Of a stretch of 64,000 nt of DNA, positions 1 through 64,000 are shown piece by piece. Within the stretch, counting starts at the first letter, position 1. Each line of letters opens with the position of its first letter. The notes beneath the pieces are model-generated. The model was not told the origin of the DNA. It saw only the letters and a program-made list of their open reading frames with translations, and did no database searches. This DNA comes from Selaginella moellendorffii (lineage: Eukaryota; Plantae; Lycopodiophyta): contig NW_003314261.1 of NCBI RefSeq assembly GCF_000143415.4, positions 3,588,880-3,652,879 of the forward strand. Reading direction: 5' to 3'. A program made the position numbers and the translations under genes.

Positions 1-175
1 CTGCTAGAGAAAGGATCTCTTTGTCTTCTTTCAGACTTCCATGCCCATTACCTCCCAGCATTTATGGGGAACATGACCACGGCGTCAACAACCACTCTTT
101 ATCAAAGACCACTCTTTATTTACATGGCATGGAAGATCAAAGGGAAGCCACATGCAACAGAAACATTTAGCAAAT

Positions 176-217
176 TATGGCATGCAATTCATAAAAGGGT
201 GAGTGTTACTGTGGTAG
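176..217 (+). repeat. Left TIR of host DNA transposon
   Basis: tatggcatgcaattcataaaagggtgagtgttactgtggtag aligns with the reverse complement of the right end, tatggcgtgcaattcgtaaagggtggattttacaatggttg. Confidence 0.85.
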
Positions 218-802
218 ATTTCACTCACAATACAACATCCATGTGGCAGTTTTCTATTGGTTCAGCATTAAATGTCATTTGGATGCCTCATGGATACCCC
301 ATGGATGCTGGCCCGATGGGTCAATGATGTCCCCATAATATGAACAATGTGTGATACATAGATGCCACATATCATCAAATTTGACCCCATGACATAGGGA
401 TTCATTAGGTCATAGGGTGCCTTAGTGCCCTGCTTTAGTGCTATGTTATTCAGCATGTTTCTTGGTAGCAGATATGGAAGGTAACTTGGTTTGCTAGTGA
501 TTAGTTTCAAATATTTTTGTGGGCAGTGTTGGAAGTGGCTTTGATTTACTACTCAATTGATCTGTATGGACTTTCAAGTTCCTACCATGAGTATAGTTTT
601 CTCCCTAATTTACTTCAAATTTGTGTCACTGAAACTTTTTCTTCCAGGTTTACTGGAAGACGTGGAGGAAGATGAGGTGGATGGCCTTCCATCCAATTTT
701 AGTGATTCAGACTATGGTTCCAGTATGGATAGTGATAACAATGCTCTCCCAAAGGTTTGTTTAGTTTCTAGCCTCCTAAATTCATGATTTGCATGTTTCT
801 AG

Positions 803-937
803 GCCTTCTATAATTTTTTGCAATCGAGGGGATTCAGTAGTCCAACTGCATTTGGCACTTGGATGCACCTGAAGATCCTCGAGACTAAGATTACTGCTTA
901 CCTCGCATGCTATCTTAAAATTTCCAAGCCAACACTG
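803..937 (+). pseudogene. Transposase fragment 1 (N-terminal, HTH-like)
   Basis: Exon after a ttctag acceptor reads AFYNFLQ...YLACYLKISKPTL and continues in frame as YKYMQ at 16202 once element A1 and one TSD are removed. Confidence 0.65.
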
Positions 938-2737
938 TGTGAGACACAAAATCCCTAGGCCCCAAAGTGGAGCCGGAAGGGCGCCACATGGTAGTGGCCG
1001 AAGCGAGAGCCAAACGAGCGTAACACGTTTGGACCAAAAGCTCCGACTTGAAAAGTCAAGAGCGGGAGTGGAACTCCCAACGAAGTGCTCGAGGAACGAG
1101 CACGAAGCAAGCAAAAGGCGAGGCTCCAAAAAGGGACCCAAAAGGACCAAAACATGACACGTGGGAGTGTCCAAGATGGACTCGAGTTGGAGTCCGAAGT
1201 GGAGTCCGAGATGGACCCGAGTTGGAGTCCGAAGTGGAGTCCGACATGGACCCGAGTTGGAGTCCGAAGTGGAGTCCGAGATGGACCCGAGTTGGAGTCC
1301 GAAGTGGAGTCCGAGGTGGACCCGAGATGGACCCGAGTTGGAGTCCGAAGTGGAGTCCGAGATGGACCCGAGTTGGAGTCCGAAGTGGAGTCCGAGATGG
1401 ACCCGAGATGGAGTCCGAGATGGAGTCCGAGATGGAGTCCGAGGTGGACCCGAGATGGACCCGAAATGGAGTCCGAGATGGAGTCCGAGATGGACCCGAG
1501 ATGGAGTCCAAGATGGAGTCCGAGATGGAGTCCGAGGTGGACCCGAGATGGACCCGAAATGGAGTCCGAGATGGACCCGAGATGGAGTCCGAGATGGACC
1601 CGAGATGGAGTCCGAGATGGAGTCCGAGATGGAGTCCGAGATGGAGTCCGAAGTCGAGACCGAGACCGGGACCGAGACCGAGACCGAGACCGAGATCGGG
1701 ACCGAGACCGAGACCGAGGCCGAGGCCGAGACCGAGGCCGAGCCCGAGTCCGAGTTCGAATCCGAGTCCGAGTCCGAGTCCGAGTCCGAGTCCGAGTCCG
1801 AGTCCGGAGCCTGAGAGGGTGAAAGCCCAAAGCGTTCGTCTCCCAGACCCTGGGGGGTTTGGTGAGCTCCAAAAGTATAGTAAGGGGGAGGACTGCAGTG
1901 GAGCCAGTTTGGCCAGGAAAGGCCAGTTTGGCCCAGAAAGGCCGGACCCAGTGTTGGGTGATGAGCTGCCCACTGGGAAGTCCAAGACTAGAGTGAACAC
2001 GGACCGACAAGCGGGGTAGCTTGGTGAAGTGTTCAAGAGCCGGCTCTAGTTCCCCCGGGAGATCGACTGGCCGATGCTCCCAGTCCAAGTGTGGGTGGCA
2101 CTACCTACTTGGATACCTGGTGTGGCTCAACGGAACCCGCTCTAAGCCCATGGCTAGAGCACCCAAGGGCAGAAGGCGAGGAGAGTACCCAGGTGGCTCG
2201 CGTAAGGCCACGGTGTTCCGAAATGTTGTCCCAAAGGCCCAGACTGTGGAAAGGAAGAGGAGCAGTCCTCTGGGGTAGTGACCAAGGACACAGTCGTGTG
2301 GTGAGGAAGTCCCAGAGGACTGTGGGACTTAGTGGTCGGGCCTGTGGGTCTCGATCCAGTGGTAGTGTTGGCGAACACAGCCAAGGACAGAAAGGGACTT
2401 GGTGGGGACCGGAATAGAGATATTGGGGAAGGCTATTCCCCATGTCTGTAGGCATCCTAAGGATGTTAAAGAGTGGATATGAGATGATCACTCATGGATG
2501 GATGACCCAGTCTTTGAGAGACGGGATTGGAATGTAGGTGGTGTTGGACCACCAGTGTGACCGAGGTAAATGGGCATGGCCTTAGCGTAACGGGCCGATA
2601 TGTCGGTGGTACCTTGAGGTGTCGATCATGGGATCGGACACGTGGAGCACTTGGACCAAGTGCTAAGGTTGAGTGGCATGGATGCCATTCTCGGGGCTAG
2701 CAAGCCCCAAGTCCTGAGTTGGGCTTATGGAGGTTGT
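938..2737 (+). repeat. A1 5' LTR, first part (resumes at 10249-10321 after the A2 insertion)
   Basis: Near-identical to 14406-16196; broken at GTTGT. Confidence 0.93.
1175..1808 (+). repeat. Complex mini/microsatellite within the family A LTR (GGAGTCCGAGAT / GGACCCGAGAT units, then CCGAGA and CCGAGT hexamers); present in all A LTRs
   Basis: Directly visible tandem arrays; source of the spurious low-complexity ORFs. Confidence 0.92.
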
Positions 2738-4494
2738 TGTAAGCGACTAAATTTTCCATTCTACTTTAGTCACTTAACCACACCTCCGACCACTTGGAGG
2801 AGTCTCATTCACAACCTCCATCAGTCCAATTCAGGACTTGGGACTTGCTAGTCCCAAGAATGGCATCCATGCCACTCCACACTTGCACCTGGTCCAAGTG
2901 CTCCACGTGTCCGGTCCTGAGACCGACACCCAAAGGTACCACTGACATCTCGGCCCGTTACGCTAAGGCCATGCCCATTCACCTTTGCTGCACTAGTGGT
3001 TCAACACCACTTGCATCACCACCTCGTCTCTCCAAGACTGGGCCATGTGTCCACGAGTGGTCATCCTAAATCCACTCCTTAGCATCCTTAGGATGCCCAC
3101 AGACCTGGGGAGTTGCCTTCCCCAAAGTCCCTTTGTCAGTTCCTACCAAGTCCCTTTCTGCCCCTGGCCGTGTTTGCCAACACTGCCACTGGATCGAGGC
3201 CCACAGGCCCGACCACTAAGTCCCACGGTCCTCTGGGACTTCCTCACCACATGACTGTGTCCTTGGTCACTACCCCAGAGGACTGCTCCTCTTCCTTTCC
3301 ACAGTCTGGGCCTTTGGGACAACATTTCGGAACACCGTGGCCTTACGCGAGCCACCTAGGTACTCTCCCCACCTATCGCCTTTAGGTGCTCTAGCCATGG
3401 GCTTAGAGCGAGGTTCCATTGAGCCACGCTTGGTATCCAAGTAGGTAGTGCCACCCACACTTGGACTGGGAGCATCGGCCAGTCGATCTCCCGGGGGAAC
3501 TAGAGCCGGCTCTTGAACACTTCACCAAGCTACCCCGCTTGTCGGTCTGTGTTCACTCTAGTCTTGGACTTCCCAGTAGGCAGCTCATCACCCAACACTG
3601 GGTCTGGCCTTCCTGGGCCAAACTGGCCTTTCCTGGCCAAACTGGCTCCACTGCAGTCCTCCCCCCCTACTATACTTTTGGGGCTCACCAAACCCCCCAG
3701 GGTCTGGGAGACGAACGCTTTGGGCTTTCACCCTCTCAGGCTCCGGACTCGGACTCGGACTCGGACTCGGACTCGGACTCGGACTCGGACTCGGATTCGG
3801 ACTCGGACTCGGGCTCGGGCTCGGTCTCGGCCTCGGCCTCGGTCTCGGTCTCGGTCCCGATCTCAGTCTCGGTCTCGGTCTCGGTCCCGGTCTCGGTCTC
3901 GACTTCGGACTCCATCTCGGACTCCATCTCGGACCCCATCTCGGGTCCATCTCGGACTCCAACTCGGGTCCATCTCGGGTCCACCTCGGACTCCAACTCG
4001 GACTCCATCTCGGACTCCATCTCGGACTCCATCTCAGACTCCACTTCGGACTCCAACTCGGGTCCATCTCGGGTCCACCTCGGACTCCACTTCGGACTCC
4101 ATCTCGGACTCCACTTCGGACTCCATCTCAGACTCCACTTCGGACTCCATCTCGGACTCCACTTCGGACTCCATCTCGGACTCCACTTCGGACTCCATCT
4201 CGGACTCCATCTCGGGTCCATCTCGGACTCCACTTCGGACTCCAAGTCGAGTCCATCTCGGACACTCCCACGTGTCATGTGTTGGTCCTTTTGAGTCCCT
4301 TTTTGGAGCTTCGCCTTTTGCTCGCTTCGTGCTCGTTCCTAGAGCACTTCGTTGGGAGTTCCACTCCCGCTCTTGACTTTTCAAGTCGGAGCTTTTGGTC
4401 CAAACGTGTTACGCTCGTTTGGCTCTCGCTTCGGCCACTACCATGTGGCGCCCTTCCAGCTCCACTTTGGGGCCTAGGGATTTTGTGTCTCACA
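2738..4494 (-). repeat. A2 3' LTR (1757 bp)
   Basis: Direct repeat of 8544-10243; adjacent to PPT. Confidence 0.92.
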
Positions 4495-7400
4495 ACTCCA
4501 CCACCCATAGACGAAGTTCGATGTCCTCATCGAACGGTAAACCCTTTCATAAAGTAACACCCACATGTGTTACCATTTCCATCTTTGGCACCTAGCCAAT
4601 CTTTGTCTATGGTTTGACATCAAAGGCTCACCATGCCTTGTCCATCCTTTAAGGAGCGTAGTCTCTCCAATTTAGAGACTGATTGGACCACATGTAATGG
4701 TTCATCCTTTTATTGGTTTAGTTCTCGCCAAACCTCTTAGAGACCCTTCTCTAAGTCAATCCCACTACTCCTTCTCGAGTAGTCTCAATTTCCATCGATA
4801 TAACCTTTGCACTTTGGAACTTTGAATTTTGACTTCTTGGAGTCAATTTCTTAGGTGTCTCCGACACCTTGCCTTGCACCTTTTGTGCAACTCCACTTCC
4901 CATCCTAGGAAGTTCTCTACTCGAGGGCACCATCATCCTCTCTTCTATTTCGTGCCAAAGTTCCAGTTATCATACTTTGTGCTAGGGCTTGTTCCTGGCC
5001 CTATCATTTGGCTACCTTACCGCTCCCTCCCTTGGAGCTTCCACTTTCGCCAAATCGGAGCATTTCGGAATCCCTCCTTGGAAACACACTTCCTTTCCCG
5101 CAACTTGTTAGCGTCCAACACATTAGTGTTCCTCGCCTAACTTTGTCACTTGGATTCCTTCCAAGGGATTCCACGGCCCTATCTTGGCCACTCATCTTTT
5201 GCTCCTATCCGTTGATTGTTGCACCAAGCAACATCGAATCTCTACCTCCCTCCTTGAGGTATTGTTTCGGTTCCATAGCAAAGACTCTTCTTTGCCAAGT
5301 CCGGAGGATGTTCACCCCTAGTACGTCTCTTTAGCATCTTCTGCTATGGGCTCACGGCCCAACTTCGTGACCCTCCCATGGGTCTTTTATAGAGACTACT
5401 TTCCTCGGACTCACTATGCCATCGCACGGACATAGTTTATTTCCCTTAGGTGCTCTTCCCACTTGGTCATCACGACCAAGCCACACCACCTTAAACAGTT
5501 CAATTTCAACATTTTGAACCAGGAACTTCATTCCTTAGCCAACCAAGGACCTTGTCCTTATCTGGCCATAAGATCACCTAGTGATCTCACCTTGGCACCT
5601 TAGCAGAGTTGCCAAGAGGTACTTGGTCTTCTAGACCTCCAAGTTGTTAACTATAACCCCGGGGGCATCCCCCACACTTGGCGGTGCACCCAAGCCAGCC
5701 CTTACGGCCAAGGGTTCATAGCAACTGAGATTAGGTGTCCCCATCTCACTCACCACGACCTTGGTGCCACTTGCACCAAAGCGTTCAAGTTAGATATGCT
5801 GAGCTTTCACACTAAGCAATCTAACCGTGCATCACGACTCCGAGGCATCCCTCGCTTGGCGGTGTGCCCAAACCAGTCTCCCCACTGAGAGTCCATGACC
5901 ACCGAAATATGAGTGTCCTCATATTCCAAACCATCACCACGCCCTAGTGATTTGGGACTCGAACCCAAGCACTAGAGGGTCGGGACTCGAACCCAACCTC
6001 CGTATATGCATCTACGGACGGCATCACACGAGATGCCTGGCGTGACTCCCCACGCCGGTGCACCAACTTATTTTTAAAGCGCGCTACTGATCACAGCTTA
6101 GGAACCTAGTTCCTCCATACTGCCAAGTCCTCTCACTTGACATGTCTGTGATCATGCATGGACTCCTCCATGTTCGGCCCCATGGCCCACCCTTTTTGAA
6201 GTTATCACCTTCAACTAGGGTCTTTGTTCCCCCGACGTGCCAATCTCACTTGGCAAGTTCTCCGACCATTGTAACATGGTTCCTGCATAAGCGTGAAAGT
6301 CCTTGACCATCGACTTTCGTTCAAAGCCCTCTCTTTGAACACTCGGGAACTACTTCCCTAACCTTGATAACCTTGCCTCATGGCAAGCTTCAAGACCACG
6401 CTTCTGCTGCGCCACTCTGATTTCGCGCGTTCCATGAACCATTTACACTTGGCCTTTCTAGGTACTACGCTACCTAGAATCGTCTTTGGGAACCTTGAAG
6501 GAACTCTATCCCTCAGCTTGCTAAGGCCTCCCTTTTTGCAAGCCTTCCAAATGCCATATAGTCTAACATGGACAATTCCATATTTTAGACTCTCCATGGC
6601 ATCACGGTTGCTAGCGGCAACACCCTTGAGCCCCCACTTGATTTTCCACTCCCAGCTGGCATAACCAACCTTGGTTATGCCCTTTGATTTCTATGGTTCA
6701 GTTCCATCCCAACACTACTTGCCTTTGGCTTCACACCTTTCCTTCGGTCATTCTCCTCCAGACCAGGAGGATAGCTTTGCACTTTCTATCATGCCTTAGC
6801 AAGTATTCTTAGGGATGAACCTACCCAATAGCCCAGGGAGTGGTTCCTCAATCCGGGTATGCTCAGCTTATAATCCCACACCCTGGGGTTACATTGTTGC
6901 TTATGGGCCTTTACATGCCCATCACTAGCCTTGCCAAAATTCCATTTTTGGCTTTGTCCAACTTGGGTAGACAGTCCTCTCCTGTCTCCGCAACCTTGAA
7001 CATTTGGATAGCACCTTCTATCCACCATTCGCTAGGGACTTAGTCCCTTGGGCTTTATCCATTGCCCTCGCTACATCAAACACCACCTCTTGGTGTTCTA
7101 GAGTGTTCGGGTGTCCCAATGACGGCTTCCTTGACAATGAGTATTTCCTTTCATGACATTGACTTACTATATCGCAACATAAGCAATTTATCCCCCGTAA
7201 GGGTATATCTAACTTCTTTATACCATTAAGAAGTCTTGGGTAGTTACCTTCTACCCGCTTAACCAATTATCTTGCACCTCTTGCTTAGTTGCCCCATAGC
7301 TGTCAAGTCTTACAACTCATTGCTTAGTGCTTCCACACCTCCATCATTATCTGGGTCACCACACTCCAACCGCATGCCTTCCAGCTTAGGCCTTGCCATT

Positions 7401-8543
7401 CCCATTTCCATTGGGACTCCTTTGGCAAGGGGTCCTCATGAACCCAACAACATAGCCTCAAGGTATCACACCTTGGCACATTTGGTGTCTCCACACCATC
7501 GGCTCCACGAGCCTACCTCTATGACACTTTTTCTTTGTGTCTAAGTCTTTGCCAAGACCAATACCGCTCTTTCTCATGCCAACCATTTGTTAGCACGGCA
7601 CTATAGAGGTCACACACAACTTTGTGTCAAAGTTGTTTTCTATTTGGGAACACCTTTCCCACGACTTTTAGCACGGCACATTTTGCCATCGATGAGATAC
7701 CCTCTATTCTCATCCTTGGATCCTATGATCCCCCCCCATCCTTCGTGGGGTAAAACACACCTCAGTCCAAATGCTTCCATCAGTCCTTTTAGGACCATCC
7801 CTTGACTCTACTTGAGTCGTCTAGCAACTTTGGACTTGGTTAATCCACCGACCCATAAGGTTCTACTTGTGAGGCACTAGCTCACTGGAATACACTTCTT
7901 GCATTCCTGTCCTACTCAAAAGGACTATTTTCACAAGTGTTACTCCGACACTTGATTTTGTTCTCTGGGGGCAACCTTTGCCCCTTAGGACTACTTGTCC
8001 ATGTGATGAGAACACCAACTCATCCACTTAATACACCCCCAACTCCTGGGGTTGTTCCAGCATTTATTAGAGGTAGCCCCGGCTACCTTTTCAAGGACTT
8101 GAGACCTCTTCCGTATTTGACCTCCCACGGTCATTACTTCTGGTCTCACATTCATGAGCACCAACCTCAACTATATGAGGAAAATCTTGTGACTCCTTTA
8201 TTGTTTTGGAGTCTCTATCTTTCCCGTGATCCCAACTATAGTTATTTACCACAACTACATTAGCCAGTTTGCTAAGTCAAACGCTCATCTGGATCACATC
8301 CTCAACTCTTTGAGGAAAACCATATACTGTTCCCAAGATCCCAAAGTCGTTCCATTATTGGCCCTTTTCTATCCACCACCTCGTCTACAAGTTCACACAT
8401 GAACTGTAATGGAGAGCCATGTCTTCCCGACTTGCTACTCCTCAAGGATAGGCCCACTCCTCGGACCTTCCGATGCCAACACTAGTGGTGATATACTTGA
8501 GCACTAATAAAAGTCGGACTAAGGAACAGCTCCGATACCAAAT

Positions 8544-10243
8544 TGTAAGCGACTAAATTTTCCATTTTACTTTAGTCACTTAACCACACCTCCGACCACT
8601 TGGAGGAGTCTCATTCACAACCTCCATCAGTCCAATTCAGGACTTGGGACTTGCTAGTCCCAAGAATGGCATCCATGCCACTCCACACTTGCACCTGGTC
8701 CAAGTGCTCCACGTGTCCGGTCCTGAGACCGACACCCAAAGGTACCACTGACATCTCGGCCCGTTACGCTAAGGCCATGCCCATTCACCTTTGCTGCACT
8801 AGTGGTTCAACACCACTTGCATCACCACCTCGTCTCTCTAAGACTGGGCCATGTGTCCACGAGTGGTCATCCTAGATCCACTCCTTAGCATCCTTAGGAT
8901 GCCCACAGACCTGGGGAGTTGCCTTCCCCAAAGTCCCTTTGTCAGTTCCTACCAAGTCCCTTTCTGCCCCTGGCCGTGTTTGCCAACACTGCCACTGGAT
9001 CGAGGCCCACAGGCCCGACCACTAAGTCCCACGGTCCTCTGGGACTTCCTCACCACATGACTGTGTCCTTGGTCACTACCCCAGAGGACTGCTCCTCTTC
9101 CTTTCCACAGTCTGGGCCTTTGGGACAACATTTCGGAACACCGTGGCCTTACGCGAGCCACCTAGGTACTCTCCCCACCTATCGCCTTTAGGTGCTCTAG
9201 CCATGGGCTTAGAGCGAGGTTCCATTGAGCCACGCTTGGTATCCAAGTAGGTAGTGCCACCCACACTTGGACTGGGAGCATCGGCCAGTCGATCTCCCGG
9301 GGGAACTAGAGCCGGCTCTTGAACACTTCACCAAGCTACCCCGCTTGTCGGTCTGTGTTCACTCTAGTCTTGGACTTCCCAGTAGGCAGCTCATCACCCA
9401 ACACTGGGTCTGGCCTTCCTGGGCCAAACTGGCCTTTCCTGGCCAAACTGGCTCCACTGCAGTCCTCCCCCCCTACTATACTTTTGGGGCTCACCAAACC
9501 CCCCAGGGTCTGGGAGACGAACGCTTTGGGCTTTCACCCTCTCAGGCTCCGGACTCGGACTCGGACTCGGACTCGGACTCGGACTCGGACTCGGACTCGG
9601 ATTCGGACTCGGACTCGGGCTCGGGCTCGGTCTCGGCCTCGGCCTCGGTCTCGGTCTCGGTCCCGATCTCAGTCTCGGTCTCGGTCTCGGTCCCGGTCTC
9701 GGTCTCGACTTCGGACTCCATCTCGGACTCCATCTCGGACCCCATCTCGGGTCCATCTCGGACTCCAACTCGGGTCCACCTCGGACTCCAACTCGGACTC
9801 CATCTCGGACTCCATCTCGGCGTCCATCTCAGACTCCACTTCGGACTCCATCTCGGACTCCACTTCGGACTCCATCTCAGACTCCACTTCGGACTCCATC
9901 TCGGACTCCACTTCGGACTCCATCTCGGACTCCACTTCGGACTCCATCTCGGACTCCATCTCGGGTCCATCTCGGACTCCACTTCGGACTCCAAGTCGAG
10001 TCCATCTCGGACACTCCCACGTGTCATGTGTTGGTCCTTTTGAGTCCCTTTTTGGAGCCTCGCCTTTTGCTCGCTTCGTGCTCGTTCCTAGAGCACTTCA
10101 TTGGGAGTTCCACTCCCGCTCTTGACTTTTCAAGTCGGAGCTTTTGGTCCAAACGTGTTACGCTCGTTTGGCTCTCGCTTCGGCCACTACCATGTGGCGC
10201 CCTTCCAGCTCCACTTTGGGGCCTAGGGATTTTGTGTCTCACA
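8544..10243 (-). repeat. A2 5' LTR (1700 bp)
   Basis: Direct repeat of 2738-4494; adjacent to PBS. Confidence 0.92.
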
Positions 10244-10324
10244 GTTGTGAATGAGACTCCTCCAAGTGGTCGGAGGTGTGGTTAAGTGACTAAAGTAGAA
10301 TGGAAAAATTAGTCGCTTACAATT

Positions 10325-10336
10325 TGGTATCGGAGC
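10325..10336 (+). promoter_or_regulatory. Primer-binding site, tRNA-iMet type (A1)
   Basis: TGGTATCGGAGC 3 nt after the LTR end; same motif in A2 and B. Confidence 0.88.
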
Positions 10337-13300
10337 TGTTCCTTAGTCCGACTTTTATTGGTGCTCAAGTATATCACCACTAGTGTTGGCATCGGAAGGT
10401 CCGAGGAGTGGGCCTATCCTTGAGGAGTAGCAAGTCTGGAAGACATGGCTCTCCATTACAGTTCATGTGTGAACTTGTAGACGAGGTGGTGGATAGAAAA
10501 GGGCCAATAATGGAACGACTTTGGGATCTTGGGAACAGTGCAAGGTTTTCCTCATTGAGTTGAGGATGTGATCCGGATGAGCATTTGTCTTAGCAAATTG
10601 GCTTAGGTTGTTGTGGTAAACAACTAAAGTTGGGATCACGGGAAAGATAGAGACTCCAAAACAATAAAGGAGTCACAAGATTATCCTCATATAGTTGAGG
10701 TTAGTGCTCATGAATGTGAGACCAAAGGTAATGACCGTGGAAGGCCAAATACGGAAGAGGACTCAAGTCCTTGAAATGGTGGCCGGGGCTACCTTTAATA
10801 AATGCTGGAACAACCCAAGGAGTTGGGGGTGTATTAAGTGCATGAGTTGGTATTCTCATCACATGGACAAGTAGTCCTAAGGGGCAAAGGTTGCCCCCAG
10901 AGAACAAAATCAAGTGTCGGAGTAACACTTGTGAAAATAGTCCTTTTGAGTAGGACCGGAATGCAAGATGTGTATTCTAGTGAGCTAGTGCCTCACAAGT
11001 AGGACCTTACGGGTCGGTGGATTAACCAAGTCCAAAACTGCTAGACGACTCAAGTAGAGTCCTAAAAAGGGCTGAATGAAGCATTTGGATTGAGGTGCGT
11101 TGTACCCCACAAAGGATGGGGGGGGGATCGTATGATCCAAGGATGAGAACAGAGAGTATCTCATCGATGGCAAAATGTGCCATGCTAAAGTTATGGGAAA
11201 GGTGTTCCCAGAAGAAAACAACTTTGACATAAAGTTGTGTGTGACCTCTATGGGGCAGTGCTAACAGATGGTTGGCATGAGAAAGAGCGGTGTTGGTCTT
11301 GGCAAAGACTTAGACACGAAGGGAAATGTCATAGAGGTAGGCTCGTGGAGCCGATGGTGTGGAGACACCAAATGTGCCAAGGTGTGATACCTTGAGGCTA
11401 TGTTGGTGGGTTCATGAGAACCCCTTGCCAAAGGAATCCCAATGGAAATGGGAATGGCATAGCTTAAGCTGCAGAGCATGCAATTGGAGTGTGGTGACCC
11501 AGATAGTGATGGAGGTGTGAAAGCACCAAGCAATGAGTTGTAGGACTTGACAACTATGAGGCAACTAAGCAAGAGGTGCAAAATAACTGATTAAACGGGT
11601 AGAAGGTAGCTACCCAAGACTTCTAGTATAGGGAAGTCGGATATACCCTTACGGGGGATAAATTTCTTATGTTGCGATATAGTAAGTCAATGTCATAAAA
11701 GGAAATACTCATTGTCAAGAAAGCCATCATTGGGACACCCGAACACTCTAGAACACCAGAAGGTGGTGTTTGATATTGCGAGGGCAATGGATAAAGCCCA
11801 AGGGACTAAGTCCCTAGCGAATGATGGATAGAAGGTGCTATCCAAATGTCCAAGGTTGCGGAGACAAGAGAGGACTGTCTACCCAAGTTGGACAAAGCCA
11901 AAAATGAAATTTTGGCAAGGCTAGTGATGGGCATGTAAAGGCCCATAAGCAACAATGTAACCCCAGTGTGTGGGATTATAAGCTGAGCATACCCGGATTG
12001 AGGAACCACTCCCTGGGCTATTGGGTAGGTTCATCCCTAAGAATACTTGCTAAGGCATGATAGAAAGTGCAAAGCTATCCTCCTGGTCTGGAGGAGAATG
12101 ACCGAAGGAAAGGTGTGAAGCCAAAGGCAAGTAGTATTGGGATGGAACTGAACCATAGAAATCAAAGGGCATATCCAACAGTGGTTATGAAAGTTGGGAG
12201 TGGAGAATCAAGAGGGTGCTCGAGGATGTTGTTGCTAGCAACCGTGATGCCATGGAGAGTCTAAGATATGGAATTGTCCATGTTAGACTATATGGCAACT
12301 ATAAAGCTTGCGAAAGGGGAGGCCTTAGCAAGCTGAGGGACAGAGTTCCTTCAAGGTTCCCAAAGACGATTCTAGGTAGCGTAGTACCTAGAAAGGCCAA
12401 GTGTAAATGGTTCATGGAACGCGCGAAATCAGAGTGGCGCAGCAGAAGCGTGGTCTTGAAGCTTGCCATGAGGCAAGGTTATCAAGGTTAGGGAAGTAGT
12501 TCCCGAGTGTTCAAAGAGAGGGCTTTGAACGAAAGTCGATGGTCAAGGACTTTCACGCTTATGCAGGAACCATGTTACAATGGTCGGAGGACTTGCCAAG
12601 TGAGATTGGCACGTCGGGGGAACAAAGACCCTAGTTGAAGGTGATATCTTCAAAAAGGGTGGGCCAGGGGGCCGAGCATGGAGGAGTCCATGCATGATCA
12701 CAGACATGTCAAGTGAGAGGACTTGGCAGTGTGGAGGAACTAGGTTCCTAAGCTGTGATCTGTAGCGCGCTTTAAAAATAGGTTGGTGCACCGGCGTGGG
12801 GAGTCACGCCAGGCATCTAGTGTGATGCCGTCCGTAGATGCATATACGGAGGTTGGGTTCGAGTCCCGACCCTCTAGAGCTTGGGTTCGAGTCCCAAATC
12901 ACTAGGGCGTGGTGATGGTTTGGAATATGAGGACACTCATATTTCGGTGGTCATGGACTCTCAGTGGGGAGACTGGTTTGGGCACACCGCCAAGCGAGGG
13001 ATGCCTCGGAGTCGTGATGCACGGTTAGATTGCTTAGTGTGAAAGCTCAGCATATCTAACTTAAACACTTTGGTGCAAGTGGCACCAAGGTCGTGGTGAG
13101 TGAGATGGGGACACCTAATCTCAGTTGTTATGAACCCTTGGCCGTAAGGGCTAGCTTGGGTGCACCGCCAAGTGTGGGGGATGCCCCCGGGGTTATAGTC
13201 AACAACTTGGAGGTCTAGAAAACCAAGTACCTCTTGGCAACTCTGTTAAGGTGCCAAGGTGAGATCACTAGGTGATCTTATGGCCAGATAAAGACAAAGT

Positions 13301-14405
13301 CCTTGGTTGGCTACGGAATGAAGTTCCCGGTTCAAAATGTTGAAATTGAACTGTTTAAGGTGGTGTGGCTTGGTCGTGATGACCAAGTGGGAAGAGCACC
13401 TAAGGGAAATAAACTATGTCCGTGCGATGGCATAGTGAGTCCGAGGAAAGTAGTCTTTATAAAAGACCTATGGGAGGGTCACGAAGTTGGGCCGTGGATA
13501 GAGCCCATAGCAGAAGATGCTAAAGAGATGTACTAGGGGTGAACATCCTCCGGACTTGGCAAAGAAGAGTCTTTGCTATGGAATCGAAACAATACCTCAA
13601 GGAGGGAGGTAGAGATTCGATGTTGCTTGGTGCAACAATCAACAAATAGGAGCAAAAGATGAGTGGCCAAGATAGGGCCGTGGAATCCCTTGGAAGGAAT
13701 CCAAGTGACAAAGTTAGGCGAGGAACACTAATGTGTTGACGCTAACAAGTTGTGGGAAAGGAAGTGTGTTTCCAAGGAGGGATTTCGAAATGCTCTGATT
13801 TGGCGAAAGTGGAAGCTCCAAGGGAGGGAGCGGTAAGGTAGCCAAATGATAGGGCCATGAACAGCCCTAGCACAAAGTATGATAACTGGAACTTTGGCAC
13901 GAAATAGAAGAGAGGATGATGGTGCCCTCAAGTAGAGAACTTCCTAGGATGGGAAGTGGAGTTGCACAAAAGGTGCAAGGCAAGGTGTCGGAGACACCTA
14001 GGAAATTGACTCCAAGAAGTCAAAATTCAAAGTTCCAAAGTGCAAAGGTTATATCGATGGGAATTGAGACTACTCGAGAAGGAGTAGTGGGATTGACTTA
14101 GAGAAGGGTCTCTAAGAGGTTTAGCGAGAACTAAACCAATAAAAGGAGAGAACCACTATATGTGGTCCAATCAGTCTCTAAGTTGGAGAGACTACCCTCC
14201 TTAGAGGATATGCAAAAGGCATGGTGAGCCTTCAATGTCCAACCATTGACGAATATGGAGAAGGCATTGTGAGCCTTCAATGTCACACCATTGACAAATA
14301 TTGGCTACGTGCCAAGGATGGAAATGGTAACACATGCGGGTGTTACTTTATAAAATGGTTCACCGTTCGATGAGGACATCGAACTTCGTCTATGGGTGGT
14401 GGAGT

Positions 14406-16196
14406 TGTGAGACACAAAATCCCTAGGCCCCAAAGTGGAGCCGGAAGGGCGCCACATGGTAGTGGCCGAAGCGAGAGCCAAACGAGCGTAACACGTTTGG
14501 ACCAAAAGCTCCGACTTGAAAAGTCAAGAGCGGGAGTGGAACTCCCAACGAAGTGCTCGAGGAACGAGCACGAAGCAAGCAAAAGGCGAGGCTCCAAAAA
14601 GGGACCCAAAAGGACCAAAACATGACACGTGGGAGTGTCCAAGATGGACTCGAGTTGGAGTCCGAAGTGGAGTCCGAGATGGACCCGAGTTGGAGTCCGA
14701 AGTGGAGTCCGACATGGACCCGAGTTGGAGTCCGAAGTGGAGTCCGAGATGGACCCGAGTTGGAGTCCGAAGTGGAGTCCGAGGTGGACCCGAGATGGAC
14801 CCGAGTTGGAGTCCGAAGTGGAGTCCGAGATGGACCCGAGTTGGAGTCCGAAGTGGAGTCCGAGATGGACCCGAGATGGAGTCCGAGATGGAGTCCGAGA
14901 TGGAGTCCGAGGTGGACCCGAGATGGACCCGAAATGGAGTCCGAGATGGAGTCCGAGATGGACCCGAGATGGAGTCCAAGATGGAGTCCGAGATGGAGTC
15001 CGAGGTGGACCCGAGATGGACCCGAAATGGAGTCCGAAGTCGAGACCGAGACCGGGACCGAGACCGGGACCGAGACCGAGACCGAGACCGAGATCGGGAC
15101 CGAGACCGAGACCGAGGCCGAGGCCGAGACCGAGGCCGAGCCCGAGTCCGAGTTCGAATCCGAGTCCGAGTCCGAGTCCGAGTCCGAGTCCGGAGCCTGA
15201 GAGGGTGAAAGCCCAAAGCGTTCGTCTCCCAGACCCTGGGGGGTTTGGTGAGCTCCAAAAGTATAATAAGTGGGAGGACTGCAGTGGAGCCAGTTTGGCC
15301 AGGAAAGGCCAGTTTGGCCCAGGAAGGCCGGACCCAGTGTTGGGTGATGAGCTGCCCACTGGGAAGTCCAAGACTAGAGTGAACACGGACCGACAAGCGG
15401 GGTAGCTTGGTGAAGTGTTCAAGAGCCGGCTCTAGTTCCCCCGGGAGATCGACTGGCCAATGCTCCCAGTCCAAGTGTGGGTGGCACTACCTACTTGGAT
15501 ACCTGGTGTGGCTCAACGGAACCCGCTCTAAGCCCATGGCTAGAGCACCCAAGGGCAGAAGGCGAGGAGAGTACCCAGGTGGCTCGCGTAAGGCCACGGT
15601 GTTCCGAAATGTTGTCCCAAAGGCCCAGACTGTGGAAAGGAAGAGGAGCAGTCCTCTGGGGTAGTGACCAAGGACACAGTCGTGTGGTGAGGAAGTCCCC
15701 GAGGACTGTGGGACTTAGTGGTCGGGCCTGTGGGTCTCGATCCAGTGGCAGTGTTGGCGAACACAGCCAAGGACAGAAAGGGACTTGGTGGGGACCGGAA
15801 CAGAGATATTGGGGAAGGCTATTCCCCATGTCTGTAGGCATCCTAAGGATGTTAAAGAGTGGATCTGAGATGATCACTCATGGATGGATGACCCAGTCTT
15901 TGAGAGACGGGATTGGAATGTAGGTGGTGTTGGACCACCAGTGTGACCGAGGTAAATGGGCATGGCCTTAGCGTAACGGGCTGATATGTCGGTGGTACCT
16001 TGAGGTGTCGATCATGGGATCGGACACGTGGAGCACTTGGACCAAGTGCTAAGGTTGAGTGGCATGGATGCCATTCTTGGGGCTAGCAAGCCCCAAGTCC
16101 TGAGTTGGGCTTATGGAGGTTGTGAATGAGACTCCTCCAAGTGGTCGGAGGTGTGGTTAAGTGACTAAAGTAGAATGGAAAAATTAGTCGCTTACA
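14406..16196 (+). repeat. A1 3' LTR (1791 bp)
   Basis: tgtgagacac...gtcgcttaca, preceded by PPT atgggtggtggagt. Confidence 0.93.
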
Positions 16197-16201
16197 CACT
16201 G

Positions 16202-16635
16202 TACAAATACATGCAGCTTGTCAATCCAAATTGGAAAGGTGTATATTACAAAGTACCACCTGAAGAGGTACTTCATCATGTTCGAACTAACAATGCCATG
16301 AATTGAGATGGCACAAACTGGGGGATTATCAATTCCCAATCTAGTTGTCAAATTGGAGGATACTGATTTAGTCGATGCCAAATTCATGAGGCCTTAGCCA
16401 CTCACGATCCAAGTAGGCTGGAACAGAGGCACATGACAAGGATTCGACAACAGATTTATAGGAACAAGGATGCTTATGCACTTTGTCATATGGATTATGA
16501 GTATTCTTTCATTTCTGCTTTTTTGTCAGCACATGTAGTAACATGTTTATTGTAGCATATTGCAAGTTTGTAAGCTATAGTTTCTATGTACATGCCATTA
16601 TTTGCGGGGCAACTCATTAAATTGTAGCTTGCGAG
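16202..16635 (+). pseudogene. Transposase fragment 2 (first catalytic Asp region)
   Basis: Reads ...HDPSRLEQRHMTRIRQQIYRNKDAYALCHMD..[decayed intron]..YCKFVSYSFYVHAIICGATH*IVACE, matching the DP..R..RR.Y....LWH.D..HKL..F.IHG.IDG pattern of this integrase-core family; contains stops. Confidence 0.75.
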
Positions 16636-17782
16636 TGTAAGCCACAAATTTTTCCTTTCCAATTTGCCAGCTTACCTCGTCTATCCGTCCAACACTGCCT
16701 TGGCTTTTGCTAAGTCCCCTTGCCAAGGTTCTCGCCTATGGTACCAGCTCCTACTTGGTTTCAGCTACTCACTGCACGAGCAACGGGGTGTTAGCCATCC
16801 TTCCACGGATTCCCAAATCACTCCCAATCCCCCTCCCTGGGTTAGACTGGACTTAAGGTTCGGCTACACTCCCCGCAAGTACAAGCAGCCAAGCACACCA
16901 AGCTTCCAGGTTCCTAACATCCCTTGGTACCACAAGACTTGATCATGGGATCCTCTAAATCCCAAGTCTTGAGTGCAACACTTGCTTCAGGATGCCGGGG
17001 CGAAACACCGTGGCCTAGCAGCCCGGTATGGGTACCTCTCGCCCCCCACTTCCATCCCGAAGGAAGGCCCAAGCCCCTAGGAAGGGCGAGGACCAATGAG
17101 CCGCATGGTACTCAAGTGGGGCACCACTCCACATGAGCCGGGAGCACCGCAATCGGTTTCCCTTTCGGGAGTGGGAGCTGCTCTTGAGCACTTCCTTGGA
17201 TGGCCCCTCCGGCACCAGCCAAGTCCATGCTCACTCCCACCCAAGGCCCCTCGGTCCCAGTCTCAACCTCAAGTCAGTTTGGAAGCCCAACTGGAGAGTC
17301 CCTTCAAAACTGGTTCCTGGACCTCACTATCCCTACTATACTTTTGGAACCCCCTGCAGCCCCCCCCCCCTGGGAGACGCACGCTTTGGGCTTTCACCCC
17401 TTGACCCGTATTAGTATTTGGACTTAGTCTCTGGCTCGATCTCGGACCCGATTTCGGATCCGACTTCGGATTCGGGTTCGGACTCGATCACGGACTCGAT
17501 CTCGGACCCAATCTCGGACCCGACCTCGGACTCGACCTCGGACTCGGTCTCGGACCCGATTTCGGATCCGGACTCCGTCTCGAACTCGGTCTCGAACTCG
17601 GACTCGAACTCGGTCCCCGAGTCGGTCTCGGACTCGATTCCGGACTCTATCTCGAACTCGGTCCTAGAGTCGGTCTTGGACTCGATCCTCGACTTGGTCC
17701 CATCCGATGAACTCTTTGTCATTTCGGTCAAGTTTTTGGGGATCCTTTAGCCTACGACATCTCGGGGAGTCGGTTCCTTACA
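16636..17782 (-). repeat. B 3' LTR (1147 bp)
   Basis: About 11 substitutions plus 1 indel versus 23017-24164 (manual count). Confidence 0.95.
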
Positions 17783-17845
17783 ACTCCACCACCCATAAAA
17801 GAAGTTCGATGCCCACATCGAACGTCTCGTTTTATCCTACGACTT

Positions 17846-18090
17846 GTTGTCCATGTCTCCGGGGGCATCCCCCCACTTAGCGGTGTGCCTAAGTTAGCCT
17901 CCCCGGCCAAGAGCCCATGACAACGGAATATAGGTGTCCCTATACTCCTCACTTCACCACGCCCTAGTATAGGGTCGGGACTTGAACCCAGCCTTGCTTT
18001 ACTAGGGGGTTGGGACTCGAACCCAACCTCCGTAGAATACGTCTACGGATTCGACATCCCCGCGGGGAGTCGGGCGTAGTGCCCTACGCC
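17846..18090 (-). other. Conserved structured RNA module in the 3' UTR of B (homologues at 12793-13206 + in A1 and ~5646-6056 - in A2)
   Basis: Serial hairpins with compensatory changes between families; two GGTTCRAGTCCC T-arm/B-box motifs. Confidence 0.65.
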
Positions 18091-18567
18091 TGGTTGACCT
18101 ATCCAACCCATGCTAATTAGCTTACCTTTGGCGCGCCTTCGGGTCCCAACATATGCCACTTGCTCAACTTTGCAAATTGATATTTTTAATTGAATTTTGC
18201 ATAAGTACATAGAGTTCTGCCTTGCAGAAATTCCTCCACTAGATCTCGCGCGTTCGCTAGGTTCTCCTCCGGTTCCCATGTTGCTTCGCAGTGTGGAAAT
18301 CCTTTCCACTTCACATGGAACTCTCTCACCTCGCGTCCTTGTCGCTTGCTCTTGCGCGCATTGAGGATGGCTTCGACTTCGTATTCCTCTTCCCCTTGGA
18401 TAACCTCAGGTAAAGGTCTCACTTGGTCCTTGCGAAGTGGATCCTCAAAGTACGGCTTGAGTAAGTTCACGTGGAACACTGGGTGCATCTTCCCCATCTC
18501 TCGAGGAAGTCGGAGTCGGTAAGCCACTTTACCGATTCGAGCCTCAATCTCGTAAGGCCCCGCGAAC

Positions 18568-18619
18568 CTGCTTAAGGAACTCAAGATCAATTCATTTACA
18601 GGAATACATGCATCTTTAC
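18568..18619 (-). other. 52-nt GT-AG intron upstream of the integrase GPY motif
   Basis: CAA AG|GTAAAG...TTCCTTAAGCAG|G TTC GCG GGG CCT TAC; removal restores KLTQRFAGPY. Confidence 0.85.
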
Positions 18620-19037
18620 CTTTGGGTCAACTTTCGGCTGATCCCACTTGGTAGTCTGAGGTTCTTGGTGTTCAGCCACACCTTCTCCCCAGCTTGGAAC
18701 TCTACATCCCGACGCTTCTGGTTCGCGTATTTGGTTTGCCTTTGTTGAGCCTGTTCCAAGGAATCCCTCACTAGATTCCAAATGCTGAGTCTTTCCGCCG
18801 TGAATGCCTCCACTGTGGGCAACTCTCCATGATACTCGGCCACGCCGAGTTCCACAGGACCTTCAATAGCTCGCCCATTGATGACTTCCCATGGACTCAC
18901 CCCGATACTCGAATGTGGTGAGTTGTTATAACACATTTCCGCAAGTCCCAAATGACTTACCCAATCGGTCTGGTCTCCCGAGACATAGCATCGCAAATAA
19001 TCCTCCAGCTGCCTATTCACCCTTTCCGTTTGTCCGT

Positions 19038-19083
19038 CTGTCAAGAAGTGTTAGGGCCAACAACTTGACTCAATACCCCATAC
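19038..19083 (-). other. 46-nt GT-AG intron in the integrase core
   Basis: CAG ACA G|GTATGG...CTAAC..TTCTTGACAG|AC GGA CAA; removal restores HPQTDGQTERVN. Confidence 0.85.
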
Positions 19084-22000
19084 CTGTCTGTGGGTGATAG
19101 GCTGTGCTGAATTTCAACTTGGTGCGATACTGTTCCAGGAGAGTCCTCCAGAACCTACTGGTGAAGATCTTATCTCGATCTGAGATGATCTCTTCCGGTC
19201 TTCCCTGCACTCGAACCACTTGTTCGAAGAACAGCTTTGCCACACCTTCCGCATCCACCTCTGTTGTGGTGGGTATGAAGTGTGCCATTTTCGAAAATCG
19301 GTCCACCACCACGAATATCGCATCAAACCCCTCACTTGGGGGGAGTCCCGTGATGAAGTCCATTGTAAGACATTTCCACGGGCGATCTGGAATTGGGATG
19401 CTTTGCAACAAGCCCCCACTAGCCTTGGTCACGGCTTTTACCTGCTGACATGTTGGACATGTCTTTACATAGTCTTGGACGTCCTTAGCCATATCTGGCC
19501 AATGGTACTTCCTTTTGAGTAAGCCTATCGTCTTGGGCACTCCACCGTGTCCCGCAAGAGGTCCGTCATGACACTCTTCTAAGGCCACCTTCCTTAGTTC
19601 CCCTTCTGGAACATACACCCTCGTTTGCTTGTAATAAATGAGTCCGTTGCGTTCTGCATAGCCCGTTTTCTCTTCCGTTGGCAGCTCACCTCTCTGGTGA
19701 GCTTCCCGCGCCTCTAGATTCCTCAGCAACACTTCCTGTGCTAGACCATCGTTCTCATATGCTGTCCGCACATCGTCCCAGAAGGTTGCTGTTGCGCTGG
19801 ATATTGCCAACTTCAAGCTCGCTTTTCGACTTAGCGCATCCGCCACGATGTTGCTCTTCCCAGGCTTGTACAGAATTTCGCAATCAAACTCGGCCAAGGC
19901 ATTGGCCCACCGACCTTGTTTCCCTCTTAGGTCGGGCTGTGACAAGAAGTGTTTCGTTGCCACATTGTCCGTGTAAACCTTGAAGTGTCTCCCAAGGTAG
20001 TGTCGCCACTCCTTGAGTGCCTTGACCACCGCAAACAATTCCTTCTCATGGGCAGGCCACTTCCGTTGAGCCTTGTCCAGCTTCTTCGAGAAGAACGCTA
20101 CCGGATGGTTGTCTTGCTTCAGAACTGCGCCCAACGCAAAGTCCGAAGCATCCGTTTCTACCTCAAAGTCCTTACCAAAGTCTGGCAATGCCAATACGGG
20201 AGCCTTCCTCAACTTCCCTTTGAGGTGGACGAATGCCGTCTCGCATTCTGCTGTCCATACCATCTTCCCTTTTCCTGTTTGGTCCGTTAAGGGCAGGGCT
20301 ACTCTCGAATAGTGTCTGATAAACTTTCGATAGTAGTTGCATAGCCCCAGGAATGCCCTCAACTCATGTACATTCGATGGTCGCTCCCAATCCTGGATCG
20401 CTTGGACCTTCTCCGGGTCCACCTTGAGCCCGTCCTGGCCCACCACATGCCCAAGAAACTTTACCTCTTGTTGAGCAAAGTCACATTTGCTCTCTTTAGC
20501 ATACAGTTTGTGTTCCCTTAGTTTCTCAAACACCTTCGCCAAGTGTTCGGCATGCTCCTCTAGCGTCTCGCTATAGATCAGGATGTCGTCAATATAGACG
20601 ACCACGAAGTGATCCAGATAGGGTACAAAGATGTGGTTCATCAACGCCGAAAACGTTGCCGGCGCATTGCACAGCCCAAAGGGCATCACCAGAAACTCAA
20701 AGCTCCCATACCTCGTTCGACAAGTTGTCTTCTCGACATCTTCCTCAGCTACCCTGATCTGGTAGTATCCTGACCTTAGGTCAATCCTCGAGAAGTATTT
20801 TGCCTTTCCCAACCTATCGAACAGGTCCTCGATCCTTGGCAAAGGGTACTTGTTCTTCTTGGTATATTTGTTGAGCAACCGGTAGTCTATGCACATGCGC
20901 ATAGATCCATCTTTCTTTTTCACAAATAGCACCGGCGCCCCATACGGCGACTTGCTCAACCTAACATACCCTTTGTCCACCAACTCCTCTAGTTGGCTCT
21001 TGAGCTCCTTGAGTTCTTTTCCGTTCAATCGATAGGGTGGACGAACCACCACCTCAGCACCCTCGACTAGCTCAATCTTATGTTCTATCGGTCGTGCAGG
21101 GGGCAACCCCGCCGATAGCTCCTCTGGCATCGTATCCTGGAATTGGTCCAGCGCCTGCTGGATCACTAAAGGTACTTCTTCCGTTCTTGTCTTTTTGTCA
21201 CTCTTCACCGAGAGTAAGCACAAAAAGGCTGCCTTAGTTCCTTTAGTGAGTTGTCCTCTTGTGGACACCAGGTTTAAGCATGACTCTTTGGCCTTGCTTT
21301 GCCCCACCTTTAGATCCTGGGCCTCCACCCTAGATCTTCTTCCTTGGGCATTCGCCAATACCACAAGGTTCCTACCTTGTCCATGCAGGGCTACCACGAA
21401 CCGATTAAACCAATCCATTCCGAAGATCACGTCAAATCCCGCCATGTCCAAGACGGTGAAATCCATGTCCACTTTCCATGTCCCCACTTCGACTCTCGCT
21501 TGTCGAAGTACCTCATCGGTGCTTTGGCTACCTTGAACAAACTCTATAGTTCTTGGTTCGCCTAGCCGCTGCACCGTTAGTCCGGCTTGCCGGACTATGT
21601 CTACAGCCACAAAATTATCCGAAGCACCCGTGTTAATAAGGATCTTAACAAAGCTACCTCCGAGCTTCCCTCGGAGGGCTAGTAGATGTCGCGAACGACT
21701 CTCTACCAAAGTTGCTCGTGTAATGAGTAACTTTGAGTTAGGGACTGGATCACATACCTCATTTTGGACTTCACCCGACTTGATGGCCATATTGGCTCTG
21801 GCCTTCTTCGGGTAGGGACATTCCCTCGAAAAGTGTCCCGCTTCACCGCAGTTGTAGCATACGTTGTTTCCCACGCTGCTATATGACTTGACCTTCTTAT
21901 CCGTGGGTTTGTCTCTTTTCGCTTGACTCCCCCACGTACTTGCTCGCTGGCCACCGGATTTGCCTTTCCGGAATCCCGAGGACTCATTCTTAGAGAAACT

Positions 22001-23016
22001 CTTCTTGAATTTCCCCCTGCTATATGTTCCCCTCGGTTTGGCCCCTTTGTGAAACGTGGATCCCGACCCCGTCGTGTTCCCCTTTCGCAGGTTATCGTTG
22101 AAATGCACCTTGATGGCCGCATCCAACGCTTCCTTGTAGTTGGTCGGGTTCCAGCGCATCACCTCACCGCGAGCCCAGGTTTGCAAACCTGATATAAAGG
22201 CATGGAATGCATCCATATCCCCCATGTCCGTGACAAGTATCCTCTTTGCCATGAACCCATTCACATATTCCTAGATGGTTCCAGTCTGCTTCAGCCTACT
22301 CAGCTCATCTCTCAGATGCAGAGTGGCATTCGGAGGAACGTATGTCGCGCGGATCCTCGCCTTCATCATATCCCAGGTGGCCACCGGTCCTTCGTTGGCC
22401 TCCGTTGTTCTCCACCAAGACTTGGCATTATCTGCCAAGTATGGTTTTGCACATGGGACCTTCTCCGAGCTCGGTAACCGTAACGCTCGGAAGTAGTCCT
22501 CCATATCGTAAAACCAATCCTCCACAACCTTATAGTCGTTCACTCCCTTGAACACCGGTGGGGGCTTTGGTTTGTACTTGGGAACTGCCTGAGGGACTGA
22601 TTCCACTTCGGTCTGTTCGACCTTGTCTGGTTTTGCCTCAGTCCCTGCCGAAGGGTCTGCACCTTCTGCGCTGCCTTCATCCGCAGTCTTTCGCTTTTTC
22701 TTCCGCTTCTCGTCACGCTTTAACTTGCGTACGAGAGTCTCCAGCAGGGCATTGGTCTATGCCAACTGTCCTTCTAGCACGTCCAATCGAGCCTTGGACG
22801 ACCGAACCTCGCCACCGGACTCCTGTTTGGAAGTTTCCTCACTAGAGTCCTCCTCATGCAAGGATTCCTCATCCATAGCCTCTTGTTCAACCGGAGGCTC
22901 CAGCTCCGGCGGAGGTTCCGTCTCCGTCTGGGTTCGCTTACGCCCTGCCCTTGCCATCTCCCAGCAATCCGCCTCTATCCTTCGCTAGAACTGAGATAAA
23001 GGCTCCGATACCAAAT

Positions 23017-24164
23017 TGTAAGCCACAAATTTTTCCTTTCCAATTTGCCAGCTTACCTCGTCTATCCGTCCAACATTGCCTTGGCTTTTGCTAAGTCCCC
23101 TTGCCAAGGTTCTCGCCTATGGTACCAGCTCCTACTTGGTTTCAGCTACTCACTGCACGAGCAACGGGGTGTTAGCCATCCTTCCACGGATTCCCAAATC
23201 ACTCCCAATCCCCCTCCCCGGGTTAGACTGGACTTAAGGTTCGGCTACACTCCCCGCAAGCACAAGCAGCCAAGCACACCAAGCTTCCAGGTTCCTAACA
23301 TCCCTTGGTACCACAAGACTTGATCATGGGACCCTCTAAATCCCAAGTCTTGAGTGCAACACTTGCTTCGGGATGCCGGGGCGAAACACCGTGGCCTAGC
23401 AGCCCGGTATGGGTACCTCTCGCCCCCCACTTCCATCCCGAAGGAAGGCCCAAGCCCCTAGGAAGGGCGAGGACCAATGAGCCGCATGGTACTCAAGTGG
23501 GGCACCACTCCACATGAGCCGGGAGCACCGCAATCGGTTTCCCTTTCGGGAGTGGGAGCTGCTCTTGAGCACTTCCTTGGATGGCCCCTCCGGCACCAGC
23601 CAAGTCCATGCTCACTCCCACCCAAGGCCCCTCGGTCCCAGTCTCAACCTCAAGTCGGTTTGGAAGCCCAACTGGAGAGTCCCTTCAAAACTGGTTCCTG
23701 GACCTCACTATCCCTACTATACTTTTGGAACCCCCTGCAGCCCCCCCCCCCCTGGGAGACGCACGCTTTGGGCTTTCACCCCTTGACCCGTATTAGTATT
23801 TGGACTTAGTCTCTGGCTCGATCTCGGACCCGATTTCGGATCCGACTTCGGATTCGGGTTCGGACTCGATCACGGACTCGATCTCGGACCCAATCTCGGA
23901 CCCGACCTTGGACTTGACCTCGGACTCGGTCTCGGACCCGATTTCGGATCCGGACTCCGTCTCGAACTCGGTCTCGAACTCGGACTCGAACTCGGTCCCC
24001 GAGTCGGTCTCGGACTCGATTCCAGACTCTATCTCGAACTCGGTCCTAGAGTCGGTCTTGGACTCGATCCTCGACTTAGTCCCATCCGATGAACTCTTTG
24101 TCATTTCGGTCAAGCTTTTGGGGATCCTTTAGCCTACGACATCTCGGGGAGTCGGTTCCTTACA
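23017..24164 (-). repeat. B 5' LTR (1148 bp)
   Basis: Direct repeat of 16636-17782, TG...CA ends. Confidence 0.95.
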
Positions 24165-24169
24165 GCGAG

Positions 24170-24610
24170 CTAGCTACCTCCAAAAAATCCCATGCAATAT
24201 TCAACACATATGCACAAGTTGTTCATCGATTTGGAAGGCCCAAGTGCATCTGGAGCGACAATGCTCCAGAGCACAATGAGGTTGAGAGGGACATGGTCCG
24301 TTGTTGGGGTCCTGTAGCTAGGAGTTTCATACGTGGGACATCAACACGTAACTAGGTACTCACAGCATTAGAGTTTTTCCAAATAAGGACTAAATCAAAT
24401 TTGTTTTACAGCACATAGAGCATTTGTGGAGAGAGCTTTTTGAGTGCATGGTGTGGTTTTATAAGCACCTTTTTTGAGTCCATGGAAGATGTAGGAATTT
24501 TCAATGTATCTAATCCATGGCATAACCAAAGTCTACATTATGTTTTTGCTCCATACCTCAAGAAGGATATTTCACACTAGGTTGCAACATAGAACTTCCA
24601 TGAGGTCTGT
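24170..24610 (+). pseudogene. Transposase fragment 3 (second Asp and Glu of the DDE core)
   Basis: LATSKKSHAIFNTYAQVVHRFGRPKCIWSDNAPEH...SFIRGTSTRN*[intron ~24356-24410]HIEHLWRELF...(frameshift)...SLHYVFAPYL...*NFH; in frame with fragment 2 across the GCGAG TSD. Confidence 0.8.
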
Positions 24611-26599
24611 TCATATCGATGTGGTGATTACTTTAGACTATCTCATGTTACAACAAATTTATTTCAACCAATGGAACAAGAGTTTGGGTAAGAATTTTGG
24701 TATTGTTACAGAATCCTTTATAAATTGTGCTTTTGTAGAATTATGCCGGCTGTTGGTGGAAAAGATATTGAAGACCTTTCTGGATTATTTCTCTCCAATG
24801 TCAAAGGTGCAACTTTGTCAGAGGTAATCTTTAAAGCAAGAATAGAACAATTTCTTTAAATCTATTTCGTTGTGCTTGGTTACCTTATAGGATTTTGGCA
24901 CTATTCAAAACCAGGCATTTTTTATGCATTGGAAGGGACTCAACTTGGACGAGCAATATTTACTTCATTTGGATCTAACAATGGAGTGTGCAATATTTGA
25001 TGTTGTAGGTGTAGATTTACCATTTTACATTAAGAATGCATTGCCTACAACAACACTAGTGAAGCGACGAGCTTTGGAAAAATTATACTTGGCCATACTC
25101 GGAGAAAATTGAGTGTTCTTTAGTGTACATTTCAAAATTAAATTAAATTCTTGATTTCTTCAATTTTAGGGTTCCCATGCGGGATTAGCATATTAATTAT
25201 ACCTTGATACGAGGCAATTTCATTTTATGACATGATTTTATCAATAGTTCGTTTGTTCTTCCAATCGGTTTGCATCATCTAACTGGAGGCAAGGCTTCTA
25301 GTGCACACTCCTCCGATCACAGGACCATCGCCCAAGCAAGAGCGCCACAGCTATGATAGTGGGTAGCTTCTCCTTGATCATGTTTGCATAACTAATCCCT
25401 TGTGGCTTTTAGGCTCGAAACAAGAACGCCGCACGCCTCAACAGCAGTAGACACTATGCAGGAAACACCTCGCAAGCACGTAGCCAAGCACGCAATATTC
25501 TGCAATCGGTACAGCCAACAGTCCTATGAGACACACACCAGCCATTTGATTTTCCAAGCTCTGCAACATGGACATTAACTCCAACAACATCCCATCCACA
25601 GCTCCTGACTGCAGTTGAGCAAGCAGAGTGCCACCTAACATTGCATACACTACAACATATGGAGAACCTCCAACATGTTTTGTTCTCCTCGCCTTCCTTG
25701 GAAAGTAGCAGCCCGAGCATCCGAAATGAGCAAGTTCGAATGTCTCATGCCCATGGTGTTGTCCAATCTAGAATGCTGCCACCAACACCAACTACAAGAC
25801 GTGCTTACAGAACCCCATATAGTGCCATTGTTACTAGCCTTGCAACTCCACCAGCCACTACAACTCTCGCAACTCAATCTACCGGTACAAATGCCAGTAT
25901 CTAGCCATCTACCTCCTGAAGCAACAAGTGCTTTAGCTCGATAAGTTTTTCATTTTTACTTGTTTTTTTTCCATGTGTTTTCTGTGTAGGGTGACTTGAT
26001 AATGCCGCCACACCAACAAGCTTATAATTCCCCATCAGCATTCCACAACTACTCCCAATGATCAACATCATCATCTAGTGGAGCTTTGACATCCAGATAT
26101 GTTCAAGCTAACCCTCAAGGCAAGCTGCCATGTGAGCCACATAATAACATGACTCCATGCACTCTTTTTTTTTTTTTTGGATTTGTTTAACTTATTTTTG
26201 TTTCACTATGCTAGATTGTCTCACTGCTTGTGGCTGCAATGCACACCTATGCCGATAACAATCGGCAGTCCTTATCTTGTCGTTGTGGACATTATAGCAA
26301 TCGATCCAAAGTCATTGGTGGGATGTCGTCTACAACACCCTTGATCCCTTGGTTGTTCACCACAATTCTTGTCACCAAGTGGATTGCAATCCTAAAGACT
26401 TGGCATGTACACTTGTATGGGTGGAAAAGAAAGCTATCTATGAAGGTGACAGAACTTGACGAGCTGGCAGTGGACCTCCTAGAGTGTCTCATATGGGGTG
26501 GCTTATACTTTAGTATTCCTTTCCAACCCGGCATGGCCCAACATGTGATTCTACTATCACTCCAAGCCTTAAGAATCCAACCTTCATCCATGACCAACC

Positions 26600-27702
26600 T
26601 GTAAGCGACTAATTTTTCCATTCTACTTTAGTCACTTAACCACACCTCCAACCCCTTAGAGGAGTCTCATTCACAACCTCCATAAGTCCAATTTAGGACT
26701 TGGGACTTGCTAGCCCCAAGAATGGCATCCATGCCACCCCACACTTGCACCTGGTCCAAGTGCTCCACGTGTCCGGTCCCAAGACCGACACCCAAAGGTA
26801 CCACTGACACCTCGGCCCGTTACGCTAAGGCCATGCCCATTCACCTTTGCTACACTAGTGATCCAATACCACTTGCATCACCATCCCGTCTCTCCAAGAC
26901 TGGGCCATCTGTCCATGAGTGGTCATCCTGGATCCACTCCTTAGCATCCTTAGGATGCCTACAGACCTGGGGAATCGCCTTCCCGAAAGTCCCTTTGTCA
27001 GTTCCTACCAAGTCCCTTTCTGCCCCTGGCCGTGTTTGCCAACACTGCCACTGGATCGAGGCCCACAAGCCCGACCACTAAGTCCCATGGTCCTCTAGGA
27101 CTTCCTCACCACACGACTGTGTCCTTGGTCACTACCCCAGAGGACTGCTCCTCTTCCTTTCCACAGTCTAGGCCTTTGGGACAACATTTTGGAACACCGT
27201 GGCCTTACGCGAGCCACCTGGGTACTCTCCCTGCCTTTCGCCTTTAGGTGCTCTAGCCATGGGCTTAGAGCGAGGTTCCGTTGAGCCACGCCTGGTATCC
27301 AAGTAGGTAGTGCCACCCACACTTGGACTGGGAGCATTGGCCAGTCGATCTCCCGGGGGAACTAGAGCTGGCTCTTGAACACTTCACCAAGCTACCCCGC
27401 TTGTCGGTCCGTATTCACTCTAGTCTTGGACTTCCCAGTGGTCAGTTCCTCACCCAACACTGGGTCTGGCCTTCCTGGGCCAAACTGGCCTTTCCTAGCC
27501 AAACTGGCTCCACTGCAGTCCTCCCCCTACTATACTTTTGGAGCTCACCAAACCCCCCAGGGTCTGGGAGACGAACGCTTTGGGCTTTCACCCTCTCAGG
27601 CTCCGGACTCGGACTCGGACTCGGACTCGGACTCAGACTCGGACTCGGATTCAGATTCGGACTCGGACTCGGGCTCGGGCTCGGTCTCGGTCTCGGTCCC
27701 GA

Positions 27703-27737
<35 letters not shown>

Positions 27738-28350
27738 ACTTCGGACTCCATCTCGGACTCCATCTCGGACTCCATCTCGGACTCCATCTCGGACTCCATC
27801 TCGGGTCCATCTCGGACTCCATCTCGGACTCCATCTCGGGTCCATCTCGGACTCCATCTCGGACTCCATTTCGGGTCCATCTCGGACTCCATCTCGGACT
27901 CCATTTCGGGTCCATCTCGGGTCCATCTCGGACTCCATCTCGGACTCCATCTCGGACTCCATCTCGGGTCCATCTCGGACTCCATCTCGGACTCCATCTC
28001 GGGTCCATCTCGGGTCCATCTCGGACTCCATCTCGGACTCCATTTCGGGTCCATCTCGGGTCCATCTCGGACTCCACTTCGGACTCCAACTCGGGTCCAC
28101 CTCGGACTCCATCTTGGACACTCCCACGTGTCATGTGTTGGTCCATTTGGGTCCCTTTTTGGAGCCTCGCCTTTTGCTCGCTTCGTGCTCGTTCCTTGAG
28201 CACTTCGTTGGGAGTTCCACTCCCGCTCTTGACTTTTCAAGTCGGAGCTTTTGGTCCAAACGTGTTACGCTCGTTTGGCTCTCGCTTCGGCCACTACCAT
28301 GTGGCGCCCTTCCGGCTCCACTTTGGGGCCTAGGGATTTTGTGTCTCACA
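26600..28350 (-). mobile_element. Solo LTR of family A (1751 bp)
   Basis: tgtaagcgac...gtgtctcaca flanked by TSD CAACC (26595-26599, 28351-28355); no PBS or PPT. Confidence 0.93.
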
Positions 28351-30019
28351 CAACCCAGGAGCATTTATCCAGCATGCAAGGCAATCCAATGGTGGTGAGG
28401 CCCATGCTGAGTCTACAAAATTTGGCCTCAGCTCTATCCGGCCTTGCTATTGGCCTCCTCGAACATCATAGGGAGCTATAGCAAACAAGGCCAATGGCAA
28501 TTGGGCAACAGTAATATACTTATACAATGTTATGGAGCATTTTATTAACAAACATTGGCTAAGTTATCAAAAACAGGCTCGAGCACTCGAGGAGAAGGAT
28601 GTTCATGAACGTAAGTCATTTTTTTTTTTTAAGTTCCCTCCTCACAAATATATGTTGTGGTCTTTACAATTGTAGTTGCTACAAATACCTTGACTCCAAA
28701 TGATGATCCCTTGGTGATAGAGCCATTTCTTTGAAGGCCAGCCACGCAAGAACCAAACCAAGACGAGAATAATGAAGAAGAAGACTCTACAGATGAAGAA
28801 GATATTCTTCCATTACCGAAAGAAACTCTCCCCACACAAGACAACATGGACATCATCAGAGTCAAAGAACAAGGTGATGGTGGGGATGAATCACACCAAG
28901 GATCTCCGAAGACATCCTTATCACCAGAGATAGTGGCTCCAAGCCATGCGGCCGGTAAAAAGCATTAACATAAATGAATATTTTCGTCATTTTCTAATTT
29001 TTGTGTGCAGATAGGCCAATGGTAGTGTATGACAGTGATGGCGGAGGCTTTGAAGACCATGGTGTGCCTCCACCCCCTTTCTAGAGGGAAGTAGCTCCAC
29101 TCCGCTTACTTATGGAGTTGCTTGACAACTTTTCTACAGTAGAGTAAGATAATTGAAAATTGTACTATTCAAAATTAAACTAACGTTTGCATGTAGATTG
29201 TTGGAACATCAATAATGATGGATTGATGCCACCAATGCATTTAATGAAGCTGTTTGATTAACCACTCAAGATAGTGCCAACTTCATCATGCTGCAGCATG
29301 AGGAGGTTTTTGCTTTACAGGATGCCACCACAGCCCTTGAGGTGAGGGCACAGAGGGATGCTGAAGTTCTCTCATAGGTGTAGTGGCTAAAACACAAGTT
29401 TCTTGGTTGCTTTGGCATGGAGAGCACAAGTGACGAAGAGACACTAGACGCTGTTGCTAAACACCCTGAGTTCCATTGGGCTGGCAGTGAAATATTTCTT
29501 CAACGCGTGTTTTTCAGCCAAACCATGCCTCATTGGCAGGATTGGGAGAGTGTTCTCCTTAAGCTTGGCCTTTCAAAAACATAGTATGACGATGTGTTTT
29601 GTGACAACACAATCTAATAGCTCCTTGCTGAAGTAAGTATCAATGTGCCATCTTCAATTGTTAAGTCCACAATAGCATAGTTCATTGAGAAGAAGTACAT
29701 GTATCTATTTCTTAGCACTTAGTACCATCTTATTGTTTTGTGCAGGAACCTACGTAGGAATTGGGGGGCTGCACAACAATTGAGAGAATTAGTGACACTA
29801 CTAAAACATTATATTGTAAGTTCTCTCGTTTTTGCATCGAGAAGGCCATGCTTCAGCCATATAGACTTGCTTGTACACATTTGAGGTCATCTCACATTCT
29901 GGTAAGCAATGGATTGCCTATGAATTGGAGTTCCCTTACTTGTCCTTCCAGATTGCACCAAACAATGAATTCAGTTGTTTCTAATTCGCCAATATTAATC
30001 TCCACACACTGAATTATAA

Positions 30020-31220
30020 AGTGGTCTATGCGTTTGAGATTGGAGGAGCTTAGGAATCCACAATAGATGTGGGTGAGCCACATGCAAAAGCCATTAAGGA
30101 GGTTGTTCGCCAAATTCCAGGATTGGTAAGTTTAATTTTCACTTGGCTCACTAGAATAACTTTGTGTTACAGATATATAGACTGTTTGTGCTTAGGGAAA
30201 GAGTCACATATTGGCATCCCAGGATGCTAATGCATTCTAGGACATTGTGACAAGAAGAGCGGTATGTGGTAAATTAAGTTTAAAGCACAAGTTTTATATG
30301 CTCCTCATTTCTATATGCACAGGCTATTTTTGTGGGATGGTTGTTATTCCAAGCGTTCGAATGTAATGCACAGGTATCTCACGGGTGTACAATTGCAACA
30401 TTGGTAATTGCAGCTGGAGAGGTTCTAGATGAGAATGACCGAAGACTTGCCCGAGGAGGACTATACGAGATGGACCTCAAGGCATGCATGCCGCATATCT
30501 GGAATGCACTCAACCAATTGCGAGGTGCATTAAGCTTAAAGGAGGAGGGCAATTGGCACAAGTATGTGGATTCCATCCTAGAGAACCTTGCAATTACCGA
30601 CTACAATGCAGTGCTTGAGTCTAGACTTACTGAACTTAGTGAAGGTTATGAGTAGGTTGTGGAGGCATGCATAGCTATAGTGGTCTGGTATTACTTATTC
30701 ATCGAGCCAAACGTAGTGGGAGACTTATGTGCATGGAAGCTTGTCAGAGGCCTTACAAGAGTCCAGCATTGCTAGGTGGGCTTTCACTCATTGGGACAGA
30801 TGCTTTATTATAGGCCTTTTGGGTAAAGATGATCATTCCTCCCGCGGAGTTCATCAACTGCTTAATCTTTGATCAGGACTTTGGAGAGAACTTCCATAGC
30901 TGGATTGTGGACATCATTCGAGGTAACTATTTATTTTCACAAACAATTAAAACTTTTGTATATTTGAACATTTTATAGATATGAGCCCGAAAGAGTTATC
31001 TAAGTTCCATCACTTTGCGGTTGATTCTTCAGAGTTCCAACTGGGAGAGCCTATTTTGATCTAAGTTGAAAGACAAAATACATCATCTATTCGATTTCCT
31101 AGGTTTTCCACATGCATACAAGAAGTTTTCTTTCCTTTAACATACCCGTCAATGGAGTGGACTAAACACAAGATCCATTGAACACTCCAAAATCTAGAGA
31201 GCTTGTATGGATTGGGCTGA
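30020..31220 (+). pseudogene. HECT E3 ubiquitin ligase-like domain (second gene of the DNA transposon; decayed upstream exons probably from ~24.9 kb)
   Basis: Exon pieces TIDVGEPHAKAIKEVVRQ, GYFVGWLLFQAF and a C-terminal FPRFSTCIQEVFFPLTYPSMEW...LYGLG* (Cys codon 31113-31115, stop 31218-31220) resemble the HECT P.A.TC...L.LP.Y.S...GF motif; internal stops. Confidence 0.6.
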
Positions 31221-31956
31221 TGTTGTGGAAGTAATCTAGACACTTTCACAATAAAAATAAATAATTGTCTTGAAATATGTTTCACACTTTGAAAAAGACT
31301 CTTTCCAGTTCATTGGTGAAGTTAAAGGTAAGAATATTCAAAATATTCCACAAATGCCCATTATAAGCACTTGTAGCCCTTTTGGCTTATGCTTGCTATA
31401 GCTTCTAAAGCAACTCCCAATTTAGGATTTGGGTCAAAACTATCAAGCTTAGGTGCTACATGATGCCCATCCTTGCTTGAGGAACTCTCAACCTGTTTCA
31501 TGGTAGAACCAAAATCACCTTTGGGTCTGTAAATTCATCTTTGCTTGCATCTTAAGCAGTAACATATCCCTCATTGTCACTTTCTTCAGTAGGACCTTTC
31601 CCCTTAGTGATTGGCACAACATTAGAAGTAGTCTTGGGCTGCCTTGTTAGAGGGATTGTCAAGCCTTGAGAGGAGGAGGCATCATATAGAATCCTCGGTC
31701 CTATCCCTTGTTGAATCTATTGTTATGCCTCAAAGAAGTCATAGAATCCTCTCCAATTTGCCATACCAAGAGGAAACCCAGAAATCTCAAATATTGCAAA
31801 AGGGTTAGAGCATATATGAAACTGTCACAAATCTACTCTTACCAAAGTGAGCACGAGCTTTCAATCCTTGAAAACTCCAATTCTTCGGCCGCAGCGCACA
31901 GCATACATTGGATAGTTTTCCCCCATGCTTGGAAACCCTTCTTACAAATTTCAAAA

Positions 31957-32228
31957 TTTGAAACAGTTATAATTGAGAAATATTATAAGTGTCCATTGTT
32001 ATTGCTCTTCTCACTTGAATGTTATTGCATGCAATTGCAACTCCCATATTCTCAAATCTTCTTTAGCATACTCCTCTTGAGAGAACTCCAGGTCCAATTT
32101 GAAACGATTATAATTGGAAAATGTTGAAAGTGTCTATTGTTATCCTAAATGTTACTACATGCAATTGCAACCTTTATATTTTCAAATCTCCTTCAGCATG
32201 CTCCTGTTGAAAGAACTCTAGGTCCAAA
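31957..32228. repeat. Diverged tandem duplication (~130-140 bp x2) inside the DNA transposon
   Basis: tttgaaac..ttataattg...catgcaattgcaac...gaactc.aggtccaa occurs twice. Confidence 0.7.
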
Positions 32229-32811
32229 CATCAACACTATGCACCTTTGTATAGTACACAATTCAAGTATGAGCCCTACCAATTCATCAACTTGATTAGA
32301 CTTCAACCTACTTTTGAATCATATGCAAATCTTTTAAGCATCATGGTACAAAACTAAAGTGTTGAAAATCAATGGCAACGAAAGATTAACTTGATGGGAT
32401 GCATTAGAGATATAACTCCAGACAATATATATCCATGGCTTTGCAATGGAGATAGATGGAGTTCACTTACAATTGCTATGAACAATATGTTAAAAGAGGT
32501 GTGCCAAAAAAGGATAATTCAATTCTTTTGCCATGAGCGCCAAGAGCAAGATGTGAGAACATAGTGCTCTAGATAAGGTAATATAGTATGCAATCTAGTC
32601 GATTGTCCATTTGGTTTGCAACATTAACAACTTGCTAGAATGCATGGGATGAATGGGTCTATGGGTCATGAATGGCTCCATTCCATACATAGCATGGGTC
32701 ATTGCTATGGGCATGATGTTCCATCTGGGGAATAAGGATTGGATATTCGTAAAATATTATATGCCTGTGTTTTTTTTACACCATAATACACGTGGACCAA
32801 TAGCAGGCATA

Positions 32812-32852
32812 CAACCATTGTAAAATCCACCCTTTACGAATTGCACGCCATA
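32812..32852 (-). repeat. Right TIR of host DNA transposon
   Basis: Reverse complement of the left TIR; followed by TSD CAAAT at 32853-32857. Confidence 0.85.
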
Positions 32853-33806
32853 CAAATACTTGAATGGCAGCTTTTTCTCTCCTCCCCTCCTACTCAAAAG
32901 TCCCATGCTCTCACTGGGCAATTATAAACACATCTATCCAGGACGACCACCACCCTGCTCTTTGTTGTGTTTTAATGAAAGAAACTTTTCATTCCTGTGT
33001 GACTCTTTCTTGCCTTCTTAGGAAAAGCGAGAGCTGTTCCAACGAGAACCCCACAAAGGAGAGAGAATGGGCTCCTGAAGGCCGTTAATTTTTTGCCCTG
33101 GCTGGAACCACTTTAATGTGATGGTCCTGGAGCATATCCGACCAACAATGAGCTTAGATCATTCGAAGGGAGTGGAAACGGATTCGGACTTTGATCCAGA
33201 TCCATGCCAGACTTCCACAGAAGTTTCTGCAATGTGATCCAGGGGTGAGCGCTCGAATTGCTCACACAACCAGAAAAGGAGAGCTCACTTTAGCGGCCTT
33301 TAAATGCACCAATGTTTTCTCCACTCCCAGATCTCAGGCTCTCACACACCATACTTTGCATCCACAAGAAAAGAAGAAAATGGAGAGCTACCAGCGATTG
33401 ATCGTGATCTTCGCTCCATCGTCTCTGGCTAGCTCACTTTCAGCAACCTTCCCAAAGGCACCACTTATCCTCCAGACGGCACCAAGCTGCTCGAGGTCCG
33501 GACGCTTCCAAAGTACTCGATCCATCCACCGGCAGGCCCGAATCACGTCCCCCCCTCGACACACAAAGTTCGAACTTTCCACAAGCTTCCGAAGTCTCAG
33601 CACACTCCATCGGCAGGCCCGAGCAGACCAAGAGTCTGACTCGAAAGAGCCACTGGCTTTCTTGTAACAAAATGTGTATTGCATGGAATTGTTAAACCAC
33701 TTTCCTGTATCTATCGATCTAGTAGTATGCACAAGAAGAGAGAGGATTACTCTATGGTGAGAAATGAAAGTACCTGTGACTGGAAGGAGGAAAGATCTCT
33801 TTCTTT

Positions 33807-34900
33807 TCAGGCAGCCGAGGCTCGCTTGAGCAGCACCACCGAGAGAACGACGAGGCTCAGCATGAAACACGACTTGATGGCTGGGTCGGCAAAGTTTCCA
33901 TCCTTGGTTGAGAAGAACTTATTGTCGGCGAATGATAGGAAGCTGGAGAGAAGCTCAGTGAGCATGCGCTTGACTCGAAGGTAGGCATTCTTGGAGTAAT
34001 CCAGCAGCTGCGCGAGGAAATCCACCAGGTTGGGGTTGGGCTGATCGCTGGGGCGTGTGTGCTTGCTCCCCTCCTGTATGACCTCGCCATCGCCAGCTAC
34101 AAAGCTCTCGTATCCTGGAACGGAGCTACGTGGAGCAAAGTGGAACAAGCTTAAACGCACACACTCACCATTCTCCTGGAGCTTCTTCCTAAACTCCTTG
34201 ACTTTCTCGTTCGCCAGTACGGCATCCCACACGGCTTTGTCACTGGCGACCGACATCACGACCCCCTGGAAGAAAAATGTCACCACTGAGTAAAAAAAAG
34301 AAGAAATAAAAAAACACTTACTTGAACGATAGGATCGTTCTGGAGCAAACTAAACGCCTCGGCAACCTCGTTCCTTCTACAGACTTGGACGTTGCCAGGC
34401 TCATGCGACACCAAATGCGGCTCGATCCAATCCACAACCGGGTGACCGAGATGAACACTGCTTGGCCCTCGAATGCTCGAAACCGGGGAGTCTTGCTGCA
34501 AAGCTGGAGTTGGAAGTCCCTCTCCAAAACACCTTCCAGAAAAAAAACGAAAAAAAAATTCTTAATTTTTACATCAAGGAAAAGAACAAACTTACATGCC
34601 AAGGGCATTCTGCAAATCCGCGGTAGCCTCCTCGACCTCGTCCCGCGACGGCGCCGCTCCAAACACCAAATGGTCGCGGACGAAATACTCGGATCGCTCC
34701 TCATCTCCCGCAAACACCCAATCATCCGCCACTGCCGCGCGGAGCGGCAGCGCGGCGGCGCTGGTGGCGCTGGCACTGCCCATCATCACCGACTGGGGCA
34801 CGCTCGACGATGTCGCTGCCGCCGCCACCGCTGCTAGACCCACAATCGGAGGCTTGGTGACGGCCTTAGCCACTCCCCGCAGTAGAATCCCTCCTCCCAT
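33807..34900 (-). CDS. Plant conserved uncharacterised protein (UCP012943-like), about 4 exons
   Basis: DDWVFAG...HLVFGAAPSRDEVEEA, VAEAFSLLQNDPIVQ|GVVMSVASDKAVWDAVLANEKVKEF, C-terminal hydrophobic segment; GT-AG introns. Confidence 0.75.
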
Positions 34901-35232
34901 CGCTCTGACCTCGCCCTCCCGCGCCTTCTTTTAGAAACAAGCTCCCTCTCTCTTGTTTCTTTCTTTTTAGGGCTCTTATAGATGAGAATATCCCCTGACG
35001 AGATTATCTCGCCGACTGATACCGTGTGAGTTTATAAACAGGTTAAGGCAGCTAGTAGATGGGGTTCCGGATCTAACTTTTTGCCCCTTTATTATTATTA
35101 TTATTATTAAAGAACCATAATTACCATGCTCAAAAAATTCTAATTTTTCCAAGTCGGATTCAAGAACTTGGCGTGACGTCCGAAGAGCCGTTAATTTAGG
35201 GTTCTTCCTCAAGGCGCCCTAATTTTGGAATA

Positions 35233-36667
35233 ATGGCTGGGCGGATGCTCCAGCGGGGGCGACGCCGCGCGCGGCTCCTCGTTGCTCTTGGATTTCTCCT
35301 ACTTTTTGCATTCGATGTCGCTAGGCGCTACCGCCAGCTCTCGATCTCCCAGGTGAGTGAGATTTTCTTCTAGTCCTGAGAGGGCGATCGGGGTGAAATG
35401 CAGGCTAGATCAAGGCCTGTGACGAACACTCTCGAGGAATGCCGCAAGTTTGTCACTCCCGCGAGGCTAGCCAAAAGTCTGGTGGACATCACAGCAAGAA
35501 GCTCCGAGGTTCTTGCTCTATGATCATACAACCGGTAAGTGTTGTAGAGATTTATTCCTTGTTCTTGATCCGTAGCAGGGAGATTCACCTCCGCGTGTGG
35601 CGCTCTGCCTGTATGGCGAAGCCAGACAGTTTGAGCTCACAGGACTGAGCCTCAAGAACTACGTCTTGGACGTGCTGCCCGACGCTCACGTCTTCCTCCA
35701 CGCGCCCCTGGATCGCGATTCATACAAGCTGGAAATCCTCCGCAGTGCAAAGTCACGCTTTGCAAAGGCAAGGCTCTTCACGCCCGCGAGAATTCCCGAG
35801 ACCAACGTCCTTCGAGAGGTTGTCGGGGCGGAAGGTTCTTCTCATGGCTTGCAAGGCCTGCTACATTTTTTCCGCTTGATCGAGGGGTGTGGAGACTTGG
35901 TCACTGAATACGAGCGCAAGCACGAGTTTCTCTACGATTGGATCATCAAAGTGAGGCTGGACAGCTACTGGACAGATCCGATTCCAACCAAGTACGAGAG
36001 AGGTGTCTACACTATTCCATTCGGGAACAACTGTGGAGGAGTGAACGACAAGCTTGGAGTGGGTGATCGAGCCACTGCCATGGCCACAGGACTCAAGCTC
36101 AGCATCCTTCCGGCTCTCCATGCACAGGGCGATCGTAACTTATGGCCGGAAGCTCTTTTCGAGTCTCACTTGGAGCTCCAGCGAATTCTAGCAGTGCCGA
36201 CCAACTTTTCCTTCTGCCTCATCGATCATAGGAAGTGGCCGTGGCCTCCAAAAGGTTGGCATCTATCAGTGCCTTCCATCTCCAGCAAGGGACCTTTGAA
36301 CGGGGCTTACTGCCGGCCTTGCAATCCCAAAGTATCAAGCCTGGAGCGCTCGTCAGCGATTGTGGAGTCGCTGTGCAAGAGGTCCGGATGGTTTCCTACA
36401 GATGGAATGGAGAAGCTAGAGTTGTGTGATGCGTCAAGCCTGGAATGGGAGCGAGGCTGGGAGGCCTTGTTCGATTCGGCAGCAGGACAAGAAGCTGCCA
36501 AGACGAGAGAAAAGTTTGCCAGCAGCAAGCAGCTACAGGGGGATTGTGTTTTGCAGGCTTCTCTTTTCCAGAAGCGTTGGGAGATATGGGACGGTCCATC
36601 GCCACAGCAAGTTTGTAGCGTCAAGTCTGGAAATCCATGGCCAAAGTCATCACCAACAAGCTCTTAA
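35233..36667 (+). CDS. Type II membrane protein of the plant DUF7796-like family (RVALCL.G.AR.FELTG), possibly glycosyltransferase-like; about 3 exons
   Basis: N-terminal TM segment (LLVALGFLLLFAF) and a long last exon containing ALCLYGEARQFELTG, YDWIIKVRLDSYW, GGVNDKLGVG, GPLNGAYCRPC. Confidence 0.7.
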
Positions 36668-36759
36668 ATTTTCTTATCGCCCCAGAATGTTGGAAGCAGT
36701 GGTTCTTCAAATCTCGCGTGGCCGAGCCTGTGGCTCTCTCACGTGTTCATGATTCCAAT

Positions 36760-38908
36760 CTATACATGATTTCTACCGTGTTCTTGTTCTTGGTGGTGGT
36801 GCTGTTGCTTGGCCCTCCAAATTTTTGTTTGAGGCTTCGAGGCAGTGGCTTTAGCTGCTCCAAGCCTTCGTCTAGCGCCGGTTCCACCACCACCACCTCC
36901 ACCACCACCGCCACCGCCGCCGGTACTGTGTTGATCTTCCCACTGCCTGAGAATCTCTACGACCGAGTGGTGACAATAATACACCGCCACGTCCAGTGCT
37001 CGGTGTCCATACTCATCCGGGATCTCCACGGACGCCCCCGCTGCGAGAAGATTGGTGACAAACCACACCGAGGCTCTTCGCGCAGCTATGTGCATTGCGG
37101 TCTGACCATGCCTGTTTTGCGTGTCCAAAAGCCTTGTGGCTGGTGAGGAGGAACTCGACGAGGACCTGCTAAAGTTGTAGCCGCTCGCCAGCAAAAGAGC
37201 TTTTCCAACGTCTTGCCTGTCCGCCACAGCTGCCGCCATGAGAGGAGTCCATCCATCACCTGGAAAAGAAGAAGAAACAAAGCGTTTAGCTACAAAGAAA
37301 GGAACTTTGGAAAAGCTTACCATATAGTTTCACGTCTTGCCAGTTCCATCCCCGCGTCGCACAAAAGGCGAGCATCACTTCGACCACGTCACAGTGGCCC
37401 TTGAGCGAGGCAATGTAGATGGGATTCTCCCCACCGCGGTTCTTTGCAAACATATCAGCGCCACCTTCTAGCAGGAGCTTGCAAACTGGAGCGTGGCCAA
37501 ACTCAGCAGCCACGAACAGCGGCGTAGCTCCTGACGAGTCCAAAATCCCCCTAGGTGCAGCACCGATGTCGATGAGGCATTTTACCGAGTGAGCTTCGCC
37601 CTGGCATGACGTCCAGTGAAGAGGCGTCCGGCGGCGGATATCCGAGCAGTTTGCAGCGGCACGGAGTGCTAGAGCAACGTCCTCGCGAATGTCTTCCCAG
37701 TTGCTTAAGATTGGAAGGTCCGGGCTCTTGATACTGCTTCCTCTCAAAAACCACACAGCTGCCGTGACCGATTGTTCCTCACAAAAGTTCCAGACTTGTA
37801 TTAAATTAAGAAGCTCCTCCCTGCAAATGGAAGCGAACACTCCATTGAAGAGAAAGGAAAAAAAAACGTACCTCACTGCATGAACAACCGGTTGTGTAAA
37901 GAAGGTGAGCTCCAGCATTTGGAGCTTCTTAAGAGAACGAGCAAAGTCCACAAGAGTTATAGTAGCAATAGAGACTCTCTCCTCCGAGAGGTTCTCTTCT
38001 CTAGACAACCCCAAGGCCTCGACCGATCCTCCCAAGAACATAAGCTCCACTAAAGGACATGTTACGGCCTGAAAAATCAACCATTGCTGCAAGGAAAAAA
38101 AACAAAAAACAAAAAATCTTACCACCGCTGCCAGCTCAAATGTTCCAAGGCCACCGCAATTGTGTAGAGCCAGAATTCTCAAAGCAGATCCCAGACTCCC
38201 CCTCTCAAATGAATGAGGGAGCTCATATATATGTTCCTCCTCGATGAGAGGAGACTCCCTGGGAAGTTCCAATCTGTCGAGGTGACTAAGAAGAATACAC
38301 CGTAGTCGAGAGCCATCCGCGGCTGCGGCAGCCAGCAAGTTTCCAGCCGCTGTCGGTCCAATTCTAAAACATCGCTGTAAGCTGAGAGCTCTCGGTCCCG
38401 ATCTCACGGACACTGCCAAGGCATCTATCACAGAGGAAGTCCTGCAGAGACCAAGACGCGTTAGAGAAAAGAAAGATATTCTAAACCTACGTACAAGCTA
38501 CGTAGAGAATGAGAAGGAAACTTACAACTTCTGGCAGCTGTCGAGAATGAGGCAATGCAGGTTCCGGAGATAGCCGAGTAGAGACGCAACGTCGTCGTCC
38601 ATGATCGAGCAGCCAGTCAGATCCAAAAGTCGCGTGAGTGGCATCCGAGCTCGGATCATCGCCACTGCCGCGCGCTGCCACGCTCCAGGACTAAACTTGA
38701 GCTCCTTGTCCTCGAGCATCCCCGGCACCAGCCGCAGCTCCCACGAGACCGTGGCCACCAGAGCCTTGAATTGCCGAGAGGCCGATAAGATGGAGGCCAG
38801 GTGAACGGGGTCGGAGATCCTGGACAGCACGTCCACCAAGAGACTGGTTGGCAAATCCATGAGCTCTGTAGGAACAGAGTCCTCATGGGAAGAATTCGCT
38901 ACCTCCAT
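36760..38908 (-). CDS. F-box/LRR protein with C-terminal ankyrin repeats, multi-exon
   Basis: LMDLPTSLLVDVLSRI (F-box), LDLTGC..LRNLHCLILDSCQKL (LRR), RRTPLHW, GATPLFVAAEFGH, GENPIYIASLKGH, GWTPLMAAA, GQTAMHIAAR (ankyrin), poly-Gly tail. Confidence 0.8.
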
Positions 38909-39244
38909 CCCACAAGAGAAATCTTCAGAAGTAGATGAAGAATCCCGTGGCGGCGGCGGTACCGTGCGCGTTGGACCAGCGAGGCGAGCAGTAATCTCTC
39001 AGGTGACCATGAGAGCGCCAAGACCTTCTACCGCTGCCCAGAAGCGCGCATCTAGATCTGCCGTGGCGCAGGCACAGCAGCCTACGCGATTTGAGGCGCA
39101 GCACCAGACGGTGGACTCCTCCTCCCTGACGAGACATGTAAATCCAGTTCGAGAATGCGGCAGCGGGGCATTCCAGCTCGAGCCCTAATTCATTAGGGCT
39201 CTTGGCTAGGTATATTCCGTCAGTCCACGGTTGTTTCGCATTTG

Positions 39245-39910
39245 CAGGAAGAGTGCATGAGAGGAAGAAGAAAGAAGAAATAGTCGTGGTGAGGCATTCG
39301 TCTCACAAAAATGAGCTGTTAATCAAGCGGAACCTTGCAGCGGTAGTGATTTCGTGGATTTGTCTCTTGCAAAGAATTGCAGCCATGATCCATCGCGAGC
39401 ACGTCCCAAATCCCCATGCAACCAAAGGCCGAGCCATGAACAAGAAGGCTCCTAAAATGTGAGCGTCTTGCTTGCAGCTCCACAAGATTAAACACATGAA
39501 TCCTCGCTCCCGCAGCTGCCGTTTGCTTGATTCTTCCTTTGATGCTGGAAAGTTGTCCGAGCTGACTTAGACTACAGGATAGAGCCTCTCAAGATGAAAG
39601 TGAAGAAACGTATTGTAAGCTCATGCTTTTCGCTCGTTTCTTTCGCTACCAAGGTCCATCTCTTCTCTTCTTTTGGAAGCTCGCGTCCATGCAGGGGCCA
39701 ACGACAGACGATTTGATGACTTACAGTACGCTGACGACTGGATAAAGATGAACAACACCACCAGCATGACAGTTCGTCCCTCCCTGGACGACCAAGAAAG
39801 TGGAAGCCCGCTCCGTAACCCCTCGCCGGAGGAGCGCTTCGTCACGTCCAAGTTCAAAGTCGCTCCATCACAAGATCGACAACGTCCAGACCTTTTGGTA
39901 CGAGAAGACG
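39245..39910 (+). pseudogene. Internally deleted duplicate of the CFAP77-like gene at 44428
   Basis: Blocks near-identical to 44325-45450 (VVRHSSHKNELLIK, AAMIHREHVPNPHATKG, YADDWIKMN, ERFVTSKFK) with start, exon 2 and other segments missing. Confidence 0.75.
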
Positions 39911-39963
39911 CCTCTGGAAGCGACAGCGGCACGAGAGCTCATGGCCGAGCCAGTAAGAGCAAG

Positions 39964-40562
39964 TTAGTCTCTGCACCACAAGACTATCAAAACAACATAG
40001 AAATTGATAGATTTATATCTCATTCCGGCCGTGCGCAGCAAGGAGTGCTTGCTCTGTGACTCGCGCCTTGAGCCCCGCCCTCGACATCTCCGCAAGCTTT
40101 TCCTCTTCCACCCATCGATCAAGGCATTGTCGGTGCGGATGTCCAAGACATCATCGTCCATTTCGTCCAGCGCCTACTCCATCGTCCCTTCGCTTCATAC
40201 ATAGACGATGTTGGCAGCCTTGACAAGCTCGGCCTTCCCGGGCTTGGATCGCTCGATCAAGCAGCCTCCATCTTTCTGAAAGAAGAGCTCTCGAGAAGTC
40301 CGCCTCGAGCTGGCACGACGAAACATGGCTCCAGATCTCGTCCATCCGAAGCTCTTCACCATCAATGTCCAGGCCGAGACGTCCGGAGCATCTCTCTACC
40401 CTTTGGAAGTCCTTCCTTCTCCCGTAGATGCCCACCGTGAGACCATATGCCTTTGCGTCGAGCTCCTCCGTTGAGCAGCAGTTTCTGACTCGAGCGAGCT
40501 TCGGTCTCCAGTGAGCGTCCGGATAGCGTTTGTTCCAACGCCGCTTGTCGAGCGGCTGCCAT
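39964..40562 (-). pseudogene. Probable degenerate P-class PPR fragment
   Basis: Frameshifted pieces such as AYGLTVGIYGRRKDF and DIRTDNALIDGWKRK. Confidence 0.35.
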
Positions 40563-42198
40563 GTCAGCGCCTTGCCATAGACTTCATCGCGCTAAGTGCT
40601 AAACATGTAGCGGAAGAGGCCCTCCATGTTTGCGAGCATGCCTGCTTTGATCACCAAGCCGAAGCTTCACATGGAGGTACCTGTGCGGTGAGTGTGGATG
40701 ACTTGAGCTCTCTGCGAAGTTGGCTTTGTTTCTTCACAAAGAACATCCATGAACGTGGAGCGCTCGCTTCTCGGCGACCCTCCTTGCTCAGCCAGGTATG
40801 GTGGTGTCAAAGAGTTATAGGAGAGTATGGGGATGATCCCAACCTGGTGAACCAGTGGAGGAGAGGCAAGGCAGTGCAATCTCATCAGGCAATACTCGGC
40901 GAATTATTCGTTGCTTCGCTGGGAGGCCTATGGCGACCTCGGCATAGGCGTCTTGCACCTCTTTCCTTCGGAAGCATCCGTAATGGCGCAACTGGCTGGC
41001 AGATGAAGGGGCTGGTCTTGATTATTGGGACAATCTGACTCATGTCTTCGAGCTCGGCTGGACGGCAGTTCATACAGGGGTGATGCCCGAGATTGATGAC
41101 CGGCTTAGAGAGTTCATGAACCAACTCATTTCTTCATCTTCAACGTGGAGAGGGAGCTGCAAAACTGTAAGATAAGCTCCTGTTTCCCCTTTTTTCCTTT
41201 CTTTGTCATACTTGGTCTTGTTCAGGTGATGGAGAGCTGAAAACGGTGCTGTCGTGGTATTATACAGATGCCAGTGTCTACGGGTGTCCTGGGTCCCGAT
41301 CGGAAGCGAATTGCCCCATTCGCAACATCCAACCCATCCTGCTTAGCGTCTCTGCTTGGGAGCGGTGCCTCGAGGCCATGCGCATTTGCGACTTCCTCGG
41401 GGAGCTGCTGTGCCTCGGCCACCCAACTCAACCATGCCCCACTTCCAAGCTGTGATAGTGAGAGATTTCGAAGTATTAAGTTGCTGCTTGTGCAGGATTT
41501 ACAAGCCTCTTTCTTTTGCTTGTGCTGCAGGACTGCATTGAACACACCTGGCTGTGGATGCGAGGCTCCCAGCTCAACATATACACCGGCATAAACGTAA
41601 CGTGTATGTGGTTTCCTCACTGCTTGGAATGGTGTTTTAATCATTTGCTTGTGCCCGTCAGATGCCAACCTGGTGCAAGTTTTTTCCTCGGATTCGAGTG
41701 CTGCTGGGAAGCTACGACACCGGTAACATACTTGCCTTTTGTCATGTACTTGTCTAACTCAGTTCCTTCCACGCGTCAGCTTTGAGAGTGTTTCCCAGGC
41801 AAGTCGCAAGTTGACGCACTGGTTCATGCTCCCAACCTTGACTGGCTATGTCTCCACCCAGATCTGCTGCGGTTTGGAGGCATGGACGAAGATGAAATCC
41901 CATGCGACAAGGACGAAGACTGCGGTTTTGATGACAGTGGTATCGAAAAGTCTCTTTTGAAATATCGCAGTTTTTATGTCTTGATATGTCATATCTTTAC
42001 AATGTATACTGGAGCTTCCTTGGCCTCCACTGGTGCTTATTCAATGAGACACACGACCATTAGCAGAACATTCTTTTACATCCTCCCTTCTGTCAATTTT
42101 TGAAACCCATATTAACTCAGACACATGTACGTGGGAACATCTCCCTCCTTGACAAGCCGTTGAAACTCGAGGATGATGTCCAGACGTCCCATCGCGAG

Positions 42199-42490
42199 CG
42201 ACTGGAGAAATCTCCATGAACTATATCATCAGTGGCCTCTAAACCAAGATAAAAAGAGAACTCACTTCTTTAGTTTTGGATCCAGTGTCAGCGTTCTTGT
42301 TATTCCTAGAATCCAGGCAGGACAGATCAACGTGTCTTGAGCAGCAACTGGAGAAATCTCCATGGACTGTACCGTCAATCAAGAATTTATAGCTTGGCCT
42401 CTAAACCAATAAAAGAAGAGAACTCACTTGGATCCAGTGTCAGCGTTCTTGTCGTTCCTCGGCCAGATCAACGCAGCTTGTCTTGAGCAG
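42199..42490. repeat. Diverged tandem duplication (~145 bp x2)
   Basis: gc.actggagaaatctccatg...tggcctctaaaccaa...gagaactcactt...ggatccagtgtcagcgttcttgt...cagatcaacg repeated. Confidence 0.7.
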
Positions 42491-44427
42491 CGACTACTGT
42501 ATGGTCAAGAACTGTTGGCCTCTAAGAGAGAATTGAATGATGAGGCTAGCTTGTTAAAACCTCCATCAAGGTCCAAATCCATGTCGCTGCAACAAGACGC
42601 ATCATCGATCACTCGCATCCGAGAAAGTAATATCCACTCACAATTTGGAGAGATCAAACGCGTTCCCGGTCTTGGCCACGGCCCAGAGGCGGCGAGTCGT
42701 CAACAGCGCCGCAGTGAGCTTCCCACGGATCATCGCCTGCGCCATAATCCACAGTAAAACACCCGCATTCTGCCTGTTAAACTTGGATCCTAACCGAAGC
42801 TCCCGGCCGCCATCGCCATCGCCTTCACGCCAAAGCCCACCCGAAGAACCATCCTCCTCTTGATTTTGCCGCTCTTGGGCAGTGGCGATTTTTCTACGTC
42901 GATGCCGAGATCGCCGATGGAAATGGATCCAAGGACGCTGTCTGTGACTTCATGTCCCCCACGAGCTCCATGATCCACGAGCTCCATGATTGTGAGTGGA
43001 TTGATTCTCCACAATGGATTGCACGCGAGTCGATGTGGATGACCTCTCGCTTGGAGTTTCTCGACACGAAATCGCTCTACCAGCTCTTGTGATGTCGAAG
43101 CTCCTACTTCCACTTCTTCGATAGTAAGCATTGAATCGTTTTGCAGCATCCGGAAGCAAATGACGTCGCGCATCAACCAAGGGCGCAATGCTGCTGATAC
43201 AAGATTATATAGTGGAACGCTCGGATTGGGAATCCTCGGACAAGGCTGTCGAAGATCGGGAAAGCGTTGAGAACCTTGGACCAACTCATGGTAACAAATA
43301 CACAACGTTTGGTTTGGTTTGGACTTGTGATATTTTTATAGGATGAAGCTACAATCCGACTTTGGTAGCCATCACCGAGCACCGAATATTTGTTGCTGGA
43401 CCGGGGCGTCTTGTAACCGCTGTTGCTGGCCCTGCTGGTGTTCGGGTAAAAGCTGGGTAAAACGTTTTGATTCTGATTTTGACCCGGTGGTGTTTTCTGC
43501 AGATACTGTCTGCGCCAGATTTGCTAGTGAAAGAAACTGAAGTTCGCGAGTATGAGGTGTGCTGATGGTTTAGAGTTCCCTGTTCTTTGTTGTTTATCAA
43601 GCCAGATTCTCTTGCACCTTGCACACGACGAGTTCCCGATCATGTTCCATCCGACTTTGGATTTGGCAAAAGTGGAGTAGTTTTGTTGTTATCGCTGGTG
43701 TTCAGCAGGCGGGCTTGAAGACTTGGGACGTGGCGAGCCGTTTGTGTGAAATGGACGCGGCCAAGGAATCTTCAGTTCTTGTAGAGAAGAAGCGGGGATC
43801 TGGCTGTTCTGGAGCCTCTAGAAAATGAGACTAAAAGTAGCTTCTTTTTAGTTTGCTACCATAGTTAAAGTTGCAAAAAGAAGAGTCTCATTATTACATC
43901 GTTTTGCAACCTTGAATATCCGCACTCTTGAGAACTTAATTCCTGAACTTGATCAACATTCTTCTTAATCTTGAGATCTTGAGTACAATCCTGTGCTTTA
44001 TGGATGGAATACAACCAAAGTCTTAGAGATCACGAAGCTTGTCAGAGCAACGACTATGGGATGGGAGCTGGGCAACACTTTCACGCAGCACAAAGTTATG
44101 GTTTGCATTTGGAGAGATACGGCCACGCTGGAGTGGAAGCCGGGAGCTTACGCGCGATCGTGGCCGATGGAGAGAACGCTGCCTTGCAGTACAGCTTGGA
44201 CGAACGATCACAGCAGGCTTCTCGGCAGTGGGTGGCGGCCAATTGTTTGTGATCGGCAGACGGTATATTCCATGAAAGAATATACTGTCAGCTCGTTTAA
44301 ACATTTCACGCCTCCTAAAATCTCAGGAAGAGTGAGTGAGAAAGAAGAAACAGTTTTAGGGCGAGAAGCTCCATTCGCGCGCGCTCGCTCGCTCGCCGCC
44401 AGCGCTGGAGCTCCCGCCAGATCCACG

Positions 44428-45831
44428 ATGTCGAATCCAGGTAACATGACTTACGACGAGTCGGATCGCCCCAGGATGGGCGTGGTGAGGCATTCGTCGC
44501 ACAAAAATGAGCTGCTCATCAAGCCGAGGCTTGCGGCGGTAGCGATTTCATGGATTCTCTCTCTTTCTTCCTACATTCGTGGATTTGCTTTCTTCAGGTG
44601 AAAAGGCCAACCCGGGACATTCCTCCCGAGACGTTCAGCTACGGGATCATCGACGAGCGGGGAGACACTGTCAAGGAATGTAAGCTTTTTTTCTTCGCAG
44701 CTCTTTTTCTTTTTTCCCGGTGGACTTACTTTATCTCTCGCAAAGAATTTGCAGCCATGATCCATCGCGAGCACGTCCCAAATCCTCATGCAACCAAGGG
44801 AAAGGATATCCGAGCCATGAACAAGAAGGCTCCTAAAATGTGAGCGTCTTGCTTGCAGCTCCACAAGATTAAACACATAAGGTGGAAACTTTCCTCGCTC
44901 TCGCAGAGCAGCTGCTCACTTTCTTTGTTTCGGTTTGGCTTTTTCCTTTGATGCAGGAACGTTGTCCGAGCTGACCAGCAAAGAGGCTACAGGTTAGAGC
45001 ACCCTCTCAAGTTGAAAGTGAAGAAACGTATTGTAAGCTCGTTCTTTTGCTCCCGTTTCTTTCGCGTCCTGATCTTCGACTAGTAGGCAAACGTTCCTCC
45101 TTTACCGTCGGTGAAAAATCCCGACCACGTCTACGGCTTGCCATTACCAAGGTAGACCTCTCCTCTTTAAAATGGTGGTGTAGAGATCTCACTCGCGTCC
45201 ATGCAGGGGCGAAACAACAGACGAGTTGATGACTTACAGCTATGCCGAGGACTGGATAAAGATGAACCAGTACCACCAGCACGACCACGGTTTCATCAAG
45301 CCGCAGTTCGTCCCTCCCCGATCGACCAAGACGGTGGAAGTCCGCTCCGGCTCGTGCTACCAGAAGTACAACCCCCCGCCGGAGAAGGAGCGCTTCGTCA
45401 TGTCCAAGTTCAAGGCGGTCCATCACAAGATCGACAACGTCCAGACCACTCCACTGCTGCGTGACGAGCGGCCGCCAGTGTTCCAGACGACGAGCTCCAA
45501 GAGGAGGGGCGGTGTCTACGGCGCTCAAGGGGCTCTTAGATACTGTGGCGATGGCGACGACTATCCCAGCTGCGGGGTGGCGGGCATTAGAACCCGGCTT
45601 CCTTGCTCTGGCATCTCGCCGCTACTGCCCCGGAGGAACGACGCGGACGTGGTCTGCGTTGCGGATCAGCCACCCGGCAGGGTGTTGCTTCCCAGGTTCT
45701 ACAAGCCGTGTAGCAGCAATCCGGCGAATCCATGCGCTTCGCATCCCAGGAGGAGCGATCCCGACGAAGCCGTGACGACTGTAAGAAGAGAAGTTACTCT
45801 ACGGGGGCCTCGAAGGAGTGATCCTGACTAG
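44428..45831 (+). CDS. CFAP77: Cilia/flagella-associated protein 77-like, multi-exon
   Basis: Spliced reading NELLIKPRLAA|VKRPTRDIPPETFSYG..|..HVPNPHATKGKDIRAMNKKA..|..HVYGLPLPR|GETTDELMTYSYAEDWIKMN..KERFVMSKFKAV resembles CFAP77 motifs; recognised from memory, not by search. Confidence 0.6.
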
Positions 45832-46078
45832 AACTCGCTCGTCCTCGGTGGACGCTACCGACGTTTTCCGAAAGAGATCTCCGGCAAACCCGAGACTTTG
45901 GTGGTGGTAAAATCGAAATCTTGTTTTCTTTCTGCGAACGAGTACATTTGAGAAAACGAACCATGCATTTGGGAAAACCATGGTCGTGCTATATACCATC
46001 GGAAGCTCTCAAGCTGGATCTTCTTTCTTACGTGTGGCTCCACCTCGAGCCTACAAACTTCGTAAGAATGAAGGACCT

Positions 46079-47713
46079 TCATGCTTTGGCGTCGTGGCTC
46101 TTGCGCATCTCGATGGCCTCGAGCTCCTGCGGCAGCGGCGGGACGAACCTCCTCCACAGCCAGTGCCGCCTCCACACGAACACCATCTCCTCGATGGGGA
46201 TGCCTTTGGTCTCTGGGATGAGGAAGAGCGTGAAGGTGGTCATCACCAGCACCCAGGCGGCGAAGAAGAGGAAGATCCCGTACTTGAAATGACACAGCAT
46301 CGAGAGGAAGGCCTGGGCGATGACGAAAGTGAAGAGCAAGTTTGTGCACACCACCACGCTCTGCCCCGACGACCGGATCTCCAGCGGGAAGATCTCGCTG
46401 GGGATGAGCCAGCCGAGCGGCCCCCACGACCACGCAAACGCCGAGACGAAGGTGCATATCATGCACACCACCACGATCGCGGCGGCGTGAGAGAGCTGCG
46501 AACCGTCCTCCTTGAGCCCGGTTCCCAGGATGATCGCTATCACCACCTGTGCGAGGAACATCTGGACGCCGGCTTCCAGCAGGAGGACTCTCCGGCCGAA
46601 GCGATCAACCGTGAGTATGGACACCACCGTGGAGACAACGTTGACGGCCCCGGTGATGGCGGCCGAGTAGAGGGAAGCGTCGCTCTCGAATCCCAGCGTC
46701 TGGAACAGCACCGGCGCGTAGAACATGATGGCGTTGATCCCTGTGAGCTGCTGGAATATTTGGAGTGCCAGGGAGATGACGAGCTGTGGCCTGTAAGCTC
46801 GGGAGAAGAAGAGGTTCCTGTATGGATGCTCCACCGACTTTGCGAGCCGGCTCACTTCCACGAGCTCGTCAAACTCCTCGTGGATGTTGTCTGTGCCTCT
46901 CACTCTCCGGAGCACGGTCTTGCCTCGTTCGAGGTGTCCTCGCTCGATCAGGCTGTTCGGTGTCTCGCACAGGCACAGGCTTCCGACTGTGAGCAGCACC
47001 GCGGGGATCCCAGCCAGGCCGAGTGAAAGCCGCCAGCCCCAGGGGTGGAGCTTGTCAGTGCCATAGTTGATGAGGTTGGCGATGAGGATGCCGATGGTCA
47101 CGTTGAGCTGGAAGAGGATGTTGAGGCCGCCCCGGTAACGAGTAGGAGCAATCTCGGAGAGGTAGAGTGGAACGGCCTGGTTGGCGAAGCCGACGCCGCA
47201 GCCGAGAAGGATCCGGCCGATGATGAGCATGGCCAGGTTCTCCGCAGCAGCGTTGAACACCACCCCGGCGATGAAGAACAGTCCCGCTATCAGCATGGTT
47301 GGCTTCCGACCGAATCTCTGCGTCGTGTACGAGGCTGCGAAGGTGGCCACCAGACCCGCAAGGTAGAGTGACGACGTAAACGCTTGCAGGCCCTGGTCAT
47401 CATACTTGCAGTAGTTTCCTTCTTTTCCAGCAAGCTCCAGCTTCTTCCGTAGAATGCTGGGGAAAAACTTTCCCAGGAAATCGTTCATGGAGGTGACACC
47501 ACCTGTACAAGACCAAGAAAGAAATTTTATCCATTGGTCACAGTCGGGACGAGAAATCTTCGAGGAGCGAAATTGAGGCTTACCTGAGATCCCGACATCG
47601 TATCCAAACATAAGTCCTCCCGTAGCTGCCAAAAGGCAGGCAACAGCAACGTAGGCGGTGAACTTCCCTTCATGCTGGCTTCCTCCAGGACCTGCTGCAA
47701 ATCCTCCGGCCAT
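46079..47713 (-). CDS. STP13: Sugar transport protein (STP13-like hexose/H+ symporter, MFS); one intron at 47503-47583
   Basis: GGLMFGYDVGISG|GVTSM, NYCKYDDQGLQAFTSSLY, QQLTGINAIMFYAP, DRFGRRVLLL, WSWGPLGWLIPSE, PETKGIPIEEM. Confidence 0.92.
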   Translation of the reverse strand: MAGGFAAGPGGSQHEGKFTAYVAVACLLAATGGLMFGYDVGISGKPQFRSSKISRPDCDQWIKFLSWSCTGGVTSMNDFLGKFFPSILRKKLELAGKEGNYCKYDDQGLQAFTSSLYLAGLVATFAASYTTQRFGRKPTMLIAGLFFIAGVVFNAAAENLAMLIIGRILLGCGVGFANQAVPLYLSEIAPTRYRGGLNILFQLNVTIGILIANLINYGTDKLHPWGWRLSLGLAGIPAVLLTVGSLCLCETPNSLIERGHLERGKTVLRRVRGTDNIHEEFDELVEVSRLAKSVEHPYRNLFFSRAYRPQLVISLALQIFQQLTGINAIMFYAPVLFQTLGFESDASLYSAAITGAVNVVSTVVSILTVDRFGRRVLLLEAGVQMFLAQVVIAIILGTGLKEDGSQLSHAAAIVVVCMICTFVSAFAWSWGPLGWLIPSEIFPLEIRSSGQSVVVCTNLLFTFVIAQAFLSMLCHFKYGIFLFFAAWVLVMTTFTLFLIPETKGIPIEEMVFVWRRHWLWRRFVPPLPQELEAIEMRKSHDAKA

Positions 47714-48190
47714 GGTTTCGAGCAAGAGCTAGCTCGAGCAGTAGCTGGAGAGATTCAGCCTCTCTCCCCTGCTTATAAAGCTCATAGGATCTCCACTTTA
47801 TTCAACGAGGCCGTCTCACGTGTCGGATCCTGACAGGCTTGTGCTGTTCACAGTCATCCTCGTTGACGAAACATCTGTGGCGCTGGAAGGACGGGTTTCT
47901 AACTCTGGACCCGTCTCGTTTGTTGACCTCGCCGCCGACATTTCGGAAAATAATATCGGGGAGCACTGCCACGTTGTTGTAATCTTGATGTCATCCTGTA
48001 CAATAATACAAACACGCAAGGATCAATGCCAGAGACTGTCAGTTAACAGTCGAATTTGACTACCGACCTTTTGGAGCGGAGCGGAGATTTTCTGTCATGG
48101 ACTGCAAGGTCGCAAAAGTTGCAAGAAAATTGTAGATGCACCTGTCTTAGTTACACAGGGAGAACACTTACAAGGCGATTTGTACATAGA

Positions 48191-51871
<3,681 letters not shown>

Positions 51872-51884
51872 CGCCAAATCCCCT

Positions 51885-51925
51885 AAACCCTATTCCCACC
51901 GGCGGGACGCCATTTGGGCGGGAAT
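51885..51925 (-). promoter_or_regulatory. Telo-box (AAACCCTA) and E2F-like site (ATTCCCGC on -) upstream of RecQ
   Basis: Motifs at 51885-51892 and 51918-51925, just upstream of the ATG of a DNA-repair gene; short motifs only. Confidence 0.35.
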
Positions 51926-52202
51926 CGAACCAAGAACTTTCCACCTGCTTAACACTGGAATCGATCCCGGGACGCGTTTAATGGAGAAGAGAGAGAAAGC
52001 GATCTATACAAAGAATCCAAATTAGAAGTACAATACTACGGCAAACAGTGCTACTAGGATCTAACAACTAAACAAATGTTAGAAGGACGAGCAAATCAGT
52101 GTAAGGTGTGTGTAAAACTAAGAGACTTTTTTATCTTACCATGTGTCTTGCCTTGCGAAGAGAGAGAGAGAGAACTGGATGATCTTCTCCTCTATCTCTC
52201 CC

Positions 52203-53186
52203 TCAGCTGCTCACACCTATTTGCGCTGGCTGTGCTTCTTGCGACTTTGCCATTGTCTCGGTCTTCGCACAGCTTATCACCGGGGCAGTGGAAGAAGCTT
52301 TCCCCGCTCCCTTCTTTGCTTGGTCGCCACTTTGATCTTCTTTTGCCGGATCTTCCGCCGCTGCTGGAGTTTCTTCCCCTGCTGCTTCGTCTTGAGTTGT
52401 TTTGGCCTCGGCTTTAGCTCCACCGTCTTGCTCTTCTTTGCCGTTCTCGTCCGCCTTGTCCGAGTCCTTGACGCCGCCTTCTTCGTCGTCTGGAGACTTT
52501 ATCGCTGCCACGGCCTTCTTCTTCCTCCCGCGCCGTGGAGTGGTCGGCTCCGCCTCGGCCCAGCTGTCCGAGGGCCGCTTCCTCGAGCTCAGCCTCTCGG
52601 ATCTCCTCGGGGTCTCGCCTAAAAAGAAAATTTTCACAACATTTAGTAACTTCCAGCTCTGGAGGTAACTCACGCGGAACGGAAAAACGAGTTTTTTCTT
52701 CGCTTGACTGACCTGTACCCCAGTCAAAATCCGCTACGGGTGGCCCTCCCGAGTTAGCTTTGAGATAACGCTCCAGCTGCCGTTTGCTCTTAATCTCCTC
52801 TCCATCCGGAGCAACGAACGTGATGTCTCCTCGGCGAGGAGTGCCTCCTCGGCGCTGAGCCACCTGAAATTCCAAAAATCAGCCACTAGAACCAGCAACA
52901 CATCACACAAACTTTTAGTCTCAAGAAACCCCAAGAAACGCAGCAAAACGAGAAAAACTTGAAAGTCCTAGCACATAATTCTCAGAAATCTGCAAACAGG
53001 CACAAGAAAACCACAGGCAAGAAGTCCAATTGCTCGCAAACGCGAAGACAAGAAAACTAGCAAAGAGCTACAAACCTTTTTCTTCCACCCCGGAGGTGCC
53101 GGGAGCTCCTCCCACACGATTCCGTCCCCGGCAAGCTCATCACCTTCCACCATGGCCGCCATAGCCTCCTCCTCCGAAGCAGCCAT
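52203..53186 (-). CDS. Methyl-CpG-binding domain protein (MBD10/11-like), about 3 exons
   Basis: ELPAPPGWKKK|..GGTPRRGDITFVAPDGEEIKSKRQLERYLK..FDWGT|GETPRRSERLS, acidic tail. Confidence 0.88.
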
Positions 53187-53473
53187 TATGTTCTTCTTCG
53201 CCAAAGTTTCTTTTCTTTCCATACGTACTTGCAACCCGTCACTGACGCGCTCCCTGACGGGTTGGGCCCCCGTCATTTGGGAAATATTCCCCAAATTTCA
53301 AACATATCCAGATCATTGGATGCGTTGCGCATGCCACTTGGCATGCCACGTGTACGGCGCTTGTCACTTCGGACAATTCAAACGTGAAATCCACTGAAAA
53401 AACACCAGAGCGAGTCACAGTCAGTTTATCTAGAAGAAGAAGAATTTAGTTCTCAAAATAATGCTTACTCTCT

Positions 53474-55639
53474 TTAATCTTCCCAATCATCTTCATCTCC
53501 ATCACTGCCAGAAGTTTGTGGGAGGAACGCTTTCAAGTTTGCAATCTGCAAAAAAGGAGAAAAAATCATCCAAGCTTTGGCCAAAGACGAGACGATTAAA
53601 ACTTGCCGGCAACGGAGACCTGCAACCACCAACACTCGTGAGATGGTTTTTGGTTTGTAGCTAAAGCGCGATAACTTTGATTACCTCGCGGACGAGCTTG
53701 CTCCAGTGTCGGAACCTTTAGACATCTGGAAAGAGCCAGTTACGCAACGGACGAAAAGCCTCACGATTATAACTAGAACTTACGCCGTGAGTGGCGCCTT
53801 TCATTGAAAGCCTTCGCATTTTTAGCGTCGACGCCATCTCAGCAAGCAGGTCCGCCTGCGCAATAGAAGAAATGGTGAGGAGGCAACACGCTCGACTTTT
53901 ACCACCTGTTTAGAATGCGGAGGCTCGGCTTCTTGAGTTGGTTCTGATGTCTTCTCGGACACGTCGGTCTGTAAGAAACGAGCAAGCTAAAGGAAATAGA
54001 GATGATAAAATGGATAATGGCCTACCTTTCTTAGTTTGATGTTTGGACTTCGAATGGACGCAAGGAGTGCTGCTCTATTCGGTTCTGTAAAAGGATTCAG
54101 CAACATGAAAAGCAGCAGACAAAGGAGATTACCAATTGGAGGAATAGCTTGTGGAGGAGTTGACGAGGATGCAGACGCCTTGTCCTTGCTTGCTGCCCCA
54201 GGGTTCATGGTGCTGCTTATCATAGGTGGAGAAGGCAATGGTGGTGGTGGCGGAGGGATTATGCTTTTTCCTTGAACCAAAACAACAATCAGCAATGTCT
54301 ATTACACGCAAAAAAGAACGTCCGCACCTCTATCGTCCTTCGTGTTCTGAGAAATTAGTCGAGGGGGCGGCTGGGGTGGACGTAGTTGCGGCATGGGAGC
54401 CTCCTCCATTTTCGGTGCAGGAGGAACGGTAATTTGAGAAGGATCTAAGAAACAAACTGGTACTGGTTATGTAACGTTGAGCATTCAATCCTTACTTCTC
54501 GATTCTTCAGCTTTGGGAGCATCTAGCTTTTGAGAGCTTTTATTGCTTGCCGAAGGCACGATTGATGTTAACTCCTGAACGTCAGTCCTCGAGCCTGATA
54601 TATTTTTGGTATTTTTATTCTCCCTACATAGAAATATGAAGCATACCTGTCCAGCTAATATCCGCCACCATAGGCAAGTCCGGAATTTTGGAGGGCAAAG
54701 TGAACAGAGGAACTTGACGCAATGTCGGCTTGAATCCATACTCTTCTAGACCTGGAGCAGCCTAGTCACCAAAATAAATTCAGTGACTATAGTGCGTGCC
54801 TGTGCACATAGCTTACTGGATTGTTTCTTTGAGTGAGACTCTGAGGTGGCGGATAAAGCGCGGTAGATTTTCCAGAAGCCTCGGATGTAGCTTGTTCTGG
54901 TAGTTTAGTATGCCTGTTCATAGAGAATAAAAAACAGGATTAGAGTAAACATACGAAAATATAGTACTCAGGAAGAACGTCTGCTATGGATCTATCATTA
55001 AAATCAGCATCATCCTGTCCACAAGAACCAAACTACCGCCAATCACCACGACAAGAGACTAGAAAAAAAAGAAAAATAATACCTTGTGCATTGGTGTAAC
55101 ATTTAATCGTTCATGGCTAGTTTCCATGAAAAAACGAAAGAGCTCCAGCGTTCCTTCGTTTTCATCCTCCTGGCAATGCAAAAACAAGAAACTTTTCAGG
55201 CTGGCATGGCCTCCTCGCAAATCAATCACCTGAAAATTCCCCATATTGAGCTCTACTTTGAAGACTGGCAGAGGCTCGTCGTGTCCTCCAAACAGCGGCT
55301 TGAAATCCACAGCATCGGAAGAAACCTGCGGATATTTCGCGCTCGATAGCACCGTTATCGCTTGCCTCGACCCGGAGATAGAATCCACATTCGCCTGAAG
55401 AACTCCTCCAATCCAAAAAAACTCCAATGCAAATGCGATTGATACCTTCACCGTCTGGATCCTCCTCGACAGATCTTGCAATCGCTCGCGCTCCATCCCG
55501 ACCTGCGCAAATAAACGACGATCACACCAAAACAAGGCCGGCGCTGGCATACGCGGCTCGTGATCCTCCCAAACACCGCATCGGCGGCGTCCTGGAGCTG
55601 CTCCAGCGCGCGCAGCAGATCCGAGTCCACTGGCGCCAT
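53474..55639 (-). CDS. WASH1: WASH complex subunit 1-like Arp2/3 nucleation-promoting factor, multi-exon
   Basis: N-terminal LEQLQDAADAVFGRITSRV..ITVLSSAKYP (WAHD-like), poly-Pro, WH2 NRAALLASIR..KLRK, central DLLAEMASTLKMRR, acidic end DGDEDDWED*. Confidence 0.8.
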
Positions 55640-56348
55640 GAGAGGGAAGACGCCAAGAACCCTAAAACCCCGGGAATCTTACTTAAAAACTAGAAGAGCC
55701 TGGCTTTGACAATGGAAGAATCCAGGCTTCTTCGCGCGCCAAATGGTGCGGAGAACGAGACCGAGAACACTTTGGAGTGAAACAAACCAGCGCCAGCGGC
55801 CAAGTCTTCGTCCATTTTCTTCCTTCTTTCCGGAACGAACAAGGCTCGCCTTTGCTCCATCAAGGAGAGCAGTACTACTACGAAATGGATTCTCTTCCTC
55901 AGATGGCTTTGACGAGTCTTAAACGTTGACAATCTTAAATCCCTCTCTCGCTCTCTCTCTTCTCTCTCACTCTCTCACTCTCGGTCTCCCTCCTCTCGTT
56001 TCTTCGGTCCTCGTTCTTCTGGTTCTTCTGTTCTTGCCAGTGATCTTTCTCGGGTGTTTCACAAAGCCAAACTCAAACCAGCAGGCTTTCTTCCTTGATA
56101 TATAGCCCCTGTCGATCCAGCACTTGCTTCCAAACAGAGCTGCGTTCTCGGTCGTTTTAGAACCACCTTCGCTTCTTCTTCGCTGTAGCAAGCTCGTTCT
56201 TGGAGGAGTTCTCGACGTCTTCCTTTCTCGGCTTCCTCGCCGTGCTTGGGCGATCTTTCTAGGCGATCGGAGTCTAGTTCCAGTTCCTCGACGTAAACCA
56301 GCATTGTCTCTCAAGCACTTCCCATTGTCGCGGTCGGAGGACGTAACG

Positions 56349-58251
56349 ATGGACGCGACTGCAATCCTGAGTGCCATTGCCTGCGACGAGCAAGCACTCG
56401 GATTCATGGAGCACGTAACAAGACACGTCTCCAGCGTCCAGGACTACGTCCTGCAGCTCTTGCTCGAGGCCAATGCTGGCACGGACTACTTCCAAAGGCA
56501 TGGCCTCCACGGCATTCCAACCAAGGAGGAGTTTCGGAGGCTCCTCCCGATCACCACCTACAGCGACATGGAAGCGGACTTCCAGAGATTAGCAGACGGG
56601 GACGAGTCGAAAACCATTTGCGCTGCTCGAGTGCTAGAAATGCTTACCAGGTAAAAAACGAAACAGAGAACGCATTTTTTTTTCTCTTCTTTCGTCTCGT
56701 TGACTGACGAAAAAAATAAACACAGCTCTGGAACTTCTGGTGGGAAGCAAAAGCTCTTTCCAAAGTCGCCCAGCTACGATCAGGAGTTCGTGGCGCTCAA
56801 CCGGGTGGCCCGAGCTGCACTAAACAAGTAAGTTTCCAAAAAAAAAAACCATTTTTGCGAGAGAATGAACAGAAAATCTTACCTTTTCGATTCTCCGTCG
56901 CAGGAAAGCACCGTACGCGAGCCGGGGAAAATCCTTGCAGTTCTTCTACGTGAGAAAGCCCGGGATCACATCCGGCGGCGTCACCACCACCTCGGGCCTC
57001 AGTGGCTACTTCACAAGTCCAGCGTTTCGCCAACGCAAGCTCGACCCGGAGTCGGGCTACACGAGCCCGGACCAAGTGATCCTCTGCGTCGACTATCAGC
57101 AAGCGAGCTACTGCCACCTCCTCTGCGGCCTCACGCAATCCCAGGAAGTCGTTTCCATCGGCGCGGCCTTCGCCTCCACTCTTGTCCGAAGCCTCAAGGC
57201 TCTCAAGGATCTCTGGCAAGAACTCTGCGTAGACATCGAGACCGGCCGTGTGAATGACAACATCGTCTCGGACTTATCCGTCAAACACGCCGTGAACGCT
57301 TTACTTAAGCCGGATCCAAAGCTGGCGGCGCTCGTCCGGCGAGAGTGTAGCAAGAGCAACTGGCGCGGGATTGTCCGCCGCCTCTGGCCGAGAGCACGGA
57401 TCATCCAGGCCATCGTCACGGGCTCCATGCAGCAGTACGTGCCAGCGATCGACTTCTTCAGCGATGGCCTCCCGATCGCCTCGTCCATCTACGCCTCGTC
57501 CGAGTGTAGCACACTGGGAGTGAACTTAAGTCCAGTCTGCTCACCATACGACGTCCGCTACTCTCCATTCCCGTGCTTCGTCTACTACGAGTTCCTCCCC
57601 GTGAGCTCCAGTTCGAGCTCTTCGCCAAGCCGGGACGATCTCGTGCAGCTCGCAGAGGTAGAGCTCGGGCGAGAGTACGAGCTTGTCATCACCACCCGGG
57701 CCGGACTATACCGCTACCGCGTCGGGGACGTGCTCAAGGTGGTGGGCTTCAAAAACTCGATGCCGCAGTTCTCCTTCGTCGGCCGGGCGGGAGTTCTCTT
57801 GAGCGTCGACACGGACAAGACCGACGAGGTGGAGCTCCACACCGCCGTCACCACCGCCGCCGCGGTGATGGCCAAGAGGAACCGCGGCGACGTCCGGCTC
57901 CTCGACTACACTAGTAGAGTCAACTTGTCGTCCCAGCCGGGCCACTACGTTGTCTATTGGGAGCTCTCGTTGGATGCCGCTATGGAGTCCATGGAGGCGG
58001 AGCTCCGCAAGTGCTGCTCGGTGATGGAGGAATCGCTGTCCGTGGTGTATCGGCGGAACCGGCGAGAGGGCAGCGTTGGAGCGCTGGAGATCAAGGTGGT
58101 CGAGCCGGGAACTTTCGACCGGATAGTGGATCATGTTGTGTTTGTCGGTCAAGGGAGCATCGGGCAGTACAAGACGCCGAGGTGTGCCAGAGATCCGGCA
58201 GTACTTCGCATTCTAGAGTCGAGCGTCGTGGAAAGTTCCCGGGCGAGATAG
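56349..58251 (+). CDS. GH3: GH3 acyl-acid amido synthetase, 3 exons
   Basis: LPITTYSD, TSSGTSGGKQKLFP-type loop, YASSEC, YELVITTRAGLYRYRVGDVL, PGHYVVYWEL, GQYKTPRC. Confidence 0.93.
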
Positions 58252-58508
58252 AGAGAAGCCGGGAACTTTTCCTCCTTGGGCTAACTTGGTCTGACATAGC
58301 CAAAATAGAAAAACCCGTTTGAGAACTTCGTCGCTGTTGCCTGATGCTTACCAGTTGGAAGATTCAAAGGCAAAGATTTGTGGCTTTTCGTCAAAGAGAT
58401 ACGCACAATTTCTGGAAGATCATGTGTGAGGCAATTGGATAAAGAAGAATAGGAACGAGGAAAAACCCACCTGTGTGCCGGAAATCTCGTGGAAAATCAA
58501 GTTGGTTG

Positions 58509-59442
58509 TCATCCCATCCCTTGTTTCCATTGCCGAGAAGCGAAAGCTGATGTGAAGAAACACCTCCTGTGCCTGGTAGAGATCCTCCTAGCCCGAGGAA
58601 ACCATATCATACTCTGACTTCGATAGTCAGTGAGCTCCTTGTCCCCGGCCCAAAGAAAAGTCTTCCACATGTCGTAGTCCGGCTTGGAAGGCATGGACTT
58701 TAGTAGCTCATCTCTGGGCTTGAGAAGCTTCATCACACGCAGGTAATCTTCCAGGACCGGATACACCTCAAAGTCTGCGACTTGCAGCTTCGTTAGTCCG
58801 GCAGAGACTTGCAAGTGGAGACCATGCTCGTAAAGATGGCGATTGTCTGGCATCACACGCCTCAGCCGCTGCGTACTTCCCTTTTGTGGCCAATCCAGAG
58901 ACCATCAAACTCCACGACTCCAAATTCTCCTCCTCGATCGAATGGAAAACCGAGGGTTGCCTCCAAGGGCCTGCAAGAAGCCACACTCGGGTTTTTCATC
59001 CTCTGCACCATTGCCTTGGCCGTCTCAAGATCCCTGCTCTCGGTAAATGCTGCGATCATGGCCTACCACAGTTTCTCGTGCCCAGGCGACGCTCGGAAGA
59101 TTGTATGTGTCATCGCGGCTCGCGCATACCCTCGATCATTGTCACCCAGGGATGTACAGCCGGATCCTTCGCCATCTTGAACAGCTCCTTGGCCTCGTCC
59201 ATAAGCCCTCTGGTATACGCCAAGAGCATGATGTTCCAAGTCTTCACGTCCCGCTTCCCGGCGCCATCGAAGAACGCCCTGCCCTCCTTGATCTTCCCAT
59301 TGACAATGTATGCTTCCAGCATGTTCATGCTGTTGCTCGTCGGTAGAGTATCATCCGGTTTTCGTGCTCGGCGTTCCTGATGGCCAGTTTGCTCGGCGAC
59401 CCTGATGGCCAGTTTTCTAGGCGTGAAAGCTGTAACAGCCAT
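58509..59442 (-). pseudogene. Degenerate PLS-class PPR gene (with E-domain relic)
   Basis: Frameshifted pieces MLEAYIVNGKIKEGRAFFD..RDVKTWNIMLLAY, MIAAFTESRDLETAK, SWSLMVSGLA, LLKSMPSKPDYDMWKTFL. Confidence 0.7.
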
Positions 59443-60273
59443 GTTTGCTGGGCCGTTTGCTTCTTACTTGCAAAGGAATGCTCCTCGACAAGACTTTGAT
59501 TCCACAACTGAGCACTTGAAGAGCACGAGTATAATCGGCGCCTACCACTCCAGTGTGATTCCCATGGCCAGTGGTGAATTTGTTCTGGTTTGGGGATGAA
59601 GAGCTCATCGGCAAGGTGGCTGGATTTTAACTTGGAAGCTATTAAGTTCTTCTCCGATCCGACCATTGTTGCGGTGGCTTTTGGATTCTATGGAGGGGAG
59701 AGGAGGAAATCGAATCCTTCCAAGAGGGCGAAGGCGCGCTGCAGGAGGAGCAAGCAAGTGCTGGAAAAATATCCAGGTGGAGGAATTCAAGCACAAGGAC
59801 TTGGGACTTGAACAAGTTGGCTCCGTATGTTCACAATCCTGATAGAGAGTCAAGGACTGGAATCACCTACCAAATTAGAGGCACCGATTGCGAGCTCGAT
59901 GGAACAATCCAATTCATAAATTCTGCTCGTCCAGAATTCGATGATCAATGCGTTCGTTTGGCAAGATTGGCAGCCTCGAGACTGGGAGGGAGAGATTACC
60001 AAGATAAGATTTTAGAGGAAGCTGACTGCACTGCCTTCGATCAAGTACCTCAATTGGTGGAAGCAGTTTGAACCGGCTTCGTTTCTTGGCAATCTCAATA
60101 TTCGAGAAGATCCTCTTTTGCCGGAAGCTAGGAGGTTGAAACACGTCACGTTCATCGCACCCACTCCAGCATCGGATCCTTCGCCACCTCAGCACAATTA
60201 TGTGTAGGAAGAATAAAAGTCAATTTTGCTCCTCCTATAAAAGCAGCCCATGCTTCAAACCAAACCCTAAAGG

Positions 60274-61179
60274 ATGATGGCCAAGGAAGCTCTCGAGGCG
60301 CTGAAAAGGAACAAGGGGGATCCCATCCAAATCCAGCAGTCGCTGGATGTCCTGGCATATGGCTCTTGGGAGGGGATATCCAAGCACGAGATTAGAAAGG
60401 TGGTAGGGCAACGATTGCAAAAGGGAAGTGTGCTGGAGAGGCGGCTGAACAGGCAAGATCTGGAGGTGAAGCCTCTCCCAGAGCTACAACCTCCCAAGCC
60501 TTTCTTCCCCCAAGCTGCGATGCTAGAGTTTAGGACAGCGTTGGAGGCATGGCAATGCACACCCGAGTGCAAGAAGAAGCTGAGCTATCTCTACACCAAC
60601 ATTTCAAATTGCAACCACTTGCAAGCCACAATGCAAGCCGAGGTGAGGATGCGCCAGCATTGGAAAAGTTTGGTATCCGAGAGCAAGTGGAGATCGGTTT
60701 TAGAGTTTGGCACCTGGTTTATGGCCGTCTCGCTGCAGGGCTTCAGGAACATTGCCTTTGAACTGGCTAGTGATGCTGATAGAAGATTCAAGGAGCTGCA
60801 CGATGCGTGTGCAGGGGGCCAGGTACCGGTAGACTGCCTTATCTGCTTCTTGGAGCCGTTTCTCAGGCTTATGGTCAGGGGAAGCTTGGTGCAAGAATGT
60901 GGTGCACGGATCAAGTTCATTGGGGCTTGTGCCTTGCTGCTTCAAGGGGTCGAGCTCAGGAATGTCGACACCTGCTGGAAGCTGTTGATCGAGAGCACCA
61001 CAACACTTCCAAGTGAAGATGAAGATAAGCTTTTGGAGTTCTTGTCATCGGAGTGCAACCTGTCCAATCCCTTGCTCCAATCCATGCGGACTGCAAGGAA
61101 GAACAAGAATGCAGATGCTGCCAACTCCCTACTAGCTATGCGCGTTGCAAGGAAGAATAGCGATGCAGATGAGCATTAA
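60274..61179 (+). CDS. Intronless 301-aa hypothetical alpha-helical protein
   Basis: Uninterrupted ATG-to-stop ORF with protein-like composition; no family recognised. Confidence 0.45.
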   Translation: MMAKEALEALKRNKGDPIQIQQSLDVLAYGSWEGISKHEIRKVVGQRLQKGSVLERRLNRQDLEVKPLPELQPPKPFFPQAAMLEFRTALEAWQCTPECKKKLSYLYTNISNCNHLQATMQAEVRMRQHWKSLVSESKWRSVLEFGTWFMAVSLQGFRNIAFELASDADRRFKELHDACAGGQVPVDCLICFLEPFLRLMVRGSLVQECGARIKFIGACALLLQGVELRNVDTCWKLLIESTTTLPSEDEDKLLEFLSSECNLSNPLLQSMRTARKNKNADAANSLLAMRVARKNSDADEH

Positions 61180-61285
61180 CAAGGGCTTCAGAACGCTGTA
61201 CTACTGCAATGTCATTGTCTTTTTTCTTTAGCCGAAAAGCAAAGTCCTCGTCAAAAACAAAACAAAGAAGCAAAAAGCTTATATC

Positions 61286-62380
61286 TCAGATAGCGAGCTC
61301 CATGGAGAAGAACTCGGAGCGTCTTCCAAAGCTCGGCACGGGCGCAGGATCATCCACCCAGCTCCAACTCTCGTCCCAAGAATCAAACACGATGATCCCA
61401 GAGCAGTGGTGTGGCGCCACAAAGTTGATCCGTCCCCCTTGATCACCCGAAAACTGCCATAGCTCATGCTTCGGCAGCAGCTTCACGCCCTTCTGCTCGC
61501 TCATGACCCGCTTCACCATCTCACTCGGCAAGCTCGGCCGCCGCCGCCACTCCCGGCCCACCGGATCGAAGACGAATGCGTCGATCCCTCTCACCACCTT
61601 GGAGCTATCACGCAAGAGCCCGACTTCGCCACCTTTGTAGATCAAGAGCTGGTGATAGAGCGGATACTTGAAACGATCCTCGCTCCAGCTTCCCAAGACC
61701 TCAACGTTGGATGGATCATTCATGCTGCCGCTCACAAGCTTCACGACGCCATTGTCCTCCGAGCACAAGTAGTAGAACGTCGCGATGCCATCGCAGAAGA
61801 GGCTGCCGTAGCTCGAGTTCCCGGGGAAATCCACCGTCTTCCATCTCCTAGTTCTCGAGTTGTAGAAGCAGTCGCCGATGATGATCCGGAAATCTAGAGC
61901 CGTTCTTCCACCGCTAGCCGGCGATCGCTTTGGCACCAGCAAGCTCCACGGGCTCGTCTCCCAGGACGAGTTTGGAGCCGGATCGAAGAACACCCACTGG
62001 CCGGTGATGGGATTGCCCACCGCGATCTTGGACTTCAGCCGAGCGGCGACGAGGCCGCCGCTGGCGCCCTTGAGATGGAATCCACCCTCGGGGAGGAAGC
62101 AAGCGTTGGGGAGATTGCACCATTTCTTCAGCGACGCGCTGTAGCACCTGGTAATCTTGCGAGCCGAGTACCTGGGCCGGATGAGGAAGGGAGCAGCCTC
62201 GCGCGATCGATTGGCCTCCCTCCACTGCTCTTGGAACGCTGGGCAGGTGGTGATGTGCCTCAGCTCGCGGCACACTAGGCGGACACTGAGGATGAATTCC
62301 ACAGGAAGCATGGCGAGGATGCGCTGGAGCAGCGCCATCGGCAGCCTCTCCCATACCTTCGTCTTGAGCTTCTTTCCCAT
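61286..62380 (-). CDS. F-box protein with beta-propeller/kelch-like C-terminus, intronless
   Basis: VWERLPMALLQRILAMLP..VRLVCRELR (F-box); GASGGLV..IAVGNPITGQW. Confidence 0.88.
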   Translation of the reverse strand: MGKKLKTKVWERLPMALLQRILAMLPVEFILSVRLVCRELRHITTCPAFQEQWREANRSREAAPFLIRPRYSARKITRCYSASLKKWCNLPNACFLPEGGFHLKGASGGLVAARLKSKIAVGNPITGQWVFFDPAPNSSWETSPWSLLVPKRSPASGGRTALDFRIIIGDCFYNSRTRRWKTVDFPGNSSYGSLFCDGIATFYYLCSEDNGVVKLVSGSMNDPSNVEVLGSWSEDRFKYPLYHQLLIYKGGEVGLLRDSSKVVRGIDAFVFDPVGREWRRRPSLPSEMVKRVMSEQKGVKLLPKHELWQFSGDQGGRINFVAPHHCSGIIVFDSWDESWSWVDDPAPVPSFGRRSEFFSMELAI

Positions 62381-63267
62381 TGCAAAAACCCTAAACGGTT
62401 AAAAAATTAAAGAAGACTTTTAAAGGCAACCCTACATTATTTATGTGGCCCTAAAATGCCCTATCCCACATGCCCAAGCTCAACGAGTTTCTTCGATATA
62501 TAAGAGCTCGGTAGAGAGGGTATGGTATAAGCGCGCCCGCTTCAAGGTGGGAGTCAGCACGGTGTTATCCTCGGAGGGGGATTGTGACGTGGCTGATAAT
62601 GCGGGGCACATCGCGTCAGGCGGGTAACCGAGCATCGCTATAGCTCCAGCTCTTGCCAGTGAAGGGATCACGCGCTCTTTTTCGCACCGCGATTTTGATG
62701 ATTTGTTTCACTTGCGTGATTGGAAATCTATTAAATTCTCACGAGTTTGATGGCGTCATGGAATTGATTGAAATGGTGCCTCGCTCGCATATCGAGCGCC
62801 CACAATCAAGGATCTTCTCTCTTCCGAGCATTCGAATTCCAAGGGTTTACAGGTTTTCTCCTCGAGGCATCCAAAAGATACCGTGGTTCAGGCATAAAAT
62901 TGTTTGCAGGAAAATCGAGAAATCAAGATCAACGGCTATCAAAGAGCTTGTTTAGATTGAGGCCAGCGTACGTGGTTCTACATTCGTCTAGATTATGAGA
63001 TGCAAAAAAATATTACGAGGATGATCGCAACACGTAAAACATTCGTGTCTTCTTAACAACTCTTCCATCCCAGCCTGGCTTCTTCCGATCTCATCAATGA
63101 AGCTCTTTGTCGATTGAGACGCTTAGGCCTGGTGGATCGAGTCCAGCAAGTTTAACCGCCTTAGACCACCTTTTCAGCGATTGCGACCATTCACTGGGGA
63201 GATTCTTTGGTTACAAATGAATATCTAGAAAACTCGATGGTTTGTGTGTAGAAAATGTTGGTGGCAA

Positions 63268-64000
63268 ATGCTTCATGGATTCAAGCAACTGGAGGCCCCA
63301 GACATCTCAGAATTCGTGAGATTGATTAAGCTTTGCGGCAATTCAAGGAATCTTGTTCGTGCAGCGCAGCTAGAAGCACAGATCCTCCACAGCCCCCACA
63401 GCCAAGAGCGCTACCTCTCCAATCTTCTGGTAGAGATGTACGGGAAGTGCCGTGCACCAGCCGAGGCACGTCGCGTTTTCGATTCCATCCACAACAGGAA
63501 TCTCTACTCGTGGAATTTTCTCGTCGGGGCATATGCTCAGAACGGGCATTTGCTCGAGGCCAGAGCAGCGTTCGATCTCATGGGCGAGAGGAACGCCATC
63601 TCATGGACGGCCGTGATCAAAGCATACGTGGAATCTGGCCAACTGGAAAATGCTAAGATCCTGTTTGACCAGATGCCCGACCCGGATGTGGTGGTAAGGA
63701 ATGTCATGATTGCCGCATATGGCGAGACCGGGGATCTGGAAGAATGTCGACGAATCTTCGACAGGATGCCCGAGAGAACGGTAGTGACGTGGAATGCACT
63801 GCTCCAGGCGTACGCGTCCAGCGGCCACGTGGACGAGGCGCGCTGCGTGTTCGACCAGACGCCCGACCAGGACGTGGTGACGTGGAGCGCCATGCTCCAG
63901 GCCTACGTGGAGGCTGGCGACGTGGATGGCGCGCGAAAGGTCTTCGGTTCGATGCCCCAGCGCAACGTGGTCGCATGGACGTCTATGGTACGAGCGTACG
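63268..64000 (+). CDS. PLS-class pentatricopeptide repeat protein (runs off window)
   Basis: Open frame LSNLLVEMYGKC..ARRVFDSIHNRNLYSWN, repeated FDQMPD/RMPER..VVTWNALLQAY S-type motifs. Confidence 0.9.
   Translation, partial: MLHGFKQLEAPDISEFVRLIKLCGNSRNLVRAAQLEAQILHSPHSQERYLSNLLVEMYGKCRAPAEARRVFDSIHNRNLYSWNFLVGAYAQNGHLLEARAAFDLMGERNAISWTAVIKAYVESGQLENAKILFDQMPDPDVVVRNVMIAAYGETGDLEECRRIFDRMPERTVVTWNALLQAYASSGHVDEARCVFDQTPDQDVVTWSAMLQAYVEAGDVDGARKVFGSMPQRNVVAWTSMVRAY

What the first reader, a model, noticed from the sequence alone, without database searches (positions are those of the whole stretch)
176..32852. Hidden IS3EU-like DNA transposon in a land-plant genome, broken up by four LTR insertions
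Seen: ~41-bp imperfect TIRs (TATGG...CCATA), a 5-bp TSD CAAAT, and a transposase whose frame rejoins exactly across the CACTG and GCGAG TSDs (HTH-like ISKPTL|YKYM; CHMD; IVACE|LATS; WSD; IEHLW; W/*NFH). Knowledge: this integrase-core signature is not that of hAT, Mutator, CACTA or Harbinger. From memory, it and the TAY..RTA termini match the IS3EU group described mainly from animals and fungi. Inference: a lycophyte representative (ancient retention or horizontal transfer), invisible to ORF-based annotation.
Basis: partly seen in the sequence, partly recalled or inferred. Interest (0 to 1): 0.8.

Follow-up and report, generated by a model that had tools for sequence, protein, structure and literature searches.

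The report
Dead GingerRoot/IS3EU transposon in Selaginella
This is a real but long-dead cut-and-paste DNA transposon of the IS3EU/GingerRoot superfamily in the clubmoss Selaginella moellendorffii, split by four retrotransposon insertions. The superfamily was already described in Selaginella in 2019, so only its 5-bp target duplication and a possible ubiquitin-ligase-like second gene are new details.

Summary
Window 176-32852 is one ~8.1-kb DNA transposon with ~45-bp inverted ends (TATGG..CCATA) and a perfect 5-bp target duplication (CAAAT). Four LTR-retrotransposon events, each with its own 5-bp duplication, interrupt it. Uninterrupted sister copies elsewhere in the genome run straight across all three junctions. 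The window is S. moellendorffii scaffold GL377565.1. The transposase matches Pfam PF24764 (rva_4 integrase core), has DD35E spacing and the NQRIEHLW motif, and lacks an HHCC zinc finger. It matches published IS3EU/GingerRoot alignments, most closely GingerRoot SL_GR-020 of S. lepidophylla.

All nine copies of this family that I inspected carry stops or rearrangements, so the family looks dead.

Two points differ from the published description:
- Five complete copies have perfect 5-bp duplications, none extendable to the usual 6 bp.
- Every full-length copy carries a second reading frame whose C-terminus weakly resembles a HECT ubiquitin-ligase C-lobe. This is unconfirmed.

Interest is low to moderate.

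The parts
171..175 (.). Left copy of the 5-bp target-site duplication, CAAAT
   Evidence: It is identical to 32853-32857 and does not extend to 6 bp.
176..222 (+). Left terminal inverted repeat (TATGGCATGCAATTCATAAAAGGGTG...)
   Evidence: The same end is found in L001-L004 and L007-L010.
635..754 (+). Transposase exon coding the acidic N-terminal stretch (LLEDVEEDEVDGLPSNF...). The true start codon is not defined.
   Evidence: tblastn of P0121, P0124 and P0133.
803..937 (+). First part of the transposase exon with the HTH-like segment (...YLKISKPTL). It is cut by the LTR insertion at 938.
   Evidence: It aligns to the HTH region of coral protein P0145 through paralog P0122.
938..16201 (.). LTR retrotransposon insertion 1, TSD CACTG. 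Its LTRs are 938-2737 (continuing after 10248) and 14406-16201.
2738..10243 (.). LTR retrotransposon of the same family, opposite orientation, nested in the 5' LTR of insertion 1. TSD GTTGT; LTRs 2738-4494 and 8544-10243.
16202..16496 (+). Continuation of the transposase exon (YKYM...CHMD). Catalytic D1 is at 16493-16495. In-frame stops lie at 16304-16306 and 16364-16366, and the splice donor at 16497-16498 reads AT where the sister copies read GT.
16556..16635 (+). First part of the transposase exon running from the D1 tail to D2 (YCKFVSYSFYVHAIICGATH*IVACE). Stop at 16618-16620. Cut by insertion 2.
16636..24169 (-). Ty3/gypsy LTR retrotransposon insertion 2, TSD GCGAG. LTRs are 16636-17782 and 23017-24164 as aligned (99% identical). 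The pol ORF is 19070-22264 on the minus strand.
24170..24355 (+). Continuation of that exon (LATSKKSHAIFNTYAQVV...IWSDNAPEHNEV...STRN). Catalytic D2 is at 24257-24259. The last codon is TAG where sister copies L002 and L003 have CAG.
   Evidence: Pfam PF24764 rva_4, E 4.5e-5, profile positions 44-102.
24412..24690 (+). Transposase exon with catalytic E (HIEHLW; E at 24418-24420) and the C-terminal core. A +1 frameshift lies in the T-run 24470-24475, and stops lie at 24578-24580 and 24590-24592.
   Evidence: Pfam rva_4, E 1.3e-4, profile positions 121-157.
24737..26599 (+). Further plus-strand coding-like blocks that the gene models of sister copies include: 24737-24853, 24897-25109, a Pro/Ser/Thr-rich stretch at 25395-25940, and 26527-26599. 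Their status as exons is unproven.
26600..28355 (.). Solo LTR, TSD CAACC, of the same family as insertions at 938 and 2738.
28352..31217 (+). Second coding region (ORF2), with several stops in this copy. Its last exon, 30978-31217, is HECT C-lobe-like (RFPRFSTC...LYGLG).
   Evidence: tblastn of P0132 and P0133. Pfam HECT hits below the curated threshold: E 2.2e-4 to 4e-4.
32806..32852 (-). Right terminal inverted repeat.
32853..32857 (.). Right copy of the 5-bp target-site duplication, CAAAT.

Best explanation
Window 176-32852 is one decayed, non-functional copy of an ~8.5-kb autonomous DNA transposon family of the IS3EU/GingerRoot superfamily in Selaginella moellendorffii.

When the family was active (inferred from the anatomy and from what is known of DDE enzymes), it would have worked as follows:
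- A spliced gene coded a transposase with an N-terminal HTH-like DNA-binding part and an RNase-H-fold DD35E integrase-type core.
- The enzyme bound the ~45-bp terminal inverted repeats, cut the element out and pasted it elsewhere.
- It attacked the target strands 5 bp apart, which gives the 5-bp duplication.

After this copy landed at CAAAT it decayed. It now has at least six in-frame stops, one +1 frameshift and a lost splice donor. Three LTR retrotransposons and a later solo LTR then entered it, one of them nested inside another. Those insertions inflated 8.1 kb to 32.7 kb.

Shown here: structure, copies, target duplications, homology and lesions. Inferred: the cut-and-paste chemistry and TIR binding by the HTH.
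For: 1. Termini and TSD in the window.
2. Eight further copies of this family on other scaffolds of the same assembly, several of them partial or rearranged (L001-L004, L007-L010). Four complete ones have perfect 5-bp TSDs at unrelated sites: GAGAG (L002), TTTTT (L003), GAATG (L007) and GCTCA (L008). L004 has CAAGC/CAAAC.
3. The sister copies are contiguous across all three insertion junctions.
4. Pfam PF24764 rva_4 matches two exon pieces of the window and scores above threshold in paralog proteins P0121-P0124 and P0133. The rve model scores lower.
5. No Integrase_H2C2 or zinc-finger hit appears. The gypsy pol in the same window does show one, which serves as a positive control.
6. D-58-D-35-E spacing, read from P0121, P0122 and the window.
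7. The published alignment (PMC10045372, Fig. S1 and Data S3) shows IS3EU and GingerRoot motifs matching ours: LWHxD..KL, IDGxSR, R(S/T)D.G.E, HNQRIE(R/H)LW. Against SL_GR-020 of S. lepidophylla, 22 of 40 residues match by eye in the D1 block.
8. The termini fit the TAYGG..CCRTA ends with TIRs above 30 bp that are reported for IS3EU (PMC12730594).
9. A profile search finds rva_4 relatives in corals, a sea anemone, a sponge and many fishes, which is the published GingerRoot/IS3EU range. P0122 against a coral protein gives 28% identity over 195 residues, E 6e-22.
10. All copies carry private stops, and substitutions are spread evenly over codon positions, as expected for neutral decay.
Against: - The TSD is 5 bp, whereas GingerRoot and IS3EU are described with 6 bp ('usually', PMC10045372; PMC6839031).
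- The TIRs are ~45 bp, against 100-150 bp in S. lepidophylla GingerRoot.
- The comparison with named IS3EU and GingerRoot sequences was by eye against a published alignment.
- No intact copy was found, so activity and the splice pattern are inferred from computational gene models.
- The start codon is undefined.
Confidence: 0.9

Rival explanations
1. It is a Ginger2/TDD (or Ginger1) element. These are the other eukaryotic DNA transposons with integrase-like transposases, and Ginger2 makes 4-5 bp duplications.
For: The 5-bp TSD fits Ginger2 (4 or 5 bp; PMC10045372). The best Repbase match of GingerRoot in 2019 was Ginger2-1_HM (PMC6839031). There is a weak Pfam rve hit.
Against: The E-block motif is NQRIEHLW, as in IS3EU/GingerRoot, and not the GS(V/I)ER(A/G)N type shown for Ginger2 in the same alignment. 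rva_4 outscores rve. There is no HHCC or GPY/F domain. The termini are TA..TA, whereas the TG..CA/TGT ends recorded in these sources belong to LTR elements, IS3/IS481 and a minority of GingerRoot copies; the Ginger1/2 termini themselves were not checked here.
Confidence: 0.04
2. It is a host or domesticated integrase-derived gene with introns, and the inverted repeats and pentamer repeat are coincidence.
For: The coding region is spliced. Sister copies are annotated as ordinary hypothetical genes.
Against: At least nine copies lie at unrelated loci, with the same ends and different 5-bp duplications. All are riddled with stops. Substitutions show no codon-position bias.
Confidence: 0.01
3. It is a remnant of an LTR retrotransposon or a Maverick/Polinton, whose integrase is all that remains recognisable.
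For: 5-bp TSDs are typical of LTR elements. The integrase-like core is related to rve.
Against: The ends are inverted, not direct. There is no RT, RNase H, protease, gag, pPolB or capsid signal anywhere in the 8.1 kb. There is no HHCC finger. Uninterrupted copies are 8.5 kb, with the same two coding regions only.
Confidence: 0.01
4. This rival concerns ORF2 only. The second coding region is not a HECT relative but a family-specific protein of unknown fold, or gene-model noise, and the Pfam hit is chance.
For: The Pfam HECT score of 21.4 bits is below the curated 23.9. Only the C-lobe matches and the N-lobe pieces give nothing. There is no PDB sequence hit. The AlphaFold models had pLDDT 30 and 48, and Foldseek gave noise. 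There are no homologues outside S. moellendorffii. There is no codon-position signal.
Against: HECT is the only Pfam family reported at E<=1 for P0132 and the only one at E<=10 for the L008 C-lobe exon, with library-wide E 2e-4 to 4e-4. The match runs to the very C-terminus (741/747 against 301/306). A Cys lies 35 residues from the end within FSTCTRE..FPLTY..LYGLG; from my own knowledge of HECT domains, that is where the catalytic Cys sits. UniRef independently names P0132 'HECT domain-containing protein'.
Confidence: 0.35

Closest known systems
GingerRoot (Cerbin, Wai, VanBuren & Jiang 2019, PMC6839031), from Selaginella lepidophylla
   Same: Same plant genus and the same transposase type. 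The SL_GR-020 motifs HMDSY.KL, GAT..IVAC, IFN.YA.AV and NQRIEH match ours. Termini are TA..TA, there is no HHCC/GPY motif, and element size is ~8-9 kb.
   Different: TSD is 5 bp here against 6 bp. TIRs are ~45 bp against 100-150 bp. This family looks older and dead: copies are 90-97% identical and all are disabled, against a mean of 98% in S. lepidophylla. No second HECT-like ORF is mentioned in that paper, and S. moellendorffii is not mentioned in its main text.
IS3EU superfamily (Repbase, Kapitonov/Bao/Jurka 2012-13; Kojima & Bao 2023, PMC10045372; Kojima 2025, PMC12730594)
   Same: Termini of the form TAYGG..CCRTA, TIRs above 30 bp, a DDE core with HNQRIE.LW, no HHCC finger, and Pfam rva_4-type relatives in fish, cnidarians and other animals.
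   Different: The usual TSD is 6 bp. The accessory genes known in rust-fungus (Pucciniales) IS3EU are TET/JBP dioxygenase and alpha-kinase, whereas the candidate here is HECT C-lobe-like.
Ginger2/TDD
   Same: Integrase-like DDE transposase in a TIR element, with a 4-5 bp TSD.
   Different: Different E-block motif and a different Pfam best model. I did not compute a tree. The published tree (PMC10045372) places IS3EU/GingerRoot away from Ginger1 and Ginger2.
Prokaryotic IS3/IS481 transposases
   Same: DD35E RNase-H-fold core without HHCC. TSD length varies by subgroup; the IS2 subgroup makes 5 bp (PMC10045372).
   Different: Those are bacterial, with TG..CA ends, no introns and often programmed frameshifting. 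This one is a spliced eukaryotic gene inside an 8.5-kb element.

Membership tests
IS3EU/GingerRoot superfamily | DDE transposase of the IS3EU/GingerRoot type: rve-related core, D..D..35..E, and the (H)NQRIE(R/H)LW block | tested here: met
   Pfam PF24764 rva_4 matches window exons and paralogs above threshold. DD35E spacing is present. Motifs were compared by eye with the published alignment of IS3EU and SL_GR sequences. The relatives found share the published host range.
IS3EU/GingerRoot superfamily | No HHCC zinc finger or GPY/F module around the core | tested here: met
   No such Pfam hit in P0121-P0124 or P0133. The gypsy integrase in the same window does hit Integrase_H2C2.
IS3EU/GingerRoot superfamily | Termini TA...TA (TAYGG..CCRTA) with terminal inverted repeats | tested here: met
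   TATGG..CCATA in the window and in all copies with ends. TIRs are ~45 bp: more than 30 bp as in fungal IS3EU, and shorter than the 100-150 bp of S. lepidophylla GingerRoot.
IS3EU/GingerRoot superfamily | 6-bp target-site duplication (described as 'usually' 6 bp) | tested here: not met
   Five complete copies have perfect 5-bp TSDs that do not extend to 6 bp, and a sixth matches at 4 of 5 positions. The source bp usual rather than obligatory. I therefore file the element in the superfamily on transposase and termini, and flag it as a 5-bp lineage.
IS3EU/GingerRoot superfamily | Monophyly with named IS3EU/GingerRoot transposases in a computed tree | not testable with these tools
   Repbase and GingerRoot sequences are only visible as text in a supplement and cannot be loaded. 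No tree was built.
Ginger2/TDD | Ginger2-type core (GS(V/I)ER(A/G)N E-block) and Ginger-type termini | tested here: not met
   The E-block is NQRIEHLW, compared with the Ginger2 rows. The ends here are TA..TA; the Ginger termini themselves were not checked against a source.
HECT ubiquitin ligases (ORF2 only) | C-terminal bilobal HECT domain with a catalytic Cys ~35 residues from the C-terminus | tested here: inconclusive
   C-lobe only: Pfam HECT E 2.2e-4, 21.4 bits, below the cut-off of 23.9. A Cys lies at -35. The N-lobe was not detected, no PDB hit was found, and the structure models were of low confidence.

The most novel reading that the evidence does not exclude
S. moellendorffii holds a distinct lineage of IS3EU/GingerRoot elements. 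Its transposase cuts targets 5 bp apart instead of 6. Its ancestral element also carried, downstream of the transposase or fused to it, a highly divergent HECT-type ubiquitin-ligase-like gene. That would be a new kind of accessory gene for a DNA transposon, alongside the TET/JBP and alpha-kinase genes of fungal IS3EU, and it might have been used to manipulate host proteins.
Probability: 0.45. Interest if true: 0.55.

Novelty: new member of a known kind. Interest (0 to 1): 0.3.

Why it matters
For annotation, this shows that 33 kb which would be scored as retrotransposon plus unknown sequence is one nested DNA transposon. It also shows that about ten S. moellendorffii 'hypothetical proteins' (for example SELMODRAFT_413916, 412061, 421051, 414985, 424697 and 407700) are decayed transposon genes.

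For transposon biology, it adds a second Selaginella species and a 5-bp-TSD, short-TIR lineage to a little-studied superfamily. It also raises a testable lead: that IS3EU/GingerRoot elements can carry a HECT-like gene.

It does not change the picture of where the superfamily occurs, because lycophytes were already its type host in plants.

Tried and rejected
- AlphaFold2 of ORF2 protein P0132, with its four paralogs as the alignment, gave pLDDT 30. The C-lobe exon alone gave pLDDT 48. Foldseek on the latter returned only noise. None of this was used as evidence.
- PDB sequence searches with P0132 and with the ORF2 profile found nothing relevant.
- A protein search with ORF2 found only S. moellendorffii paralogs.
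- Pfam on ten other open stretches of 28356-32852 and on 25530-25901 found nothing.
- The codon-position test for past selection on the transposase and ORF2 was flat everywhere, equal to the non-coding rate. It says only that the copies decayed neutrally.
- The far end of the divergent relative in L005 was not found in the locus. The right end of L001 is degenerate or missing.
- I considered and rejected hAT, Mutator, CACTA, Harbinger, Polinton and an LTR remnant, on TSD, termini and domain content.
All searches used single exons by reference or database proteins. The only concatenation was of the four host DNA segments, inside a local script, to align them with sister copies.
Full report

Yes. 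The window starts the element at 176 with TATGGCATGCAATTC... and ends it at 32852 with ...GAATTGCACGCCATA. A 20-base degenerate pattern of this end occurs exactly twice in 64 kb, at these two places and in inverted orientation, against 0.02 expected by chance. The inverted repeat is near-perfect for about 26 bases and recognisable to about 45. The pentamer CAAAT flanks both ends and cannot be read as a 6-bp repeat.

Three interruptions have LTR-type ends (TG..CA) and their own 5-bp duplications:
- 938-16201, TSD CACTG.
- 16636-24169, TSD GCGAG.
- 26600-28355, TSD CAACC.

The first contains a further element of the same LTR family in reverse orientation at 2738-10243 (TSD GTTGT), inserted into its 5' LTR. 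The second insertion has a complete Ty3/gypsy pol. The third is a solo LTR.

**2. The decisive control: sister copies**

A phmmer search with the 61-residue exon piece 24170-24352 found ten proteins. The best five are S. moellendorffii hypothetical proteins. I fetched their loci, and those of further paralogs. They gave eight more copies of the same family, several partial or rearranged, on other scaffolds (L001-L004, L007-L010) and one more distant relative (L005).

In L001, L003, L004, L007 and L008 the four host segments of the window lie directly next to each other. Window 937 abuts 16202, 16635 abuts 24170, and 26599 abuts 28356, at 84-92% identity. This proves the junctions.

Complete copies are 8.46-8.54 kb. 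L002 is a 4.4-kb rearranged derivative. Their target duplications are GAGAG, TTTTT, GAATG and GCTCA, all perfect 5 bp and none extendable to 6. L004 has CAAGC/CAAAC.

**3. Where the window comes from**

The sugar-transporter ORF at 46079-47725 is 95% identical to SELMODRAFT_437470. The 21.6-kb locus around that gene is 100% identical to window 36079-57713. The window is S. moellendorffii GCA_000143415.2 scaffold GL377565.1, with window position p equal to record position p + 3,588,879.

**4. The transposase**

Read exon by exon on the plus strand, the gene is laid out as follows:
- An acidic stretch at 635-754.
- An exon at 803-937|16202-16496, carrying an HTH-like segment (YLKISKPTL|YKYM) and ending at CHMD. 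Catalytic D1 is at 16493-16495.
- An intron.
- An exon at 16556-16635|24170-24355 (YCKF...IVACE|LATS...IWSDNAPEHNEV...). Catalytic D2 is at 24257-24259.
- An intron.
- An exon from 24412 (HIEHLWRELFE...). Catalytic E is at 24418-24420. It continues through FAPYLKKDISH and *NFH.

Two window pieces hit Pfam PF24764 (rva_4, integrase core) at E 4.5e-5 and 1.3e-4, on consecutive parts of the profile. The paralog proteins hit it above the curated threshold and hit rve more weakly. The spacing is D-58-D-35-E. No zinc-finger (HHCC) domain is found, whereas the gypsy integrase in the same window shows one.

The window copy is dead. Its lesions are:
- Stops at 16304, 16364, 16618, 24353, 24578 and 24590.
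- A +1 frameshift in the T-run 24470-24475.
- A splice donor GT changed to AT at 16497-16498.

Every other copy has its own private stops or rearrangements. Copies are 90-97% identical, and the window copy is the most diverged. Substitutions fall equally on all codon positions and on non-coding columns. This is what one burst of transposition followed by neutral decay would leave.

**5. What family it is**

Published descriptions agree on the following:
- IS3EU elements end in TA..TA, and in rust fungi in TAYGG..CCRTA with TIRs above 30 bp. They usually make 6-bp TSDs (PMC10045372, PMC12730594).
- GingerRoot was discovered in Selaginella lepidophylla and found in lycophytes, bryophytes, fishes, corals and other animals. 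It has TA..TA ends, 6-bp TSDs, 100-150 bp TIRs and no HHCC/GPY motifs (PMC6839031).
- It is treated as one superfamily with IS3EU (PMC10045372).

The supplementary alignment of that last paper shows the diagnostic blocks. For IS3EU they are LWH.D.NHKL / IDG.SR / R.D.G.EN / HNQRIERLW. For GingerRoot SL_GR-020 they are LWHMDSYDKL..IDGATRFIVAC / IFNNYARAV / NQRIEH. Our family reads (L)YHMDSYCKL..CGATHYIVAC / IFNTYAQAV / NQRIEHLW.

This comparison is by eye, because those sequences cannot be loaded into the tools. It is unambiguous all the same, and it clearly differs from the Ginger2 rows in the same file.

A profile search returned 296 rva_4 proteins. The named ones come from corals, a sea anemone, a sponge and many fishes. 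A paralog aligns with a coral protein from the HTH to D2 at E 6e-22.

I conclude that the element belongs to the IS3EU/GingerRoot superfamily and is closest to Selaginella GingerRoot.

**6. What is and is not new**

Its significance claim was not, because a lycophyte is the type host of this superfamily in plants.

I found no open paper that mentions S. moellendorffii together with IS3EU or GingerRoot. I cannot see Repbase. So this is at most a new family of a known kind. It deviates in two family-level traits: a consistent 5-bp TSD and TIRs of about 45 bp.

**7. The rest of the element**

Downstream, on the same strand, all full-length copies share a second coding region (window about 28352-31217). 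Gene models either fuse it to the transposase (P0124, P0133) or call it separately (P0132, P0134). It has no relatives outside S. moellendorffii in the search I could run.

Its last exon hits Pfam HECT (C-lobe, profile positions 213-301 of 306) at E 2e-4 to 4e-4, just under the curated score. The match ends at the protein's C-terminus, and a Cys lies 35 residues from the end. UniRef names P0132 'HECT domain-containing protein'.

The N-lobe was not detected. PDB sequence searches, two AlphaFold models and Foldseek gave nothing usable. I treat the HECT-like reading as a lead, at about 60-65%. No paper in the library links HECT with IS3EU.

**8. Limits**

Exons were searched singly by reference. 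The only concatenation was of the four host DNA segments in a local alignment script.
- No phylogeny was built, so horizontal transfer against ancient retention is untested.
- The 5' end of the transposase gene is undefined.

Noticed in passing
window 28352-31217 (+), especially 30978-31217; L008:12434-12700: A second coding region is shared by all full-length copies. Its C-terminal exon weakly matches the HECT ubiquitin-ligase C-lobe, with a Cys 35 residues from the end. No homologues were found outside S. moellendorffii.
   Followed up: partly
window 938-16201, 2738-10243, 26600-28355: Three of the four LTR events belong to one LTR family, and one copy sits inside the LTR of another in opposite orientation. 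LTR pairs differ by only about 0.6-1.1% in substitutions, so these insertions are much younger than the host transposon.
   Followed up: partly
window 1148-1700, 3887-4273, 9693-10022, 14616-15200, 27735-27980: The LTRs of that family carry long arrays of 11-12 and 23 bp repeats (unit like TCCATCTCGGAC). Array-length differences account for most of the gaps between LTR pairs.
   Followed up: no
window 31955-32227: A tandem duplication of about 130-143 bp lies in the 3' subterminal region of the transposon and is present in all full-length copies (L001, L003, L004, L007, L008). It could be a subterminal binding-site array.
   Followed up: no
window ~31150-31720 (-); L003:16476-17066 (-); L007:16377-16967 (-): An acidic 151-residue gene model is called on the opposite strand near the 3' end of the element. 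It overlaps the end of ORF2 and has no Pfam hit. It may be prediction noise.
   Followed up: no
L004:5945-6004 and L004:19133; L009:9704: L004 has an extra right-end TIR with the same 12-bp flank as its regular right end, which suggests a local duplication. L004 and L009 share 11 of the 12 bases of their left flanks. They are probably haplotype or segmental duplicates, so they are not independent insertions.
   Followed up: no
window 39359-39892 and 44730-45447: A dispersed direct repeat of 0.5-0.7 kb, 81-90% identical, lies in the gene-rich half of the window, close to and partly abutting the sugar-transporter gene (seen).
   Followed up: no
window 33000-64000: An ordinary gene-dense plant region follows the transposon. 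It holds DUF7796, an ankyrin-repeat protein, an STP13/MST4-like sugar transporter, GH3 and an F-box/Kelch protein as intron-poor ORFs, plus RecQ helicase, MBD and WASH-domain genes in the matching annotated locus L006.
   Followed up: partly
L005:9582-19080: A more divergent relative of the family (about 70% nucleotide identity; protein P0125) has a TATGGTGTGCAATAT... end and a large internal interruption. Its other end was not found within the fetched locus.
   Followed up: partly

Follow-up and report, generated by a model that had tools for sequence, protein, structure and literature searches.

Two predicted spliceosomal introns interrupt the integrase of SM1-Galahad, a chromovirus of Selaginella moellendorffii

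Two short inserts that interrupt the integrase of the LTR retrotransposon SM1-Galahad are, in our best reading, host-type spliceosomal introns carried by many copies of the family, while the copy analysed here is itself dead and the unspliced RNA would be the form that is packaged; we give this reading a probability of roughly 0.7. Reverse transcription should purge sense-strand introns. The copy lies in a 64,000-nucleotide stretch of the Selaginella moellendorffii genome, hereafter the window, for which a preliminary description had already proposed spliceosomal introns in the integrase. That proposal is upheld insofar as the inserts behave like family-wide introns (GT..AG ends, fit to the reading frame, presence in other copies), whereas the direct evidence for a splice junction comes down to a single RNA read that appears to skip one of them.

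The element spans 16636-24164 on the minus strand (7529 nt; Table 1). Its two LTRs are 98.96% identical, differing by 11 substitutions and one indel, and the duplicated target site (TSD) of 5 bp, GCGAG, is intact on both sides, in agreement with the ~99% LTR identity and intact TSD first reported. Taking the plant substitution rate as 1.3e-8 or 6.5e-9 per site per year, this LTR divergence corresponds to an age of 0.4-0.7 million years. Pfam places Gag, CCHC, protease, RT, RNase H, integrase H2C2 and rve domains in one frame, and SH3_Tf2-1 and the chromodomain in another. Exon 1 encodes Gag, CCHC, protease, RT, RNase H, the integrase H2C2 domain and the first two catalytic Asp residues, and together with the beginning of insert 1 it constitutes the published 3885-bp ORF1. 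The features of a Ty3/gypsy chromovirus are all present: the domain order Gag-PR-RT-RH-IN along ORF1 (Pfam), a chromodomain (PF00385, E 1.7e-16) at the integrase C-terminus in exon 3, and TG..CA LTRs with a primer-binding site (PBS), a polypurine tract (PPT) and a 5-bp TSD. Ty3 Gag-Pol (PDB 7q5b) is the best solved-structure match to ORF1. Rfam returned zero matches within the element; a partial match to signal recognition particle RNA (RF00017, 77.6 bits) was found in the window at 62530-62676 (+).

Table 1. Features of the SM1-Galahad copy and lesions in its coding region, in window coordinates
Feature	Position	Strand	Domain source
TSD GCGAG, left copy	16631..16635		
3' LTR, 1147 nt, with poly-G tract and short tandem repeats	16636..17782	-	
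Polypurine tract	17783..17796	-	
Exon 3: integrase end, SH3_Tf2-1 (GPY/F), chromodomain	18186..18567	-	Pfam PF24626, PF00385
ORF3 of 309 bp (as published), inside exon 3	18189-18497	-	
Insert 2, predicted intron, 52 nt, GT..AG	18568..18619	-	
Exon 2, 418 nt: catalytic Glu (GQTER) and remaining integrase core; includes published short ORF2	18620..19037	-	
Insert 1, predicted intron, 46 nt, GT..AG	19038..19083	-	
Exon 1: gag-pol as one frame	19084..22957	-	Pfam
Protease active-site codon, catalytic Asp absent, window copy	21632..21634	-	
In-frame gag stop, window copy	22271..22273	-	
In-frame gag stop, window copy	22757..22759	-	
Primer-binding site, 13 nt, tRNA-Met type according to PMC3350952	23001..23013	-	
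5' LTR, 1148 nt	23017..24164	-	
TSD GCGAG, right copy	24165..24169		

We identify the element as SM1-Galahad because it matches the published description of that family in host, length, LTR, PBS and ORF sizes. The window element measures 7529 nt against ~7500 nt, its LTRs 1147/1148 nt against 1076/1146 nt, and its PBS 13 nt in both cases; its ORFs are 3885, 318 and 309 bp long, against 3885, 316 and 309 bp in the consensus. Poly-G LTRs of ~1146 nt and a chromodomain in the last short ORF are further points of agreement (PMC3350952). SM1-Galahad is described as a 7.5-kb family of hundreds of copies sharing 95% identity, and its consensus has a 3885-bp ORF without a chromodomain, followed by the two short ORFs (Novikov et al. 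2012, PMC3350952). The authors found no intact copy, and the placement of the family in the Galadriel clade is theirs (PMC3350952); some Selaginella chromoviruses are left unclassified in PMC6317226.

The window copy is dead. An autonomous element has an open gag-pol and intact catalytic motifs; in this copy gag is interrupted by two in-frame stops and the protease motif lacks its Asp, so that Gag-PR-RT-RH cannot be encoded. Any model of splicing thus concerns working members of the family and not this locus. The preliminary description had held that the unspliced RNA encodes Gag-PR-RT-RH plus a truncated integrase: the truncation before the catalytic Glu stands, but the Gag-PR-RT-RH half does not apply to the window copy, whose gag stops and protease lesion had both been missed.

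Both inserts were found on the minus strand exactly where they had been placed, with GT..AG ends. Each is 3n+1 nucleotides long and contains stop codons, and ORF1 terminates within insert 1, at 19070-19072. This stop precedes the catalytic Glu, and a retained insert 1 consequently ends the protein before that residue. The branch-point consensus is YTRAY: insert 1 contains CTAAC with its A at position 33, merely 13 nt before the acceptor, and insert 2 a YTRAY-like motif (TTGAT), also with its A at position 33. Insert 2 has AG|GT at both ends and finishes in a tandem acceptor, AAGCAG (18568-18573, -), where use of the upstream AG adds one codon. The GC content of the inserts is 0.46 (insert 1) and 0.35 (insert 2) against 0.50-0.53 in the exons, and their T content 0.33-0.35 against 0.18-0.22. 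As for length, the inserts had been assigned to the same size class as the host introns of the window; they lie near the genome-wide median of 59 nt (PMC3729371 Table 3), but the three definable introns of the window, at 75, 76 and 81 nt, are all longer; 46 nt is short even among S. moellendorffii introns. The commonest alternative splicing event in this species is intron retention (PMC5310277). The 81-nt intron, at 47501-47581 (-) in a sugar transporter gene, is in frame and stop-free, so that the unspliced frame stays open; the window also contains a GH3 gene 99% identical to S. moellendorffii SELMODRAFT_87623.

Precise removal of the inserts restores a conserved integrase frame, as had been claimed. 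Native ORF1 aligns with Ty3 Gag-Pol (PDB 7q5b) as far as residue 1267 (HPQT), and exon 2 takes up the alignment at residue 1269, one codon apart. We then aligned homologous proteins (269 supplied, 266 matched) to the rejoined sequence with an X at each break: all 257 homologues spanning break 1 are gapless within 4 residues of it, as are 212 of the 228 spanning break 2. The residue opposite the first X is Asp in 244/257 homologues, and that opposite the second is Arg or Lys in 199/228. Once the inserts are removed, the spacing between the catalytic D and E comes to 35. A U2-type intron is characterised by GT..AG ends that, when used, bring back a conserved frame, and both inserts have such ends.

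Random host DNA placed at these two sites would show GT..AG at both with a chance of 0.0057 x 0.0065 = 3.7e-5. This figure is too favourable if a target duplication accompanied the origin of the inserts, because three of the four terminal dinucleotides come from the direct repeats at the insert ends (GACAG, AGGT); most of these ends would then need no selection for splicing. When the inserts were examined as possible introners, the terminal direct repeats measured 4-5 nt, and a second copy of either insert was absent from the window. Neither insert folds better than its shuffled counterparts (z 1.20 for insert 1, 0.16 for insert 2), and a hairpin in insert 1 acting as a retention switch was rejected on these values. 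Ribosomal recoding was likewise rejected, in view of the length of the inserts (46 and 52 nt), their several stops, and a one-base-longer variant of insert 1, which an intron would tolerate and a recoding signal would not.

The inserts are features of the family and not private damage, because the multi-copy SM1-Galahad consensus is broken into the same three ORFs. The DNA contigs point the same way for insert 1. In a DNA run (X1), possibly the sample behind the window sequence, 60,704 contigs were aligned; at three positions within insert 1, letters unlike those of the window copy occur in 43, 30 and 55 contigs and make up at least 97% of the local depth, and many other copies must therefore have insert 1. 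Among these insert-1 variants, one preserves the stop as a stop and one moves the branch motif nearer to its consensus. Nine contigs, judged by eye, carry the form that is one base longer, with its GT kept. The 175-nt bins that contain the inserts are not depleted in this run (883k against 1,007k and 862k; 1,041k against 1,010k and 924k), and no joint falls at an insert among the 15 of 62 joints listed (depth 214-356). With 40 of 469 variant rows and 15 of 62 joints listed, and the counting itself incomplete, the numbers of variants and joints are lower bounds.

The preliminary description had named as its undoing other family copies without the inserts; what we found instead is a split published consensus and a diverged insert 1 in 30-55 contigs. 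That the inserts are post-insertion damage private to this copy, or an assembly artefact, is accordingly scarcely credible. The window copy does have other private lesions, but the consensus shows the same ORF lengths, the ORF2/ORF3 split rules out this origin for insert 2, and the diverged contigs rule it out for insert 1.

A second feature of the same DNA run leaves room for intronless copies. Depth at the three insert-1 rows is 134k-239k, against 318k-805k at flanking rows (half to one sixth), which could mean that many copies are without insert 1; a similar dip is seen at 18081-18104, where variants cluster too. Given this lower depth and the partial listing of joints, intronless copies can exist as a minority.

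Patterns of divergence suggest selection on the integrase despite its being split. Of the 40 variant rows listed, 32 are exonic and were retained, five in the 3' untranslated region and three in insert 1 being omitted. Between the window copy and the family, 9 of 11 integrase differences are synonymous (3.4 expected, P=0.0008); for the 5 that lie downstream of insert 1 the number is 4 (1.55 expected, P=0.035), and elsewhere in gag-pol it is 12 of 21. On this comparison of sequences, in a small sample of 11 rows, the split integrase is likely under selection. Since their divergence is mostly silent, the integrase exons are likely translated, and their translation requires splicing; an integrase dead in cis would not be expected to show a silent bias.

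SM1-Galahad is almost silent in the three raw RNA runs X22-X24, which yielded 10, 2 and 0 reads with about 12 in 100 of each run sampled. Six further runs, presumed to be RNA, contain 0.17-0.32 of the sequence words searched, which carries no weight for splicing; no run on record as RNA was listed in that search. Reads across the predicted junctions had been put forward as one check: no splice joint is listed among these 12 reads from X22-X24, listing being dependent on 3 reads, and one pair in X22 appears to skip insert 1. This pair places 80 + 68 bases in two adjacent bins and covers none of the three listed insert-1 positions; its first mate lies on the plus strand, which would make it sense RNA given a library of the usual strandedness. 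Of the 156 placements compatible with the bins, none agrees with the rows without a skip; skipping insert 1 brings agreement for 6-120 of them, according to the end margin chosen. The calculation presumes that the depth table counts every covering read, and the pair does not fix the position of the joint. By this arithmetic the pair would skip insert 1, and the transcript of an intronless copy would fit it too. For insert 2, no skipping read was found among the 12 reads.

We also considered whether the inserts are never spliced, having killed the integrase of a founder whose descendants were mobilised by another integrase, for example that of SM2-Galahad. An intact, high-copy sister family of this name does exist (PMC3350952), a target duplication would yield most of the GT/AG ends free, and there are zero splice joints among those listed. 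Against this stand the synonymous bias in the integrase exons on either side of the breaks, the X22 read that cannot run continuously through insert 1, and the intron size and branch-like motifs of both inserts. We regard this scenario as very improbable.

The surroundings of the element contain relatives of another kind. Two related non-coding LTR elements, at 2738-10243 (-) and 10244-16196 (+), have LTRs of ~1.75 kb and internal regions of ~4 kb, are 92.6% alike, and are nested in a further LTR of their own family. Further LTRs of this family lie at 936-2737 with 16124-16196 (split by the nested elements) and at 26600-28350 (solo), and carry long arrays of 6- to 12-nt repeats akin to those of the SM1-Galahad LTR. 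Comparison of the two elements with 269 homologues gave no match to gag or pol below E 0.01, and they are likely non-autonomous riders. They share the PBS, PPT and LTR ends of SM1-Galahad, which indicates that riding in trans occurs in its vicinity. A 186-nt stretch of the SM1-Galahad 3' untranslated region (17864-18049) is ~74% identical to their internal region (5844-6018, 12831-13005), with second copies at 5636-5761 and 13088-13213; it is a candidate packaging or dimerisation signal.

Riding in trans is also central to the possibility that a minority of intronless SM1 masters supplies the integrase and that the majority, which bears the introns, depends on them in whole or in part. The X1 contigs are compatible with such masters, with 15 of 62 joints listed, short contigs that may miss joints and the lower depth in insert 1; the X22 pair could stem from such a copy; and the adjacent non-coding elements, with the same PBS, PPT and LTR ends, show that trans riding takes place in this clan. 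The silent-site bias, however, falls on the lineage of an intron-bearing copy, and Novikov et al., with hundreds of copies before them, came across none that was intact and derived a split consensus (PMC3350952). Intronless masters are in our view improbable.

Our preferred reading, that the inserts are introns of the family, can be set out as the following model. In working members, the host spliceosome would remove both inserts from part of the transcripts, and the spliced mRNA would yield a complete Gag-Pol, including the D,D-35-E triad, GPY/F and the chromodomain. Where intron 1 is retained, the product would instead be Gag-PR-RT-RH followed by an integrase stub that lacks the catalytic Glu. 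Packaging and reverse transcription would act on the unspliced form, and on this proposal daughter copies keep both introns because it is the unspliced RNA that enters particles. By analogy with BARE1, the two pools would most likely be kept apart, one unspliced and replicated, the other spliced and translated. With gag and pol in a single frame, partial splicing would also keep integrase below Gag and RT. In its strictest form the model dispenses with any intronless master: integrase would be made only after the core has been spliced, unspliced RNA would be packaged despite a difference of 98 nt, and splicing efficiency would set the amount of integrase per particle. We hold this strict form tentatively, at a little under even odds.

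The same facts can be read without any purpose for the introns, and it is on purpose that this alternative differs from our best explanation. The introns would be real but mere passengers, gained once in a founder and spliced inefficiently, persisting through enough unspliced, packaged RNA, with the integrase dose unregulated. The terminal direct repeats (GACAG, AGGT) fit a single gain by insertion or break repair, neither insert is specially structured (z 1.20, 0.16), and SM2-Galahad, the sister family, thrives on a single uninterrupted ORF (PMC3350952). It is harder to see how two independent introns would then have been retained over hundreds of rounds of reverse transcription; a daughter without introns would obtain integrase from all of its RNA and should, we reason, spread unless excluded. 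Passenger introns are possible, though we find them rather doubtful.

If introns that matter to the integrase are indeed what SM1-Galahad carries, a family with hundreds of copies and two integrase introns of ~50 nt must sort near-identical RNAs into translated and packaged pools, and no large deletion is available by which the spliced RNA could drop a packaging signal. This would make SM1-Galahad a clean natural system for asking how retroelements choose the RNA that they package, and splicing would be a new answer to the question of how a single-frame gag-pol limits its integrase. A published family would also be reinterpreted, in that its 'broken' three-ORF consensus would be the form that works. 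This suggests that, in genomes with small introns, elements now classed as defective merit re-examination.

Protein searches returned no close relative from another species, with a best identity of ~50% over the region and 49% among representatives. For exon 2, these searches gave no match of near its length. None of four exact look-ups succeeded, and the Atlas offered generic clusters only. Locus scans gave nothing in one case, 11 fragments with 45-59% identity over short stretches in another, and three distant elements in another, whose integrase is continuous in one frame. At several metagenome loci (L001-L004, L006-L008, L010-L011), short integrase fragments match next to each other on opposite strands, in the manner of an inverted duplication.

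The family itself is known, and its introns, which are likely real, were previously unrecognised. Introns and splicing go unmentioned in PMC3350952, where the three SM1-Galahad ORFs are given without explanation, and within the literature searched, which took in few subscription journals and no Repbase, we found introns described neither within the integrase of an LTR element nor in SM1-Galahad. The nearest comparison is SM2-Galahad, a sister family in the same genome with the same domain order and hundreds of copies; it differs in having one continuous 4731-bp ORF (1577 aa) through integrase and chromodomain, with no inserts implied (PMC3350952). The three SM1 exons sum, by their coordinates, to 1557 codons.

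Penelope-like elements form a separate retroelement order, not known to have LTRs or a DDE integrase. They resemble SM1-Galahad in keeping sense-strand spliceosomal introns through reverse transcription (PMC4209133). Plant LTR elements are generally intronless, save Ogre and EVADE, according to a 2025 review (PMC12786077). Ogre, a Ty3/gypsy element of legumes, provides a precedent for splicing being required to express pol (PMC6317226). The Ty1/copia elements BARE1 and EVADE share with SM1-Galahad a small intron in a single-ORF element, and have distinct translated and packaged RNA pools (PMC3735527, PMC12786077); BARE1 is reported to package its RNA unspliced, and no DNA copy corresponding to the spliced form was detected (PMC3735527). 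The direction of the effect is reversed, however: splicing in BARE1 and EVADE destroys pol and gives Gag only (PMC3735527, PMC12786077), whereas in SM1-Galahad it would complete pol.
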